From assembly GCA_965203175.1 (NCBI GenBank), contig OZ241867.1:4672001-4736000 (forward strand): a stretch of DNA of 64,000 nucleotides, given 5' to 3'. This document shows, piece after piece, positions 1 to 64,000 of the stretch. The notes under the pieces were generated by a model that was given only the letters and a program-made list of their open reading frames with translations, made no database searches and had not been told where the DNA came from. Position 1 is the first letter of the stretch. Every line of letters begins with the position of its first letter. The translations under genes were made by a program, and so were the position numbers. This stretch comes from Candidatus Latescibacterota bacterium. GTDB lineage: Bacteria > Latescibacterota > UBA2968 > UBA8231.

Positions 1-1336
1 TGGCAAAATCCGCATAGAGTCCGCCGCCAACGGCCGCCAACAACGCCGCTCCTACCGCCGATAGATCGTCCGTGGCGATCCGCACCACGTCGCGCCCCAA
101 AATATCGGCCTGGATCTGCCGCCACACCTCTGAGTGCGAGCCACCCTCGCCGATCCGCAACTCGTCGATGGGCAAGCCGATTTCGGCGAAGCAATCGAGC
201 GAGTGCCGCAAGTCGAAGACGACCCCCTCCAGCACCGCCCGCACCAGATGCCCCTTCGTGTGCCCCAGCGACAGCCCAACAAATCCGCCGCGAGCGTGGG
301 CGTCGGGACGCGGCGTGGCCCTTCCTTCGAGCCAAGGCATGAAAAACGCCCCCTCGGCCCCAGCGGGAACCGCAGCCGCAGCCTCGGTCAACTCCTCGTA
401 GCTACCTCCGAATTCCTCCTTGAACCACTTGAGCGAGGCCCCTCCAGTAAACGAGCAACCCAGCCAAGCGTATTTGCCGGGGATGGGGTGGCACATCGGC
501 CAGAGCTTGTCAAAGGCCCGCGGATCCAGCCTCTCGGCAAAAGCCGTGGCGTGCGCCGCCGTGCCGATCCCCAAGCTGATAATGCCCGGCTCAATCACCC
601 CAGCGCCGAGAATCATACAGGGCATGTCCCCGCCGCCAGCGACGACGGGCGTGCCCTCGGCCAGCCCAGTCTGCTCGGCGGCCTCTTGAGTTATGGTCCC
701 AACCACCTCTGGCGAATCGGCCAAGTCCGGGAACAGCCCCGTATCGACTTCCAATGCCTCCAAAATTTCCCCGGACCACTGGCGCTCGTGCAGGTCAAAA
801 GCCGCAGTCGTCGAGGCATCCGACACCTCTGCCGCTATCTGTCCAGTGAGCCGATAGCGCAGCCAATCCTTGGGCAACAGCATCCAGCGGCTTTGCTGGT
901 AAACATCTGTCGCATGGTCTTTTACCCACAACACTTTCGCCAGAGTATTAACCGGCCCCAACCGCATTAGCGTCCGCTCTCGCAGCAAGTCACCCGCGCG
1001 CTGCTCGGCCCAATCGCACTCTGCTTGCGAGCGGTGGTCGAGCCAGATCGGCACCCGCTGCAGGGGCTGCCCGGCGCTATCGACAAACACCGCGCCGTTG
1101 ATCTGCCCCGACAGGCCGACACAGGCGACCTGCGCAGGGTCAATATCGGCGATCGCCTGACGCGCAGACGAGCACAGCCCTTGCCACCAATCCTCCGGAT
1201 CCTGCTCGACCCACCCAGGATGCGGCTTGTAGAGCGGATACTCGGCCTGCCCTCTGCCGATGAGGTCTCCCGCCTCGTCGAGGAGGACGGCCTTGGTGCT
1301 TCCCGTGCCTAAGTCTATGCCCAGTGCGCAGCGCAT
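1..1336 (-). CDS. xylB: Xylulokinase / FGGY-family sugar kinase (3' end runs off the window)
   Basis: Not in the ORF track (no stop in window). Manual translation from ATG at 1336 gives MRCALGIDLGTGSTKAVLLDEAGDLIGRGQAEYPLYKPHPGWVEQDPEDWW, the FGGY N-terminal signature. Confidence 0.8.
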   Translation of the reverse strand, partial: MRCALGIDLGTGSTKAVLLDEAGDLIGRGQAEYPLYKPHPGWVEQDPEDWWQGLCSSARQAIADIDPAQVACVGLSGQINGAVFVDSAGQPLQRVPIWLDHRSQAECDWAEQRAGDLLRERTLMRLGPVNTLAKVLWVKDHATDVYQQSRWMLLPKDWLRYRLTGQIAAEVSDASTTAAFDLHERQWSGEILEALEVDTGLFPDLADSPEVVGTITQEAAEQTGLAEGTPVVAGGGDMPCMILGAGVIEPGIISLGIGTAAHATAFAERLDPRAFDKLWPMCHPIPGKYAWLGCSFTGGASLKWFKEEFGGSYEELTEAAAAVPAGAEGAFFMPWLEGRATPRPDAHARGGFVGLSLGHTKGHLVRAVLEGVVFDLRHSLDCFAEIGLPIDELRIGEGGSHSEVWRQIQADILGRDVVRIATDDLSAVGAALLAAVGGGLYADFA

Positions 1337-1345
1337 CTAATCCTC

Positions 1346-2596
1346 CTATCCGAACCTATCCACGTTACACAAACTCAAATCAAAACCCGGCTCCTCCCCT
1401 TGGACCACGCGCGCGATCACCGCCCCGGTCACCGCCCCCAGCGAGACCCCAACCATGGCGTGCCCGGCCGCTACCGTGAGATTGTCGTAGTCCCGCGGCC
1501 GCCCCAAAAAGGGCAAGCCATCCGGCGTACAGGGCCGCAGGCCCCGCCACACTTCGATTAGCTCTAGCGCATCCGGCGTCCACGCCGGTACGTAGCGCGG
1601 CACTGCATTGACAATCGCGGCGACCCGCCGGCGGTTGATCGACGTATCCATGCCCGCCAATTCGAGCGTACCGGCAAAGCGCAGCTTGTCTCCCATCGGG
1701 GTGGTGCCGACGCGGGCTTCCACCATCATCAACGGTACCTCCGGGCACGGATCCGGCTTGTGGACAGTGACGCTGTAGCCCTTGGCCGGCTGCACCGGCA
1801 GGGACAGACCCAGCCCACGGCCCACGCCCGGTGACCACGCCCCACTGCACAGCACGACTTCGTCAGCAGCAAAATCCCCGCGCGTCGTCTCGACCACTTG
1901 CAGACGACGCCCCTGTTTGCCAAACCCCAACACCTCGGTTTTTTCGTTTAGCTGCACCCCTCGCTCGACGCAGCGCGCAGCCAAGGCCCGCACGAGACGC
2001 GCCGGGTCCAAGTGGGCATCTTGCGCGTAAAACGCCCCACCCACGCAGTCCAATTCCACGACGGCAGCGCGCTCCTGCGCCTGTTGGGCGTCGACTATCT
2101 CTACTTCTATCCCTATCTCCTGCATCAGTTCGGCCTCTTCGTGGACGCTTTCCATCCCCTGCTCGGTCTTGCACAGCAGGAGTCGGCCCTCGTGCCCAAA
2201 GGCAAAATCCAATTCCGCGGCCAGCGCCTCATAGAGCCGAAAGCTCTCCAAGTGCATATCGCGCAACAGCGGCATAGCCTGCCGCACCCGCCGCATGGTG
2301 CTGGCCTTGCGGAATTGCCACAGCCAAGCCACAAGGTCGAGATCCCAGCGCCATTTGATGTAGAAGGGACTGTCCGGGTCGAACATCCACCGCAAGCCTT
2401 GGGCGATGACCCCCGGCTCGGCCAGCGGTACGCTGTGGCTGGGGACGATCAGCCCAGCGTTGCCGTAGGAACTCCCCGCGCAGACCTCGTCCTTTTCGAC
2501 CACAGTAACCTCGCGGCCCTGCTCCCGGAGAAAGTGCGCCACACAGATACCGACGACTCCGCCGCCGATGACCAGCACATCTACCTGTCGCGTCAT
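1346..2596 (-). CDS. FAD-dependent oxidoreductase, D-amino acid dehydrogenase (DadA/DAO) family
   Basis: GGGVVG dinucleotide motif, SSYGNAG, WRGLRPCTPDGLP, GHAMVG. The likely start is MTRQVDVLV at 2596; the longer ORF runs into the duplicated intergenic segment. Confidence 0.85.
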   Translation of the reverse strand: MTRQVDVLVIGGGVVGICVAHFLREQGREVTVVEKDEVCAGSSYGNAGLIVPSHSVPLAEPGVIAQGLRWMFDPDSPFYIKWRWDLDLVAWLWQFRKASTMRRVRQAMPLLRDMHLESFRLYEALAAELDFAFGHEGRLLLCKTEQGMESVHEEAELMQEIGIEVEIVDAQQAQERAAVVELDCVGGAFYAQDAHLDPARLVRALAARCVERGVQLNEKTEVLGFGKQGRRLQVVETTRGDFAADEVVLCSGAWSPGVGRGLGLSLPVQPAKGYSVTVHKPDPCPEVPLMMVEARVGTTPMGDKLRFAGTLELAGMDTSINRRRVAAIVNAVPRYVPAWTPDALELIEVWRGLRPCTPDGLPFLGRPRDYDNLTVAAGHAMVGVSLGAVTGAVIARVVQGEEPGFDLSLCNVDRFG

Positions 2597-2607
2597 AGCC
2601 AAGCCTC

Positions 2608-2722
2608 GCGTTTGTCCGACCGGTTGTGTTTCACTCTGCGTATTCAGGGACATTATACGCTGAAAATCTGCGTTGAGCCACCAGCAGAAAGGAACTATCC
2701 ATGCTAGATCGCGCCGTGCGCA
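2608..2722 (+). repeat. Direct repeat copy 1 (upstream region, RBS and first 7 codons of the Gfo/Idh/MocA gene)
   Basis: gcgtttgtccgac...gggacattatacgc...cagcagaaaggaactatccATGctagatcgcgccgtgcgca aligns to 3833-3957 with scattered substitutions and one 10-bp indel. Confidence 0.9.
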
Positions 2723-2811
2723 CCGTATCATCCGCCTGTGCACCTCACGCGGACTGCTCGACGACACCCCAGCCGATCCACTCGCGGACGAGGATTATCC
2801 GTTAAGCCCTC

Positions 2812-2873
2812 TTGACAGAAGAGCTATTTTATTATAGCATACATGATATAATAAAATAGCAAAGATGCTATAA
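2812..2873 (+). promoter_or_regulatory. Sigma70-like promoter overlapped by palindromic operator-like sites
   Basis: TTGACA (2812-2817), 17-bp spacer, TAGCAT (2835-2840). Perfect 14-bp inverted repeat gctattttattata (2823-2836) / tataataaaatagc (2847-2860). Confidence 0.65.
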
Positions 2874-3113
2874 ATGCCCTTTGATTGTCAACAGATCAAG
2901 GAATTCCGTCGGTGCCTCGGCCTGACCCAGACCCAATTGGCCGAAAAACTACAGGTACCGCAATGCACCATCGCCCGCTGGGAAACGGGCAAAACCGCGC
3001 CCAACGCCAGCCACATCGGCGAAATGTGCGATTTCGGCCGCGTCGCAGGCATCGAACCCGGTTTTTTCTTCCCCGCCTTCAGCCGCTATACCCCGGGGAA
3101 AGCACCACAATAG
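2874..3113 (+). CDS. XRE/Cro-family helix-turn-helix protein
   Basis: IKEFRRCLGLTQTQLAEKLQVPQCTIARWETGKTAP is a typical HTH_3 pattern. Confidence 0.85.
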   Translation: MPFDCQQIKEFRRCLGLTQTQLAEKLQVPQCTIARWETGKTAPNASHIGEMCDFGRVAGIEPGFFFPAFSRYTPGKAPQ

Positions 3114-3165
3114 CATTGGGAGAAATATCCGAAGGCTTCTCGCCTTCATTAATAAGGAGCCTAAA

Positions 3166-3501
3166 ATGGCCAAAAACACCGTCGTCCTCACTGACGCCAC
3201 CTTCGATGAAGAAGTACTGCAAGCGCAAGAGCCGGTCCTGGTAGATTTCAGTGCCGTCTGGTGCCCTCCCTGCCGCGCCCTAGAGCCGGTGGTCGAGGAA
3301 CTGGCTGGAGAATACGCCGGCCGCGTCAAAGTGGCCAAACTCGACGCCGACCAGTACCGAGAGACGGTCTCGCGCTACCAGATCCGCGGCCTGCCGACCC
3401 TGCTCTTTTTCAAGGACGGCCAAGTCCAAGACACCGTCGTCGGCGCAGCCCCTAAAGGCCAGTTGGTACAAAAATTGGATGCCGTCCTCCAAGCCTCGTA
3501 G
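3166..3501 (+). CDS. trxA: Thioredoxin
   Basis: VLVDFSAVWCPPC active site, GLPTLLFFKDG; SD aaggag upstream. Confidence 0.92.
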   Translation: MAKNTVVLTDATFDEEVLQAQEPVLVDFSAVWCPPCRALEPVVEELAGEYAGRVKVAKLDADQYRETVSRYQIRGLPTLLFFKDGQVQDTVVGAAPKGQLVQKLDAVLQAS

Positions 3502-3509
3502 CTGATGAA

Positions 3510-3818
3510 TCAATCACTAGCAGCGACCGCCGTTTTCCATTTTGTCATCTCTTCCTTGATAAAGTAGCCCACGAGATCGTTGTACATCTTCTCAATCGCG
3601 TCTGGACTGAGGCCTTCCTCCGCCGCCCAGAGTCTTCGTTGCTCTAGCATGGATTTTAGTCGTTCTGGAGCTTCCACACTCTCCACACTCGTTTTGAATT
3701 GTGCTGCTGCTTGCACGTATTGAAACCGTTGACCTAGCAGCGCAATAACCTCTCTATCGATCCGATCAATCTCCGCACGTATATCTCCCATATCCGCACA
3801 CTTATCTGGCGTTTTCAT
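3510..3818 (-). CDS. Chorismate mutase type II / isochorismate-pyruvate lyase (PchB-like)
   Basis: DIRAEIDRIDREVIALLGQRFQYVQAAAQFK...APERLKSMLEQRRLWAAEEGLSPD matches AroQ/PchB. Confidence 0.85.
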   Translation of the reverse strand: MKTPDKCADMGDIRAEIDRIDREVIALLGQRFQYVQAAAQFKTSVESVEAPERLKSMLEQRRLWAAEEGLSPDAIEKMYNDLVGYFIKEEMTKWKTAVAASD

Positions 3819-3832
3819 TCATTTCACTCCTT

Positions 3833-3957
3833 GCGTTTGTCCGACACCTTGACGCCGGTTGTGTTTCGCTCTACGTATTTTGGGACATTATACGCCGAAA
3901 ACCTGCGTTGAGCCATCAGCAGAAAGGAACTATCCATGATAGAGCGCGCCGTGCGCA
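3833..3957 (+). repeat. Direct repeat copy 2 (functional upstream region of the Gfo/Idh/MocA gene)
   Basis: Homologous to 2608-2722; contains the real ATG at 3936. Confidence 0.9.
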
Positions 3958-4979
3958 TCGGGATGATCGGCTGCGGCACCCAAGCCAACGTCCACTTTGC
4001 CGTCATCAAAGCACTGGGCGCGGACCAAGCGACAGTTGCTGCCGTCTGCGACCTCGACGACGAGCGCCTCGCCGCGGCCTGCCAACTCTGGCCCGAAGCC
4101 CGTGCGGCCAAAGACTATCGGGATATGCTCGCTTCCGGCGACCTCGACTTAGTCATCGTCGCTACCATGCCCAACACGCACGAAGCCATGTCGTTGGCCA
4201 GCCTCGACGCCGGGGCCTGCGTGCTGTGCGAAAAGCCCTTTATGATGAATGCTTCCCAAGCCGAAGCCGTCCTCGCCAAGGCCGCGGAGACCGGGCTGCA
4301 AGTCCAGCTCGGCACCAACATGCGCTATATGCCGAGTTCACAGTACTTGCACGACCTAGTCCAAGGCGGCACCATCGGCGAGCCCGTATTCGCCAAGGCA
4401 TGGGGCTGCCACGATGTCCCGCCCGTCTGGGGGCCGCACTACCACCTCGCCACCTCTGGCGGCGGGGTCCTCGCCTCGACTCTGGTCCACACACTCGACT
4501 TGGCGATGTGGGTCGGCGGCTCGCCCAATCCGCTCACCGTCAGCGCAGCGACCCGACGCCTCTTCCCCGGCAAACGCGGGCCCAAGGTCGATGCCGCCAT
4601 CCACGCGCGCTACGACGCCGAAGACCTCATCAGCGGCCTGGTGCGCTTTGATAACGGCGCATTTTACTCCTTGGAGGGCAACTGGTGCAGCGAGAAGACT
4701 GACTTCCACAGCTTTGAACTGACCACCACCCGTGCCACGGTGACCGGCGAACCCTTTGCGGTCAAGGTCGATGTCGAAGGCGAGATTGTCGATCAGACGC
4801 CCCAACTCGACGGCGACGACTGGTCCCAAAGCGTCCACACCCAAGACGCCACCCTCATTGCCCAACTCTGCGCCGGCGAACCTTGGGACATGCAGGACGC
4901 CCGTCAGCTACTCAACCTACAAAAGGTCGTCGATGCCTGTTATGAGTCGGCGTATACAGGCCGAGAGGTCGTATTATAA
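3936..4979 (+). CDS. Gfo/Idh/MocA-family oxidoreductase
   Basis: IGMIGCG Rossmann motif, VLCEKP, GGGVL...HTLD. Confidence 0.9.
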   Translation: MIERAVRIGMIGCGTQANVHFAVIKALGADQATVAAVCDLDDERLAAACQLWPEARAAKDYRDMLASGDLDLVIVATMPNTHEAMSLASLDAGACVLCEKPFMMNASQAEAVLAKAAETGLQVQLGTNMRYMPSSQYLHDLVQGGTIGEPVFAKAWGCHDVPPVWGPHYHLATSGGGVLASTLVHTLDLAMWVGGSPNPLTVSAATRRLFPGKRGPKVDAAIHARYDAEDLISGLVRFDNGAFYSLEGNWCSEKTDFHSFELTTTRATVTGEPFAVKVDVEGEIVDQTPQLDGDDWSQSVHTQDATLIAQLCAGEPWDMQDARQLLNLQKVVDACYESAYTGREVVL

Positions 4980-5027
4980 CCTACACGGGCACAACAAGTT
5001 GACATGAATTATCTGTAAGGAAATCCC

Positions 5028-5876
5028 ATGACCCAGCCCAACACCTGGACACCTGCCGAGGCCCACAGCACAGCCGCTCTGCTGCACAGCCTGCCTCAAC
5101 CTCTCACCGCCTTGGCCGACGGAGACGTCCCCGCCGTAGTCCTGCGAGGAGCCTACCCGCCCGACCACTGCCAAGGCTTGATGCGCCGCTTTGAGGAGCG
5201 CGGCTATTTCGATCCGGCCACCGTGGGCCAAGCTCCCCAGCTAAGCGGCGGCCCCTATCTCGACTTGGGTACCAGCCTCGGACGGCTCGGAGCCGATCCA
5301 GACGCCTTCTTCGCCCACGCCGTTCGCACTCACGAGTTGTTCGCCACGCTCTTCGAGGGATTTACAGACCCGGTGCGCACGATGTACGCGGCCCTATCCG
5401 ACCTCGCCGAAAGCAAAATAGTTCAAACCGCGCGCGAACCGGACGGGCAGCTCTACGGGCCAGCCATTTTCCGCATGTATCACGCCGCCGAAGGCCACAA
5501 GCCCCACTACGACTCCGTAGCCAAGCGCTCCCGCCCCGGCTACGAATACGCAGTCGCCGACTTCCAGCGCCAATTCGCCGGGGTGTTGTGCTTACAGACC
5601 GGCGATGAAGCAAGCGCCGACGAACCCTTTATCTACCGCTGCTGGGGCACCCAGCCCCACATCGAGGAAGTCCTGCGCGAAGATCGCTTCGCCGAGTACT
5701 CGGCCGAGCACCACATCCCCCGCGTCCAAGTCCGGTTGACTCCGGGCGATCTCTACTTCTTCTGCACTGAAAACATCCACGAAGTAGAGCGCCTAACGCG
5801 CCAGCGCCGCCGCGTCGTACTAGCTTTCTTCTTCGCCATGTCGGAGGATAAACCAGAGATTTTCGTCTGGTCCTAG
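5028..5876 (+). CDS. 2OG-Fe(II) oxygenase-like protein
   Basis: HYD ... GDLYFF ... HEV ... RRVV pattern (HxD...H...R). Confidence 0.6.
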   Translation: MTQPNTWTPAEAHSTAALLHSLPQPLTALADGDVPAVVLRGAYPPDHCQGLMRRFEERGYFDPATVGQAPQLSGGPYLDLGTSLGRLGADPDAFFAHAVRTHELFATLFEGFTDPVRTMYAALSDLAESKIVQTAREPDGQLYGPAIFRMYHAAEGHKPHYDSVAKRSRPGYEYAVADFQRQFAGVLCLQTGDEASADEPFIYRCWGTQPHIEEVLREDRFAEYSAEHHIPRVQVRLTPGDLYFFCTENIHEVERLTRQRRRVVLAFFFAMSEDKPEIFVWS

Positions 5877-5878
5877 AT

Positions 5879-8101
5879 ATGCCCATCACCCAACCCATCG
5901 ACACCTTAGTCCTCGGCGGCGGCATGGCCGGCACCTTTGCCGCGCTCGCCGCCAAAACGCCCGATACCACCGTTGCCATTGTCGAGCCAGCCAATGTCTT
6001 GGGCGGCCAAGGCACGGCCGGGGGCGTCGCTGGTTTTTGCGGCGACAGCCAGCGCGTCAACGCCCCTTTTGCCCGCCTCGTCGAGACCTTGTCCCAGCAC
6101 GAGCTCATCGCCGAGTACGACCCGCTCGCCGACCGCCGCGCGTACGACTTGGAATTGTGCGCCTTCTTTTTACAGGAAATGGTCGCCGCAGCCGGCGTCG
6201 AAATCCTCTTCCACGCCCGAGCCTTGACGGCTCAACGCGACGGTGGGCACATCGCCTCGGTCGAGGTTGCCTGCGCCTCTGACCGCATCGAGTTCCGGCC
6301 CGGCATGGTTGTCGATGCCACTGGCGACTGCGCCCTAGCCCACGCGGCCGCGTTTGCAACCATCCACGAGGGGGCCAACAAACAACTGCCCATGAGCCTT
6401 TACTTTGTGCTATGGGACACCGGCCGACCTGTCACCCCCTTCTTGCCGCCGGACTGCCCGACTTGGGACGACGACGAGTCCCTGCCCATGACCACCTTGC
6501 ACGTGTTCCCCTCCGGCAAGGTCGAAGTCAAGATGAAGGTCGTGGGGTTTGACGCGGCCGATGGCCAGAGCCTGTCCCGCGCCGAACTACATGCGCGGCG
6601 ACAGATGATGGGCTTGATTTACTACTTGCAAACTAAGGGCTATCGCGGTACCCGGCTAGACACCCACGTCCTCGCCTCGGTCTCCCGGCACATCGGCGCT
6701 CGCGAGGGGCGGCGCATTGTCGGCGAATATCTCCTGACCGAAGAGGACGTCACCCATGCCTGCACGTTCTCCGACGCGGTAGCAGTGGGCACCTACCATC
6801 TCGACTACCACTGGCCCGACCGCGTCGAGCGCGCCGGCACGGGCATTACCACCATGGTCGAGCCATATCACATCCCGCTGCGCAGTCTAGTGCCCAAAGG
6901 GGCCGCTAATCTGCTAGTGGCCGGACGCTCGGCCTCGGGCGACCAGATGGCCATGAGTTCCTTCCGCATCCAAGCGACCTGTGCCCAGATGGGCTTTGCG
7001 GCCGGCACGGCGGCGCGGGTCTGCCAGCGCGAGGGGCGCGACTTGCAGGACGCGCCCCTCGCCGCGATCCAGCAAGCCATTGCGGCCGGCGGCCAGTCGC
7101 TCAATCTGTCCGCGTACGGCGACTACCTGCGCCACTTAATCCACATCCGCGAGTACCTCTTTGCCGACGACCGGCCCTTCACCCAGTGCCACGCCTCAAC
7201 TTTGGTGCAACTCAAAAACGGTGCGTTTCTCGCCGCGTGGTTTGGTGGCACTCGCGAAGGCCAAGCGGATGTCGGGATCTGGGGAACCGAGCGCTGGCGC
7301 GGGCGATGGTCGGCTCCCCGCCGTTTGGCCAAGGTGCGGGACTGTGCCCACTGGAATCCAGTGCTCCACGCCAGCGGCGACGGCTGCGTCTATCTGTTCT
7401 TCAAGGTGGGCGAGCAGATAGCCGATTGGGAAACTTGGGTGATAGAATCGGCCGACGAGGGTCAAACTTGGACCGAGCCACGGGCACTATTACCGGGCGA
7501 CCAGGGCGGGCGCGGGCCGGTTAAAAACAAGCTCCTCGTGCTCGCCGACGGCACGTGGTTGGCCGGGGCCTCGCTGGAAAAGGAAGGATGGGAGGTCTTT
7601 GTCGATCTCAGTGCGGACCGCGGCGCGACTTGGCAGGCCAGTGATCTCATAACACGCGACCGCTCGCTCTTCACCGGCCACGGTGCGATCCAGCCGACGC
7701 TTTGGGAATCGGCCCCGGGGCAAGTGCATATGTTGGTCCGCAGCACCTGTGGGCGGATCGGCCGCAGCGACTCAGCGGACGGAGGGCGGACTTGGTCGCC
7801 GCTCTATCCAACGGACTTGCCCAACAACAACAGCGGCCTCGACCTAGCTCGCCTCCACGACGGTACCCTCGCCCTCGTCTGCAACCCGGTGGAACGCACC
7901 CGCACCCCGCTCTCGATCCTACTCTCATCAGACAACGGGCAGACGTGGCCGCGCCGCTTGGACTTAGAAACCGCGGACGGCGAGTACTCCTATCCGGCGA
8001 TCATCCCCACCCAAGTCGGCATGGCCATTACCTATACGTGGAAACGCGAGCGGATCGCCTTCTGGCACGGGTCGGTAGAACAAGTGCCGAATACCGATTA
8101 G
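5879..8101 (+). CDS. FAD-dependent oxidoreductase fused to a BNR/sialidase-like beta-propeller
   Basis: N-terminal GGGMAG, VDATGD, REGRRIVG, PYHIPLRSLVP, LLVAGR. C-terminal CHASTL, GPVKNK, Asp-boxes SADEGQTW/SADRGATW/SADGGRTW/SSDNGQTW, YSYP. Confidence 0.8.
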   Translation: MPITQPIDTLVLGGGMAGTFAALAAKTPDTTVAIVEPANVLGGQGTAGGVAGFCGDSQRVNAPFARLVETLSQHELIAEYDPLADRRAYDLELCAFFLQEMVAAAGVEILFHARALTAQRDGGHIASVEVACASDRIEFRPGMVVDATGDCALAHAAAFATIHEGANKQLPMSLYFVLWDTGRPVTPFLPPDCPTWDDDESLPMTTLHVFPSGKVEVKMKVVGFDAADGQSLSRAELHARRQMMGLIYYLQTKGYRGTRLDTHVLASVSRHIGAREGRRIVGEYLLTEEDVTHACTFSDAVAVGTYHLDYHWPDRVERAGTGITTMVEPYHIPLRSLVPKGAANLLVAGRSASGDQMAMSSFRIQATCAQMGFAAGTAARVCQREGRDLQDAPLAAIQQAIAAGGQSLNLSAYGDYLRHLIHIREYLFADDRPFTQCHASTLVQLKNGAFLAAWFGGTREGQADVGIWGTERWRGRWSAPRRLAKVRDCAHWNPVLHASGDGCVYLFFKVGEQIADWETWVIESADEGQTWTEPRALLPGDQGGRGPVKNKLLVLADGTWLAGASLEKEGWEVFVDLSADRGATWQASDLITRDRSLFTGHGAIQPTLWESAPGQVHMLVRSTCGRIGRSDSADGGRTWSPLYPTDLPNNNSGLDLARLHDGTLALVCNPVERTRTPLSILLSSDNGQTWPRRLDLETADGEYSYPAIIPTQVGMAITYTWKRERIAFWHGSVEQVPNTD

Positions 8102-8113
8102 CATCATGCCGCA

Positions 8114-8491
8114 TTAGTCCTGGTACACCACCACCTTTATTCCATATCCCATAGCCAAAGGTTCCAGCACGGCATCACTTCTGGTGCAAATTGCAATCGT
8201 GTCCACGCTACGGGGTCGAAACGGTATCATCAGATGTCGCGAGAATAGCGCCTGACCCAAGAGATACATGCCCAGTCGGCTGGCCTTTGTTTGAATCACC
8301 ACAATATCTCGATTCTCGATTTCAATTTCCCGGTGGTTCGCAATCAAGTGTGGAGCATCCAAGATCACGACGCCATCAAGCAATCTCCTACCTTGATTGG
8401 GGCCACGACGGACGGCCGGGAACTCCTCTATCAGGGTACCGCCGATCTCTTGCCAATAGCGTCGTGTGAGGGGTGTTTCGCGTTTCGACAT
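8114..8491 (-). CDS. Small putative PD-(D/E)XK nuclease-fold protein
   Basis: EEF...RLLDGV...VVIQTK...LGQAL resembles the D...(E/Q)xK...GQ motif of restriction-endonuclease-like domains. Confidence 0.5.
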   Translation of the reverse strand: MSKRETPLTRRYWQEIGGTLIEEFPAVRRGPNQGRRLLDGVVILDAPHLIANHREIEIENRDIVVIQTKASRLGMYLLGQALFSRHLMIPFRPRSVDTIAICTRSDAVLEPLAMGYGIKVVVYQD

Positions 8492-8529
8492 GACTGCCTA
8501 TCCCCGAAGTATGGTTCGCCCTTTATCCG

Positions 8530-8745
8530 TTGTCTGGTATCGCTGAAGTGGACTTTTGGGCTTGTCCGGTATAGTGCGGACAAGTAGGCCTGTTCAAGCA
8601 ATTTGTCCAAGTAGTTACGTTGGAAGGTCTCTCGGTGCCTGATGCCGATAACCCTTTGAATATCAGCACTTTTCTTCGCTTCTAGGCAGGCACTAAGAAC
8701 CCTAATTATCCAAGGTCCGACTTGTCCGGTAGCTTGTCCGGTAGC
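8530..8745. repeat. Cluster of TTGTCYGGTA motifs, direct and inverted
   Basis: ttgtctggtat (8530), cttgtccggta (8561) with inverted cggacaag (8577-8584), and tandem cttgtccggtag x2 (8721-8744). Confidence 0.7.
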
Positions 8746-8747
8746 AT

Positions 8748-8778
8748 TAGCCCTCCGGCTACATGTCCTCGCCGCGCA
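8748..8778 (+). repeat. 31-bp direct repeat: duplicate of the 3' end of gene 10932..11996
   Basis: tagccctccggctAcatgtcctcgccgcgca versus tagccctccggctGcatgtcctcgccgcgca at 10933-10963 (1 mismatch). Confidence 0.92.
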
Positions 8779-8818
8779 TGTCCGCTCTGTATTAGTCCGC
8801 AGCTATCTTATTGGCGAC

Positions 8819-9442
8819 TCACTGCCAATCAAAGGGCTCGGCGTCTGGGTACTCCTTTTTATACTCAGCCATTTCTTTCTTGTCTAGCGCGTACCACTCA
8901 TCGTACGGATAACGGCGGAAAAATTCCCCTATACGCTCGCGGAAATGCTCATCGGCGATAGGGTTTAGTCGCCCACGCCTTAATGATAAAAGATTCTCCA
9001 AGTCCTCACGAGGGACACGGAGTGTCACAAGAAAATCAACCGCCATCTTATCGGAGAACCCCAGTTGATCGCTGGGAGGCAGATAGAACCACTTCTGATT
9101 AAGCCGTGCATGTTGGGTAAGAAGATTCTTCCAACTCTTGGCAGACTTCGTATCCTTGCTCTTTCTCTCCACGTCACGGAATTTTCGGATTTCACATAGT
9201 GTAATGTCTCTGCTGTGGGAAGCATCACAGTCTTGAGTAGCGACGATTGAAGCTACAGAGCGAGCAGACACAATGATGTCGACAGGACTGCTCTGATTCG
9301 CCAATTCCTCCCACTTTGTAACTCGCTCACCTTCTTCATCCGCGAGCAAAATTCGTTCAAGGGAAAGATCGATTCGAGGGAGTCCGATGAAAATATCTCC
9401 TTGGCGGATCGATGCAGTTTGATCGGGAAATTCGTAGATCAT
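8819..9442 (-). CDS. Hypothetical protein, possibly a PemK/MazF-like toxin fold
   Basis: IRQGDIF...IVATQDCD...FYLP...AVDF...RGRL pattern; ATGA-coupled to the upstream ORF. Confidence 0.55.
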   Translation of the reverse strand: MIYEFPDQTASIRQGDIFIGLPRIDLSLERILLADEEGERVTKWEELANQSSPVDIIVSARSVASIVATQDCDASHSRDITLCEIRKFRDVERKSKDTKSAKSWKNLLTQHARLNQKWFYLPPSDQLGFSDKMAVDFLVTLRVPREDLENLLSLRRGRLNPIADEHFRERIGEFFRRYPYDEWYALDKKEMAEYKKEYPDAEPFDWQ

Positions 9443-9819
9443 TTGTCCTCATCCCACTGAATGCCTCGTTCCGCCTCCCACTCGGCCAGTTGGATACGTT
9501 CCTGTTCAGCGTTTTCGATAATTTGACGAGCGATTTGCAGTGCTTCTGTACGCGAGATTGGCCTTCCTATCACCCCGTCAAAAGCCAAGGAGATCGTGGA
9601 TACATCGCGTCTCCGTCTGTCCCAAAACCAGTAGTCGGGAGCAGCGGTAGCAGGGGATGCCGCAGTTACCAGAACTATTCCTGCAATCTGCCCAAGTCGA
9701 TAGAAATTCCAGCGAGTCTCTGGCCTTTTGACATGGCTTTTGCTCCAAGCGTCCGATGAGGCAATATCCGTTTCTGACAATTCTACTTGAAGATCTATAG
9801 TTGCAAGATCGTTACTCAC
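9439..9819 (-). CDS. Small hypothetical protein (middle gene of the triad)
   Basis: Overlaps both neighbours (8 bp and 4 bp), indicating translational coupling; charged helical C-terminus. Confidence 0.65.
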   Translation of the reverse strand: MSNDLATIDLQVELSETDIASSDAWSKSHVKRPETRWNFYRLGQIAGIVLVTAASPATAAPDYWFWDRRRRDVSTISLAFDGVIGRPISRTEALQIARQIIENAEQERIQLAEWEAERGIQWDEDK

Positions 9820-10585
9820 CGGAGAACCTCTCTTTCAGTTCGCCATCAATCAATCTAAAGAACCAGTCGTCTATTAAGTTATGAGCCTCCTCTAGCCACT
9901 TCGGAAAGCCATTAGGTATTGCAGGAATATGTCCTGCTTGAACCAAAGTCTCCCATATCAAGGCTGGCTGGCTCATATGGCTCCCAATGGCAAATCGCAA
10001 AGCAATAATGCCAACAGGGTCATTGGTGGGAAAAGACATATGCCAGTTAAACTCCGTCGGATTTTTCTTAACTCGTTCATTGATGAACAGATCATCGGGT
10101 AAGGAGATGGTTGTCTTCATTTTGTCCTTAAGAAAATTGAAGACACTCTCCTGATTAAAGTCTACATCCACAGCATCTATATAGCGAAGTGTTAAACCTT
10201 GAACCTTGAAGTCCTCCTTAGCCGGATGGGCGTCAAGTAAGCTTTCGACGGCCTGGGCACAACGCTGCTTAAAATCGTCCCATGTGTAGCCCTCGGTTTC
10301 GTTCACAGTCATAAGTCCAGGACCAACTTGGATGAGTGGCCATCCATCTTCTGAAACCCGAAAACGATGCTGTGCCATATGAGCTACCATAGAGTCGGGA
10401 ATTTGGGTGGTTGGAAGCGGCTCATGAAAGGGATAGTCGCTCTCCACCTTTTCTGAAAAGCGCCCAAGCAACAGCCTGTAATGAGGGTCTGCCTCAATTT
10501 TCGAAGCCGTTTGAGCAGGCAATTCCCATTTAAATTCTAAAATCGCTTCAACCAATGGCTTGTTCTTCAATTCTTTCTCACTCAC
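9812..10585 (-). CDS. TIGR04255-family protein
   Basis: LKNKPLVEAILEFKW...RFR...LIQVGPG...YTWDDF...LTLRYID...AHNLIDDWF matches this family as I recall it. Confidence 0.8.
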   Translation of the reverse strand: MSEKELKNKPLVEAILEFKWELPAQTASKIEADPHYRLLLGRFSEKVESDYPFHEPLPTTQIPDSMVAHMAQHRFRVSEDGWPLIQVGPGLMTVNETEGYTWDDFKQRCAQAVESLLDAHPAKEDFKVQGLTLRYIDAVDVDFNQESVFNFLKDKMKTTISLPDDLFINERVKKNPTEFNWHMSFPTNDPVGIIALRFAIGSHMSQPALIWETLVQAGHIPAIPNGFPKWLEEAHNLIDDWFFRLIDGELKERFSGE

Positions 10586-10661
10586 TTTGCTCTCCCCTCT
10601 TGGGCATTTCGATTTTCGTCGGACAAAGGTATTCCCTAATTATATGAATCATATAAAGATA

Positions 10662-10895
10662 TATCTGTTCCCCCGGACGGGAGACCGCTTGGTCATACCA
10701 CATGAGGAGATTGGAATCCTCTTGAAGAACCGTCTCCGGAATTTTCTTGATCAGCTATTATAGTGGCCTAGTCGTGCTCCTGCAACGCGGTGGTTTTACC
10801 TGCGACTGTCGATACGAGATAAACACCAGCCGATTCTAAAGACCGGCGGCCGGTCCTATCTTCCACATGATCTGATCGGCAAGGGAGTCCGCCAT
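10662..10895 (-). pseudogene. Decayed TIR-domain-like gene remnant
   Basis: Single frame from ATG 10895 (SD ggagaaagg): MADSLADQIMWKIGPAAGL*NRLVFISYRQSQVKPPRCRSTTRPL**LIKKIPETVLQEDSNLLMWYDQAVSRPGEQI. It has FISY...WxD...PG TIR motifs and three in-frame stops. Confidence 0.55.
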
Positions 10896-10931
10896 CACCT
10901 TTCTCCTGTGGGTTTCAATCTCCGTCTGATC

Positions 10932-11996
10932 CTAGCCCTCCGGCTGCATGTCCTCGCCGCGCAGCAGGAAGGCGCGGATGTCGTAGCGGCCCGGGCGCTC
11001 TACCGGCAAATCCCCCGCCTCGATCATCACCTCCAGCGGCGAAGCCATCGTCCGCAAGGGCAACGCCGTCACCTCGTGTAACCGCGCCGACTCGTACGTG
11101 GCCATAATGATCTCCACTGCCGCCCGGCCATTTTCCGCTTGGCCGCGATGCTCGACCTTGCCTTCAATCCACTCCACGATCTCGCGCTGCTGCCCAACGC
11201 TGGGGTCCTCGCCCTCGCCCTGACGCTCTTCCCAAGTGCCGGTCTTGCTGTTGAGCAGCCGCACCTTGCTCTCGTCGAGTTCAATTATGCCCTCCGAACC
11301 GTAGAAAACCCCGCCTTGGTAATTCGGGCCGGCCAATTCCTGCAAAAGCTGGCCAATGGCCCCATTGTCAAATTGTACCACGCACAGGCTGCGATCCTCA
11401 ATGGGAATGTCGCGCTCAAAGCGCTCGGTCTTGCGCTCGATATTGCCCATCACCCACACCGCCTGCGGATCGCCCATCACATAGCGCATCATGTCCAACA
11501 GATGCGAGCAATCGTTGAGCAAGCCCTGTCCGCCGCGCGCATTGACCTGCTGCACCTCGCCGATGGCCCCTTCTGCCACCAGTTCCTTGGCCAAAGTCCA
11601 CGCCGGGTTGAAGCGGCGCTGATGAGCAATGGCCAGCTTGACATGGTTGCGCCGGGCGGCGATCAGCATGTCGTCGCAATCGCCTAGACTAGTCGCCATG
11701 GGCTTTTCGCACAGCACGGCTTTGGGCTTGCGCGCGCAAGCGGCAATCGTCATCGGCGCATGCAACTTGTGCCAAGTACACACCGAGACGATGTCGAGCG
11801 CCTCCTCGTCGAGCATCTGGCGGCAATCCTCGTAGCGTTGAGCGATCCCGTGTCGCTCGCCGAATTCCTCCCGCGCCGCAGCCACCGGATCGGCCAGCGC
11901 CACCACCTCGACTCGGTCCACTCCGTTCCAACCGTTCATGTGGTAGTGGGCAATGCCGCCGCAGCCGATAATGCCCACTCGGTACTTTTCTGCCAT
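10932..11996 (-). CDS. Gfo/Idh/MocA-family oxidoreductase
   Basis: VGIIGCGGIA, VLCEKPMA, HQRRF, HLLD. Confidence 0.9.
   Translation of the reverse strand: MAEKYRVGIIGCGGIAHYHMNGWNGVDRVEVVALADPVAAAREEFGERHGIAQRYEDCRQMLDEEALDIVSVCTWHKLHAPMTIAACARKPKAVLCEKPMATSLGDCDDMLIAARRNHVKLAIAHQRRFNPAWTLAKELVAEGAIGEVQQVNARGGQGLLNDCSHLLDMMRYVMGDPQAVWVMGNIERKTERFERDIPIEDRSLCVVQFDNGAIGQLLQELAGPNYQGGVFYGSEGIIELDESKVRLLNSKTGTWEERQGEGEDPSVGQQREIVEWIEGKVEHRGQAENGRAAVEIIMATYESARLHEVTALPLRTMASPLEVMIEAGDLPVERPGRYDIRAFLLRGEDMQPEG
10933..10963 (+). repeat. 31-bp direct repeat, copy within the intact gene 3' end
   Basis: Matches 8748-8778 with one mismatch. Confidence 0.92.
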
Positions 11997-12030
11997 GTCG
12001 TCTTCCTTTGTTGGAGGTTAGCTATCTGTG

Positions 12031-13983
12031 TTAGTTGATCCAATCGACAATCGCATCCTCGCTCATCCCCTCGGCTTCGACCACGAGCTGCGTTCCCTTA
12101 CCTGCCGCCCGATAGCATCGCCTAGCGACGCGCTCCGGGAAATGATCTCCGGCCCCGTGCACCAACAGCCGCCCTGGCGCGCACAACGCCAGCGCCGTCC
12201 GCACATCGCCCAACGCGCGAATCCCCGGCGCAAAAAGCGCTCCAGTCCACGCTTCGTCACCTCCCAGATCGCGACCATCCCAGTCCACCGCAGTGCTGCT
12301 GACGCCGCTAATCAGCGCCCGCGCAAACAGGCACCAGATGCCGGCCTCGCCCTGACCAACGAGGTCGCGCTTGCCCACGCGCAGGTGCTGGTCCAGATAG
12401 GCCAAACCCGTGAGGATGTCCTGCACCCTGCAAGCCATCGTCGCCTGATTGTACGTGTGGTACAGAGGATCCATCTCGTCGTGCCCCTCCCTCTCTGTTC
12501 CATCGGTCAGGAAGGGAGCGACGATCAGTACAGCTCCTCCTGCCTGCAACAAACCCCGCGCCAGCGCCCCCGGCTCAGCGCCGTCCCAATTCGCGTCAGC
12601 AATCAGCGTCGCTGGCACCTTGCCTTGGGGACCTCGCGGAAGAAAAAACGCCGCTCGCACCCGCTCTCCCCGGCCCACGCGCCCCAAGACCAGATTCTCG
12701 GCCACATAGCCCTCCTCCCGCCGAAATCCCAAACTCTCGACTGCTACTTGAGGCGCGGCATCCACTCCGAGCAGACTTGCCAGTGCCGGGAGCGTCTCCC
12801 ACTGGAAGCGCCGAATGCGGGCCGATGCCAATCTCGCGCCCAAGCGCTTCTCGCTGCGAGCGATCAAGGCGTCAAAGACCCCTTGTGCGTCGAGCGCATG
12901 AGCCGGTTTTTTGCGTCCGCTGAACACCAGCAAATCCTCGTCCTTCTCTACGGTAAACGGCTGTTCGGCGACCTTCCCTTGCCCACCGAGCAGGTGGCAC
13001 TTGAAAAACGCGTACACCGCTTCGCGGCTCGGCTGGTTGTAGTTGTGCGGGGCATCTATCTGCACCTCGCTCACCTTGTTTTGCGCCCCGTAGAGACCGT
13101 AGATCGCACGCACCGCCGGGAACTCAACCTCTGGCGTATTCGCCGTCCAATCCCCGGTACACGACACCATCAACAAGGGCCTCGGTGCCATGCAGCTCGC
13201 GATTTCTACATTGTTGATGTCTAGCCGCAGGTGCCCCTGATTCTCGCAGCGACAGCCGCCCTGCATAAAGGCCGAGACCATGTTGACGGGAGCCGCCGCC
13301 TTGATCCGCTCGTCAACTGCCATCAGCAAAAAGGTCTGCGTCCCCCCACCAGAGGCACCCGTGCAGCCAATGCGCTCGGCATCTACATCCGTCAGCGATG
13401 CGAGGAAGTCAACCACCCGAATGCTGTTCCACAGTTGCAAGCTCAGCGCGCCGATTCCCCACAAAGCCTCGCGCCGCCCCCCAATCTCCCGATGCACGAA
13501 TTGGTCGCTGTCGTTGTACCCAACCATGTCGTACGAAAAGGCCACCATGCCCTGCCGTGCAAAGTTGATGCAGCGCCCAGCAATTGATCCCAACTCGGTG
13601 TTTTCCAAACGCCCGTGCTCCCAGTGGCCGTGCGGACAGGCAAGCGCCGGGAAAGGGCCCTCGTCTAGCGGCCGGTACAGATTGCCACAGACGAAAAAAC
13701 CGGGCAAGCTCTCGAAAAAAACCTTTTCCACCGCATAGCCATCCCGTTCAATCCGCCCGAAGACCTGCGCCTTGAGCGGGGTCTTCGCCGGCAGCGGCCA
13801 CAATCCCGCACAGACGAGAATGTGCCGACGAATCGCCGCCGCCCGCTGTTCCCACTCCGCCAGCGTCCGATAGCGGCGCAAGGCCCAAGGCGTACTAACG
13901 TGTTTGGCTGCGCCCAGCCGTGTATCCATTTCCAAACTCCTTTTGTTGAGATAGGTAGGGTGCCACTGGTAGATCCTCTTCAT
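12031..13983 (-). CDS. Alpha/beta-hydrolase, acetylxylan esterase-like, with a degenerate second hydrolase domain
   Basis: CPHGH, YDMVGY, GASGGGTQ nucleophile elbow, HNYN. Confidence 0.8.
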   Translation of the reverse strand: MKRIYQWHPTYLNKRSLEMDTRLGAAKHVSTPWALRRYRTLAEWEQRAAAIRRHILVCAGLWPLPAKTPLKAQVFGRIERDGYAVEKVFFESLPGFFVCGNLYRPLDEGPFPALACPHGHWEHGRLENTELGSIAGRCINFARQGMVAFSYDMVGYNDSDQFVHREIGGRREALWGIGALSLQLWNSIRVVDFLASLTDVDAERIGCTGASGGGTQTFLLMAVDERIKAAAPVNMVSAFMQGGCRCENQGHLRLDINNVEIASCMAPRPLLMVSCTGDWTANTPEVEFPAVRAIYGLYGAQNKVSEVQIDAPHNYNQPSREAVYAFFKCHLLGGQGKVAEQPFTVEKDEDLLVFSGRKKPAHALDAQGVFDALIARSEKRLGARLASARIRRFQWETLPALASLLGVDAAPQVAVESLGFRREEGYVAENLVLGRVGRGERVRAAFFLPRGPQGKVPATLIADANWDGAEPGALARGLLQAGGAVLIVAPFLTDGTEREGHDEMDPLYHTYNQATMACRVQDILTGLAYLDQHLRVGKRDLVGQGEAGIWCLFARALISGVSSTAVDWDGRDLGGDEAWTGALFAPGIRALGDVRTALALCAPGRLLVHGAGDHFPERVARRCYRAAGKGTQLVVEAEGMSEDAIVDWIN

Positions 13984-14027
13984 TTATTGAAGCTGCCGCT
14001 CAGGAGAGCTTTTGCGTTGGACCGTTT

Positions 14028-15995
14028 TCACACCCAGTAGAGCCCGTGCCCCTGTTCGCCCGTGATCAGGTCGACGATCAGCCAAAAAGCGATAACAGCG
14101 AACTGACCGAGGATAAGTCCCAGAAAAAAAGGCCGCACGGCCTTGAGCACCCGGGGGCCGCCGTAGCGCATCAACACGGCCTTGAACAACCACACTAAAA
14201 AGACACTGAACCAGATGTGGCGAGTCAGCATCATCTGCGAGACGGCCAAGCCTATGGGGTGGATGGGGAAGGTCAGCAGGTGACTGCGGATCCAGTAGAG
14301 GGCGGTCATGACCGCCCCGCCCAAAGCCATCAGGCCCAAGCCGCTGTAATCTGGTCCAGCCGGATCGCGCAGATAACTGGCCGCAAAGTCAACGGTGTAG
14401 CGGGGGCCGCTGAGGAAGAACCAAGTATTGGCGTTGTTGGCACCGCTCTCGTAGGCGTAGTACAGGGTCGTCCACACCGATACGCCCAGACTCAGGACCA
14501 CGGCCAGTATCATGCTGCCCAGGACCAAGCCTTTGTTGCGGATCGATTCGGTCAGCTTGAGGCCGTTGGCCGCCGCAGCCATGACAAAGGTGCGCACATC
14601 GCTCATCCACACCTGGCCGAAGGAAAGCACGCCTATGGTGCCGGGGGCACCCAGCACCTGGGTACCGAAAAAACTGCGGACCACCGTGGGGGTGATCAAT
14701 TGAGCTCGGGTGGCGGCCAAGCCCGATTCGCAGAGAATGCGGGTGATACCCAGAAAGGTGAGCGAAGCCATCAGCACAAAAGTAAGGGCGGCCCACCAAG
14801 GCACCCCGATGGCAATAAACCATCCGGTCATCAGCGCCAAGCCCAGAAACAGTTGCAGATAAACGGCCCTAGCCGAAAAATCGGCGCTAGAGGCAGTTTC
14901 CGGACGCAGGGCCGCCTTCCAGCTCTGCCGCAGGTACCGACGGGCAATCCACAGGGTGTGCCCCACCAAGGCCATGAGGGCACCGAACTGGACGAAGGCC
15001 ATGATCGGACCGCCATCGCTCTGCGAGTAGATATCGAGATCGAGGGTACGGGTGAGGCCGATAATGCTGAAATAGCCTTTGATTATGTAGCCCAGCAAAT
15101 AAAAAAACCAGACGCTGAGCGCCACTTCCTGGTGAATGAGGTAGGCAAAGCCCATCATGGGGAAACTGAGATTGATGGTCAGGTTCTCCATGCCGTGGAA
15201 AACAGGTACGCTGGTGTTGAGGACGATGCGGGGGAAGAAGTGGAAGTAGGCGTTGAGGCCGTTGAGCGAAGTGACGATGAAGGGGACGGCAAAGCCGCTC
15301 CACATCACCGGATTGCGAAAAAAGGAATTGAGCGCGCGACCGGGCTCCTGGTTGCCCATCACCAGGGGCAGTTGGGCCAATGGATAGGCCAAGCGCTCGT
15401 ATTCGATCCACTGGCGGCGGAAGAGAATGGCCAGCGCGATCATGACCATGTACAGGCCCAACAAGACTGGCAGCCAGTTCAGCAGGGGGCGGATCCAGGC
15501 CATCCAAGGAATGGGCTGGTCGCGGGCAATGCCCTCGTAAAAGCCGCGGATGACGTCCTCGCCTTGGGGCACCAGCCAGTGCGGCACAAAGGGATGAATG
15601 AGTTCGGCCCATTGGTTTTCGGGGGAGGCCATATAGGAAATCGCCGGCAGGATGGGAATCAGGTACAGGGTCAGCCCCATGGTGCATATAGAACAAGAAA
15701 TGGCCGCCATCACATAGGCAATGGCCAGTTCCCCCGAAGACAGGGCTAGGTAGGGGAGGAAACGGCGCAGCAGACCATTGACGAACAGGGCGAGGAAAAA
15801 CAGCAGGAAAACTGCGGCCGCGGTGGTAAAGTCAATAGTCAGGTAGGAACCGCGCACCACCAAGCTATTATAAGGCCCCCAAAAAGCGACTAGAACGCTC
15901 AAGACCGTCCCCACGGACAAAGCCCAGAGCGGACGGACGGGGGCCGGGGTCAATGGATGGGCGTTGGCGACCACGGCCCTACCAGTTTCTGCCAC
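14028..15995 (-). CDS. DUF6785/DUF6784-type polytopic membrane protein (putative transporter)
   Basis: Many hydrophobic segments; RRQWIEYERLAYPLAQLP, ESG, PIHPIG, RYGG...PFFLGLILG. Paralog at 48370..50364. Confidence 0.75.
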   Translation of the reverse strand: MAETGRAVVANAHPLTPAPVRPLWALSVGTVLSVLVAFWGPYNSLVVRGSYLTIDFTTAAAVFLLFFLALFVNGLLRRFLPYLALSSGELAIAYVMAAISCSICTMGLTLYLIPILPAISYMASPENQWAELIHPFVPHWLVPQGEDVIRGFYEGIARDQPIPWMAWIRPLLNWLPVLLGLYMVMIALAILFRRQWIEYERLAYPLAQLPLVMGNQEPGRALNSFFRNPVMWSGFAVPFIVTSLNGLNAYFHFFPRIVLNTSVPVFHGMENLTINLSFPMMGFAYLIHQEVALSVWFFYLLGYIIKGYFSIIGLTRTLDLDIYSQSDGGPIMAFVQFGALMALVGHTLWIARRYLRQSWKAALRPETASSADFSARAVYLQLFLGLALMTGWFIAIGVPWWAALTFVLMASLTFLGITRILCESGLAATRAQLITPTVVRSFFGTQVLGAPGTIGVLSFGQVWMSDVRTFVMAAAANGLKLTESIRNKGLVLGSMILAVVLSLGVSVWTTLYYAYESGANNANTWFFLSGPRYTVDFAASYLRDPAGPDYSGLGLMALGGAVMTALYWIRSHLLTFPIHPIGLAVSQMMLTRHIWFSVFLVWLFKAVLMRYGGPRVLKAVRPFFLGLILGQFAVIAFWLIVDLITGEQGHGLYWV

Positions 15996-16188
15996 TGTAG
16001 GATAGGCACTGATTTGAACGTCTCGCGCATACCATAAAAAATCACCGTGGGACTGACGGCTTCAGCCGTTCAGGGGGATAGGTGTTGACTTCTTGACGGA
16101 CGAGCAACGCACTAGGCGTTTGTCTGTCCAGGAAAGAAGTTAAAAGAAAGCCAATTAATTTGTTGACAGTGAACAAGTCTTTTAGTGA

Positions 16189-16593
16189 GTTGACTGTACG
16201 ACAAACAAACGCAAAACGGCAGGCTGCACCCACCAGATTCAATATCATCTTGTCTGGTGTCCCAAGTATCGGCGCGGCGTCCTGACGGGCGACATCGCAT
16301 CTGCGCTGGATGAGTTGCTTCACACCAAGGCGTCCGAACTCGGCGTTGAAATCCTCTCGCTGGCAATCCGTTCTGATCACGTGCATCTGTTCGTTACCGG
16401 AACGCCCGTCATGGCTGTCAATCAACTCGTGCGGCACTTCAAAGGCTACACCGCCCACGAACTGAGAGCGCGTTTTCCTTCGCTCAAGACGCGGTTGCCG
16501 TCGCTATGGTCGCGCTCGTACTACGCCGATAGCATCGGGCAGGTCTCGGATGAAACGGTGCGCCGCTACATCGAAGCGCAGAAAGGCGTCTGA
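16189..16593 (+). CDS. tnpA: IS200-type Y1 (HUH) transposase TnpA; no canonical in-frame start upstream of the conserved N-terminus
   Basis: QYHLVWCPKYRR (upstream of the TTG called at 16315), DHVHLF, FKG, LWSRSYY, RYIEAQ. Confidence 0.85.
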   Translation, partial: VDCTTNKRKTAGCTHQIQYHLVWCPKYRRGVLTGDIASALDELLHTKASELGVEILSLAIRSDHVHLFVTGTPVMAVNQLVRHFKGYTAHELRARFPSLKTRLPSLWSRSYYADSIGQVSDETVRRYIEAQKGV

Positions 16594-17715
16594 ATGCAGC
16601 GTACGTATCAGTATCGCTTGTATCCCTACCAAGAGCAGGAAGATGCGCTCGACACGATCTTGCGTCAGTCCTGCTTGCTGTATAACGAGACGCTTAAGCA
16701 CCGGCGCGACGTGTACAAGTATACCGGCCAGTCTGTCAGCTATCCGGCTCAATGGGAACGCTTTCGCGAGGATCGCAAGGCGCGGCTGGAAGATTTCGGA
16801 TTGCTCAACGCTACGTCCGTCCAACAGCTTCTGCGCCGGCTGGACAAAACGTTTGTCGCTTTCTTCCGTCGTCTTAAAGATGGCGACAAGCCGGGCTTTC
16901 CGCGCTTTAAGCCAGCGCAGCGGTTTCGCTCGGTCGAGTACCGGCACGGCGACGGCTTGAAGCTGACAGGCGACCGGCTGCACGTCCAGCACGTCGGCGA
17001 GGTCAAGGTCAAGCTGCACCGCGACGTGCCCGAAGGATGCCTCCAGCACGTGGTCGTCACCCGCAAGGCAGGTAAGTGGTTCGTCAGCTTCCAAGGCGAC
17101 GACGGCAACGAGCCGGCCAAGCCGCGCACCGATGGCAAGGAGATCGGCATCGACATGGGACTGCACAGCCTGCTGGCTTGCTCGGACGGAACACTGATTA
17201 ATAATCCGCGCTGGCTGCGACGGTCGCTCAAGAAGCTGCGAAAAGCGCAACGAGCCTTGGCGCGCAAGACGCGCTTTAGTTGGCGCTGGTGGCAGTGCAA
17301 AAGGCGCGTGGAAGCGCTGCACGCCAAGATCGCCAACCAGCGCAAGGACTATCTGCACCGACTGACCTACCGCATGACGAAATCCTTTGCACGTATCGCC
17401 GTCGAAGACGTATCGCCGCGCTTTATGATTGCCAACCGGCATCTCGCGCTGAGTGCTTCCGACGCAAGCTGGGCGATGTTCCGCTCGATGCTCGACTACA
17501 AGGCTGAAAGGGCCGGTTGTGTGGTCCTCGAGGTGGACGCCAAGCACACATCGCAAGCCTGCTCGGGCTGTGGGCTTATCGAAAAGAAGCGGTTGTCGCA
17601 ACGATGGCACTCCTGCCGGTGTGGTACTGAACTGGACCGTGACGTCAACGCCGCGGTGAATATCTTGAACAAGGCTCGATGCGAGCCTACGGAACTCAAC
17701 GTAGCCTGCAGCTAG
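16594..17715 (+). CDS. tnpB: RNA-guided endonuclease TnpB
   Basis: YQYRLYP, GFPRFK; RuvC residues in GIDMG, AVED and DRDVNAA; Zn finger CSGCG...CRCG. Confidence 0.95.
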   Translation: MQRTYQYRLYPYQEQEDALDTILRQSCLLYNETLKHRRDVYKYTGQSVSYPAQWERFREDRKARLEDFGLLNATSVQQLLRRLDKTFVAFFRRLKDGDKPGFPRFKPAQRFRSVEYRHGDGLKLTGDRLHVQHVGEVKVKLHRDVPEGCLQHVVVTRKAGKWFVSFQGDDGNEPAKPRTDGKEIGIDMGLHSLLACSDGTLINNPRWLRRSLKKLRKAQRALARKTRFSWRWWQCKRRVEALHAKIANQRKDYLHRLTYRMTKSFARIAVEDVSPRFMIANRHLALSASDASWAMFRSMLDYKAERAGCVVLEVDAKHTSQACSGCGLIEKKRLSQRWHSCRCGTELDRDVNAAVNILNKARCEPTELNVACS

Positions 17716-17764
17716 GGCAAGCGTGTTCCGTGAAAGCTGACTGCTTTAGCTGTCAGTGGCTTAC
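17600..17764 (+). ncRNA. Putative TnpB omega/reRNA scaffold (5' boundary approximate)
   Basis: TnpB guide RNAs are known to derive from the tnpB 3' end and IS right end; the guide would begin at 17765 (agatatatccaagcag). Confidence 0.5.
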
Positions 17765-17826
17765 AGATATATCCAAGCAGAGAATTAGGGCAAGAAGGTA
17801 GCAAAAGAGGAGCTAAAGCACAGCCT

Positions 17827-18663
17827 TCACGCCTTAACCGCACCCGACATCAAACCGTCTGTCAACCGCTTTCTCACCAGCAGGAACAGCAAGATCGTGG
17901 GTACCGTCGCCACCACGGCGGTGGCCATCAAATAATTCCACTCCACCACGTTGTTTTTTTCCCAAGCGTAGAGCGCCATGGTAATCGGCTGCATGGTCCG
18001 TTTGGAAACCAGCACCAGCGCAAAGATGAATTCGTTCCAAGCACTGACAAAGGTGAAAATAGCCGTAGTCGTCAGCCCAGGGGCCGTTAGCGGCAGGGCA
18101 ATTCTGAAGATCATCCCCGTCCGCGAGAGGCCGTCGATCATAGCGGCATCCTCCAATTCCTCTGGGATATTCTTGAAAAACCCTCGCAACATCCAGATAG
18201 AAAACGGCAGAGTAATCGCCGTATTCACCAAGATCAAGGCCGTGTACGTATCCAGTAGCTGCAGGGCTTTCATCATCTCGAACAAGGGGATGAGGACAAT
18301 GACCGGCGAAAACATCTGCACCACTAGGATGCCCATGCCGAATAGACCGCGGCCGCGAAATTTAATGCGCGCCATCGCATAGGCCGCCGGGGCCGCCACA
18401 ACGAGGTTGAAGAATACCGCGGCCAAGGCGATGAACAGACTGTTCAACAGGTGCCGCGCCATTGGAATGCGGACAAAAATATCCACGTAGTTGTACCATA
18501 TAAACGCGCGGGGAATCAGCGTCGCCGGCGATTGAAATACCTCCCCCAGGGTCTTTAACGAGGTCCCGGCGACGACCAACAACGGAAAGAGTGTAAAGAC
18601 CGCAAGCCCCGCCATAAGCGTGGTACGCAACAGCGCGCTGGGCAGTGTGGAAACAGATCTCAC
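17827..18663 (-). CDS. Carbohydrate ABC transporter permease (MalG-like)
   Basis: ELEDAAMIDG EAA loop, AWNEF. Confidence 0.92.
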   Translation of the reverse strand: MRSVSTLPSALLRTTLMAGLAVFTLFPLLVVAGTSLKTLGEVFQSPATLIPRAFIWYNYVDIFVRIPMARHLLNSLFIALAAVFFNLVVAAPAAYAMARIKFRGRGLFGMGILVVQMFSPVIVLIPLFEMMKALQLLDTYTALILVNTAITLPFSIWMLRGFFKNIPEELEDAAMIDGLSRTGMIFRIALPLTAPGLTTTAIFTFVSAWNEFIFALVLVSKRTMQPITMALYAWEKNNVVEWNYLMATAVVATVPTILLFLLVRKRLTDGLMSGAVKA

Positions 18664-19532
18664 GACTCAGCCTCTTCCCTGTAGAAGAGACGCCACTGGA
18701 GGAAGCTGACGGCGACCAGCAGCAAGAAGGCCAAAAAGGCCATGCTGCTGGCTTGGCCAAAGTTGAAGTAACCAAAGGCGCGGCGAAAGATCTCCGTGAC
18801 CATGATCTGGGTCTGGTTGGCTGGCCCACCCCCGGTGATCACGTAGATGAAGACAAAGCTGTTGAAGGACCAGATGAAACTAATCAACAAAACCGCCAGC
18901 GCGACCGGACGAAGCAGCGGTACGGTGATATACCTGAACTTCTGCCACGTCGTCGTCCCGTCTATAATGGCGGCCTCGTACAGATGGACCGGAATGGACT
19001 GCAAAGCCGAGAGGAATGCAAAAGTGGTAAACGGCAAGGCCGTCCACAGCCGGGCGAACAGGGCACCGCCAAACGCCGTCGAAGCGCTCGTCAACCACTG
19101 CACGGGATGATCGACGATATGCAGCGACAGCAACAACGCATTGAGGTGTCCGTACTCGCCGTTGTACATCCACTTCCAGGCGATAGCCGCCACTACCAGC
19201 GGAGTGGCCCAAGCCAAGATCAACGAGCTGCGGATCAATTCGCAGATGATCGTACTGCGACTCAACAATAGAGCGGCAGCCAAGCCCGCTCCTACATTCA
19301 TCACGACGGCGAGCACCGTCCACACAGCCGTGTTTTTGAGCACCAGCAGAAAAATATCGTCCCCGACGAGGCCCGTATAGTTCTGCGCTCCCACAAAGAC
19401 CTCCCCTTTGTAGGAGGTGTGGTAGAGACTGGTCTTGAGGATTTCTACAATGGGAAACCCCATGAACAGCAACAGCCAGAGGGCCGCTGGCACAATGTAA
19501 AAATAGGCTAGCCGACGTTTCTCTCTTTCCAC
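18660..19532 (-). CDS. Carbohydrate ABC transporter permease (MalF-like)
   Basis: LYEAAIIDG, ITVPLLRP, TGGGP. Confidence 0.92.
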   Translation of the reverse strand: MEREKRRLAYFYIVPAALWLLLFMGFPIVEILKTSLYHTSYKGEVFVGAQNYTGLVGDDIFLLVLKNTAVWTVLAVVMNVGAGLAAALLLSRSTIICELIRSSLILAWATPLVVAAIAWKWMYNGEYGHLNALLLSLHIVDHPVQWLTSASTAFGGALFARLWTALPFTTFAFLSALQSIPVHLYEAAIIDGTTTWQKFRYITVPLLRPVALAVLLISFIWSFNSFVFIYVITGGGPANQTQIMVTEIFRRAFGYFNFGQASSMAFLAFLLLVAVSFLQWRLFYREEAES

Positions 19533-19569
19533 GATAACTCTTCTACATTTCCCGCGCGAAAATGCGGTC

Positions 19570-20832
19570 TCAAGGCATGGGCAGCGCCGGGTTTTCCAAC
19601 TCTTTCATCAAACGATCGTACACGGTGTTAAGTGCCTCGGCCGGTGTCGCCGTACCCGCCAAAACCATCTGGATCGCTTCGCCCCATCCATCCTGGATCT
19701 TGGTCCATTCTGGATGTTTTGGCGTCAATTGCAACAACTCTCTTTGCGCCTGATAATTCTGAATCGGGATCGACTGGTAGTAGGGATCGTCGGCCACATT
19801 CCTCGTCATGGGCACGCCCCCTACTTCCATATCGATCAAACGGCGATTTTCCAAACGTTGGATAAAACGCATGAATTCGTACCCTAGATCTTTGTGCTGC
19901 GAAGTGGAAAACATGCCAAAGACATCGACAATGAGCAGCATCTTCCGATCTTCGCCGTCCGGGATCATCAAAGGCTCGCATTCAACGCCTGCATCCCGGC
20001 ACAACTGGTCCTGCCACGGTCCGCTGAACAACATCCCCACCTTGCCCGCGGCCATCTCGGCATAACATTCGTTGGCATTCAAATTCAGAATGCCCGGAGG
20101 CATGACCCCGTCCAAAAGGTGCATGTTGGTTAAAAACTCGACGTAGGCAATCGCTTGGGGGCTGTTGATCGCCAGCTTGCCCTCTCGGTCGAAGAAGTGG
20201 GCCCCAAACCCCCACATCATGGCGATCTGATCCTGCATTAGGTGTTTCTGCCGACCAGCGCCGATACAAAACCCATAGCGCTCGGGCGGCTGGTTGAGCG
20301 CATTCGCCAGCGCGCGAACCCCTTCCCACATCGTCGGATCATCTGGCGCTCCCACTTCTTGCATCCAGTCCCGGCGCACGTAGAGCGTCCGGTTAGCCCC
20401 CACCAGCGGCACCCCATAGGTTTTCCCCTTGTACTCGCCCGCGCTCAGGGCGACGTCAATCCACTCGTCGCGCTCGGCATCACTCATAAAAGCATCGAGC
20501 GACTCCAACACGCCCCGCTCGGCATATTCGGGTATCATGCCCATGAAGAGAAAACCCAGATCGGGTAGGTTGTCGCCCTGTATCATGGTATTGTAAAACG
20601 TCGGCCCTTGGTCATAGGAGACGTATTGCTGTTCAATGGTCACGCCGGGATGTTCCGCCTCGAACCCATCTTTCCATATCCCGTAGGTCTCGAGTTCGGG
20701 TCCCATCCAGACGATCTTCAAAACCACGTCCCCGTCATCGGGAACGTCGGCACAACCGGACCAGACCGCGCCGAGGACCAGCAATGTCCACAAAGAAAGG
20801 GAGCGACGAGTCGCACCGTTCGGGATCGTCAT
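19570..20832 (-). CDS. Sugar ABC transporter substrate-binding lipoprotein
   Basis: Lipobox WSGC; FEAEHPGV, YGVP, GMLFSGPW. Confidence 0.88.
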   Translation of the reverse strand: MTIPNGATRRSLSLWTLLVLGAVWSGCADVPDDGDVVLKIVWMGPELETYGIWKDGFEAEHPGVTIEQQYVSYDQGPTFYNTMIQGDNLPDLGFLFMGMIPEYAERGVLESLDAFMSDAERDEWIDVALSAGEYKGKTYGVPLVGANRTLYVRRDWMQEVGAPDDPTMWEGVRALANALNQPPERYGFCIGAGRQKHLMQDQIAMMWGFGAHFFDREGKLAINSPQAIAYVEFLTNMHLLDGVMPPGILNLNANECYAEMAAGKVGMLFSGPWQDQLCRDAGVECEPLMIPDGEDRKMLLIVDVFGMFSTSQHKDLGYEFMRFIQRLENRRLIDMEVGGVPMTRNVADDPYYQSIPIQNYQAQRELLQLTPKHPEWTKIQDGWGEAIQMVLAGTATPAEALNTVYDRLMKELENPALPMP

Positions 20833-20959
20833 AAACGCACTTTCTCGCTTGAGTGGGTTGCGAACAATAGACTAGCAATTGGATGTCGTGCAGTTTTTCG
20901 CCAGCAGTCAAAATAGGTAGAATACTAAGCCCACAACAGCGAATGGAGGATTTTCCAAC

Positions 20960-22027
20960 ATGAAGCGAAATCTGGCTGGACTCTTGGGGCTGGCTCTGCT
21001 AACCCTTGCCCCTGTACAAGCACTCGAACGCCCCGACAAAGAGTTCGCAATCTTCCAGTTTCCCCCCACTATGATACCCCGTATCGATGGGCAGACCGAC
21101 GACTGGGATATCGTACCCGCATCCTATGTAATTGGCACCGAGGAACTGGCGGAAACCGTCAAGGGCAAGGGCACCAACTACGACCTGGAAGACCTAGATG
21201 TCGCCGTGCGGGTGGGCTGGGTCAATGGTCTGAACCGGCTCTACTTCCTCTACGAAGCCCACGACGATTACTGGAATATGCACTACCGTCGCGGGGACAT
21301 TTTTGAAGTCGCCGTCGATGCGGACCGCTCAGGTGGCCCCAACATCAACAACCCCCAATTGGACCAGTGGGACAGTCACTTTGCGTTCAAGGGGGTGCAC
21401 GCGCAGAACTACCACATTTTCACGCCGCCTGGAGAGGGCCGCGACTGGGCTTTCGTCTGGGGTTGCCAGCCGTGGATCGGCCGACTGCCCTACGCCAACC
21501 ACGCGTACTCCTACGATTTTGCCGAGGGCGAGAGCGGCCGACTGGTGCTCGAATTTTGGATTACTCCGTTTGACTACGCCCCCTATGAAGGCCCCAAGCG
21601 AGCGGTAGTATCCAAACTGGTAGAAAACACCCTCATCGGCCTATCGTGGGCCGTGCTCGACTACGACGAAAGCAACAGCTCGTACGAGGGGTTCTGGAAC
21701 CTCTCTCACGAGACTCGCATGGACTCAGACGCCTCGAATTTGTGCGCCTTTCGGCTCATGCCGCTCGCGAGCCGCTTTCGCAAGCCGCTCGAAGCGCAGT
21801 GGGAATTCCAAGTGCTGGATATGGAACGCAGACTAGTGGCTTTCAAAGACCTTTCCCACGGCACCATTACCTCTTGGTCGTGGGATTTTGACGATGGAAC
21901 CACCGCGACCGAACAACACCCCATCCACCAGTACCAAGAAGCCGGCGAATACATAGTCGTACTCACCGTACAGGGTCCAGAGGGCACGGCGCGCCGCGTC
22001 AAAGTGCGGCAAGTCGTGGTGCGCTAG
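20960..22027 (+). CDS. Exported CBM9/DOMON-like domain protein with C-terminal PKD domain
   Basis: Signal peptide; PRIDGQTDDW...EVAVDADRSGG; PKD motif SWSWDFDDG...HQYQEAGEYIVVLTV. Confidence 0.7.
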   Translation: MKRNLAGLLGLALLTLAPVQALERPDKEFAIFQFPPTMIPRIDGQTDDWDIVPASYVIGTEELAETVKGKGTNYDLEDLDVAVRVGWVNGLNRLYFLYEAHDDYWNMHYRRGDIFEVAVDADRSGGPNINNPQLDQWDSHFAFKGVHAQNYHIFTPPGEGRDWAFVWGCQPWIGRLPYANHAYSYDFAEGESGRLVLEFWITPFDYAPYEGPKRAVVSKLVENTLIGLSWAVLDYDESNSSYEGFWNLSHETRMDSDASNLCAFRLMPLASRFRKPLEAQWEFQVLDMERRLVAFKDLSHGTITSWSWDFDDGTTATEQHPIHQYQEAGEYIVVLTVQGPEGTARRVKVRQVVVR

Positions 22028-22031
22028 CGAC

Positions 22032-23174
22032 TTAAATGTACCCGGTCGATCCATCCGGCCGCACCGGACAGGTGCGCTGCCAGTGGACGTATTTGTCTTC
22101 GCTGATGGCGTCTTCGTTTACATCAATGCCCAAGCCCGGGCGGTCGCGCAGTTCGAGATAGCCGTCCTTGGGCAGATAGGGATCGTCCACCCAGTCCTTC
22201 CACTCGTTGCCCAAGGGCGAGATGTACTCCAAGATTTTGAAGTTGGGCGTGGCCGCCGCAAAGTGCACGTTGACCGCAGTGGCCACCGGCCCCATAGGGT
22301 TGTGCGGCGCTACGCTGACGTAGTGGGCCTCGGCAATGGCGGCAATCTTGCGCATTTCAAGCAGGCCGCCGCACACGCACACATCTGGCTGGATGATGTC
22401 CACGGCTTGGGCTGCCATCAGGTCGAGAAATTCCCACCGGGTGTACAGGCACTCGCCAGTGGCCAAGGGAATCTGCATCTGCTGGCGCAGCCGCGCCCAA
22501 GCGGCAGTATGCTCGGGACGCAGCGGCTCCTCATAGAAATAGGGGTCGTAGGGTGCCAGCGCATTGGCCAACTGCAAGGCGCGGACCGGCTCGAAAATCT
22601 TGGCGTGGGGGTCAAAGGCAAATTCAAAGTCCGCGGGCGCGTGCTGGCGAATCTCCTCAAAGTATTTGGCCGCCTCCGCACAAATGCGCCCCCAGCGATC
22701 GACATCCGGGCTGAGGCGGAATGGACTGAGTTTGAAGGCCGTAAAACCCCACTCTTCGTTGAGGCGCTGGGCGCTGTTAGCTGTCTCCTCGCCGTCGCGC
22801 CCTCCCGCCCCCTGGTACACGCGCACCCGATCGCGGCAGGAACCGCCCAGCAGCATGTACACCGGCACGCCGGCAGCTTTGCCAGAGATATCCCACAGGG
22901 CGTGGTCAACGGCCGAACTCACCGCTAGGCCAACGCCGCCGGGGGGAAAGCGGAATTGCTGGGTGAGTTTGAGCATGATGTACTCGATGCGGCGCGGGTC
23001 TTCGCCCTTGATCATTTCGAAGATGTAATCGGCAATAGGTTCTATCGACAGGTCGGGGCCAATGGAATACGCCTCGCCCCAGCCGTGGATACCTTCGTCG
23101 GTTTCGACCTTTATCAGCCCGCGATTGCGGCCGCTGAATAGCCCCATGAAGGTTTTAATCGCCGTGATTTTCAT
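22032..23174 (-). CDS. Mandelate racemase/muconate lactonizing enzyme family, galactonate dehydratase-like
   Basis: GIHGWGE, ALWDISGK, EEP, ATGE, QPD, APHNP. Confidence 0.85.
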   Translation of the reverse strand: MKITAIKTFMGLFSGRNRGLIKVETDEGIHGWGEAYSIGPDLSIEPIADYIFEMIKGEDPRRIEYIMLKLTQQFRFPPGGVGLAVSSAVDHALWDISGKAAGVPVYMLLGGSCRDRVRVYQGAGGRDGEETANSAQRLNEEWGFTAFKLSPFRLSPDVDRWGRICAEAAKYFEEIRQHAPADFEFAFDPHAKIFEPVRALQLANALAPYDPYFYEEPLRPEHTAAWARLRQQMQIPLATGECLYTRWEFLDLMAAQAVDIIQPDVCVCGGLLEMRKIAAIAEAHYVSVAPHNPMGPVATAVNVHFAAATPNFKILEYISPLGNEWKDWVDDPYLPKDGYLELRDRPGLGIDVNEDAISEDKYVHWQRTCPVRPDGSTGYI

Positions 23175-23281
23175 CTTAGTCTCCTTCCCTTCGGGAAAAG
23201 TTGGTTGGGGAGTAATTACGCCCTATTTTCTCGGCAAGCAGGATGCCGATGATCTAATCATAGATTCAACTCGGGGGAACA

Positions 23282-24109
23282 ATGCAATTCGTCCAATTGA
23301 CCCGCGACCAGCGCAGCGCTTTTGAGGCCGACGGCTTTCTCATTATCCCACAAGCCATTGATGCCGCCACCGTGGCCTGCCTGACCAGAGCAAGCGACCG
23401 CTTGATGAAACCGTTCCTCGACGATCCAGCGGAGATCCAGATGCAATTGCGCCAGGGCGTCGTCCAAGAGGAAGCGTTCGACCAACTCGTCTCTAACTCG
23501 GCAACCGTTTCCCTAGTCGTGCAGTTGCTCTCGCCCAATATCCATCTCCACTCGGCCTCGGTGATCTACAAAAAGCCCCAAGATCCACACACCACAGAGC
23601 CGAGGCGCGGCTGGCATCGCGATATTGGCATTGCCGAAGATCTGGGACAAGCCGGTTTGCCGCGCATCGGCGTAAAAGTGTGCTATTGCCTGACCGACTT
23701 TGCCGAACCCAACTCCGGCATGACCATGATGGCCCGCGGCACGCACCTGAATGAGACGCCCCTAGCCATTCCCACGGGCGCAGTCGATCCATCGACAGTG
23801 GTCGATCCGCTATTGCGCGCTGGCGACGCCATTCTCTTTGAAAACCGCACGTTCCACACGGCTGCACCCAATTTGAGCCAGCGCACCTCCAAGGTGATAA
23901 TCTACGGCTACGCCTACCGCTGGATGAAAACGGATCAATATCTCGATCCACCAGACCAACAGGTATTGCAGCGGATGACCAACGACATCGACTGGCAGCT
24001 CTTGGGCGGCTATTACAATGTCGATGGAATACCCCAGGCATTGATCGACTGGGCCGAACAGTACGGCGTCAATCCACCCTCTGTGACTTGGACCACGGAC
24101 GCTCTGTAG
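23282..24109 (+). CDS. Phytanoyl-CoA dioxygenase (PhyH) family protein
   Basis: FEADGFL, GWHRD, AGDAILF...FHTAAPN. Confidence 0.85.
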   Translation: MQFVQLTRDQRSAFEADGFLIIPQAIDAATVACLTRASDRLMKPFLDDPAEIQMQLRQGVVQEEAFDQLVSNSATVSLVVQLLSPNIHLHSASVIYKKPQDPHTTEPRRGWHRDIGIAEDLGQAGLPRIGVKVCYCLTDFAEPNSGMTMMARGTHLNETPLAIPTGAVDPSTVVDPLLRAGDAILFENRTFHTAAPNLSQRTSKVIIYGYAYRWMKTDQYLDPPDQQVLQRMTNDIDWQLLGGYYNVDGIPQALIDWAEQYGVNPPSVTWTTDAL

Positions 24110-24203
24110 CCCCCCGGTCTGCTAGCCAATGATTCAGAGAAAAGCAGAGAAAAAACCCATGCTCAGACAACCCTGCTACCATTAGTGCTGGAGGAGCAAT
24201 AAC

Positions 24204-25661
24204 ATGACGGACGAAAAATCGGCCTTTTTGTTCATTGATGATGAGTCTATCGAAAGCCTCGACAATGTCGTAAAAGGGGTCGTACCCGCAAAGAAGGTTT
24301 CGCAACAACCGCTGATCGAGAAAGATCAGGCTTGGGAGGAGGAGTGGCTGATCGGCAGCTACATCAACGTCATGTACGACGAAGAAGAAAACATCTTCAA
24401 GATGTGGTACGGCGTGGGCCGCAAATTGAGCGACGCACGTGGCGACCAAGCGGACGGAGTAGCCTACGCCGTCTCCCAAGACGGGATCCACTGGGAAAAA
24501 CCCGTCCTCAACCTCTTCGAGGACGGCGGCAGCAAAGAGAATAACCTAGTCTTTCCATTTTTCAGGTGGGGAGCTGGGACCGGCGTCATGAAAGACCCCA
24601 TTGAAACCGATCCGGCCAAGCGCTACAAGATGCTCTTTATGTTCCAAAGCGGCGACATGATATTCGCCGGGATTGTCCAGCCGGTCTGTGTGGCGTATTC
24701 TGCCGACGGAATCCATTGGGACGTGCCCCAGCGCTGGCTCAACCCGGTCATTCCCGAGGGATCGGACACCCATCTAGTCGCCTATTGGGATGCCAAAATC
24801 CACCGCTACGTCGTCTATCTGCGGGGCCGGCCCAACGTGCGCATCATTTGCATGGCCGAGAGCAGTGATTTTGAAAACTGGACTCCGCGCCAGATCATCG
24901 TCGCCCCTGACGCACTGGATCCCCCCCAGGACCACGAGTTCTACGGCATGAGTTCGCTGGCATACCGAGACTTTCGCATCGGCTTCCTGTCTGTGTTTCA
25001 CACGCTCTACGAGGGATGGGTCGCCCAGAACCAGATCGAAGATTGGATGCCCGCATGGATGAACCAGATGGACGTTCAGTTGACCTATTCAAAGGACGGC
25101 CGCACCTGGCATCGGGCGGGCAACCGCGAACCAATTCTGCTCTGCGGCCCTCCGGGCAGCTATGATTGTGGATCTGTCTATCCCCCACATGCCCCTTTTG
25201 TCCTAGACGAAGAGATATGGGTCTATCACGGCTGCTCAAACGATCTACACGGCGAGCCCCCGCGCGGCGGCGAAAAATCCCAGCGGGGAATCAATCTGGC
25301 GAAAATCGAAAAGGACCGACTGGTCTGTCTGAAAACGGACGCTCAGGGAGTTGTGACTACGGTTCCACTGAGCATTGATCCTCATGCCTTGTGGATCAAC
25401 GCCGACGCGAGCGACGGCTCACTGCAAGTGGAATTGGTCGATCCGTTTGACCGGATCGTGCCGGGTTTTGGCCGCGACGACTGCATCCCCTTCTCGGGCA
25501 ATGAGACAGAATACCAGATACAATGGAAAGGCGATGGGAGAGGCGCGGACGGGAGCAAGGCGGGCGGTCTCGAACAGAAGATGGTCTCGCAGATGCGAGG
25601 CGGGCTCAAGGTCAAAGTGTACCTGGACCGCGCCAAACTATTTGCTCTCTATGCTTCTTAG
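24204..25661 (+). CDS. Glycoside hydrolase-like five-bladed beta-propeller protein
   Basis: Repeated FKMWY/YKM strands and SQDGIHW, SADGIHW, SSDFENW, SKDGRTW motifs. Confidence 0.65.
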   Translation: MTDEKSAFLFIDDESIESLDNVVKGVVPAKKVSQQPLIEKDQAWEEEWLIGSYINVMYDEEENIFKMWYGVGRKLSDARGDQADGVAYAVSQDGIHWEKPVLNLFEDGGSKENNLVFPFFRWGAGTGVMKDPIETDPAKRYKMLFMFQSGDMIFAGIVQPVCVAYSADGIHWDVPQRWLNPVIPEGSDTHLVAYWDAKIHRYVVYLRGRPNVRIICMAESSDFENWTPRQIIVAPDALDPPQDHEFYGMSSLAYRDFRIGFLSVFHTLYEGWVAQNQIEDWMPAWMNQMDVQLTYSKDGRTWHRAGNREPILLCGPPGSYDCGSVYPPHAPFVLDEEIWVYHGCSNDLHGEPPRGGEKSQRGINLAKIEKDRLVCLKTDAQGVVTTVPLSIDPHALWINADASDGSLQVELVDPFDRIVPGFGRDDCIPFSGNETEYQIQWKGDGRGADGSKAGGLEQKMVSQMRGGLKVKVYLDRAKLFALYAS

Positions 25662-25664
25662 TAA

Positions 25665-25762
25665 CTGATGTTACGCATCGTTCTGATTATGGGCTAGGCC
25701 ATAGAGATGCTGAGCGGAGCGAAGCATCTCCTACCCAAGAGGCTTCCTGTGCATAACATCAG
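25665..25762. mobile_element. MITE-like element (98 bp) with internal REP-like hairpin
   Basis: 13-bp terminal inverted repeats ctgatgttacgca / tgcataacatcag (1 mismatch). 7-bp direct repeat TTAGTAA on both sides (25658-25664, 25763-25769). Hairpin gagatgct...agcatctc (25704-25730). Confidence 0.8.
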
Positions 25763-28700
25763 TTAGTAAACGCCGAGTCCTACACTACTAAGCCGCCCTC
25801 CCGCTAGACTGCACACCACGCCGCTGCGGCACGGCCACAAACCGCGAATTTCCGCTTCCATCGCCATAGAACCCACGCACCTGCCGTCTGCATCACAGGC
25901 TAGCAGCACGCCCTTTTCCACGGCTGCGACAATGTATTCCCCCACCGGAGCGATAGCCCGAATCCACTCGCCGACTTGGACATGCCAACGCAATTCCCCT
26001 CGGTAGCTAAAGGCGTAGAGTTCGCCGAATTCACTCGCCGCGACCAAGCCCCAAGAAAAGGCGATGAGTCCCACAACCTCGCCGACGATATTGACGTGCC
26101 AGACCTCGGCCCCATCCTGCGGTTTGACCGCATAGATCCAGCCGTCCTGCGTGCCGTAGACGATTTCGCGCACGCCATCTCCATCGACATCGACCAGTTG
26201 CAAATGGGTGAGGCCGATACCGCGGCGCGGCGTGGTCGCATTGCCCTCGGACCCCACCTCTTCAAAGGTGGTCCAGCGGAAAGACCCGTCGCTGTTGTGC
26301 ACATTGAGCGGAGTGGAGTATTCAGTCCCCGCAATCACCTCGGCCTGCCCATCGCCGTCCACATCCGCCGCAGCAAGCGCCGTGATCGCGTGATAGCGCA
26401 CCCACTCTGCCCATTCGAGCGTGCCATCCGCAGCAAAGGCGTTTATGTACCAGCCCACGGTTGACGCCAAGACACTCGTGCGGCCCTGCCCCTCCAGGTC
26501 GGCCACAGCTAGGCCGGAGACTTTTGCACCCCACCCCGAATTTTTCAAGGTCCTGCCCCAGCGCTGCTCTCCGCTGTGGCCTTCGAGTGCGGCCAGTTGA
26601 CCATCGTCCGTGCCCACCAGCGCTTCCACTTCCCCATCGGCGTCGATATCGGCCAAAAGCAGGGCGCTGGCTACACGATCTGTGCCTAGTTGGTGCGACC
26701 ACATCGCCGCGCCATCCCCCAGTCCCAGTTGGACGACCTCCCCTTCCTCAGTGCCAGCAAGTAAAATTTCATCGTGGACCGCCACAGCGCTTATCTCGGT
26801 CGAACCCAAGTCCCGGCTCCACTTGACGGCCAAGCCACCTTCTGGCCGGAGTCGAGAAGGTTCCACCACAGCAGGGGGAGGTTCTGATGCGACGGCGTCT
26901 AGGGCGTCGCAAATGCGTTGCGCCATTTCGCTCTGTCCCACTTGGAACGTCGCATGAGACCCATCAAGCACCTGCCAGTCCCAATCCTCGCCCTCGGCAA
27001 AGCCCAAGCGTTCAATACCCTGCAAAGTCAGGCTATCTCCCTTTAGAGAAATCCCGAACATTTCGGCCTCAATTGCCAGCACACCCAAGCAGGTATGGCC
27101 GACGCCCAAAATAGTCGTCTCCCCCCCGTCGCGAATCTCGACGGTCCTTTCATTTAGGCGCGATATGCCGATGTCGGGATGCGGCGTCAGCAGGTTGATA
27201 TAGACGAGATTCTCCCCCGGCTGCATGGTGCGAGCGGCTTGCTGGTGCAGAACGTGGAGTATGTCCCCGGCGTGTGGATAGTTGGACCAACGGCTTTTCA
27301 CGTGCAAGTCGGCGACGATTTCTTGGGCCGCTCCATCGGCATTGTCGATATAGAAGTGTTCGCCCTCTTGGTGCAGACATACCCTAGACCCTGTGAGTTC
27401 AGCTTCGCCCACCAGACGCCACAAGCAGTAGCAGCGGTAATCCCCGGCCTCGGTGCATTGCAGTTGATCAATCACCGCAAAGTAGCGCCCCTTGCCCCAG
27501 AAGATATTGCGCCGCCAGTCCACTCCGTTATACCCGGCAGCCTCGGTCTGCACCAAGCCAAGAGCAGCACTTTCGCTGCTGTAGTTCAGCGAGGCCAGCA
27601 GCGGCATCAGCAGCCCATCTCCCGGCGGCTGCAACACGCCCACGCCATCGCGGATGACGGCGATTGAATTGTGGAATTTGGGTGCCGCCCGAATATAGTC
27701 GCCGTCCCCCAGCCAAGCCCGGTCGTTCCACGTCAGCCGGACGATGGTATTGCTGTCTTCGTGCCCGTGGCAGAACGTGCCGCTCCCTTCGAGCAACAGG
27801 TACTCACTCATCGGGTCGAAGTCGCGCCGCAAAGAGAGCTTGTCGAAGTAGTCTTTTTGTGGATCGGGCTGGCTATCAGCCGGAGCGTACGCGCGCACCC
27901 ACCGCAGCGCTTTGTCCGGCAATCTCATCGCGTATATACCAAGCAGACCGACCGGTTCCTCGGGGACGCAATCGGCGAGCGCCAATCCATTTTCCCCCCA
28001 CTCGACGCCAGCATAAAGCCCCCGCAACACGTGCGCCAATGTCGGCCTCTTGCGCGCACCCAGCCAGTTGAGGATCCACAAATGCTCGGGGTTGCGCGCA
28101 TACCAAGTGGAAACCATCGGCGCCCACAAGCGGCCTTCCCATCCCTGGGACGGGGAAAAAGCAGCGTACCCCGAGGTATCCCCGTGGTTGCTCTCGCTGC
28201 GCATGTTGTCCGTAGTCACCACCGCTAGCGTACACAAATCGGCGATGTGGCCGTTCTCGATGTACCCGTAGTCGTTCTTAAGCAACCCGTACGAGAGCGT
28301 CTCTTGGGGCACGAGCCAAGCGTACCCCACGCCACCATCGTCGTTGGATCTGTAGCAATCGCTCTGGCCAGCAAAAATCCGCTCCACCACCTTCTCGGTG
28401 GAATCGAACTCGCGGATGCCGTAGCGCTTGCTCAGGTAGTTGTGACCCGCAGCCAAGTCCATGGCGATATAAGTAGTGTGGTTCTGGCGAATCTGGTCGG
28501 GAGGGTTGACTCTTTCCTCCATATAGAACAGTCCGGCCAAATGGCGTATCATCTCGCCCATCATGATCGCCACCCCACGGCGGTCGGCCTCGGTATAGAG
28601 CGGACTATCCTCGATCAGTTCCCAGAGATGAATGAGGCTGTGGAAGTGGAAAAAGCAGTGGTAGGTCTCTGGGTAGTCGCGCCGCTGGGCCAGCCAGGGT

Positions 28701-29356
28701 TCTAGGGAACCGGCGAAGATGGCTGGCACGGCGCGGCCCCACACCGGATGATCGGTCAGATAGTAATACCAAGCGTAGTTTTCCACCTGACCACCCCGAA
28801 AAGGCGTGGAGACCCAAGCGCCTTCCCAAGTCTTGAGATCGTCCTGCACCATCTTTTCCAGTTGTGCTTCCTCGGGAAACGGGGGCAGAGGATGCTGGAA
28901 CTGAGCGGCGTGCACTCGCTGCAATTCCCCGTCACTAGCACGGACCAAGTCCTCGAACACCGCAAAGGCCGCTAGCAGCCCTTCCCGGCTACTGGCCCCG
29001 AGGACGATACAGTTTTTGCCATAGCCGAAGGGATCTGAAATCGACTTGACAAAATAGCCGTTCCCGCCGGGAAAAAAGGTGTCGACAAAACAGCAGCGGG
29101 CCGTGTAGAGCCGCCGTAGCGCGGCATTGTTCGTCATATTGCCGCAGGCGATCACCTGCGCACTGCCAAAGAGCGCGTCGGTGAAATCCCGCTGCGCGAC
29201 AATATCGGGTGCTCGCCCTCCCACGGCGGCGATAACACCCTGTAATTGCACAACGAGCGAGGTTGCTTGGAGACCATCCGGCACCACCAGGACCGTATCC
29301 GCAGCAAGGTCAGTGCGGGGAAAGTGTCGGGAATGCACAAAGGCGAATTCTGTCAT
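25763..29356 (-). CDS. Large protein: heparinase II/III-like lyase region plus PQQ/FG-GAP beta-propeller
   Basis: QNHTTY, HGHEDSNTI...WLGDGDY...FHNSI, VDWRRNIFW; C-terminal DIDADG/DVDGDG repeats; no evident signal peptide. Confidence 0.6.
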   Translation of the reverse strand: MTEFAFVHSRHFPRTDLAADTVLVVPDGLQATSLVVQLQGVIAAVGGRAPDIVAQRDFTDALFGSAQVIACGNMTNNAALRRLYTARCCFVDTFFPGGNGYFVKSISDPFGYGKNCIVLGASSREGLLAAFAVFEDLVRASDGELQRVHAAQFQHPLPPFPEEAQLEKMVQDDLKTWEGAWVSTPFRGGQVENYAWYYYLTDHPVWGRAVPAIFAGSLEPWLAQRRDYPETYHCFFHFHSLIHLWELIEDSPLYTEADRRGVAIMMGEMIRHLAGLFYMEERVNPPDQIRQNHTTYIAMDLAAGHNYLSKRYGIREFDSTEKVVERIFAGQSDCYRSNDDGGVGYAWLVPQETLSYGLLKNDYGYIENGHIADLCTLAVVTTDNMRSESNHGDTSGYAAFSPSQGWEGRLWAPMVSTWYARNPEHLWILNWLGARKRPTLAHVLRGLYAGVEWGENGLALADCVPEEPVGLLGIYAMRLPDKALRWVRAYAPADSQPDPQKDYFDKLSLRRDFDPMSEYLLLEGSGTFCHGHEDSNTIVRLTWNDRAWLGDGDYIRAAPKFHNSIAVIRDGVGVLQPPGDGLLMPLLASLNYSSESAALGLVQTEAAGYNGVDWRRNIFWGKGRYFAVIDQLQCTEAGDYRCYCLWRLVGEAELTGSRVCLHQEGEHFYIDNADGAAQEIVADLHVKSRWSNYPHAGDILHVLHQQAARTMQPGENLVYINLLTPHPDIGISRLNERTVEIRDGGETTILGVGHTCLGVLAIEAEMFGISLKGDSLTLQGIERLGFAEGEDWDWQVLDGSHATFQVGQSEMAQRICDALDAVASEPPPAVVEPSRLRPEGGLAVKWSRDLGSTEISAVAVHDEILLAGTEEGEVVQLGLGDGAAMWSHQLGTDRVASALLLADIDADGEVEALVGTDDGQLAALEGHSGEQRWGRTLKNSGWGAKVSGLAVADLEGQGRTSVLASTVGWYINAFAADGTLEWAEWVRYHAITALAAADVDGDGQAEVIAGTEYSTPLNVHNSDGSFRWTTFEEVGSEGNATTPRRGIGLTHLQLVDVDGDGVREIVYGTQDGWIYAVKPQDGAEVWHVNIVGEVVGLIAFSWGLVAASEFGELYAFSYRGELRWHVQVGEWIRAIAPVGEYIVAAVEKGVLLACDADGRCVGSMAMEAEIRGLWPCRSGVVCSLAGGRLSSVGLGVY

Positions 29357-29357
29357 A

Positions 29358-30614
29358 TCAGCCAATAAATCCTTGCAGTACCTGCCACTCCTCTTCGCTC
29401 ATGTCCGAGTAGTGCCAGTAGATGAGGCTTTGCAGGCCGCTGGCGACAATGGCCTGCAAGAGCAATTCGAGTTCGTTGGACGAGATCCGCACCCCGCCGT
29501 GGTGCAGGCCAACCCAAGGTTTGAGGCGCTCCACCGGACCAGTGCGGAAGATCATCTTGGCGATTTCCCCGGGTACGGTCTCGCGAAAAAAGGCTTCATT
29601 GAGCGGCGCCGACAACTCGTCTAAGGTGCGCACGCCGGGCATGGTGAAACCGAACAGTTTAAAGACAAAATCCAGCGCCAACCCCTCGTCCACGCCCTCG
29701 TTCAATTCTACCAGCGTTTTGGCGTAGCGGTACACCGTCCCCTTCAGCCCGTCAATGCCGTGCTGCCAAAAGTAGAGCTTGGGGGCGATAAAATCGGTCA
29801 CTTCACCTAAGCGTCGATAATTGTATCCAGTCAGCGGCGCAAAGGCCGAGATCCGGGGTCCGCAGGCCAGCTTCAATTTCGGATCAATCTCTTTGACGCC
29901 GCGGTAAAATGCACCCACGTAGTGCTCGATACACGTGGTCTTAAAGCGAATCCAGTCGAAGAGCGCGGGATCCTGCAAGAGCAAATCCACCGCGTCAAAA
30001 GGCCCGGTCTGCGCCTCGATAAAACCGCGCATCACAGCCGGACTCAATGCGCTCAGACGAGCCCGCAAGCGCTCGGCCGCTTCCTGCATGGCGGCGAAAT
30101 CGCAACCCAACTCCCGCGCCTTGTTCTCGCAGTGCTGACAGAAACACGTGAATACGTCGCTGCGGTGTCCCGGCTCAATTTCGTAGCCGTATTCGGGGCC
30201 GTCGAGCACAAAACCACCGGTGTCGGGATATTGGGCGAAGGTGTCCCGGGTGCGCGCCAAGCCGTAGCGCACCTGCTCGGGATTGTTCAAACACGAGCCC
30301 GACTCGAACCAGCCGAACTGTCCCCAATCGTGGAAGTAGATAGCAAACCCCTTGTCGGCCGCGGCTTTCACCGCATCGCCGAAAATGCGACTCGACGCTT
30401 CTAGGTCGGTGGGCAGTTGAGGCGGTTGTTTTTCGCAGTCTTGGTAAAAATCCTCATTGGGGGCAAAGGAAGGGCCTTGGGTCTCGCCTTGCCGCAAGAT
30501 CAAATCGCCCAGCACCAATTCCCTGATGCCCCCGTCCCACAGGCGCTCGATAATGTAGTCCGCGCCGTCGTTTTCAAATGCCTGAATCTGTCCCATGAAC
30601 ATCACAGGTCGCAT
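29358..30614 (-). CDS. Hypothetical protein, possible TIM-barrel glycoside hydrolase-like
   Basis: CLNNP, FVLDGPEY, CFCQHC, DFIAPKLY. Confidence 0.5.
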   Translation of the reverse strand: MRPVMFMGQIQAFENDGADYIIERLWDGGIRELVLGDLILRQGETQGPSFAPNEDFYQDCEKQPPQLPTDLEASSRIFGDAVKAAADKGFAIYFHDWGQFGWFESGSCLNNPEQVRYGLARTRDTFAQYPDTGGFVLDGPEYGYEIEPGHRSDVFTCFCQHCENKARELGCDFAAMQEAAERLRARLSALSPAVMRGFIEAQTGPFDAVDLLLQDPALFDWIRFKTTCIEHYVGAFYRGVKEIDPKLKLACGPRISAFAPLTGYNYRRLGEVTDFIAPKLYFWQHGIDGLKGTVYRYAKTLVELNEGVDEGLALDFVFKLFGFTMPGVRTLDELSAPLNEAFFRETVPGEIAKMIFRTGPVERLKPWVGLHHGGVRISSNELELLLQAIVASGLQSLIYWHYSDMSEEEWQVLQGFIG

Positions 30615-30655
30615 GAGCTATCCTCCTTTGTCGCGGTCGAATTGATCTAGTCCGT

Positions 30656-33600
30656 TTACTTTCCCTCTAAGGCGAGATATTTGTCGAGATCGCGTCGCGC
30701 CCTGTCGAGAAATGGATGGTCTCCGGCTTGGTAGCATTTGACGCGTGCTTCGAGCAAATCGCGTTTCCAAGGCACGTGCGGTTCCAACTCGTCGAGCACC
30801 TCTATGCAGTTCTGCGGAAAATTGAGCTCATAGCCCAGATTCAACAATGCGTTAAGCCGTGTCTCCCTAGCGTAATCCATGACAAACGGAGAACGCAACG
30901 CCGCGTACAACCGCTCGGCATGAGCCGCATCCCGACCGCCGAGGTCCACCGCTAGCGCCAAGCCGCGCTGCATGAGTGCGGGCCAAGCCCAGGGATCGCG
31001 GCCGTACCCCTCAAAAGCGGACTCTAGGGCGGCGACTGCTTCTGGTATCCGTCCCTGACGCGCGTGCAAAATGGCCAAGATCACATCCGCTTCAACGGGC
31101 TGTAGGTCGCGCAACTGCTCTATGTACTGAGCGGCTTCCTCGCGCTGGTTGACCGCCATCATATAGGCCACAGCCGACACTTCGTGTAGCCCTCGCGGCT
31201 GTCGCGGCTGACTTTGCCACCACGCCAGCCCATTGCGCGACCGCGCGTCCCACCAAGCCGATAAGGCTCGCAGGCGATATCGCTGGTGCGGCGTCACCGG
31301 GTACCGGTCCGGGCGAACTTGTTCCCCTTGGCCAATCAAAAAGGCGAGGCGCTGGTCCATAATCCATTCCCAATCCACGTCCCCACCCGTCACGCGGGGC
31401 CGATCTTCTCCTCGGTCACGCGCCAATTTTTCTACCGTCTCGATATTGAAATGCCTCCCGAGCCCCAGATGGCGGGCAAAGGCGTACTCCACCAAGGTGC
31501 GATCGTCCGTATTCAACGCTTGCTCGCGCGCCAAATCGCGCGCCACTGCGGGGCCGGCTACGTAATGGGCGAGAAAGCCCTCGAGGTCCGCAGTGCGCCA
31601 GACTGCGGCCAGTGCACTGCGGTAGGGTTCCTCGGCGATCCGGGCGCGCAGCCTCGGAACATCGTACGACACCGGTCCGGCAGACGACAGCAGCAGCAAA
31701 TCACCGCGCTGAGTCTGCCAAGTTTCCACGTGCGCGAAAACCGAACTCAGGGTAGCGTAGATGGTGCGGATGGTCTGCTCGTCCACCTCGTACATTTGCA
31801 CCCACTGCGCGAACAAGCCGCCGTCCCGCAGCAGCGGCGCTACCCCTTCGTAAAATTCGCGCGTGTACAGGCTGGCGACCCCCGCCCGGTAGGGATTCGA
31901 AGGCTCGGAGAAGATGAGGTCGTAGGATTGTCGGGTGGTCAAGACGACCTCTCGCCCATCGCCGACCACCGTATGCACCTTGGGGTGGCCGACGGCGTTC
32001 ACATTGACCGGCTCAAAGGCGCTGGCCGCCTCGACCACAGCCGCCTCCAACTCCACTACGTCGACGCGCTCCATTGCGTCGATGGCAGCCAACCAACCGG
32101 CCGTAGATCCGGTCCCAAGTCCAATGACTAGGGCATTGCGCGGCTGTGGATGCAGAATGGCTCCGATCATCCCGCTCATGATCTGGGTAGAGGCGTCCCC
32201 CACTGCAGACCCTTCGCTCTTGCCGTTCAAAAAGAGCACAGGGCCCCGGTCGGACACGCGGATGGCCACCGAGCTTTCAATACCTTCCCGCTCCCAGCGC
32301 ACGGCGCGCCGCTGCCCTTGCATCCACCCCCGTATCCCGTTGGCATTCAAATTGGCCAGCATTTTCAGCCCCGCCCCAATCGGAGTGTGCCGCCACGCAG
32401 CTGTAGGCCCGGTCGCCAACAATAAGGACGCGGCGACCGCGGCCAAAACGACGGCTAGTCCCGACTGCAGGCCAATCCATTTTGCGCTTTCCCCCTCCCG
32501 TCCGTCTCTCGCCCACGCAAACGCAGCAATACCGCCTCCCAAAACCGCGAGCAGCACTACCACGAGTTGCCACGCGCCCAAGGCGGAAAGCCACGGCAGC
32601 AAGGCGAAGCCTCCGAGCAAAGCGCCCAGAATGGCACCCAGTGTGTTCCAAGCATAGGTCCAGCCCACGTCGAGCCCAAGCTGGCGCGCGCCGGGACCGA
32701 GTAGGGCAATGAGGAGCGGAAATTGATACCCCGCAACAATAGCCGTAGGCAGCACCACAATACTCACCACTACGGACCACGACAGCACCAATCCGCCAAA
32801 ACCCAGCGTCCCCCACTCGCGCAAACCGCCTGCCAGCACAGCTAGCTGATCGCCCAGCGCAAAAGGAATGGCTACACACAGCGCTTCCAGAATGCACGTC
32901 AGCGCCAGCCCAGAGAGCGCAGGAGTCCGCTTGCGCCCCCACAACGCATAGGCGGTTCCCCCCAAGCCAATCCCCAGCAGCGCCACGGCCAAGATGAGAC
33001 CAAAGGTATAGGTGGTGCCCCCGAGCAGCGGAGCCAGCATCCGGTACCAGACCAGTTCCATGAGCAGAAAGGCCATCCCGACCACCGCAGCAGTGGCAAA
33101 AATCAGCAGCCGCACGTAACCAGAGCGCCGCACCTCTCCATCTGCTGCTGGCACAACAGCCACCTCCTTGTCAAAGACGGCTGGGTAAGAGCGCGCAATC
33201 CAGAGGGCACCGCCACCGACAACAGCGTTTAACACAGCGGCAGCCCACAGGGTCGCATCGGCCCCTAGACGTTCCAGCAGCGCGAAAGTAGCCAGCAAAG
33301 CCCCAGTCACAGCGCCGAGCGTGTTGATTCCGTACAGCACGGCGACCCGGCGTCTCCCAGTATCCTCATCGCCCCCGACAGCTCTGGCTGCGGCAGGCAG
33401 CGTACCGCCCATGAGAAAGGTCGGAACGGCCAGCGCACACGCGGTTAGCACGAGCCGCACCAGCGTGGCCACGACCGGCCCCAGCGACAGGACTCCGCCC
33501 AGGGCGACGTAGAACTCGCGCGCCATCCACACTAGCAATGGAGTAAGGGCAGCCGAGGCCGCAATGAACAGTTCAAGGTAGGCGTATAGGGCTAAAGGTC

Positions 33601-33874
33601 GCGGGTTGCGGTCAACGCGCCGCCCGAACCAGAACCCGCCCGCGCCGAGCCCCCCCAAAAAGACAGACAGCACCGCGGCCGAGGCCAACGTAGAAGCACC
33701 AAAGACAAAGCGGAATTCGCGCAACCAGACCATCTGGTAGATCAGGGCGCACATCCCCGACCCAAACAATAAGCCAGCGACTACAATCACGTGTCGCAAC
33801 ATGTGCAACCTATCCCGTCTTGGCCGGTCGCGGACTCGGACCAGTGCGCCCAGTCGGCGCTCCTCGAAAGCCAT
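30656..33874 (-). CDS. Fused membrane domain/spermidine synthase-like SAM-binding protein with TPR-like tail
   Basis: SGMCALIYQMVW, LYGINTLG, LVIGLGTG, DVVELE, GDGR, YDLIFSEPSNP. The start may be nearer 33800 (MLRHVIV). Confidence 0.8.
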   Translation of the reverse strand: MAFEERRLGALVRVRDRPRRDRLHMLRHVIVVAGLLFGSGMCALIYQMVWLREFRFVFGASTLASAAVLSVFLGGLGAGGFWFGRRVDRNPRPLALYAYLELFIAASAALTPLLVWMAREFYVALGGVLSLGPVVATLVRLVLTACALAVPTFLMGGTLPAAARAVGGDEDTGRRRVAVLYGINTLGAVTGALLATFALLERLGADATLWAAAVLNAVVGGGALWIARSYPAVFDKEVAVVPAADGEVRRSGYVRLLIFATAAVVGMAFLLMELVWYRMLAPLLGGTTYTFGLILAVALLGIGLGGTAYALWGRKRTPALSGLALTCILEALCVAIPFALGDQLAVLAGGLREWGTLGFGGLVLSWSVVVSIVVLPTAIVAGYQFPLLIALLGPGARQLGLDVGWTYAWNTLGAILGALLGGFALLPWLSALGAWQLVVVLLAVLGGGIAAFAWARDGREGESAKWIGLQSGLAVVLAAVAASLLLATGPTAAWRHTPIGAGLKMLANLNANGIRGWMQGQRRAVRWEREGIESSVAIRVSDRGPVLFLNGKSEGSAVGDASTQIMSGMIGAILHPQPRNALVIGLGTGSTAGWLAAIDAMERVDVVELEAAVVEAASAFEPVNVNAVGHPKVHTVVGDGREVVLTTRQSYDLIFSEPSNPYRAGVASLYTREFYEGVAPLLRDGGLFAQWVQMYEVDEQTIRTIYATLSSVFAHVETWQTQRGDLLLLSSAGPVSYDVPRLRARIAEEPYRSALAAVWRTADLEGFLAHYVAGPAVARDLAREQALNTDDRTLVEYAFARHLGLGRHFNIETVEKLARDRGEDRPRVTGGDVDWEWIMDQRLAFLIGQGEQVRPDRYPVTPHQRYRLRALSAWWDARSRNGLAWWQSQPRQPRGLHEVSAVAYMMAVNQREEAAQYIEQLRDLQPVEADVILAILHARQGRIPEAVAALESAFEGYGRDPWAWPALMQRGLALAVDLGGRDAAHAERLYAALRSPFVMDYARETRLNALLNLGYELNFPQNCIEVLDELEPHVPWKRDLLEARVKCYQAGDHPFLDRARRDLDKYLALEGK

Positions 33875-33900
33875 GCTGACCGGCTCCGCTCAGAGGATGT

Positions 33901-33929
33901 TTGACAGTCGAACAATGTAAATATATGAT
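33901..33929 (+). promoter_or_regulatory. Near-consensus sigma70 promoter
   Basis: TTGACA-17 bp-TATGAT; SD aggaga before ATG 33970. Confidence 0.75.
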
Positions 33930-33969
33930 TCCGTCCGAGTGTACTCCCTGCCGACACAGGAGACGCGAA

Positions 33970-35793
33970 ATGGCTCCTGACAAAACCCTCACCCTGGCCA
34001 ATAAGGGCATCCCCAAAACCGCTATTGTCCTGCCCGATGGCACCGGAGAAGTACTCCGCGAAGCGGCCATGGATCTGCAGGCCATTCTCGAAAAAATCAT
34101 TGGTACAGCTCCTCCGCTGAAACCGGATGACGGCAAACCCGCACCCCGGGGAAGCACCGCCCTCCACGTGGGAGCCACTGCATGCGCCCAATCCTTGGGT
34201 CTGGACGCCGGAGACGCGGGCGTCGAGGGCTATCGCCTGATCACCTCTGGCAGAGACCTCTTCATTCTGGGCGGCAGCGACAGCGGCACGGGCTACGGCG
34301 TGTACGGGCTCCTCGAGGATCACCTCGGCGTCCGCTTTTTCATGCCCGGCGAACTCTTCGCGGACATCCCCGTGCAAACCACCCTGCGGCTGGCCCCGAT
34401 AAACGAGGAAAAGCGGCCCCATTTCCTCCACCGCGAATTCAGCGGCATCTCCGGTCTGGAAGGAGCGCAATGGGAGCGCCGCAACCGGATCAGCTACCGT
34501 CGGCCGCAATTGCCCTACGCCGGCTTTCACCACGCCCTCTACAGCATCTTTCCGGTCGCTCGCTACGGCAAGAGCCATCCCGAGTACTACGCCCTCATCG
34601 ACGGTCAGCGCCTCATTCCCACCAGCGACGCCGAAAGCAATGCCCGCTTTGGCCAGCCCTGCACCAGCAATCCCGCGGTCGTCGACCTTACCATCCAGGC
34701 CGTGCGCCGCTACTTCGATGCCAATCCCGAGGCCCACTGCTTCTCTTTGGGCATGAACGACAACGCGGATTTTTGCCAGTGCGAAAACTGCCGGGCACTC
34801 GACGTGCCCGGTCTGGTCTTTCGCAACCGTCGGGTCTACTCCGACCGGTGGTTCACCTACATCAACACCGTGGCCCGGGCGCTGCAGGAATCCCACCCGG
34901 GAAAGTTCGTCGGTTGCCTAGCCTACATCAACGTGGAATCGCCTCCCCAGACCATCGATCATCTGGAGCCCAACGTCGCCATCTTCCTCACTCAGGACAC
35001 GGCCCAGCACTTCGACCTCGAATACCGCGACAAGGACCGCGCATTCATTTGCACCTGGAGTCGGCAATGCGACCACGTCTGCAAGTACGATTACTATGGC
35101 CTAGGCTGGGCGCTGCCCCGTTTCTTCCCCCACCTGCTGGCCGACGACATCAAATTCCAGTACCGCACCGGCATCAAGGGCTTCTACGCCGAAGCCTATC
35201 CCCACTGGCCCGGCTTCGGCCCTCACATCTGGCTGGCCTCCAAGCTCTGGTGGGACTCAGACCAGGATGTGGATGCGCTCCTCGACGAATTTTTCCGCCG
35301 GCTCTTCCACAAGGCGGCCGGCGAAGTCCGCGCCTTCTACGACCGCCTCGAAGCCATCTGGCAACACCCTAGGCAGGGTCGCTGGTTCCAAGGGCTGAGC
35401 GGCCTCCACGACCAGGTCTCCTGCTTCACTGCGGAAGACGTCGACGACCTAGAGGCCATCCTCGCTCGCGCCCGCAGGGCCTCGCGGGATCCGCTCGTAC
35501 GCCTGAGAATCGACTACATCTGCCGCTGGTTCGCTTTTCCCGCCACCCTCATCCGGGGCTGGCATACAGCCGACGAAATCCTAACCATGTCCCCCGGACC
35601 AGCAGCTCGTCACAAGGCCGCCGCGCTCGCCAAACTCAAGTCCCGCCTCAAAAGGACCTACCGCCAGGCCATTCTGGAAGATCGCTGGATGCCCAAGACC
35701 GCTTACTTCAACGACGGCAGGTACCAGGCCCGCGTGGCAGATCCCTGGAACGAGAAAATTGATCGGGCCGTGACCCACGCCCATCAGGGCTAG
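33970..35793 (+). CDS. DUF4838-domain protein (glycoside hydrolase-like)
   Basis: EGYRL...GTGYGVYGLLEDHLGVRFF, HPEYYALIDG, QPCTSNP, SLGMND..FCQCENC; start placed at the SD-supported ATG. Confidence 0.75.
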   Translation: MAPDKTLTLANKGIPKTAIVLPDGTGEVLREAAMDLQAILEKIIGTAPPLKPDDGKPAPRGSTALHVGATACAQSLGLDAGDAGVEGYRLITSGRDLFILGGSDSGTGYGVYGLLEDHLGVRFFMPGELFADIPVQTTLRLAPINEEKRPHFLHREFSGISGLEGAQWERRNRISYRRPQLPYAGFHHALYSIFPVARYGKSHPEYYALIDGQRLIPTSDAESNARFGQPCTSNPAVVDLTIQAVRRYFDANPEAHCFSLGMNDNADFCQCENCRALDVPGLVFRNRRVYSDRWFTYINTVARALQESHPGKFVGCLAYINVESPPQTIDHLEPNVAIFLTQDTAQHFDLEYRDKDRAFICTWSRQCDHVCKYDYYGLGWALPRFFPHLLADDIKFQYRTGIKGFYAEAYPHWPGFGPHIWLASKLWWDSDQDVDALLDEFFRRLFHKAAGEVRAFYDRLEAIWQHPRQGRWFQGLSGLHDQVSCFTAEDVDDLEAILARARRASRDPLVRLRIDYICRWFAFPATLIRGWHTADEILTMSPGPAARHKAAALAKLKSRLKRTYRQAILEDRWMPKTAYFNDGRYQARVADPWNEKIDRAVTHAHQG

Positions 35794-35796
35794 CCA

Positions 35797-36948
35797 TCAA
35801 ACCTGTCTGATGTAGATCCGCCGTCGGTGCAGCCCCCGGTCGAGCCGCCACGTCCTGATGCTAGCGTCGTCAACGTGCATGGTAATGTCGTAGAACCCCA
35901 TCCTCGTGGGTTCCCACGCATGCGACCAGAGCGTCCAAGTATCGTTGGTCTCCTGCGCGTAGGGCATGTTGATCGGAACTGGGTCTCGGTCCTGGCCGAA
36001 CCGAATCATCAATTTGTCGGTCGGCCGCTCGCCCCCCCACATCAGACCGACCACCCGATAGACGATCCGCTCGGCGAGACGCCATTTTTCAACGCGGATG
36101 GGCAGAGCCGCTTGGTCAATCAGCGCGGGGTCGAAGTCCCTGGCGAGCTTGGGAGCGCCCTGCTGGTTGATGCGACTGGCAAACTCCAGCATCTGACTCG
36201 TCGCCATTGCACCGTCATCAACCAACGCAATCTCATTGACCCATTTGATGTCCACGCAGCTAAACCACCGGGGCACGACTAGGCGCACGGGGAAACCGTG
36301 ATCGCGCGGCAGCGGTTCGCCATTCATCTCAGTCGCCAAGAAAGCGCCGTATTTCTCAAGCTCCGCAAAGGTGAAAACCCAGCTCGCCCCCGGAATCGAA
36401 GAGTGCGGTTTGGTTGAGTACTCGTCAAAGCCCGAGATCAGGACACGGGTCGCTTCGGCTCTGATATTCAACCTTGCTAGCACCTCAGTCAGGGGAACGC
36501 CCGACCACTGGGCCGCACTCATCAGCCCAAAGGGCCGGCGCTGATTGCCGGCGCACTCCAGCAGCACAGTGCCCATGGGTCTGACCAAGGGCTTTAACTC
36601 GTCCAGACCGATTTCCACTGGCCGCTCGACTAGTCCTCGCACCGCGATCTTCCACGGCTGGGCAAAATCGAGCAGGTCGGAACAGCGCGTGCGCACAAAA
36701 AACTGCTCATTGGGAGTGATCAAGGTGGCGGGCGTGAGCGCGGTCAAATCAGTGTGGAACCGCGCGTCAAGTCCATCCCCTAGTTGCAGGGGTTCTTTGC
36801 CGTCGAGGAAGCTCTGATTCCCCAGCAATTCGCCGCTAGCAAAGGGGTCGGAGTCGCTCTCTGGACGGGCACACGAAAAACCCAAGGCCAGCGCGCCACC
36901 CGCGCCAAGCGCCTGCTGGATAAACGTCCTACGCGTCCATTCCTCCAT
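35797..36948 (-). CDS. Molybdopterin-dependent oxidoreductase (sulfite oxidase family), Tat lipoprotein
   Basis: TRRTFI Tat motif, GFSC lipobox, FFVR, LECAGN, NGEPLPRDHGFPVRLVVP, KWV. Confidence 0.85.
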   Translation of the reverse strand: MEEWTRRTFIQQALGAGGALALGFSCARPESDSDPFASGELLGNQSFLDGKEPLQLGDGLDARFHTDLTALTPATLITPNEQFFVRTRCSDLLDFAQPWKIAVRGLVERPVEIGLDELKPLVRPMGTVLLECAGNQRRPFGLMSAAQWSGVPLTEVLARLNIRAEATRVLISGFDEYSTKPHSSIPGASWVFTFAELEKYGAFLATEMNGEPLPRDHGFPVRLVVPRWFSCVDIKWVNEIALVDDGAMATSQMLEFASRINQQGAPKLARDFDPALIDQAALPIRVEKWRLAERIVYRVVGLMWGGERPTDKLMIRFGQDRDPVPINMPYAQETNDTWTLWSHAWEPTRMGFYDITMHVDDASIRTWRLDRGLHRRRIYIRQV

Positions 36949-37068
36949 CGACTGCCTCCTAAGGTAGCCCGAGTTCTACCTCGTCGCGATTGCAGGCTTC
37001 GCGCAGGGCTAGAAAACCGAACGTTTGATAGTGGGCCACCTGTGCTGTGGTTATCACGCTAGCTCCTT

Positions 37069-39504
37069 CTATTTTGCCAGAGCCGCAGCCACGGCCTTCA
37101 GCGCCTCCAACCGCATCTCAAGCAATTCCCCGGGCGTGCCGCTGTGCAGGTCCACCTGTACCAAATCGGCCCGACCATCCTGCCTGTTGACCAAGCGGGC
37201 CGGACCTTCTCGGTGGAGTTGTGCCAGACTTGCATCGCCGGTCTTTGTCGCGACAGTGCCCAGATGACGCCACAATTCGACATCTTCGATGCCTTCTCGC
37301 CAAGCCTCCCGCCGCTTGCTGGTGATCGGCCCGTGCTCAGTGGCATAGACCATGCCGTAGCTGGGATAGCGGCCCGCGTAGTCGTTGAACTGTCCGCCGT
37401 CGTCTCCCCAGACCCACATGCCAGCACCGTCCAACCCCAACTCGACGGTGGCCATGTGGTGCAGGCGATAGTACCGGTGGGGATCGCTGGCTTTGGAACT
37501 TCCCACGACGTACTGGGAACCGGCGTGTTCTTCCGCCAGCACGTGGGCGAGGATTTCGGGGTGTTGGCGGTAGTACTTTAGCGGACAGCAGTGGATGTCA
37601 ATGGCATCGGGATACTTTTCCAGCATCTCCAGCGAAATTTGATGATCCTCCCAAATGAGGATCGTCGGATCGACCTCCTTGGCGAATTTCGACGACGGAA
37701 TAATGTACTTCACAAATCCGTCGTCTCCAGGCTCATCGACCCAGTAAAAGGCCCATTTATCCGTCGGATAGCCCCTCGCCTGCATGTGGTCGCGGATTTG
37801 CCGTACCCACTCCTTGAACAGGGCTTCGTGTTCGGGGGTGCCGACCTTTGGCACATGAGTCGCGCGGTGATAATTGAGGTCCATGAAGCCGAATTCAAAA
37901 CCGGTCCACAGCAGCCACTGTCTCACATAGGGCCGGTACGCGAGCATCTCGTCGAGTTTGGCGAAATCAACCTCAATCGGTCGGACAAACTCACCAGTCG
38001 CCTTATCGACCTTGGGCCAAGGGATGTACGCGTGGTGCAGCACGTGGGCATTGGCATAGCAGCGCTCGAGTTCCGCAGCGGCCTGCTGCTCGTACCCCTG
38101 GGATGGCGTCCAAGTGAAGTAGCCCCACGACTGGGCGATATACGTCGGATCGACCGGCATTTCCACCGGGAACACCGCAGCACTGAGCGGAATCTCAAAG
38201 TGCGCATCGCCGACGGTGACCGCGACCTTTCCCTCGTACTGTTGCGGCTCGACGCCCCGCGAGTGGAGCACCAGCCACACTTGGCGCGTCATGCCCGGTG
38301 GCAAGGTCGCGCCGCCGTCTTCGAGGGGAGGCAAAGCGTCGTCGAAAAACAAGAATCCACTGCCCACGACGTGGGTTGCAATATGTCGCGTGATCTGCGC
38401 ATCCGGCCAGACATCCTCTCCCTCAACTCCCCTCAATGCGCCCACTTCGACTTGAATATTCAACGGCTCGGCGGTATTGTTCGACACGTTGAAGGCGACC
38501 GGTTCGTACTCGCCGATCATCATGTCCGCGTGCAAGTTGGGCGCAACCTCGCTTACCGGTCGTGCAAATGGGTTGGTCCGGTGCGACCACATCGAGTCAG
38601 TCGGCTGCCAGATGATCGCGGCTCGGTCGTCGCGGCGGCTGAAATAGGTGCCCATTGCCGCGCAAATTCTGCGGCCGACCTCGGTGTGAGGCAGCCCCTC
38701 GGAGTAATCCACTTCTTCGCCACCGCTGCCGGTGAAAACGACGCTCTCCAAGGTTTCGAGTTGGCGCAAAACAGCGGCCGCGTCTGCTCCCTGCATGGAC
38801 ATCACCTGATTGCGGGCGGTTTGGACAAAGTAGAGGTCGATATTCTTCTGCACGGCACCCTCGGCGCGTTTTAAAGCGTCGCTTTCGATCGCGCTTTGGT
38901 CGATTCCGGCCTCTGCGAAAGAAACAGCCGCCGGATCGCCGTGCCCCCGCATCACCTCGATTTCGTCCACGAATCCGTAAAAGCCCCCCTTGGCGACGTA
39001 TATTCCCAAATGGCGTCCCCGAGTTTTCAGGCCTTGGGCAACAAAGCGATGGCGCACGTACTGGTCCTGGGGAATCGCCTCATTGATCAGATCGGCCACA
39101 TAGTGCCAAGTCTGCCCGTCGTCGGACACATAGGCGAAGAGCGCTGTGGGAAAAGTGACTTGGGACGCGCCGGAAGTAGTGTCAAAACCAAGAGCATCGA
39201 TAGAGTACACATCCCCGAGATCAACAGAGATGAGGACGCCGGGCTTGCGGCCGAATTGCCAGCCGACCGTTCCCTTGTCGGTCCAGAAGCCAGTGTCGCC
39301 GGGCTGCCAGAACTCGCCATCGAACAGATCGGTCTCATCGCCCCCAGCACACAAGCTGTAGTTGGGCTCCAAAGAAAAAGTCGCGCTCTTGCCCAAGGCT
39401 AGGTTCGTTCCCGCCAGCGGCTCTATTACTGTATCAGCGCTGGGGTCTGTCGCCGTGGCCATACCCAAGGCGACGATGAAGCATGCTTTCTGCCAGCTAT
39501 TCAT
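37069..39504 (-). CDS. Exported discoidin (F5/8C-like) plus DUF4091/GH123-like protein
   Basis: Signal peptide; NLALGK...LFDG...VDLG...DEIEV; VDEP; SKRREAWREGIED. Confidence 0.65.
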   Translation of the reverse strand: MNSWQKACFIVALGMATATDPSADTVIEPLAGTNLALGKSATFSLEPNYSLCAGGDETDLFDGEFWQPGDTGFWTDKGTVGWQFGRKPGVLISVDLGDVYSIDALGFDTTSGASQVTFPTALFAYVSDDGQTWHYVADLINEAIPQDQYVRHRFVAQGLKTRGRHLGIYVAKGGFYGFVDEIEVMRGHGDPAAVSFAEAGIDQSAIESDALKRAEGAVQKNIDLYFVQTARNQVMSMQGADAAAVLRQLETLESVVFTGSGGEEVDYSEGLPHTEVGRRICAAMGTYFSRRDDRAAIIWQPTDSMWSHRTNPFARPVSEVAPNLHADMMIGEYEPVAFNVSNNTAEPLNIQVEVGALRGVEGEDVWPDAQITRHIATHVVGSGFLFFDDALPPLEDGGATLPPGMTRQVWLVLHSRGVEPQQYEGKVAVTVGDAHFEIPLSAAVFPVEMPVDPTYIAQSWGYFTWTPSQGYEQQAAAELERCYANAHVLHHAYIPWPKVDKATGEFVRPIEVDFAKLDEMLAYRPYVRQWLLWTGFEFGFMDLNYHRATHVPKVGTPEHEALFKEWVRQIRDHMQARGYPTDKWAFYWVDEPGDDGFVKYIIPSSKFAKEVDPTILIWEDHQISLEMLEKYPDAIDIHCCPLKYYRQHPEILAHVLAEEHAGSQYVVGSSKASDPHRYYRLHHMATVELGLDGAGMWVWGDDGGQFNDYAGRYPSYGMVYATEHGPITSKRREAWREGIEDVELWRHLGTVATKTGDASLAQLHREGPARLVNRQDGRADLVQVDLHSGTPGELLEMRLEALKAVAAALAK

Positions 39505-39542
39505 CCGATTCCTCCCTCTCGCACGGGGCGAGGGTCAATGGC

Positions 39543-41195
39543 TCATTGAGCGCCGTGTTGCTGAACGTAATCCTGCGCCTCTTTGAGCGCGGGCAAATCG
39601 GCATCGGCATTGCGCCAGATGTCGAGAAGTTCGCGATAAAAATGCACGGCTTCTCCCGTCCTGCCCAATGTCGCTTCAGCCCGCGCCAAACCGAGCACAT
39701 ATAACGGGTCCTGTGGCCGCATTTCCAAAAGCTGGGCAAACAACGAGCGGGCCTTTGGGGCATGACCCTGTTCCAGGAGCAGTTCCGCGTACAGCTCACT
39801 GCCCAAAATGTCGGGCGGGACTTTTTCCCGTCGCTCCCCTTCCATGGCCTGTCGAGCCGACTCCAGCGCGGCAGCGGCATCTCCGCGCGCCCGAGCGTGG
39901 ACAGCGTCTAGATAGTGGGCCACGGCCTGCAGGTAATTTTTGAATCTCCCCAAGACCGGCATATATGAGTAAGCACGCACGCGTCCAACGGCGAGGCGAA
40001 ACAGCGAGTCCTGCCCCGCCACCGCGGCGCGATAGCCAATAAAGCGCGCGCCTTGGCCCGGCGGCATGGCGGCCACATCGACTTCCTCCGTGATCGGAAG
40101 CCTCACATCGGTGCGACCCATGGCCAGTGCGGCCCGTTGGTAGCGGCTTCTGAACATGATCGCATTGTAGGGAATGAGATCCAGTTTCTCGCCTCGCCGC
40201 TGGGCTTCGCCCGCAACGGCGTCGAGTTCATCAAGCACGCCCTGAGCGTCCTGCAAACGGCCGAGCTTGAGATAGGCGTCCAACAGCCAGTCGAGCGAGT
40301 GGAAGTCGCGCTTGTACAGGGGCCGCCCCGTCCGCTCCTGCCACTGCACGGTCGCCGCGTAGGAATCCTCGTTTGAAGCAGCCATCTCCTGCCACATGCC
40401 GAGCCAGCGAAAAGTGTGACTCGGCATGTGCAGCGCGTGCGATGAGGCCGGTGCCAGGCGAGCATAGAACCGGGCCAAGTCCAAGCCCCTATGGGCAAAG
40501 GTGCGCGAATCGTACACGTGGATGAGATAGTGCACCACGCCGGGATGCTCGGGACGGCGCTGGTACACTTCCTCCAAAATGGCGGCGAGCGGCTCCACAA
40601 ACGCGGAATCGTCCCAAGTAAATCCCCTTTGGACCCGGGCGGCGCTCATGCGGGCCAATGCCGCGAAGATGATCGCTTCGTCGTCGTCTGGGTAGCGCGC
40701 AGCGAGTTGCTCCATGGCCGCAGCAAAAGCCCGGCGACCCTTTGGACTACCCCGCTCGCGATAGAGCGGCCGCAGCGCATCGACGAATCCCTGCTCGCGC
40801 GCCGTCCATTGCAGCTTTTCCTGCGCTTGCAGTTCATCCAACTGGTCGAGAATCGCTTGGCCGGCCTTTGAATCCTGCACGCCTCGGGTTCCCTGCAGAG
40901 GCGCGTCATGCGTCATGGCCTCACCCCAATAGGCCATGGCAAAACCGGGGTCCAGTTCCCGCGCCTTGCGAAAGTGGTCCCGCGCCTCCTCGTACCAGAA
41001 GCTGTGCAGCGCCAGCACCCCCAAGTCGAACTCCTCTTGAGCCGCAGGCGCACCAGAAGTGGGAAAGTCGATGCGACCGAGAAGCAGAGGTTGGTCTGGC
41101 GGCGATTCTTGGGCTTGGTCCGGCGAGTGTTCTGCAGGGCCACACGCCCAATACATGGCTGCCACTACCGATAAAACAAGAGTTGATATTCGCAT
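39543..41195 (-). CDS. TPR-repeat lipoprotein
   Basis: Start MRISTLV with SD ggagg; lipobox YWAC; LHSFWYEEA...DPGFAMAYWGEAM, HPGVVHYLIH, HALHMPSH. Confidence 0.8.
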   Translation of the reverse strand: MRISTLVLSVVAAMYWACGPAEHSPDQAQESPPDQPLLLGRIDFPTSGAPAAQEEFDLGVLALHSFWYEEARDHFRKARELDPGFAMAYWGEAMTHDAPLQGTRGVQDSKAGQAILDQLDELQAQEKLQWTAREQGFVDALRPLYRERGSPKGRRAFAAAMEQLAARYPDDDEAIIFAALARMSAARVQRGFTWDDSAFVEPLAAILEEVYQRRPEHPGVVHYLIHVYDSRTFAHRGLDLARFYARLAPASSHALHMPSHTFRWLGMWQEMAASNEDSYAATVQWQERTGRPLYKRDFHSLDWLLDAYLKLGRLQDAQGVLDELDAVAGEAQRRGEKLDLIPYNAIMFRSRYQRAALAMGRTDVRLPITEEVDVAAMPPGQGARFIGYRAAVAGQDSLFRLAVGRVRAYSYMPVLGRFKNYLQAVAHYLDAVHARARGDAAAALESARQAMEGERREKVPPDILGSELYAELLLEQGHAPKARSLFAQLLEMRPQDPLYVLGLARAEATLGRTGEAVHFYRELLDIWRNADADLPALKEAQDYVQQHGAQ

Positions 41196-41302
41196 CACGT
41201 TCAATTCCTCCAATGCTGGAGAGCAACATAGCGGCCAGAAAAAGATGACACAACACCCTTTCAACACTATCTTCCGATATACAATTTGCGGGATGAACGT
41301 CT

Positions 41303-43183
41303 ATGAAAGTAGCGCGCTTCCTTTCCTTATCCTGGATTTTTTCTTTGGCGCTCGGTTTTTGGGCCGGCCCAGCCTCGGGTCTGACCATTTACCGGTTCGG
41401 CGGCGAAGATCGGCCCAAACCCCCTGAGGAAGGCCAGGCCGGGGTGGACTTCAGACAATTGAGCTGGATGAATTTCGATGCCGAACCTCATGGGGAAACC
41501 ATTGACTTGGCCGTAGATAGTACCGGCATCCAGCCCCTCAAGCGCAATCCAGACTTCAACATAGCCCCCGGAATCGAAGAGAAAGGAGGGGCACATTTAA
41601 GGGCCAATATAAATAGAGAAGTGTGGGATGGTGATACGGGTACTTTCTGGCTGGCGGAAAAGTATCTGTGCGCCGATCACAGTATCAGATCCGGGGCCTG
41701 CACCGATGATTTCAGTCGGGCGGGCACGGCCAATATCTACCTAGGCGGTCTCTACAACATCGACCGGATTCGGGTGATATCCGGATTTACCGACCCGGGC
41801 CGAACCGTGGGCATCCTCCGCGTCCACCTCGGCCCGCGCCCCATAGTCAACTACGGCATCGTCCCGCCGAAATCGCCCTATATTGTCGAAGTGAGAGACA
41901 ACCGGGAGCAAATCCTCGACATTCCCATCCCATCGCACGAGGCAGTAGAGTTTGTCCAGGTGGCCTTGGCCGAGCACAACACGGACTGGGAAGTGAACGA
42001 GATCGAAGTCTACGCCAAGGGGTTCGTCAAACAGGCCACTTATATTTCCGATGTCATCGATTTCGAGCGGCCTATGGCTTGGGGAGACCTGCGCTGGTCC
42101 GGGGTTCAGGAGGCCGGAGCCCAAGTTCTCATCCGGACCCGCAGCGGCCTAGACGACGATGCGGACGTATTCTGGCGCTTCACCGGTCGCGGCAGCAAAG
42201 CCGAGGTGAGTCGCGCTAGCTATAGCGACCTCAAACTCAATGAACGGGCCGGCATCACCCACGACCTCGACCACTGGACCTTTTGGTCGGCCCCCTATGA
42301 CTTTGCCGACAGCAGCGGCACGCCGGTCGTGTCGACAAGCCCCAGACGCTACCTCCAGTTCAAGATCGACTTCCTGCCCCGTGAAAACGCCGGCGGCCGG
42401 GTGGGTTTCGTGGAGTTGCGCGCCTCCGAGCCGGTGGCGACTAACCTAGTGGGCGAGGTCTGGCCGGTCGAAGCAAAAGTAGGGCAGCAATCGTCCTTCA
42501 CCTATGCGTTGCGGCCGACGATTCACTCAGGCGATGTCGGCTTTGACCGGCTGGAAATCGAGACTTCCTCAATTATCAGCGCGGTGGAGGCGGTGCGCAT
42601 CGGCGACGCGCCCGTGGCCTTTACAGTAGAAGCCGAGGAGCCGCATCGGCTGGCGGTCAGTTTCCCGCGCCTCCAGGAGCAGGACTCGGGGACGCTGGTC
42701 GAGGTCGACTTCGCAGCACAGGTGCTGCGCTACGGAGCAATCTTTGCGGCGCAGGTGTCGGACAGCGACCAGCCTTTAGAGGTGCCGCAGGGGGTCAATC
42801 CGGGAGACGCTACGACGAAATACGAGGGCAACCGGGTGTCGGTGGCCACCGCCGCGCAGGAGCAGAGGCTGTTGCAGGTGCGAGTCGAGCCGACCATTTT
42901 TACGCCCAATGGCGATGGCCGCAACGACGAGATAGGCATCTTCTATCACATCTTGGAGATTACGGGCAGTGCGCAGGTAGCAGTGGAGGTGTGGGACTTG
43001 TCGGGTCGCCGGGTGCGGCGGGTGTATTCGGGCGCGGATGGAATCGGCGAGTACGAGCGGGCGTGGGATGGTCGGGACGAGGCCGGCGGTTTGGTGCCGC
43101 CAGGGATTTACCTGTATCGAGTTTCGGTCGATGCCGATCGGGAAAAGGTCGAAAAAACTGGCGTCTTGTATGCCGCGTACTGA
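41303..43183 (+). CDS. Exported discoidin-like + FlgD-Ig C-terminal domain protein (subtype I)
   Basis: Signal peptide; IYRFGGE; IRTRSG...WTFWSAPY...SPRRYLQF; FTPNGDGRND...WDGRD...PPGIY...AAY*. Confidence 0.8.
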   Translation: MKVARFLSLSWIFSLALGFWAGPASGLTIYRFGGEDRPKPPEEGQAGVDFRQLSWMNFDAEPHGETIDLAVDSTGIQPLKRNPDFNIAPGIEEKGGAHLRANINREVWDGDTGTFWLAEKYLCADHSIRSGACTDDFSRAGTANIYLGGLYNIDRIRVISGFTDPGRTVGILRVHLGPRPIVNYGIVPPKSPYIVEVRDNREQILDIPIPSHEAVEFVQVALAEHNTDWEVNEIEVYAKGFVKQATYISDVIDFERPMAWGDLRWSGVQEAGAQVLIRTRSGLDDDADVFWRFTGRGSKAEVSRASYSDLKLNERAGITHDLDHWTFWSAPYDFADSSGTPVVSTSPRRYLQFKIDFLPRENAGGRVGFVELRASEPVATNLVGEVWPVEAKVGQQSSFTYALRPTIHSGDVGFDRLEIETSSIISAVEAVRIGDAPVAFTVEAEEPHRLAVSFPRLQEQDSGTLVEVDFAAQVLRYGAIFAAQVSDSDQPLEVPQGVNPGDATTKYEGNRVSVATAAQEQRLLQVRVEPTIFTPNGDGRNDEIGIFYHILEITGSAQVAVEVWDLSGRRVRRVYSGADGIGEYERAWDGRDEAGGLVPPGIYLYRVSVDADREKVEKTGVLYAAY

Positions 43184-43213
43184 AAGGTACCTGCGAGGAA
43201 TTGCGTTAGACTC

Positions 43214-45781
43214 TCAGTACACACTGGCCACGACGGTAGCCACCGTAGATTCACCAATACCCTCCGCGTCCACCTCTGGCCCCACCCGGCAGATATACAA
43301 GCCAGGCGGCAACAGCACTCCATCCCGATCCCGGCCATCCCAACTCACCTCCTGCACACCAGCGGCGTGCGCCACGGACTGCGCTCGACGGTGCACTAGC
43401 GATCCGTCGAGCGCATAGACCTCCAATAGCAGCGAAGCCTGTCCCGGCATCTTAAATACGGGAAAGACAAATTTCACCGCATCGTTGATGCCGTCTCCGT
43501 TCGGCGTGAATGGATTTCCCAGTACCTCCATATCGCCTACCAGTCCACCAGCCACTGGCGTCAGCACGGTCAGGCCCTCGCCCGAGGCCGTCGCGTCCAC
43601 TCGCTGCCACACCACCTCCTCTTCCTCGCCCAGTCCCACCGAGACGAGAAAGGCATTGCTCGCCAGATAGAACGCACTCGAAAAGCGCAGCACAACTTGG
43701 GACTCTGGCTCCCGGACCACCTCGGGCAGGCGCACCCACAACGAGTCAACTCCGGTTTTTACCTCCAGTTCATCCACCCAGTATATCTGGCCGCCCCCCA
43801 CCTCCTGTTCGCTCTCTAGGCTCACGGTCACATCCACCAACTCTACCTCGGCGCTCGGAGGCACTTCAAAGAGTACTTGATCGAACCCCATACCCTCCGA
43901 GCCCGCCTCGTTGGGCGGGATCGTCAGCGACAACGCGAACGCTTCGCGGAGACCGCTCTGCTGGGCGCGGCGCGGCGCGATTTCGCCCAGAATCTGATGC
44001 ACCAGCGGATCCCTCAAGCCGATATTGAGGCGGCGCAACACCGCGGATTGGTTGGGATCGTCCGAGAGCAGAGCAGCCTCAATCATTATATAGCGCCGAG
44101 GGCTAGGCGAGGTGATGGCCGCTCCAGGTTGCTCGTAAAACTGACTCCACGGACTCCAATCCGCCTCGTCGGGCACAAAAGCCACTGTCGAATCCCCCCG
44201 CATAAACGACAGCGTCTTGCGATAGTCGGCCTCGGAGATTTCAACCCCCTGTTTGTTGAAGAAATGCTTGTCTTCGGTGAGTCGGTTTCCGGTCCGGGTG
44301 CGGATCTGCAGTTGGGTGCCGGGCGGCGTTTGTGCCTCCCAGGAGATGCTAGAAAGGATGCGGGGGGCATCTCCCAACTCGATCGCCGGCGTTTGCAGCG
44401 TGACCTGCGGCAGAAAACCAAAGCCATAGAGCAAAAGCTCCTTTACACCAGAACGGATCAACCCGGTAGTGACGACGCGATAGTCGAACCTAAAAAAGCG
44501 TCCCTTGATAGGAGAGAAGATATTGGCCTGCATGAAGGTGTTCGTTGGCAGCGACCCGGCGGGCGCAAGAGCCTCGCGGCCAAGCGTGACATCGTCTCTG
44601 CCGCGCGCAACCACGGAGGTAAAGATCTGGCTGCCATCGGGCGCCAGACTGCCATCCGAAAGATTGAGCACATAATTGGGGAATGTGGCACTACCATAGA
44701 CAATAAAGGCGCGGTCAACCCAGTACCAGGTGCCCAAGTCCAATAAGAGGTCCCGATCCCGGTTCTTGATCAACACAGTGAAATCGTCATCTCGACTACC
44801 TATGCCCTTGGTGGAAAATCCCGCTTCTGCACTCCAGACGGTGGTATAATCGCCGTCGACTGCATTGGAATGTCCGCCCGCTTCCCCAAATCCCTTGATC
44901 GACCCGCCGCGCTCCTTCCAGCCCAGACTAATATTCTCCCCCACCGTCCATACCTCCACCTCCACCAACCGAGGACGCTCCGAACGATAATAGCGAATCG
45001 GGCCCTTAAAACGATCCTCCCGTATCGCTTCATACTCCGCCTGAGATACCTCCCGCTCTACCCCCGTCGACTCCCGACGAAAATACAACGCATCCCCCCG
45101 ATCCACCTCCGCCAATCCCTCCCAACCAGAAGCGCTCACCTCCGCCCCACGACGCCCATCGCTGGCCGTGGCCACTATCTGAACATACTGGACTAAATCA
45201 CCACTCAAACCCGAATCCGCCGACTTGGCTGGACGCAAAGCATATTCGAATACCCGCTGCGTCTTGTTCAACCCCTCGCTGCGACCAGCCACCCGGTAGT
45301 TCAGACTCTGACTGCCCTGAAAGGCCTCATCGCCATTGGAGGTGAGCACCTTGAACTGCAAAAAAGGATCGCCTACCCCTTCGGCGACGAATTTCACCAC
45401 CACTTTCTCAGCCCACACCACCCGACCTAGATCCACCTCGACCCACCAGTCGCGCAGCGGCGCGTCCAGCGCTGGCTCCCAGTAGGTTTCCTCCAGACCG
45501 TCCATGAGCTGCGCGGCCCCGGCGAAATTGGTTCCCGCCCGTCGGATGCCCCCGGTCACGTCCTCGCGGCTGAAGGCCCCCGCGTTCAGCGCGGCATTGA
45601 TCTGCCGCTGCACAAAATGGGGGCGAACCCCTTCGGCGCTAAAATCCACACTGCCGGCGGGGAAATTCCACTCCGACCAGTCGCTCTCGCTGATGATTAA
45701 CTGGTTCGGCTCAAGGCGATAGCCCTGGGCCCAGACCGGGGCGCTGAGTAGCAGGGTATAGTGAATGAGGCGCAGGTTCAT
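43214..45781 (-). CDS. Exported double-discoidin-like + FlgD-Ig protein (subtype II)
   Basis: Signal peptide from MNLRLIH; two DG...DLG domains; IRTRTG...WSPWS...SPSPRRY; NPFTPNGDGIND...SVY*. Close paralog of 50533..53058. Confidence 0.82.
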   Translation of the reverse strand: MNLRLIHYTLLLSAPVWAQGYRLEPNQLIISESDWSEWNFPAGSVDFSAEGVRPHFVQRQINAALNAGAFSREDVTGGIRRAGTNFAGAAQLMDGLEETYWEPALDAPLRDWWVEVDLGRVVWAEKVVVKFVAEGVGDPFLQFKVLTSNGDEAFQGSQSLNYRVAGRSEGLNKTQRVFEYALRPAKSADSGLSGDLVQYVQIVATASDGRRGAEVSASGWEGLAEVDRGDALYFRRESTGVEREVSQAEYEAIREDRFKGPIRYYRSERPRLVEVEVWTVGENISLGWKERGGSIKGFGEAGGHSNAVDGDYTTVWSAEAGFSTKGIGSRDDDFTVLIKNRDRDLLLDLGTWYWVDRAFIVYGSATFPNYVLNLSDGSLAPDGSQIFTSVVARGRDDVTLGREALAPAGSLPTNTFMQANIFSPIKGRFFRFDYRVVTTGLIRSGVKELLLYGFGFLPQVTLQTPAIELGDAPRILSSISWEAQTPPGTQLQIRTRTGNRLTEDKHFFNKQGVEISEADYRKTLSFMRGDSTVAFVPDEADWSPWSQFYEQPGAAITSPSPRRYIMIEAALLSDDPNQSAVLRRLNIGLRDPLVHQILGEIAPRRAQQSGLREAFALSLTIPPNEAGSEGMGFDQVLFEVPPSAEVELVDVTVSLESEQEVGGGQIYWVDELEVKTGVDSLWVRLPEVVREPESQVVLRFSSAFYLASNAFLVSVGLGEEEEVVWQRVDATASGEGLTVLTPVAGGLVGDMEVLGNPFTPNGDGINDAVKFVFPVFKMPGQASLLLEVYALDGSLVHRRAQSVAHAAGVQEVSWDGRDRDGVLLPPGLYICRVGPEVDAEGIGESTVATVVASVY

Positions 45782-45786
45782 CGCAC

Positions 45787-48369
45787 TCAATCCTTGGCCT
45801 GCCGACCCTCGATCCTTTCGAGGAGCCAAAGCGCCTTAGTATGCGCCGGCACCTCGGCCAGCACCTCTCGCGCAGTCTGCTCGGCCAATTCTAGTTGTCC
45901 CGCCTGCAAGGCCTTGTTGCCGCGGTCGACGATCAGGTTGGCCAAGGCGTACAGATTGTGTTTGCGCATTTGTTCAATGCGGGCCATGCGCCTCCCATCG
46001 AGCGCAGCAGAGGCCGCCTTGCTCAAGGGTTTTTCGATCTCGAGCAAGGCACCCACGGTGCGCACCTCGATATCTTGATGCGGATCGAGTTCGTAGTCAA
46101 ATCTAGGCACGTTATCCACGAGAATCCGCCCACCGCGACTTAGACTGCGCAGATCCTCGGCCGACGCTAGGAAGCTCCCCAAGACGCTGTCGGACTCGTT
46201 GAGCCACCCCGTATTCGCGTCCAGTGGGTGCCGATAGTGCAGATCACGGCGAATTTCGGGCCTCCCCAGCCGCTCTTCAAGGGCTGGGATGTCGAGCGCA
46301 AAGGTATCCGCCCGTCGGCCAATCAAGACGAACTCTGGTCCATTGAACCAGAGCTGACTCTGCGGAAAGACGCTGATGAAGGTGGCGACGATGTCGAGCA
46401 CCTGCGGCGTGGAAAGCATCCGCACTGGCACGAATTGTGTCACTAGACCGCCGGGATCTAGCCGCTGTCTGAGGCGCTGGTAAAAATCTTTGGTGTAAAA
46501 GGAAACGACGCCCGGGCGAAAGAGTTGGCCCACTTCAATGCCGATCACATCGTAGCGGGCTTGACTGTGGCGGATGTAATCCCGGCCGTCTTCTGCCAAG
46601 GCGCGCACCCGAGGGTCGTCCAGCCAAGTCGCGCCAAAGTAGCGGCGGGCGAGATCGAAAACAGCTACTTCCACATCTAGGCAATCGAGCCTATGGACAT
46701 CCCACAACAGAAACCGCCCCGCAGCTTGGCCGGTACCCATACCCACTACGAGTACATCCGTCCCATTGCCATCGCCGCGCAACAGCATGGGCAGATGACC
46801 GGCAAAGGTCTGTTGGTTCTTCTTGTTTGAACCCTGCCACAAGCGGTCAATCCCCAGCAGCACCTTGTCTTCGAGTTGCACCACGGCAAGGCTGGCACCT
46901 TGACCCTCCACTACTTCGAGCAGGGTCCCCTCGGAAGACAGATGGTCGTGGGGAAGACTCGTTTTGAGCAGGGTCGCGGCGAGCCCCCACCCGATTACAC
47001 TGAAGGCGATCAGCAAGGCAGCAACTCGCCGACCTAGCTGGCGGCCCGCTCCTGCGGCAAAGGCCACGCAGCCCCCAACAATGGCCATGCCGGTGACCGT
47101 CCTCAGCGCGAGATCAAGCCCCAACCAAGAAAGCCCCCAAGCCATGATCATTGCGCTCGCAATGGAACCTGCGGTATTGATTGCCGTCAGCCGGCCGATC
47201 GTCCAACTCGCATCGGCTACGTTCCTCGACACCAGTCGGACCACGAGGGGAAACGAAGCGCCCGAAGCCAGCGCACCCGGCAGCAACATGGCACCGTGCA
47301 GGCCCATGAAGTGGTTGGCGCTTATCAGCTCTGGAGCGGCCTGCGCGAGCGCCGTCCAGATGTCCCGGGGCAGCTTCATCGCGACTAGGACGCTCAGTCC
47401 TGTGAAAGCCTGAAGGCTGCCGAAGACGACGACTGGATGCCGACTGCGGTCGCACAGCGGCGCAATGACGAGGCTGCCGATGCCGATGCCGAGCAGGATC
47501 ACGACGAGCGGCAGCGTGTACGCGTACACCGAACTGGTAATCATCAAGGGCAGGTAGCGCGCCCACAGAATCTCGATGGCCACGCCGACAAACCCGGTCA
47601 GGAAGAACAAGGGCAGCAGGACGGAGACCTGCTGCATTCTTCCCGCGTCTGTCGCTTGGTCTTCTCGGTTGGACTGCTCAGTAAGAGGAGCGGAGTGCGT
47701 TTGCCAACAGACCAGTAGCACGGCGACGCCACACAGGACATTGAGACCTGCCCCTAGGTAGATAGTCGCGGCGAGCCCCAGAACCGGCAGGGTCGCAAAG
47801 CCAGCTAAGGCAGCCCCAGCGGCAGCTCCCAGCGCATTGATGCCGTAGAGGCCACCCGCAGTGAATCCGAGGCTGCGGTGTCGGCGGATGATCGCCCTAG
47901 CGAGCAAGGGAACCGTCGTCCCCATCAGAACCGTGGGCACGATGATTACGGCTGCCACCAAGGCCAAGCGCGCCAGCGCGATCCATGGAGCCGAGCCATC
48001 GGCCCAGCGATAGAGCATTCCGTAGCCGTCGTCGGCCACGTCCAGCAGTGCGTTGCTCGCTAGGCCCAACACCGCGATGGCCAGTTCGACGATCCCATAG
48101 ATCCGCAACGGACGGTGCAGCGACGTCGACAGACGACCGGCCAAGGCACTGCCCATGGCCAGTCCGAGGAAAAAAACGGCGAGCACCGTTGCTAAGGCGA
48201 AGGTCGTGCTGCCAAAGAACAGTCCGGCCTTTCTGATCCAGCAGACTTCGTAGAACAGGCTCGCGGCCCCCGACAGGAAAAGGCAACTGAGCGCCGTTGC
48301 CATCTCGAATGGAGAAGGACCGGACGCCCCACTGGGGGAAGCAGGCTCTAGCGCGGCCACGTTGGGCAA
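45787..48369 (-). CDS. Fused membrane domain/spermidine synthase-like SAM-binding protein
   Basis: SGAASLFYEVCW, LYGINALG, VVGMGTG, EDGR, YDVI. The true start may be ATG 48303. Confidence 0.8.
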   Translation of the reverse strand: MPNVAALEPASPSGASGPSPFEMATALSCLFLSGAASLFYEVCWIRKAGLFFGSTTFALATVLAVFFLGLAMGSALAGRLSTSLHRPLRIYGIVELAIAVLGLASNALLDVADDGYGMLYRWADGSAPWIALARLALVAAVIIVPTVLMGTTVPLLARAIIRRHRSLGFTAGGLYGINALGAAAGAALAGFATLPVLGLAATIYLGAGLNVLCGVAVLLVCWQTHSAPLTEQSNREDQATDAGRMQQVSVLLPLFFLTGFVGVAIEILWARYLPLMITSSVYAYTLPLVVILLGIGIGSLVIAPLCDRSRHPVVVFGSLQAFTGLSVLVAMKLPRDIWTALAQAAPELISANHFMGLHGAMLLPGALASGASFPLVVRLVSRNVADASWTIGRLTAINTAGSIASAMIMAWGLSWLGLDLALRTVTGMAIVGGCVAFAAGAGRQLGRRVAALLIAFSVIGWGLAATLLKTSLPHDHLSSEGTLLEVVEGQGASLAVVQLEDKVLLGIDRLWQGSNKKNQQTFAGHLPMLLRGDGNGTDVLVVGMGTGQAAGRFLLWDVHRLDCLDVEVAVFDLARRYFGATWLDDPRVRALAEDGRDYIRHSQARYDVIGIEVGQLFRPGVVSFYTKDFYQRLRQRLDPGGLVTQFVPVRMLSTPQVLDIVATFISVFPQSQLWFNGPEFVLIGRRADTFALDIPALEERLGRPEIRRDLHYRHPLDANTGWLNESDSVLGSFLASAEDLRSLSRGGRILVDNVPRFDYELDPHQDIEVRTVGALLEIEKPLSKAASAALDGRRMARIEQMRKHNLYALANLIVDRGNKALQAGQLELAEQTAREVLAEVPAHTKALWLLERIEGRQAKD

Positions 48370-50364
48370 CTATACTTGGGTGAGGAAACTGTCCATGTGG
48401 CCGGTGAAATAATCGATGACCAGCCAGACTCCGGCCGCCACAATTTCTCCGAGGATAAGACCGAGGAAAAACGGGCGTAAGCTGCGGTACAGTTTGGGGC
48501 CGCCATACCGCAGGATGACCAATTTGAGGAACCAAGCGAGGACTACGCTGGCGTAAATGTGACTGGTCTTCCAATTGGCGCTGATCAAATAACCCAGTGG
48601 ACTGAGGGGCCACCATAGGGCCTGGTGCCTGACCCACATCAATCCCGCCATCACCGCCCCGCCAATGCCCATGAATAGCCAGGCGTCGAGGCGAGGGCCC
48701 GTGGGCTCTGCGACAATGCGCGGGGCCATATCCGTGGGGCCAATGCCCCCCTTCCAGCCGAAAAAGAGCGGATTGAGGTTGATGCCGCCGTATTTATAGG
48801 CCAAGTACAAAACCATGTACGTAGAGCCTATTAGACTGACCACAATAGCGATGAGCACGGCCCAGAACAGCCGGCGCTTGGACCCGCCGATGATCTCGCT
48901 CATTTTTAGCCCATTGGCCACCGACGCCATCACAAAAGAGCGGATCTCGGAGTGCCAGCCATAGGAAAAACCCAGCGCCACCAGCCCAGAAGCCCCTAAG
49001 ACTTGGGTGCCGCCCCCCGAGATGACAAAGGTCGAACTCATCACCGGCGGTCTCATGGCCGGGACGCCGCCTTCGGTCACGACGCGGGTCAGGCTGAGAA
49101 AAATTACCATGGCGCTGAAGATGAACATCAGGGTTCCCAACAGCGGCAGGCCGCTTACCGACAGGCCAAAGCCAAAGAGGAACAGCGAACCGAATAGACC
49201 CAACACCGCCTGCCGATAAGACACCACCTCGCCGGAGTCGTCTATTTCGGGGGCGCGTCCAATTGCCTTGCGGAATACATCGCCTAGGTGTTCGCGCGTC
49301 CCCCACAACATGATCAGCACGAAGACGATCATCGCCCCCATGCCCTGATGGGAGGTGTACGTATCGCGAGCGTAGTGGTCTATCCGCTCCGTACTCTGGA
49401 TGCCGACGACGTTGAAGATGCCCTTCTGAATCAGGGTGAGGGTGTGGAAAACCCAGATGGACGCGGAAATGTCGAGACCGACGAAATAGAAGAAGCCGAG
49501 CCAAGATGGACTGAAGGAGAACCAAAGCGTGACTGTGTCGCGGAAAATGGGCAGCCTGAAATCCCGCTCAATGGACGGAAAGGAAGGGGAATAGGAATGC
49601 AGCCCGTTGATACTTATCAGAATAAACGAAAAGGCAAAGGCGACCCACATTGATTTATTGGTAAAGAAGGACTTGCCAATAATTCCCTTTCTCTGCTGCT
49701 GGATCATCTCCATGGGCACCTGGACCAAGGGATAGACCAGTTTTTCGCGGTCCACCCACTGCTTGCGCAGAATGATCATCGTAAACGTCATGACCAGACA
49801 CAGCGAGAGGAAGAAACCGTACCAGTAGGCCAGCGGCACAACCCAAGGCTCCCAGGGAATGGGGGCACCTTGGGGCAGTCCTTCGTAGAAATAGCGCGCG
49901 ACGTCTTCCCCCTGCGGAATGAGCCAGTTGGGTATGAACTGGTTGTACACTTCGGCCCAGTCGTTCTCAGGGGTGGCGTAGTAAATGGGCCCCACCAGTT
50001 GGGGCAGCAGAACCGGCGTCAACCCCATGCTAGGGACGCAGCAGCTCACTATCATCATGATGTAGATAGTGATCAGTTCGGTCTGGCTTAGCGCCAAGGG
50101 CCTGCGGATGAGGGCTACTAGGCCGCTGGCCAGCACCAGAATAAAGAAGAAGAACAGGGCCGCCGGCGTGCTAAAATTCAACGTCAGGTACGACCCGCGT
50201 ATCATGAGGGTGCAATACACATCGAGGAAATTGATCAGAAAGGCGAGCACCGCACCGATCAATATGCCCCTCAGGGGAATGCCGGTGGCACTTTGCTGAT
50301 CAGCTTCCAAGTTGGTCTCTTTCGTCAGGTATTGCAGGTACTCTGCGGGGATTTTCTTTTTCAC
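48370..50364 (-). CDS. DUF6785/DUF6784-type polytopic membrane protein (putative transporter)
   Basis: LRKQWVDREKLVYPLVQVP, EGG, WPLSPLG, RYGG...PFFLGLILGE. Confidence 0.75.
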   Translation of the reverse strand: MKKKIPAEYLQYLTKETNLEADQQSATGIPLRGILIGAVLAFLINFLDVYCTLMIRGSYLTLNFSTPAALFFFFILVLASGLVALIRRPLALSQTELITIYIMMIVSCCVPSMGLTPVLLPQLVGPIYYATPENDWAEVYNQFIPNWLIPQGEDVARYFYEGLPQGAPIPWEPWVVPLAYWYGFFLSLCLVMTFTMIILRKQWVDREKLVYPLVQVPMEMIQQQRKGIIGKSFFTNKSMWVAFAFSFILISINGLHSYSPSFPSIERDFRLPIFRDTVTLWFSFSPSWLGFFYFVGLDISASIWVFHTLTLIQKGIFNVVGIQSTERIDHYARDTYTSHQGMGAMIVFVLIMLWGTREHLGDVFRKAIGRAPEIDDSGEVVSYRQAVLGLFGSLFLFGFGLSVSGLPLLGTLMFIFSAMVIFLSLTRVVTEGGVPAMRPPVMSSTFVISGGGTQVLGASGLVALGFSYGWHSEIRSFVMASVANGLKMSEIIGGSKRRLFWAVLIAIVVSLIGSTYMVLYLAYKYGGINLNPLFFGWKGGIGPTDMAPRIVAEPTGPRLDAWLFMGIGGAVMAGLMWVRHQALWWPLSPLGYLISANWKTSHIYASVVLAWFLKLVILRYGGPKLYRSLRPFFLGLILGEIVAAGVWLVIDYFTGHMDSFLTQV

Positions 50365-50490
50365 ACCACCCTCTGTCCCGAGCGGCTATAGGGACCGGCT
50401 AGTACCTGCCCTACAGTTGGGCAGGCGATGGAGGAATGGAATCAGAGGGACGACGTCCCGCAGGGCCACCAGCCCCTGCGGGATTGACGG
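50365..50490 (-). promoter_or_regulatory. Structured intercistronic leader able to sequester the RBS
   Basis: Complementary pairs at 50369-75/50443-49, 50375-79/50391-95, 50405-11/50419-25, 50456-65/50474-83, and a competing pair at 50447-51/50455-59. Confidence 0.45.
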
Positions 50491-50532
50491 CCTGCGCTGC
50501 GGCAACGCCGGGAGGAATTTGCGTTTATACTC

Positions 50533-53058
50533 TCAGTACACACTAGCCACGACCGTGGCCACCGTCGATTCACCAACACTCTCTGCGTCCACCTCTGGAC
50601 CGACCCGACAGATATACAAGCCAGGCGGCAACAGCACTCCATCCCGGTCCCGGCCGTCCCAACTCACCTCCTGCACACCCGCGGCGTGCGCTACGGGCTG
50701 CGCCCGGCGGTGTACTAGCGATCCGTCGAGAGCATAGACCTCCAATATCAGCGAGGCCTGCCCCGGCATCTTAAATACGGGGAAGACGAATTTCACCGCA
50801 TCGTTAATGCCGTCTCCATTCGGCGTGAACGGATTCGCCACTACCTCCATATCGCCTACCAGTCCACCGGCCACCGGCGTCAGCACGGTCAGGCCCTCGC
50901 CCGCGTCAGTCGCGTCCACCCGCTGCCACACCACCTCCTCTTCCGCGCCTAAGCCCACCGAGACCAGAAAGGCATTGCTCGCCAGATAAAACGCGCTTGA
51001 AAAGCGCAGGGCTACCTCGGTGCCGGCCTCTTGCACGACCGCGGGCATGTGGATCCACAGCGAGTCAGAGCCGGTGGTGATCCCCAGTTCACTCGCCGAG
51101 TACACCTCTTGGCCCACGGTCACATCCACCAACTCCACTTCGGCGCTAGGGGGCACTTCAAAGAGCACCTGATCAAACCCCAAACCCGCCGACCCTGCCT
51201 CGTTGGGCGGGATCGTCAGAAACAGCGTGAACTCCTCGGGTTGACCGCTCTGTTGAGCTCTGCGGGGCGTTACTTCACCCAGAATTTGGTGGGCCAATGG
51301 ATCTTTCAGACCAATATTCAGGTTGTGCAACACCGCAGATTGGTGGGGATCGTCCGAGAGCAGAGCAGCCTCAATTATTATATAGCGCCGAGGGCTAGGC
51401 GAGGTGATGGCCGCCCCAGGTTGCTCGTAAAATTGGCTCCACGGACTCCAATCCCCCTCGTCGGGCACAAACGCCACCGTCGAATCCCCCCGCATAAACG
51501 ACAGCGTCTTGCGATAGTCGGCCTCGGTCACTTCAACCCCTTGTTTGTTAAAAAAATGCTTGTCCTCGGTGAGTCGGTTTCCGGTCCGGGTGCGGATCTG
51601 TAGCTGAGTGCCAGGCGGCGTTTGGGCCTCCCAAGAAATGTTGGAAAGGATGCGGGGGGCATCTCCCAACTCGATCGCCGGCGTTTGCAGCGTGACCTGC
51701 GGCAGAAAACCAAAGCCGTAGAGCAGCAGTTGCCTTATATCGGCTCCCCACGCTACCCGCCCGACGTTGATCAGGCGATAGTCGAACTTGAAATAGCGCC
51801 CCTTTATGGGGGGAAAGGTATTGGCCTGCATGGTCGTGTTCGACAGCAGCGACCCGGCGGGCGCTTGGGCCTCGCGGCCAAGCGTGACATCGTCTCTGCC
51901 GCGCGCAATCACAGAGGCAAAGACCCGGCTGCCATCGGGTGCCAGACTGCCATCCGAAAGACTGAGTATATAATTGGGAAAAATGTTATTGCCGTAGACA
52001 ATAAAGGTGCTGTCAACCCAGTACCAGGTACCCAAGTCGAACAGTAGGTTTCGGTCCCGATTCTTGACTTGCGCTCCACCCACGCCGGAAAACGACACTT
52101 CTGCATTCCAAGCGGTGGTGTAATTGCCGTCAACTGTATTAGATTGTCCGCCCACGCCCCCAAAGGCCTCGATCGACCCTCCGCGCTCCTTCCAGCCCAA
52201 ACTAATATTCTCCCCCACCGTCCACACCTCCACTTCCGCCAACCGAGGACGCTCCGAACGATAATAGCGAATCGGACCCTTAAAACGATCCTCCCGAATC
52301 GCCTCATACTCCGCCTGAGATACCTCCCGCTCCAACCCCGTCGACTCCCGACGAAAATAAAGCACATCCCCCCGGTCCGACGCTGGCAAACCCTCCCAAC
52401 CCGACGCACTCACCTCCGCCCCGCGACGACCATCGCTGGCCGTAGCCACAATCTGCACATACTGGACTAAATCCCCGCTCAAACCCGGATCCGCCAACTT
52501 GGCAGGACGCAGCGCATATTCGAAAACCCGCTGCGTCTTGTTCAACCCCTCGCTGCGACCAGCCACCCGGTAGTCTAGGCTCTGACTGCCCTGAAAAGCT
52601 TCATCGCCATTGGAGGTGAGTACCTTGAACTGCAAAAAGGGATCGCCCACCCCCTCGGCGACAAATTTCACTACCACTTTCTCGGCCCATACCACTCGAC
52701 CTAGATCCACCTCGACCCACCAGTCGCGCAGCGGCGCGTCCAGTGCCGGCTCCCAGTAGGTCTCCTCCAGCCCGTCCATGAGCTGCGCGGCCCCGTCAAA
52801 ATTGGTCCCCGCCCGTCGGATGCCCCCGGTCATGTCCTCGCGGCTGAAGGCACCCGCGTTCAATGAGGCATTGATCTGCCGCCGCACAAAATGAGGCCGA
52901 ACCCCTTCGTCGCTAAAATCCAGGCTGCCCTTGGGGAAATTCCACCCCGGCCAGTCGCTCTCGCTAATGATCAATTGGTTCGGCTCAAGGCGATAGCCTT
53001 GGGCCCAGACCGTAGCGGAGAGCAACAAGGTATAGAGAATGGCTCGCATGCTGTTCAT
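50533..53058 (-). CDS. Exported double-discoidin-like + FlgD-Ig protein (subtype II)
   Basis: Start MNSMRAIL with G-rich SD; scaffold near-identical to 43214..45781; NPFTPNGDGIND...SVY*. Confidence 0.82.
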   Translation of the reverse strand: MNSMRAILYTLLLSATVWAQGYRLEPNQLIISESDWPGWNFPKGSLDFSDEGVRPHFVRRQINASLNAGAFSREDMTGGIRRAGTNFDGAAQLMDGLEETYWEPALDAPLRDWWVEVDLGRVVWAEKVVVKFVAEGVGDPFLQFKVLTSNGDEAFQGSQSLDYRVAGRSEGLNKTQRVFEYALRPAKLADPGLSGDLVQYVQIVATASDGRRGAEVSASGWEGLPASDRGDVLYFRRESTGLEREVSQAEYEAIREDRFKGPIRYYRSERPRLAEVEVWTVGENISLGWKERGGSIEAFGGVGGQSNTVDGNYTTAWNAEVSFSGVGGAQVKNRDRNLLFDLGTWYWVDSTFIVYGNNIFPNYILSLSDGSLAPDGSRVFASVIARGRDDVTLGREAQAPAGSLLSNTTMQANTFPPIKGRYFKFDYRLINVGRVAWGADIRQLLLYGFGFLPQVTLQTPAIELGDAPRILSNISWEAQTPPGTQLQIRTRTGNRLTEDKHFFNKQGVEVTEADYRKTLSFMRGDSTVAFVPDEGDWSPWSQFYEQPGAAITSPSPRRYIIIEAALLSDDPHQSAVLHNLNIGLKDPLAHQILGEVTPRRAQQSGQPEEFTLFLTIPPNEAGSAGLGFDQVLFEVPPSAEVELVDVTVGQEVYSASELGITTGSDSLWIHMPAVVQEAGTEVALRFSSAFYLASNAFLVSVGLGAEEEVVWQRVDATDAGEGLTVLTPVAGGLVGDMEVVANPFTPNGDGINDAVKFVFPVFKMPGQASLILEVYALDGSLVHRRAQPVAHAAGVQEVSWDGRDRDGVLLPPGLYICRVGPEVDAESVGESTVATVVASVY

Positions 53059-53083
53059 AAGATCTGCTCTACCCCCTTGCGAC

Positions 53084-55000
53084 CTAGTAAACCACTGCAA
53101 TGGTTCCAGTTTGCTGATCGTCCCCGTTTTTGGCCTTCACGACGATGCGGTACATATAGAGGCCGGGTGCCACCAGTTCTTGCTGATCGTCTCTACCGTT
53201 CCACGAAAAGCTGAATCGGCCGCTCTCGTGCAGCCCTTCCTGCTGGCGCAACAGCCGACCGGACAGGTCGAAAATTTCCAGTCTCAAGGGCACGTTTTCC
53301 GTCACCTGTAGCAGATTCAAAGAGAATCTGGAGATATCGTTCACCCCATCCCCATTGGGGCTGAAGACCCTAGGCTCAACCAGTAGGTCTGCCAGCAGAC
53401 GCGGGCTCAGCGAAGTGCGCACCGAGAGGGTTTCGCTCACGAATTCGGGCGCGGCATTGCCCGGATTGATCCGCTGTGCCAATTCCAAGGGACGCTCGGA
53501 ATCCCGAACCCAGCCGTCGAATGGAGTGCCGTAGCGCAACACGGGGGCGCGAAAGTACACCTCGACTGGCCCACCTAGATCGCCCGCTTCTCGGCGCGGC
53601 GAAAGCTTCACGGAAAAGAGGGTCGAATCCGGGCTCTCGACCTGGACGGACCAATCCACTAGACCCGTGGCCCGCACCGAATCAACACCGGCAAAGCCAA
53701 AGGGGGCAGCTATTTCAATCTGGTCGAAACCAGAGTGGTCCGGCGTCATAGTGGGAGAAACCGCGTACGTGAATTGCGAGATTTCGCCCAAAGGCACTTC
53801 GGGGGGATAGACTTCTCCTACTACATTCTGAGCTAAAGGAGGCTTGGTGACCGAAAACTCGACGAAATCCACCTCCCCGCCCAGCAAGGCATCGGGCTGG
53901 AAATCGACGCGGAATTGGAAGACGTTATTGGGGCTTGGCGAGATCACGGAAGTGCCGAGGCTGTCGGCGAATTCATAAGGAGGCGACCAGAAGCTCCAGT
54001 TTTCGATATCGTAGGTAATTTCCGCAGCCTCGCCGGTTTTCAAGCCGGCATAGCCCTTTGCATCCAGCAGCTTCCCCCTCTCGTCAAAGCGGGAAAGCTC
54101 GTCCCCCCGTCCGGTATTGCGCCAGTACACATTGGGGTCCAATGTCTTGCCGGAGCGCGAATGGATATCGATTCTGACTCCTGGGTCTTTCCGGCCCTGC
54201 CAGCGCATCTCGCCTAAAATGGCCGGTTCTTCCAAGTCGAACATCTTGCTGACATAGGAGGCCCTATTGACAAAACCCTCCCCGTAGATCTCCACCTCGG
54301 CTATTTCCATATTTCTACTGGTCGTCACGGTGATCTGCAAGCCCACCTCCGTGGCCCGCATAGTGGGAAAGACCGCCTCTACGGTGTCTTGGGTATTTTC
54401 TACTATGGAAAAAACCGTCCTGCCGGGATCCACGCCGCCGTATGAGCCCCGCTCTACAATCTGGGGAATCGTGCTAGTAGTGACTAGGAGCTTGTCTGGA
54501 TAAAGGGAGGTGCCCTGCGTACTGATGAGCCGAACCCGGTTTACGGAGAAGGCCCCCCCCAAATCGAAGATGAGCCAACTCGAGCGGTCCCCGGACTGAA
54601 ATACATAGCCGTAGGGCTGCTTTAGGTAAAAGGTACTAAGATCCCCATCGACCATCCGCGTAGCATGGCAACCGTCGAGGAGAAATTGGTACCCTCCGCA
54701 CCCGCGCGAAAAGGGCCCACCGCCGCGCGTCAAACTAGTCAGGGCGATATTGTCCTCTGGGGTCAGGAAGAGAGGCCGCAGAATATCCTCCTCGGCAAAT
54801 ACCTCGTCGTCAAAACCGTCTTTCTCCAGAAAATCACTCCACGGCACTGGGGTGAAAGTGACCGAGGGATCCGACGCCTCCGGCGGTGGCGGCAAATTTT
54901 CGCCGCCAATGCGAAAAATCTCCAAGGCACCGGATCGACCCGCCAGCATGGCTAGAGCCAAAGCGGCTATAAGCAGTGAAATCGGCATCGTTCTTTTCAT
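53084..55000 (-). CDS. Exported discoidin-like + FlgD-Ig protein (subtype I)
   Basis: Signal peptide; IFRIGGE; MVDGD...FDLG; WSFWSPPY; FSPNGDGVND...VVY*. Confidence 0.8.
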   Translation of the reverse strand: MKRTMPISLLIAALALAMLAGRSGALEIFRIGGENLPPPPEASDPSVTFTPVPWSDFLEKDGFDDEVFAEEDILRPLFLTPEDNIALTSLTRGGGPFSRGCGGYQFLLDGCHATRMVDGDLSTFYLKQPYGYVFQSGDRSSWLIFDLGGAFSVNRVRLISTQGTSLYPDKLLVTTSTIPQIVERGSYGGVDPGRTVFSIVENTQDTVEAVFPTMRATEVGLQITVTTSRNMEIAEVEIYGEGFVNRASYVSKMFDLEEPAILGEMRWQGRKDPGVRIDIHSRSGKTLDPNVYWRNTGRGDELSRFDERGKLLDAKGYAGLKTGEAAEITYDIENWSFWSPPYEFADSLGTSVISPSPNNVFQFRVDFQPDALLGGEVDFVEFSVTKPPLAQNVVGEVYPPEVPLGEISQFTYAVSPTMTPDHSGFDQIEIAAPFGFAGVDSVRATGLVDWSVQVESPDSTLFSVKLSPRREAGDLGGPVEVYFRAPVLRYGTPFDGWVRDSERPLELAQRINPGNAAPEFVSETLSVRTSLSPRLLADLLVEPRVFSPNGDGVNDISRFSLNLLQVTENVPLRLEIFDLSGRLLRQQEGLHESGRFSFSWNGRDDQQELVAPGLYMYRIVVKAKNGDDQQTGTIAVVY

Positions 55001-55049
55001 GCCGCTACCTCCGGGTGTACCCCGTTCGAGGGCCGCGCACTGGCGCGCG

Positions 55050-57776
55050 TTAATCGAGTCCTGCGATTACAGTAATGAACTGCGATATGCCCGTAGAGGG
55101 ATTTTGTCCCTTTTCGTCTATGCGGTTGATTCTCACGCCCAACTGGGTGGTCAAAGCATATCCCAGATAAGCGCCTGTATTGGAGTACTGGACCGCCAGC
55201 ACCAACTCCTGGAAATCTTCTTGCAGACCTAGGGCTTTCGCATCTTCTTCGAATTGGTTGAATAGGGTGTACTCGACGCCCACCTGTACTTCCGAGCCGG
55301 TCAGTATAGGAGTCTGGCCAATGAGGAACAGGATCAGGGTGTCCTCTTTGCGCACCGGCTCGTTGCTCAGCAAGGGCGTTTCAAAACGCAGCTCGTTTTT
55401 GATCTTGGGAAAGAGCCGAAAGCGTCCCAACTGTTGCCGGTACTCTGCCTTGTTGATAAGGCCGAAAAACTGGTACTTGTCGCGAAAGTCCGCCTGTTCC
55501 TCTCGCTGATGCCAGACGTCGTATTTCACTTTGTTGACCAGTTTCAGCTTGGCGCTCGCGGTGTAGTCAAAACCGAGATAGGCGGAATTTATCCACGTAT
55601 TGGGAGCGGCCAGCAGATCTGGAACCCGCTGCAGATTCGCCTCGGTACCCGCCGGCTGCACCCACTGGACGACATCGTCCGGGATAGTGTCCTCGACCAG
55701 CTTGACCATGTCGAAGACCCGCAGCCGGCCTAACCCGGCTATATCCCGATCCCAAGTGAACATCCCGTAGCTGCTGTTTTCCTCTCGATCGCTGGCCAGC
55801 GTGCGCTCCTGCTTGCGGCCAACCGTCACCCGCATCCCAGGCATGATGTGAGCGCCTACATAGATATTGCCTCCGCGGCGGTCGCGGTCGTAGGGGAAAT
55901 CGGGCTCTTCGTCGTTTTCAAAGCGATCGATCCAGAAATTGTTGTTCATGTCCACTCCGAAGAGGAACTCGGGGCGATCGACGCTGTAGCGCAAGAAAGG
56001 CTCTTCGTAATCGGGAATGTAATTCGGCCGGAAGTCGGTGTCGTTCTGGTTGAAATCGGAGATGAAATCGTTGTTTTCGTCCCAGCCCGGGAAGATTTCC
56101 CGGTCCGGTCCCGCTTGATTGATGCGCTGCCAGTCGGGCGTGCGATCCTGATCGTCGTTGTCCTCGACGAATTCGTAGAAAAACCGGCGTTCGTTGGTGT
56201 AGTCGATGTCTCCGTTCGCTTCCGTGAGCAAGCCGGTAGTGCCGTAGTCGTAATCCATGCTGTAGAGTTCGCCAAAAAGGAAGAAGGCATAGCCCCGCCG
56301 CGCCAGATTGATCATCCAAGCACTAGCCTCGTCGGAGTCCATGAGGTGTTCGGTGAATTTGCGATTGGGGTATTTGCGGAAGCGCCGGCTGCGATCGAAC
56401 TCGGCGTACAGGTCAAAGCCCAGCAGATCGTTTACTTCGATGGTGCCGCCGAAGATATCGTTGCCCGTGGGCAAGCCGTAATCAAAGCGCACCAATTGCA
56501 GATTGGAGCCGTCTTTTACATTGCCCGCAGCCCGCGCCTGAGTCAGGAAGACCGGCTGGCGCTCGGGCAGATTGGTCTGGCGATCCGACCCCATCTCAAT
56601 GCGGTAGTCGTTGGCCACGGCCAATTCGATGGTGACCTTGCGGATGGTGGACAGATCCGGGCCGTTGTATGAGCGGTTCTCGCTAGTGAAATCATAAGTC
56701 AACACGATCTGTTCGCTGCCGTCGGCGGCGAGAAAGCCCCGCCGGCGAAACCCCCCGTTGATGAGGGCGCTGAAGCCGATCTCGCTGCCGCGCACCGTCT
56801 CTTTGCGAATTTCGATCTTCTCTTCGCCATCGTCTGTTACAACCACGACCTCGGTCTCGGCCTCGATGATGATATCGTGGGAAAACAGCGCGGCCCCCCC
56901 TTCGCGATCCGTGGGTGAATCATCGCTCAGACGGACGAAGATCTGGCTGATGGGTTCGAGGTTCTGCCCCACGGTCAGGGCTCCGCTTATGGGGTCTCCC
57001 TCAAGGCTCTCTAGCAGGGTCTGGGAATGATGAGCGTTGACATACGTGGCACCCACCTTGACAAAATCGCCGATCTGACTCGTTCCCCTAAAGCCGAGGA
57101 GATTGGTGCTATTGGTGCCTTCCACCGTTATAGTGCTTGCTCTACCCGGCGAACTGATGCGCGACATCAACACCGTGATCGCATGCTTGTCGGACTGGAG
57201 ATCCATCTGCACCCCGTCGAAAGCCGGCTTGGAAAAAGTCATGGGCGTCAGCGTGGTGCGGATTTGTTCGCCAATAGTCAGGGCCGTGTGGTACTGGCCG
57301 CTGCGGTCCGAGGAGATGACCAGCCGATTGAACCACGCTCCAAACCGCGGATCTTTGAAAATGGCGCTGCCGAACTGCTGAGGCTGCTGCTGGCGCCAAT
57401 CGTAGATGAGCCATCCTTTAGTGATGAAAGACCCATACAGGTCGTAAAAATAATCCCCCTCTATGTCGGGGCTCAAATAACGCTGATAGTGGTCCCGGGC
57501 ATAATTGGTGTACTCCCATTGCTTCCAGCGATAGAGTAGGAAGAGTTCCTGCGGCACGTACCAGCGCCGCACGGCCGGGTCCAAGGCGTCAAAGAGCACG
57601 CCCGAACCCACTGGTTCGTACGACACCTCGCCGCCGCGCTGCAGGCCCAATCTGTGGCCATAATCGAGTCCTTGGGCTACGGCTCCTTCGGGCACTGCGA
57701 CAATACTCAGCAGTAGTGCGATACCCGCAGCTGCGAGGAAAAGCTGCCGGCCCGTACGCGTACTCCATCTGGTCAT
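55050..57776 (-). CDS. Exported 908-aa protein, putative outer-membrane beta-barrel
   Basis: Signal peptide; many amphipathic aromatic strands separated by turns in the C-terminal third; acidic DxNxD-like loops. Confidence 0.6.
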   Translation of the reverse strand: MTRWSTRTGRQLFLAAAGIALLLSIVAVPEGAVAQGLDYGHRLGLQRGGEVSYEPVGSGVLFDALDPAVRRWYVPQELFLLYRWKQWEYTNYARDHYQRYLSPDIEGDYFYDLYGSFITKGWLIYDWRQQQPQQFGSAIFKDPRFGAWFNRLVISSDRSGQYHTALTIGEQIRTTLTPMTFSKPAFDGVQMDLQSDKHAITVLMSRISSPGRASTITVEGTNSTNLLGFRGTSQIGDFVKVGATYVNAHHSQTLLESLEGDPISGALTVGQNLEPISQIFVRLSDDSPTDREGGAALFSHDIIIEAETEVVVVTDDGEEKIEIRKETVRGSEIGFSALINGGFRRRGFLAADGSEQIVLTYDFTSENRSYNGPDLSTIRKVTIELAVANDYRIEMGSDRQTNLPERQPVFLTQARAAGNVKDGSNLQLVRFDYGLPTGNDIFGGTIEVNDLLGFDLYAEFDRSRRFRKYPNRKFTEHLMDSDEASAWMINLARRGYAFFLFGELYSMDYDYGTTGLLTEANGDIDYTNERRFFYEFVEDNDDQDRTPDWQRINQAGPDREIFPGWDENNDFISDFNQNDTDFRPNYIPDYEEPFLRYSVDRPEFLFGVDMNNNFWIDRFENDEEPDFPYDRDRRGGNIYVGAHIMPGMRVTVGRKQERTLASDREENSSYGMFTWDRDIAGLGRLRVFDMVKLVEDTIPDDVVQWVQPAGTEANLQRVPDLLAAPNTWINSAYLGFDYTASAKLKLVNKVKYDVWHQREEQADFRDKYQFFGLINKAEYRQQLGRFRLFPKIKNELRFETPLLSNEPVRKEDTLILFLIGQTPILTGSEVQVGVEYTLFNQFEEDAKALGLQEDFQELVLAVQYSNTGAYLGYALTTQLGVRINRIDEKGQNPSTGISQFITVIAGLD

Positions 57777-57794
57777 ATGACCCCCCTGTTGATG

Positions 57795-59540
57795 CTAATA
57801 GATGACTGCCACAGTACTGCTGCGGCTCACCGTGCCGCTGTCCGTTACCACTTTCACCTGCAAGACGTAAAGTCCCGGCGGCAGATAGCGGCCTTGGTCA
57901 TTCTGGCCGCTCCATTGCACCAGATGACGCCCACTCTGGTTTTTTTTCACCGGCAATTCCGCCACTTGCCTTCCGGCTAGGTCGTAGACCCGCAAAGAAA
58001 CCGGAACATCGTTGATCAGGTGCAGTAGATCGTAGCTGATGGTCGTCTGATCGTTGATCCCGTCTCCATTGGGCGTAAAAGGGTTGGGGGTCACGGTCAC
58101 CCGGTGGACGACTGGGTCCTGAGCCAGCGGCACCCGCACGCTCAGATCGTCGCCGAGCAGCGATCCCGCCGCATCTCCTTCTTCAATTTCCTGGGGCAAG
58201 CCGTCCGACTGACTGTCGCGCAGGCGCCCGCTAAAAACCGTCTCGTAGCGCAAAATCGCGGCGTCGAAAACCATCCGCAGATCGTGGTTGCCGCTCTGGT
58301 GGGGAAAGGTCACCCTCAAGCCGCTCTCGTGGGACTCCGCGACGAAATCCTCCACCTCCAAGTCGTCGAGGTGCAGCGACCGAACCGTATGCACCGGAAC
58401 AGAGCTATCGATCTCCAAGCGGTCGAAACCTCGGCTACCGACCACTTGGACGGCATAAGTAAAGACCGTATCCACCCCAACCGGCACATTCTGGGGCCAT
58501 ATTTCCCCGACTATGGACTCCGCTACTGGAGCGGAAAATTCAAACGCCAGTGAATCCACTGCGGTACCGTCCTCCAGCCCATCGCTTTCAAAGTCCAAGC
58601 GGAACTGGAAGTACTGCCTTGGTGCCGGCGAAAGAATCGGGGTATTTCCGCTCAGGTAGGGAGCGGACCAAGGGCTCCAAGCGTCCGGTTCATCTGTAGG
58701 AGACGGACTGCTGCCGCTGCGAGTGCGGATGAAAAACCGGGACTTTTCGGGATGTCCCACGGCCTCGGCCGCCCAGTGCAGTTGGCCCCAGAGCGTGGGC
58801 TGATTAAAATCGAAGACTTGGGACAAATAGTCGGCCTCGGGGACAAAACCCCGCCCGAAGACTTCAATCTCGTCAATTTCCCAATTGGATCTGTCCGTGG
58901 CCTGCAACAGGAGATAGCGCACATAGCGCAAGGGAAACTGCACGTTTACAGTATCCTGGCTATTGCCGGTCTGCTGATCTATCTGGACGAAGAGGTTTTT
59001 ACTCGGCAGCCCGTCGATAGACTCGGCTACGAATTCAGCTCCGAAAATACCGTCGTTGATGAAGAGCGCATAGCCCCTCATGAAGTCATCCGGAAAAGCG
59101 GTGCGCGGGAAAAAGCGGATGCGATTCACCCCGAAGCGAGCGCCTAGGTCGAAGATCACGAGAATGCCCGAAGCCGTTATGTTCTTGACTTCAAAAGCCG
59201 TCTGAGGATCTCCGTCCACCATGCTCTCTAGGTTTGCCGCCAGCGTCTCCTTGTCGCCCCGCAAGACGGCCTGGGCATTTGGCGAAACCACTCTGCCACC
59301 ACGCGCTAAAGTCCCCGAGGCGATGTTGGTGGTAGTATCGATAAAACTGGGCAGGATCCACCCAGGGCGGCTGGTAAAATCAATGATCGGCGCGGCCGCG
59401 GCACGCTCCTCCCAGCTCTCCCCACCGGCACTGCCGCCGACCACTCGGATATCTGCAGCCTGCGCTGCCGCCGCCAGCGCCAACCAGAGCGACACTAGCA
59501 GGGGCCGGTAAACCCGCGAGATTGAACAATCTCTCCTCAT
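57795..59540 (-). CDS. Exported discoidin-like + FlgD-Ig protein (short subtype I)
   Basis: Signal peptide; MVDGD...FDLG...RIRFFPR; IRTRSG...WSPWSAPY...SPAPRQYFQF; NPFTPNGDGIND...VIY*. Confidence 0.8.
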   Translation of the reverse strand: MRRDCSISRVYRPLLVSLWLALAAAAQAADIRVVGGSAGGESWEERAAAAPIIDFTSRPGWILPSFIDTTTNIASGTLARGGRVVSPNAQAVLRGDKETLAANLESMVDGDPQTAFEVKNITASGILVIFDLGARFGVNRIRFFPRTAFPDDFMRGYALFINDGIFGAEFVAESIDGLPSKNLFVQIDQQTGNSQDTVNVQFPLRYVRYLLLQATDRSNWEIDEIEVFGRGFVPEADYLSQVFDFNQPTLWGQLHWAAEAVGHPEKSRFFIRTRSGSSPSPTDEPDAWSPWSAPYLSGNTPILSPAPRQYFQFRLDFESDGLEDGTAVDSLAFEFSAPVAESIVGEIWPQNVPVGVDTVFTYAVQVVGSRGFDRLEIDSSVPVHTVRSLHLDDLEVEDFVAESHESGLRVTFPHQSGNHDLRMVFDAAILRYETVFSGRLRDSQSDGLPQEIEEGDAAGSLLGDDLSVRVPLAQDPVVHRVTVTPNPFTPNGDGINDQTTISYDLLHLINDVPVSLRVYDLAGRQVAELPVKKNQSGRHLVQWSGQNDQGRYLPPGLYVLQVKVVTDSGTVSRSSTVAVIY

Positions 59541-59582
59541 CTACAACTCCTGCCCCTTTCGGTGCCATGCTACCACGTATAC

Positions 59583-59625
59583 AAAAATGCCGCCATGCCA
59601 GAAGAAACTCTCGGCATGGCGGCAT
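59583..59625 (-). terminator. Rho-independent terminator after the CBM9-like gene
   Basis: 13-bp stem atgccgccatgcc / ggcatggcggcat followed by a T run on the minus strand. Confidence 0.7.
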
Positions 59626-59664
59626 GGCGATCATGTGCAGCCAAACCTCTACTGCGCAGTGCAA

Positions 59665-60579
59665 CTACTCGGCAAAGGTGGCCTTTATATGGCCCCAGGT
59701 CTTTTCCTCCACCGCTGTGCCCGCTCGGACTTGCGAGGCCCAGTCGATGTCGGGATCAACCGGACTCAGATAAAAGTCGCTGAGGAAATCGGCGTGGTGA
59801 CAGCTATTGGTGTCGCCACTCAAGGTCCAGTAGCCATCGTAGCCGCCACCAGTGTCCGAATCCAAGACCGTGAAGTTGAAACCGAAGATCTCATTTTCTT
59901 TGAGAATGTGCTGGACGCTGTTCGGTACGTCGGTCCAGCGCAGATCGTTCCACGGAGTATAGGCATACTCGGCATAGAAGTTGCCGGGCTCCCCTGGTCC
60001 GTTGGTACAGGAGAAGGCTGCGTCGCCAAACGGTGGCAAGGCATGCTCGTAGGTCTTGTGCCAAGCATAGCGTCCGTTCGGGCGCAGACCGTACCCCTGA
60101 GCCTGCTGGCCATGCAGAATGTCTTTCTCTTCCTGGGTCAGGGAGTCGTCGTTCCAGGAGTTGAACTGACCGCCGCTGTGGTCGCCGTCGATCTGGATCT
60201 CTAGGAAATCGCGGGCATTGCCGGTACAGCCACTGCCTTTGGCGTTTTCCCAACTGTTATCGCCCACCCAGACGGCGTCATCCCAGCGATCTTCCATGAT
60301 GTAGACTTTGTTGGTCTCCGGGCTCCAACCGACGAAGGCCCGCAGGGCCAGATCCGCGGCATCGCGCTGAGTGCCCAGTCCGGTCACCGTCTCGGTCAAA
60401 TCCTCGTGGGTGATCAAATAGGGATCAGTAACCACGTCCCAATCGGACAGATCACTGTCGATGATGGGAAGGTGTCCGGTGGGAAATTGAACAGCCGGCC
60501 TCACCACCCCTTCGGGCAAATGAGCCCAGCAAGTAGTGGAGACTAAAATAGCTCCAGCAATAAGGGCAACTTTCTTCAT
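59665..60579 (-). CDS. Exported CBM9/DOMON-like protein with C-terminal TAVExxTWGxIK tail
   Basis: Signal peptide MKKVAL...WA; PIIDSDLSDW...EIQIDGDHSGG; ends GTAVEEKTWGHIKATFAE. Confidence 0.7.
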   Translation of the reverse strand: MKKVALIAGAILVSTTCWAHLPEGVVRPAVQFPTGHLPIIDSDLSDWDVVTDPYLITHEDLTETVTGLGTQRDAADLALRAFVGWSPETNKVYIMEDRWDDAVWVGDNSWENAKGSGCTGNARDFLEIQIDGDHSGGQFNSWNDDSLTQEEKDILHGQQAQGYGLRPNGRYAWHKTYEHALPPFGDAAFSCTNGPGEPGNFYAEYAYTPWNDLRWTDVPNSVQHILKENEIFGFNFTVLDSDTGGGYDGYWTLSGDTNSCHHADFLSDFYLSPVDPDIDWASQVRAGTAVEEKTWGHIKATFAE

Positions 60580-60869
60580 GGTTTTAAACTCCGAGGTTGA
60601 GGTCAATGCGAAACGTCTGGGCTTAGGCCCAGGTACTAACCTGATCTACTCCGATTTACTCCGACGAAAAAGGGACACCTCCTTTCTGTCATAAGATATT
60701 AATTTTTTAAAGACTTATCACACCTATACCGGAAGTATTCCAGTCCACCGGTGTATTCGACGTGATGTAAAGATATGGAGTTAGAATACAAAATCCGACT
60801 GGTTAAAATCAAGTTTTTTTTCCCGTGCTCCCGCCCAATCAGCCAGTCCACGTCTAATTTCGCATTGGC

Positions 60870-61970
60870 TTACCAAGGAATGGTGTCGTACAGGAAATCC
60901 CCCGCTTCCCTGTGAGCTCGACTATTGGGGTGAAAATCCGTCGGGTGGACCCAGTAATCCCGTTCGTCCTTGCCGGCAAATTGAGCGAGGAGATCGACGT
61001 AGTGTATCCCCTCGTGCTGGGCAAGTGCCCCGAGCGTTTCGTGCACCTCTGTTAGGGGATAGGCTTCGAGCTGGTAGAACACGGGAAAGACGACCAAAGA
61101 GAATTTAATACCCTTAGCGGCGCAGGATTTCTTCATCTTGCTGAGCAACTGCCGGGTCAGGATCCAACCTAGATTATCTTTGTAGAGTTGTCGGTACCAC
61201 GCAACAGTATCTCGGGAAAGCTGCTGTCTCTTCAAGCGCGCGGCAAACCAATGCAGCGTATAGCTATTCCTCCCCGCCAGAAATCGGGCTGCCCCCACAT
61301 TGGACCGCAAGTGCATAAAATCGGCCAGTTCCTTTTCCATCTCGAGTAGACGCCCGCTCCTAAATGGATCGTTCAGGGTAAACGAGTACACGACGCGCTC
61401 GACCCGAGCAAAGTACTCGACATAGCGCTCCATGGTCTTGGCGATCCGCTTGATATTCATACCCGGCACACAGGCATTGAAAAGCTGATAGCGCTCCGCA
61501 GGGCGCTCTCGATTCAAGCGAATCTCCAAGATATGCGAAAAACGTTCCGCGACCCGGACCCCCTGCCCAAAGCCAAAGGAGTCGCCGATTACTAGGACGA
61601 TTTTGGCATTTTGCCCGTCGAACTCAGCCATCGGCCGCTCGCGCAATTGCTCTTCGTTGCGGCGCATCTCAATGGCATTGGGCACTTTGAATGGCGCTAG
61701 ATTGGCGAGGGTGGAATCATTGTTGGCATTGCCTAAATAGGTCAACTGCCCGTACGGATGTGCCCGCCGCAGATCCCAGTCAGGGGTGCCCGCAAAGTGC
61801 TCGTCGTAGCACCACAGATCGAGGTTAGGATCGGCCGTTTCGTAATAGACCAAGGGGTAGATCTGCTCGGACCGAGCAAAGAGCCAAAAAGAGACTTCAA
61901 TGGCGAGCGCGGTAACGGCCAAACTGGCAACTACCAACAGCAGCTTACCGCCAATCTCGATTCGATCCAT
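60870..61970 (-). CDS. SGNH/GDSL hydrolase family protein
   Basis: N-terminal transmembrane segment; IGDSFGFGQGV, LND, DFHPN. Confidence 0.85.
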   Translation of the reverse strand: MDRIEIGGKLLLVVASLAVTALAIEVSFWLFARSEQIYPLVYYETADPNLDLWCYDEHFAGTPDWDLRRAHPYGQLTYLGNANNDSTLANLAPFKVPNAIEMRRNEEQLRERPMAEFDGQNAKIVLVIGDSFGFGQGVRVAERFSHILEIRLNRERPAERYQLFNACVPGMNIKRIAKTMERYVEYFARVERVVYSFTLNDPFRSGRLLEMEKELADFMHLRSNVGAARFLAGRNSYTLHWFAARLKRQQLSRDTVAWYRQLYKDNLGWILTRQLLSKMKKSCAAKGIKFSLVVFPVFYQLEAYPLTEVHETLGALAQHEGIHYVDLLAQFAGKDERDYWVHPTDFHPNSRAHREAGDFLYDTIPW

Positions 61971-62028
61971 TTTTAACGATTAAACCGATGGGACAATCGG
62001 GTCGAGTTGTATCTATTCCCCCACCAGC

Positions 62029-63951
62029 CTAGCCGCGCCCTTCCGCGGTCAATTCCCGACCCAACTTTTCGATGTTATCATCGAAATAGCGCACCTCATC
62101 TTCGTACGAGGCGCGCAGGTCTTTCAACCAACGCCCGAACAATTCTCGCTCGCTCTCCTTGCGGATATTAGCTCGTATCTGCCTCTCGCGTTCTTCGTAG
62201 GAACGCGCTTCTGATTCCCGCCGACTGAGAATTTTGGCAATAGAATAGGAAGGCCCAACCTGAATGGGACCGATGAGCGAACCGATTTCCCTCTCAAAGG
62301 CCGCTGTGACCAAATCCCCAAAGCGCGCCGTCTCGTACCAGTAGAGATGGTAGTGCCCCTCTGTTTCGCTGGCGCCCGGTCGCAGACTGCGGGTGCTGGC
62401 CTGTTCCCGCATGATGTACTCTTCGGCCAACTCTTTTGGACTCGATGCCGCAGCTATTTCCTCTAGGACCGTCTCTACTCCGCCCCGCTCGTCCAACCGC
62501 TGGCAGAGCCATTCCAGAACCTCGAGATCGTCGTCCATTTTCCGCAACGCCAGTACCTCCTCTGTCAGGTCCCGCCCGGCCTGCTGCTTTTGTTTCATCT
62601 TGGTGAGCAGGTCGATCAAAGGAGAAACCCGACGGAAGATGCCGCGAATCTCGGCGAGCAGCGCCTCGGCCTCGGCCTCGCTGGCCAACTGGATCTCCAC
62701 CACGTTCACCTCCGAGGCGGTCCGGTACTGGTCCTTGGTTTCTTCGTAGTAATCGAGTACCTCTTGTTCGCTTATCTCCTCGTCTGTCGCAGTAGCGATC
62801 TGGCGCATGGTCACAATCAGTACTTCTTCTTCCTTGCGCTTGACCCATTCTTCGAGTTCGCGGTCGAGCTCCAACTTATCCGCCTCCATCCACATGAGTT
62901 GCGGGATTACTACGTCGCGCTCCAAAAAATGGGCCACTCTCGCACTGTCGGATACGTTTCTGCCTTGGCGAATGAACGGAGATTGCAAGATGGCTTCTCC
63001 GAGCGCGATCTGTCCCCCCGCATACTTGAAGAGGGGCATCTCGGCGGCACCTTCTGGAATTTGGAACGTCTTTTTGCCGGTCTCCGGATCCTCCCGACCA
63101 CTGTGCAATATTTCCATCAGGGTGCCCAAGCCGTGCGGATCCGGCGTCAATTGGAACTGCTCGGCCAGCGAATCTGCATACGCCTTTCTGCGGGCGTCCA
63201 ACCATTCTTCGGACAGTGTCTTAAAAAGAAAATCCCTAGTTTGCTCGTAGGTCCCTTGCAACTCATTTAGGACCTTGAAAATTTCGTAACCTTGGGGGAC
63301 GGCTATGGGCTCTGATATTTCCCCAACTTTGAGACTGAAGAGTACATCGCGCACCAGTGGGACGGCGTGGAAGCGGCTGTAATACAAAGGTTTCACGCCT
63401 CCGAGCGAAGCCGTGCGCGAATGAGTCGAAAATTCGCGCGCTACTTCCTCAAAAGGAGTACCGGCCCGCAGAGCCGCCATCGCCTCCTCGGCGCGCTCCT
63501 GGGTGGGTACGACGATATGGGCAATTTTGATCCAGCGCTCCCAGTTCTGCTCGGCAAACACGCGCCGCATTTCCGCCTCGGTAATGGAGACCTGGTCCTG
63601 GACAGCGCGCTGCTCGATCTCTCGTATCAGCCGCCGTCGCAGAGCCGTCGCCACCTCGCTGACAAACGCCGGACTCCGGTCTAATTTGCCGGCGCGCGCT
63701 TCTCGGAGAATGAGCGTCCGATCGATCAGCGACTGCAAGTATTCGCGGACTTTTGCACCGCCTTCCTGTTCGCTCTTGGCCCACTCGGCCACATTGTCAA
63801 TCAGGTAACGTATATCCCGATCCGTGATCACCTCTTCGCCTACCTGGGCCAGCGGCAATGCCTCCTTTTGGGCGCTCGGCTCCTGCTCCCCGCAAGCGAC
63901 GAGCACCGCAATGCCCAGTGCACTCCACATCGACAACTTTCGCAAGTACAT
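62029..63951 (-). CDS. PpiC-type peptidyl-prolyl isomerase lipoprotein (SurA/PrsA-like, two parvulin domains)
   Basis: Lipobox LVAC; IAHIVV...FEEVAREFS...GG...GEISEPI...GYEIFKV; second degenerate parvulin domain. Confidence 0.85.
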   Translation of the reverse strand: MYLRKLSMWSALGIAVLVACGEQEPSAQKEALPLAQVGEEVITDRDIRYLIDNVAEWAKSEQEGGAKVREYLQSLIDRTLILREARAGKLDRSPAFVSEVATALRRRLIREIEQRAVQDQVSITEAEMRRVFAEQNWERWIKIAHIVVPTQERAEEAMAALRAGTPFEEVAREFSTHSRTASLGGVKPLYYSRFHAVPLVRDVLFSLKVGEISEPIAVPQGYEIFKVLNELQGTYEQTRDFLFKTLSEEWLDARRKAYADSLAEQFQLTPDPHGLGTLMEILHSGREDPETGKKTFQIPEGAAEMPLFKYAGGQIALGEAILQSPFIRQGRNVSDSARVAHFLERDVVIPQLMWMEADKLELDRELEEWVKRKEEEVLIVTMRQIATATDEEISEQEVLDYYEETKDQYRTASEVNVVEIQLASEAEAEALLAEIRGIFRRVSPLIDLLTKMKQKQQAGRDLTEEVLALRKMDDDLEVLEWLCQRLDERGGVETVLEEIAAASSPKELAEEYIMREQASTRSLRPGASETEGHYHLYWYETARFGDLVTAAFEREIGSLIGPIQVGPSYSIAKILSRRESEARSYEERERQIRANIRKESERELFGRWLKDLRASYEDEVRYFDDNIEKLGRELTAEGRG

Positions 63952-64000
63952 ATTCTCTCCTATTAACGTGGCCAGAGCAGCGCCCGCTCCGCGTCAATGC

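Follow-up and report, generated by a model that had tools for sequence, protein, structure and literature searches.

A predicted giant outer-membrane barrel and candidate surface lectins form a multiplied gene cassette in a Latescibacterota genome

Results

The window analysed here is a stretch of 64,000 nt (contig OZ241867.1, positions 4,672,001 to 4,736,000 of the forward strand, assembly GCA_965203175.1) from Candidatus Latescibacterota bacterium, an uncultured marine bacterium with a genome of 6.58 Mb. A first-pass annotation had picked out in it five exported paralogs, a 908-aa protein, a DUF6785 protein and their neighbours, and all of these ORFs are real genes, placed as follows:

41303..43183, + strand: second C2-class paralog in the locus, 626 aa (Pfam CHU_C, 35.2 bits)
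43214..45829, - strand: second C3-class paralog in the locus, 871 aa (83% identity to the 855-aa paralog)
45787..48369, - strand: fused MFS/spermidine-synthase-like membrane protein, 860 aa (NF037959, Spermine_synth)
48370..50364, - strand: D, DUF6785/DUF6784 inner-membrane permease (Pfam, AF2 model, Foldseek)
50533..53100, - strand: C3-class paralog, 855 aa, additional discoidin-type domain at the N-terminus (F5_F8_type_C)
53084..55000, - strand: C2-class paralog, 638 aa (Pfam CHU_C, 35.2 bits)
55050..57776, - strand: B, predicted very large outer-membrane beta-barrel, 908 aa (AF2 model, Foldseek, VIA)
55887..56186, - strand: acidic Asp/Asn-rich block of B, residues 531-630 (paralog alignment)
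57795..59540, - strand: C1-class paralog, 581 aa (Pfam CHU_C 35.1 bits, FlgD_ig 37.1 bits)
57795..58091, - strand: C-terminal domain of C1, residues about 484-581 (FTPNGDGxND and Tyr-ending motif)
59665..60606, - strand: U, exported CBM9-like protein, 313 aa (paralog hits to CBM9_1)
60870..61970, - strand: SGNH/GDSL hydrolase with N-terminal membrane anchor (Lipase_GDSL_2, 35.5 bits)
62029..63951, - strand: P, SurA/PrsA-type parvulin PPIase lipoprotein, 640 aa (Rotamase_2 5e-19, LVAC lipobox)

The remaining part of the window consists of sugar-catabolic genes. Within the locus, the C1 gene lies 18 nt upstream of B, and the 626-aa C2 gene is convergent with the rest, the nearest paralogs of its product being encoded elsewhere in the genome (3868775-3886511). 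Judged from its sequence, the 871-aa C3 gene is a recent duplicate of the C3 gene at 50533-53100. The 860-aa MFS/spermidine-synthase fusion gene, overlooked in the first-pass annotation, abuts the stop codon of D on one side and the 871-aa C3 gene on the other; its product scores 102.5 bits with NF037959 (cut-off 40) and 2.7e-10 with Spermine_synth, and for five of its eight paralogs a B gene is no more than 10 kb away. Contigs from RNA libraries (4 runs, 3 studies) match C3, C2, B, C1 and U with an identity of 90-99% and bridge the C2/C3, B/C2 and C1/U junctions; being assembled contigs, they are no proof of transcription or strand.

The five C paralogs can be aligned over their full length, and 60 columns are invariant, among them F-x-P-N-G-D-G-x-N-D, W..G, P-G-x-Y and the terminal Tyr, and each begins with a hydrophobic leader. 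Identity of the others to the 626-aa protein is 25-37%. It had been proposed that all five share discoidin-like domains, a scaffold and a tail; the leader, tail and Tyr are common to the five, whereas F5_F8_type_C or F5_F8_type_C_2 reaches its cut-off only in the two long paralogs (29.0 bits against 28.2 for F5_F8_type_C in the 855-aa protein), stands at 16 bits for the 581-aa protein and finds no match in the 626- and 638-aa proteins. In Pfam, CHU_C is above its cut-off of 27 bits in three of the five (35.1-35.2 bits), the two long paralogs falling short of it (18.9 and 20.4 bits), and FlgD_ig is above cut-off in four. All five remain under the cut-offs of the NCBIfam models for tails of type B (TIGR04131, cut-off 35, highest score 25.5) and type A (TIGR04183, cut-off 23, highest score 20.8). 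The 581-aa C1 protein can be divided into the leader, a CBM32/discoidin-like N-domain, a scaffold in the middle that is conserved, and a C-terminal domain of CHU_C/FlgD-Ig-like kind that ends in Tyr. Against known structures, a profile of 21 C1 paralogs matched 3osv, an Ig domain of FlgD (3e-9), 6za2, the C-terminal domain of PorU (0.02), and 4a41, a CBM32 (0.005). The likeness of the N-domain to CBM32 is weak.

The paralogs are not a local invention; they belong to a family of 169 Tyr-ending proteins in three old classes of 57, 46 and 66 members. The tail ends in hydrophobic-x-hydrophobic-[AVIL]-Tyr, a motif found in 161 genes of the genome, every one of the C family. Among 213 C-like proteins 169 end in Tyr, and of the remaining 44 a type-A tail is present on 39. 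A B gene lies within 10 kb of 121 of the 169, versus 6 of the 44 and a baseline of 15% of the genome; the other 48 Tyr-ending genes lie farther than 10 kb from any B gene. The Tyr-ending tail is thus confined to the C family and tracks the barrel B.

B has no Pfam or NCBIfam family and no sequence relative in the PDB, and the proposal that it is a barrel is supported by its AF2 model (pLDDT 71, pTM 0.70, about 30 long strands). Foldseek returned 117 matches at E <= 0.001, and all 48 of those listed, like all 50 displayed by VIA, are bacterial outer-membrane or mitochondrial membrane beta-barrels, led by SlpA (7zgx, Z 15.3). B is therefore predicted to be an outer-membrane beta-barrel of very large size from an undescribed family, with 62 members in this genome. 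Its best-conserved part is the Asp/Asn-rich block, which has many invariant D and N columns, a mean pairwise identity of 64.5% (35-46% in the barrel segments) and low model confidence. B has neither a Plug domain nor a TonB box and does not match TonB_dep_Rec.

D matches DUF6785 (1e-122) and DUF6784 (8e-31) and no other Pfam family at E <= 0.01. Its AF2 model (pLDDT 84, pTM 0.87) has the OPT/Yellow-Stripe importer fold, in agreement with its first designation as an importer: the sole full-length Foldseek match is barley YS1 (7wst/7wsr, E 4e-7, TM 0.62/0.68, 683 aligned columns), at an identity of 12-13%.

U itself gave no match, and its naming as CBM9-like is backed by 4 of 21 aligned paralogs (CBM9_1, best 2.5e-7). 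There are 32 U genes. A conserved C-terminal motif, [ST]WGx[IVLM]Kxx[FYW], is present in 34 genes, in each of which no more than 4 residues separate it from the end. P, correctly recognized at first as a PpiC lipoprotein, is one of 39-40 SurA/PrsA-like proteins, 33 of 39 being within 10 kb of a B gene. The SGNH hydrolase was rightly identified (Lipase_GDSL_2, cut-off 32.9 bits) but is a local passenger rather than a regular member of the cassette, with a single distant paralog in the genome (E 1e-6).

The genome has 40 B loci, together roughly a tenth of its length. Within 10 kb of B, C is found at 40/40 loci, P at 33, U at 24 and D at 21; all three Tyr-ending classes are present at 24 loci and exactly one of each at 20. 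Of the 62 B genes, 43 have a C gene immediately upstream and 14 have another B there. The cassette core is thus one or two B genes, usually one each of C1, C2 and C3, U and P, and it contains no glycoside hydrolase. Recurrent accessory genes in the loci (20 sampled of 86) encode TPR, PMT_2+TPR glycosyltransferase-like and FG-GAP/ASPIC proteins. The histories of U and P follow that of B (Mantel r 0.63 and 0.54, each reached by 0 of 2000 permutations), and that of D does so partly (0.34, reached by 20 of 2000); the loci were duplicated as blocks.

The idea of a lineage-specific, conserved module held up when a sample of 151 genomes of the phylum was compared. B and the C scaffold have nearly the same spread, both being present in 63/63 genomes of the window's family, and in two sister families (49 genomes) B was found in 0/49 and C gave five weak hits only. 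Synteny is likewise conserved: at 80 loci from other assemblies C lies directly upstream of B in 70, and U is present at 64, P at 52 and D at 38, while the four complete genomes nearest to this one keep the order P-U-C-B-C-C-D. The claim that D is a dedicated importer fell. Of 54-56 copies in the genome, 23 of 54 lie within 10 kb of B, an enrichment of about 2.8-fold over the 15% baseline, and 31 lie elsewhere; 19 of the 40 B loci have no D within 10 kb. D is equally multiplied in all 49 genomes of the two sister families (among the rows listed, each genome has 21-68 candidates), and was not found in a family with weak B-like matches (0/13 genomes). Because D is also multiplied in families without B and C, it is an optional neighbour and not a dedicated part.

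A check for type IX secretion system (T9SS) core genes found SprA and a PorU gene adjoining a PorV-like gene, with SprA present in 146 of the 151 genomes, including 63/63 of the window's family, and 75 ordinary type-A tails in this genome. PF11751 and TIGR03519 found no PorP/SprF, and GldL and GldM, of the canonical T9SS motor, gave no match in searches whose controls were silent too. The window contains no Plug-domain match, as had been noted when the locus was likened to a SusCD system lacking a TonB-dependent receptor; the genome, on the other hand, has 31 such matches above cut-off, and for this reason the cassette is not a replacement for these receptors. Thirteen of 30 TonB-dependent receptors end in Phe.

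Discussion

We found no published description of this cassette, and the giant-barrel/surface-lectin gene set is undescribed. The closest parallel is the type-B T9SS, in which PorP/SprF barrels serve as shuttles or anchors for their cognate cargo proteins (SprB-SprF, PG1035-PorP); F. johnsoniae has 12 type-B substrates, compared to 169 cargo genes here (PMC9143113; PMC12618676). Both systems have Sec-exported cargo with a roughly 90-residue C-terminal Ig-like domain bearing FTPNGDGxND, a tail class distinct from the type-A tails of the same genome, linkage to an outer-membrane barrel gene, and SprA, PorU and PorV. In contrast to the type-B system, the host lies outside the Bacteroidota and lacks a detectable PorP/SprF, the tail has a family-specific Tyr motif and scores under the TIGR04131 cut-off, and each locus has three cargo classes per barrel with its own chaperone and CBM9-like protein. 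The barrels also differ: PorP/SprF has about 300 residues, while B has about 900 and about 30 strands and belongs to an unrelated family.

Bacteroidota polysaccharide utilization loci (PULs) offer a second comparison. They combine SusC/SusD, an outer-membrane barrel with surface binders, with surface glycan-binding proteins carrying carbohydrate-binding-type domains, often near importers and sugar-catabolic genes, in dozens of paralogous loci making up around a tenth of the DNA. The cassette resembles them in its multiplication, its barrel with carbohydrate-binding-type surface proteins and its frequent neighbours, but B lacks the features of a TonB-dependent barrel, the C proteins are neither SusD-like nor lipoproteins and carry secretion tails, and the core lacks a glycoside hydrolase or regulator. 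Of known structures, the Deinococcus SlpA/S-layer deinoxanthin-binding complex barrel (7zgx, 8ae1) matches the B model best (Foldseek E 3e-9; VIA Z 15.3 over 443 residues) and is also unusually large, yet there is no sequence similarity (8-10% identity), the TM-score is low (0.18-0.21) and B has no SLH or coiled-coil part; what the match tells is how large a barrel B is, and not kinship.

The reading we prefer, at a probability of about one half, is that the C proteins would form surface lectin complexes anchored on the cognate giant barrel, in the manner of type-B cargo with PorP/SprF. Counting against it are the marginal type-B membership of the five paralogs, the 48 Tyr-ending C genes far from any B gene, the failure to match GldL and GldM and the lack of a glycoside hydrolase in the core; the lack of TonB-dependent features in B counts against gated import through it.

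Because the cassette contains no degradative enzyme, and from the kinds of accessory genes sampled, a surface-coat or adhesion role fits as well as nutrient capture. It can be proposed, as a possible but doubtful alternative, that the three C classes and B make an adhesin or host-interaction coat of variable lectins for host or particle glycans, without uptake, the importers being nearby only from genome crowding. In its favour, the RNA-library entries that contain the locus are sponge metagenomes, the known type-B cargo SprB and PG1035 are described as surface proteins anchored on PorP-like barrels (PMC9143113), and the occurrence of D among families does not depend on B and C, with only about half of the loci having it close by. 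Against it stand the enrichment of D near B, their partly common history, the abutment of D, the MFS/spermidine-synthase gene and a C3 gene, and the sugar-catabolic genes over the rest of the window, and by record titles the cassette also occurs in lake and other non-sponge assemblies.

It is unlikely that B is instead a T9SS-independent secretion or assembly pore for its own C proteins, usher- or two-partner-like, with the Tyr-ending strand as targeting signal and P as dedicated chaperone. The size of B, the ushers, LptD and TpsB-type barrels among its fold matches, the chaperone at most loci, and the failure to find PorP, GldL and GldM would suit such a pore, as would the C-terminal end, which recalls the outer-membrane beta-signal and the Phe-ending receptors. 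Nevertheless, the likeness to ushers is weak and unspecific (TM 0.18-0.27), the C proteins share with T9SS cargo a tail domain of CHU_C/FlgD-Ig type, and SprA, PorU and PorV are present, with SprA in all 63 genomes sampled from the window's family, all of which have B. Least probable is the strict form of the original proposal, a SusCD-like uptake system in which B and C obligatorily feed the DUF6785 importer: the fold of D, its co-oriented, tight packing in the locus and the gene order in the four nearest genomes speak for it, but D is missing near many B loci, mostly lies elsewhere, and is distributed among families independently of B.

Returning to the anchored lectin complex, a pathway can be envisioned in which the C proteins would be exported by Sec, kept unfolded or folded by P, carried across the outer membrane by the SprA translocon and held on the surface by the co-encoded B barrel, acting in the role of PorP/SprF for type-B cargo. 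The product would be a hetero-oligomeric surface complex of three lectin subunits on a barrel, and its ligands would be polymers, most likely glycans. More speculatively, the wide barrel may admit captured fragments to the periplasm, from where an importer encoded nearby could take them up, at this locus the OPT-fold DUF6785 permease packed against the MFS/spermidine-synthase fusion and a C3 gene. In this bacterium the cassette probably forms a cell-surface capture device.

Genes of the cassette and their surroundings

All the open reading frames named in the first-pass annotation are present in the window, but its gene list had overlooked an 860-aa gene for a fused MFS/spermidine-synthase protein (S), which lies among them. 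The genes of the locus are listed below with the letters used for their families.

Genes of the cassette, listed along the minus strand (63951 to 43214), with the convergent gene last
P, 640 aa, minus strand, parvulin PPIase lipoprotein
SGNH hydrolase (no letter), 366 aa, minus strand
U, 313 aa, 59665-60606, minus strand, exported protein
C, 581 aa, minus strand, CTD-bearing paralog
B, 908 aa, minus strand, predicted large barrel protein
C, 638 aa, minus strand, CTD-bearing paralog
C, 855 aa, minus strand, CTD-bearing paralog
D, 664 aa, minus strand, DUF6785/DUF6784 membrane protein
S, 860 aa, 45787-48369, minus strand, fused MFS/spermidine-synthase protein
C, 871 aa, minus strand, CTD-bearing paralog
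C, 626 aa, plus strand, convergent with the rest of the locus, CTD-bearing paralog

The intergenic gaps are short or negative, with 18 nt between the end of the 581-aa C gene and B, a 17-nt overlap between the 638- and 855-aa C genes, and D and S abutting. Between 43000 and 62500, promoter-like sites (4 against 7.0 ± 2.5) and terminator-like sites (23 against 19.2 ± 4.7) did no better than in shuffled sequence.

Outside the cassette the window holds sugar catabolism genes: an FGGY kinase, GFO/IDH/MocA oxidoreductases, a BNR/FAD fusion, an esterase, an ABC sugar transporter, an enolase-superfamily enzyme and a second DUF6785 gene. This second DUF6785/DUF6784 gene (14028-15995) has no barrel or C gene near it, its neighbours being an esterase-like gene (12031-13983) and the ABC sugar transporter (17827-20832). 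An exported protein of 811 aa (37069-39504) matches discoidin weakly and has no more than two paralogs, and a DUF4838 protein (33901-35793) is encoded just upstream of the cassette; a second protein of the fused MFS/spermidine-synthase type, of 1072 aa, is encoded at 30656-33874. The window was said to lack a TonB-dependent receptor, and none of the 32 Plug-domain matches in the genome, of which 31 score over the cut-off, falls inside it.

The cassette recurs across the genome

The window lies within a single 6.58-Mb contig, and phmmer searches with its proteins against all open reading frames of at least 150 aa in the genome returned 213 C-like, 62 B, 56 D, 40 P, 32 U and 8 S matches, with D and P falling to 54 and 39 once overlapping frames were removed. 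When B genes less than 12 kb apart are merged, they form 40 loci, of which 21 have one B, 16 have two and three have three. Within 10 kb of these loci a C gene is found in 40/40, P in 33/40, U in 24/40 and D in 21/40, and five of the eight S-type genes also lie that close to a barrel gene. The recurring strings include U-C-C-C-B-B-P-D, P-U-C-B-C-C-D (the order of the window), P-C-B-x-C-C-B-U and C-C-C-B-P. Taken together, the Tyr-ending C genes (see below) and the genes for B, U and P make up 9.9% of the genome, or 11.6% with D.

The distances among B paralogs correlate with the distances among paralogs of the neighbouring genes: r is 0.63 for U and 0.54 for P, values that none of 2000 permutations reached, and 0.34 for D, a value that 20 of 2000 reached. 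The loci were therefore duplicated as blocks, to which D is less firmly attached. What this shows is a history common to the cassette genes, not physical contact.

Where B genes stand in tandem (for example at genome 3860811-3866479 and 5382948-5388571), scores against the window's B are 850-925 bits for the upstream copy and 635-740 bits for the downstream one; a pair is therefore made up of two old subfamilies whose order is fixed. B-like genes of a divergent subfamily, which score 130-215 bits against the B of the window, stand two or three in a row and are accompanied by fewer C genes, at genome 5640422-5650904, 6156224-6164891, 6511322-6519563 and 2792466-2802400.

In a sample of 20 of the 86 in-locus accessory genes, the types that recur are TPR, PMT_2 + TPR and FG-GAP/ASPIC. 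The PMT_2 + TPR proteins, which resemble GT-C protein mannosyltransferases, stand directly downstream of B in the P-C-B-x-C-C-B-U loci (for example genome 6101239-6103491, 1966798-1969077 and 2535184-2537403, the last at locus L023), and a query with this family has about 70-78 genome matches, partly through the TPR part. These neighbours hint that cassette proteins may be glycosylated. Some 60 paralogs have FG-GAP and UnbV_ASPIC domains (CRTAC1-like), and several of these lie within cassettes or next to them (for example genome 3458641-3460332 and 77779-79398, loci L031-L035).

A private class of Tyr-ending tails is linked to the barrel

The five C paralogs of the window can be aligned end to end and have FxPNGDGxND, W..G, PGxY and a terminal Tyr in common, as had been described. 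Their proposed identity as type-B C-terminal domains is marginal: Pfam CHU_C (PF13585) passes in three of the five tails (35.1-35.2 bits against a cut-off of 27) and falls short in two (18.9 and 20.4), and FlgD_ig is above its cut-off in four of the five proteins, but none of the five reaches the cut-off of 35 for the NCBIfam type-B model TIGR04131 (best 25.5), and the NCBIfam type-A model is likewise sub-threshold. In the profile of the C1 class, to which the 581-aa protein belongs (see below), the tail part matches FlgD Ig domains at 3e-9 and the C-terminal domain of PorU at 0.02, and the N-domain part matches the CBM32 structure 4a41 at E 0.005. Discoidin-like domains had been claimed for all five; the 855-aa protein is just above the cut-off of the F5/8 type C model (29.0 against 28.2) and the 871-aa protein just above that of F5_F8_type_C_2 (27.9 against 27.8), but the match of the 581-aa protein is weak (16.4 bits) and the 626- and 638-aa proteins have no F5/8 type C Pfam match.

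Genome-wide, 169 of the 213 C-like proteins end in Tyr. The terminal pattern hydrophobic-x-hydrophobic-[AVIL]-Tyr was found in 161 genes of a 4515-gene set, all 161 of them in the C family. Of the 44 C-like matches that do not end in Tyr, 39 have a type-A tail (TIGR04183), a tail that is above cut-off 75 times in the genome. Within 10 kb of a B gene, a zone that takes in 15% of the genome, lie 121/169 of the Tyr-ending proteins against 6/44 of the others. The Tyr-ending C proteins track the barrel; the remaining C-like proteins do not.

Assigning each Tyr-ending protein to the window query that scored it best gave three classes, C1 (57 proteins; 581 aa in the window), C2 (46; 638 and 626 aa) and C3 (66; 855 and 871 aa), so that the window has one C1, two C2 and two C3. 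The two C3 proteins of the window are 83% identical and so stem from a recent duplication. All three classes are present at 24/40 B loci, and exactly one C of each class at 20/40. In a nearest-neighbour test, 150/169 tails had their closest tail within the same class, where chance would give about 57, and no more than 28/169 had it within the same locus. Tail evolution has followed the class and not the locus, and concerted evolution within the locus is rejected on these counts.

We regard as established the cassette with its families and its multiplicity, and also the existence of a private class of tails that is linked to B.

The barrel protein

By sequence, B belongs to no Pfam or NCBIfam family at E <= 0.01, and a PDB profile search found nothing. 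Neither PF11751 nor TIGR03519 matched when it was tried as PorP/SprF, and there was no Plug, TonB_dep_Rec or other Pfam match when it was tried as a TonB-dependent receptor or SusC; structures of such receptors appear only among the generic barrel matches of its model. This AF2 model, built from 21 paralogs (pLDDT 71, pTM 0.70), has about 30 long antiparallel strands in a run. Foldseek matched it to 117 PDB chains at E <= 0.001, and the 48 listed are all outer-membrane barrels, among them SlpA, MtrB, LptD, ushers, TonB-dependent receptors and porins, at low TM-scores (0.18-0.27). With a second aligner, independent of Foldseek, the matches listed were again all membrane beta-barrels, mostly bacterial outer-membrane and a few mitochondrial, with SlpA at the top (Z 15.3 over 443 residues). 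Both aligners indicate that B is a very large outer-membrane barrel, assigned to no named family, and we take the predicted barrel fold as established at the level of the model.

Conservation in B is highest in an Asp/Asn-rich block (residues 531-630, where mean pairwise identity is 64.5%), followed by the N-terminal region 36-120 (53.7%), both of low confidence in the model; the barrel segments reach 35-46% at most. The paralogs end in [ST]F[IV]T[IV][YF]AGL plus 0-3 residues, unlike the terminal Phe seen in 13 of the 30 TonB-dependent receptors of the genome. A complex prediction of B 36-908 with the C1 tail 470-581, made from 21-row alignments, gave 0.01 against a mark of 0.32 and speaks neither way on binding. 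Among 1.84 billion representatives, the B profile finds 1138 clusters (50% identity) at E <= 0.001 and 413 at E <= 1e-30.

The other members

D passes the cut-offs of both DUF6785 (410.6 bits) and DUF6784 (106.7 bits), which are the only Pfam families it matches at E <= 0.01, and a PDB profile search found nothing. The only strong match of its AF2 model (pLDDT 84, pTM 0.87) is barley Yellow Stripe 1 (YS1), over the whole length, at E 4e-7 and TM 0.62/0.68. The model therefore indicates that D is a secondary importer of the OPT fold, and at that level we consider its predicted fold established. Elsewhere in the genome, a gene for a 1548-aa protein with seven paralogs (5777281-5781927) overlaps the start of a DUF6785 gene (5781924-5783834).

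U had been called CBM9-like, a name that suits 4 of 21 aligned paralogs (best E 2.5e-7 to CBM9_1) but not the window's own copy, which has no CBM9_1 match; a PDB profile search with U gave a match at chance level (E 0.26). Most copies have a signal-peptidase-I leader. The C-terminal motif [ST]WGx[IVLM]Kxx[FYW] is carried by 34 proteins, namely 21 copies of U and 13 other small proteins that look exported. It lies at most 4 residues from the end and never internally (34/34), and may be an unrecognised sorting or docking signal. P has the Rotamase domain expected of a parvulin PPIase of the SurA/PrsA type (Rotamase_2 69.7 bits, Rotamase 51.5 bits), with SurA_N_3 under its cut-off, and a lipobox-like motif is present in 21/39 copies. 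S scores 102.5 bits against NF037959 (cut-off 40).

Barrel and C proteins spread together, DUF6785 does not

The phylum sample comprises 151 genomes that are related to one another, and the counts therefore describe the sample and are not independent tests. B was found in 93/151 genomes, with 63/63 in the window's family (5-86 candidates each) and 0/30 and 0/19 in two sister families. The C scaffold, taken without its tail, is in 94/151 genomes and likewise in 63/63 of the family, and in the sister families in 4/30 and 1/19, all weak (about 1e-11). The near-identical spread of the two supports their expected co-occurrence. DUF6785, proposed as the importer that they feed, does not follow: it is found in 137/151 genomes and 63/63 of the family, but also in 30/30 and 19/19 of the sister families (21-68 candidates per genome in the rows listed), so that all 49 sister-family genomes have it while B was not found there, and it was not found (0/13 genomes) in one family with weak B-like matches. 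SprA is present in 146/151 genomes, 63/63 in the family and 30/30 and 19/19 in its sisters.

The gene neighbourhood is also conserved. Of 80 loci around B relatives in further assemblies, 70 have a C gene directly upstream of B, and at 3 of the other 10 the sequence upstream is shorter than 2.5 kb. A C gene in any position is found at 77 of these loci, U at 64, P at 52 and D at 38, and the four closest complete genomes (L061-L064) keep the window order P-U-C-B-C-C-D.

Assemblies labelled Gemmatimonadetes, Planctomycetota and Handelsmanbacteria hold 17-32 B copies each. A spread of B to other phyla was considered and dropped, since contigs of those assemblies coincide with genomes of the window's family and the labels are thus no evidence for it. 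The submitters' labels for L066 (Gemmatimonadaceae), L072 (Handelsmanbacteria), L075 (Gemmatimonas phototrophica), L102 (Gemmatimonadetes) and L114 (Planctomycetota) look wrong or outdated, and 'Gemmatimonadota' labels in the ESM Atlas may have the same cause.

Secretion context

Of the T9SS core, SprA (490 bits) and PorU (632 bits) were found, with a PorV-like gene adjacent to PorU (147 bits, under its cut-off of 250), and from these profile scores we take SprA, PorU and a probable PorV as established; but GldM and GldL were not found in the genome. For PorP/SprF, PF11751 had no match in the genome and TIGR03519 only a sub-threshold match of 21 bits, on the PorV-like gene. Since the control genomes were silent for GldM, GldL and PorP_SprF too, sensitivity is unproven, and these negatives are weak and do not establish absence. 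The barrel that is linked to the C cargo genes is B, not PorP/SprF. In Bacteroidota, type-A cargo uses the general shuttle PorV and type-B cargo a cognate PorP/SprF barrel (PMC12618676; PMC9143113). This split is mirrored here by the Tyr-ending tails, which track B, as against the type-A tails.

Traces in RNA libraries

Twenty public runs from 10 studies hold the stretch or part of it, 6 of them recorded as RNA libraries, of which 4 are from sponge metagenomes. Contigs of four RNA-library runs from three studies, placed on 44001-64000, cover C3, C2, B, C1 and U at 90-99% identity, and bridge the C2/C3 junction (52505-53230), the B/C2 junction (54651-55130) and the C1/U junction (58522-59823, 58830-59588 and 59318-60066). 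There is little or no cover over S and D at 46669-49336 and over the SGNH and PpiC genes at 61343-64000; no meaning is attached to these gaps. Depth, a poor measure in contigs, is very uneven, with 79-151 over U and near zero over the adjoining SGNH and PPIase genes. The cover is a modest sign that the core cassette genes are expressed in related strains, assembled contigs proving neither transcription nor strand.

Discussion

The most likely reading is that the C proteins go through the T9SS translocon and would then be kept by the co-encoded barrel, in place of the missing PorP/SprF. Each barrel or barrel pair would carry one subunit per C class, and P would serve as the periplasmic chaperone of its locus. 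More speculatively, the complex would bind glycans and the barrel would let in fragments, which nearby importers would then take up. In its fullest form this reading makes the giant barrels a new kind of outer-membrane machine, on which three lectin subunits dock through their Tyr tails and which captures and admits polymers without TonB. The PUL principle would then have been invented a second time, independently, in an uncultured phylum that is widespread, and each genome would hold about forty sets that have diversified by substrate; we give this reading roughly one chance in four.

A serious rival is that the cassette builds a coat for adhesion or host interaction rather than for uptake. 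The core of the cassette has no hydrolase, the types that recur among the accessory genes sampled (20/86) are TPR, PMT_2 + TPR and FG-GAP/ASPIC, B has no plug, and across families D occurs independently of B and C; these four points speak against a strict uptake reading and so give the coat its weight. That B is instead an autonomous usher-like machine is a further possibility.

The 2015 analysis of the phylum (PMC4454575) speaks of non-specific porins and inner-membrane transporters. A term search of a paper devoted to sponge Latescibacterota (PMC12993501) found none of 'type IX', 'secretion', 'outer membrane', 'FlgD', 'paralog' and 'TonB'. Literature searches, with subscription journals outside their scope, found nothing that joins Latescibacterota or Latescibacter* to type IX secretion or T9SS and, with supplements also outside it, no mention of DUF6785.

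About a tenth of a 6.6-Mb genome is devoted to one unstudied envelope cassette that is found in 63/63 genomes of its family. The spread of DUF6785 is a caution against taking such neighbours as dedicated partners. If the barrel anchors or admits lectin-bound material, the cassette would show how Latescibacterota, including those associated with sponges, encounter the substrates or hosts on which they depend. The principle of type-B cargo paired with a cognate barrel would then reach beyond Bacteroidota, to an entirely different barrel family, and a first functional context would be given to some 1,100 sequence clusters of a barrel that has no Pfam, NCBIfam or PDB relative.
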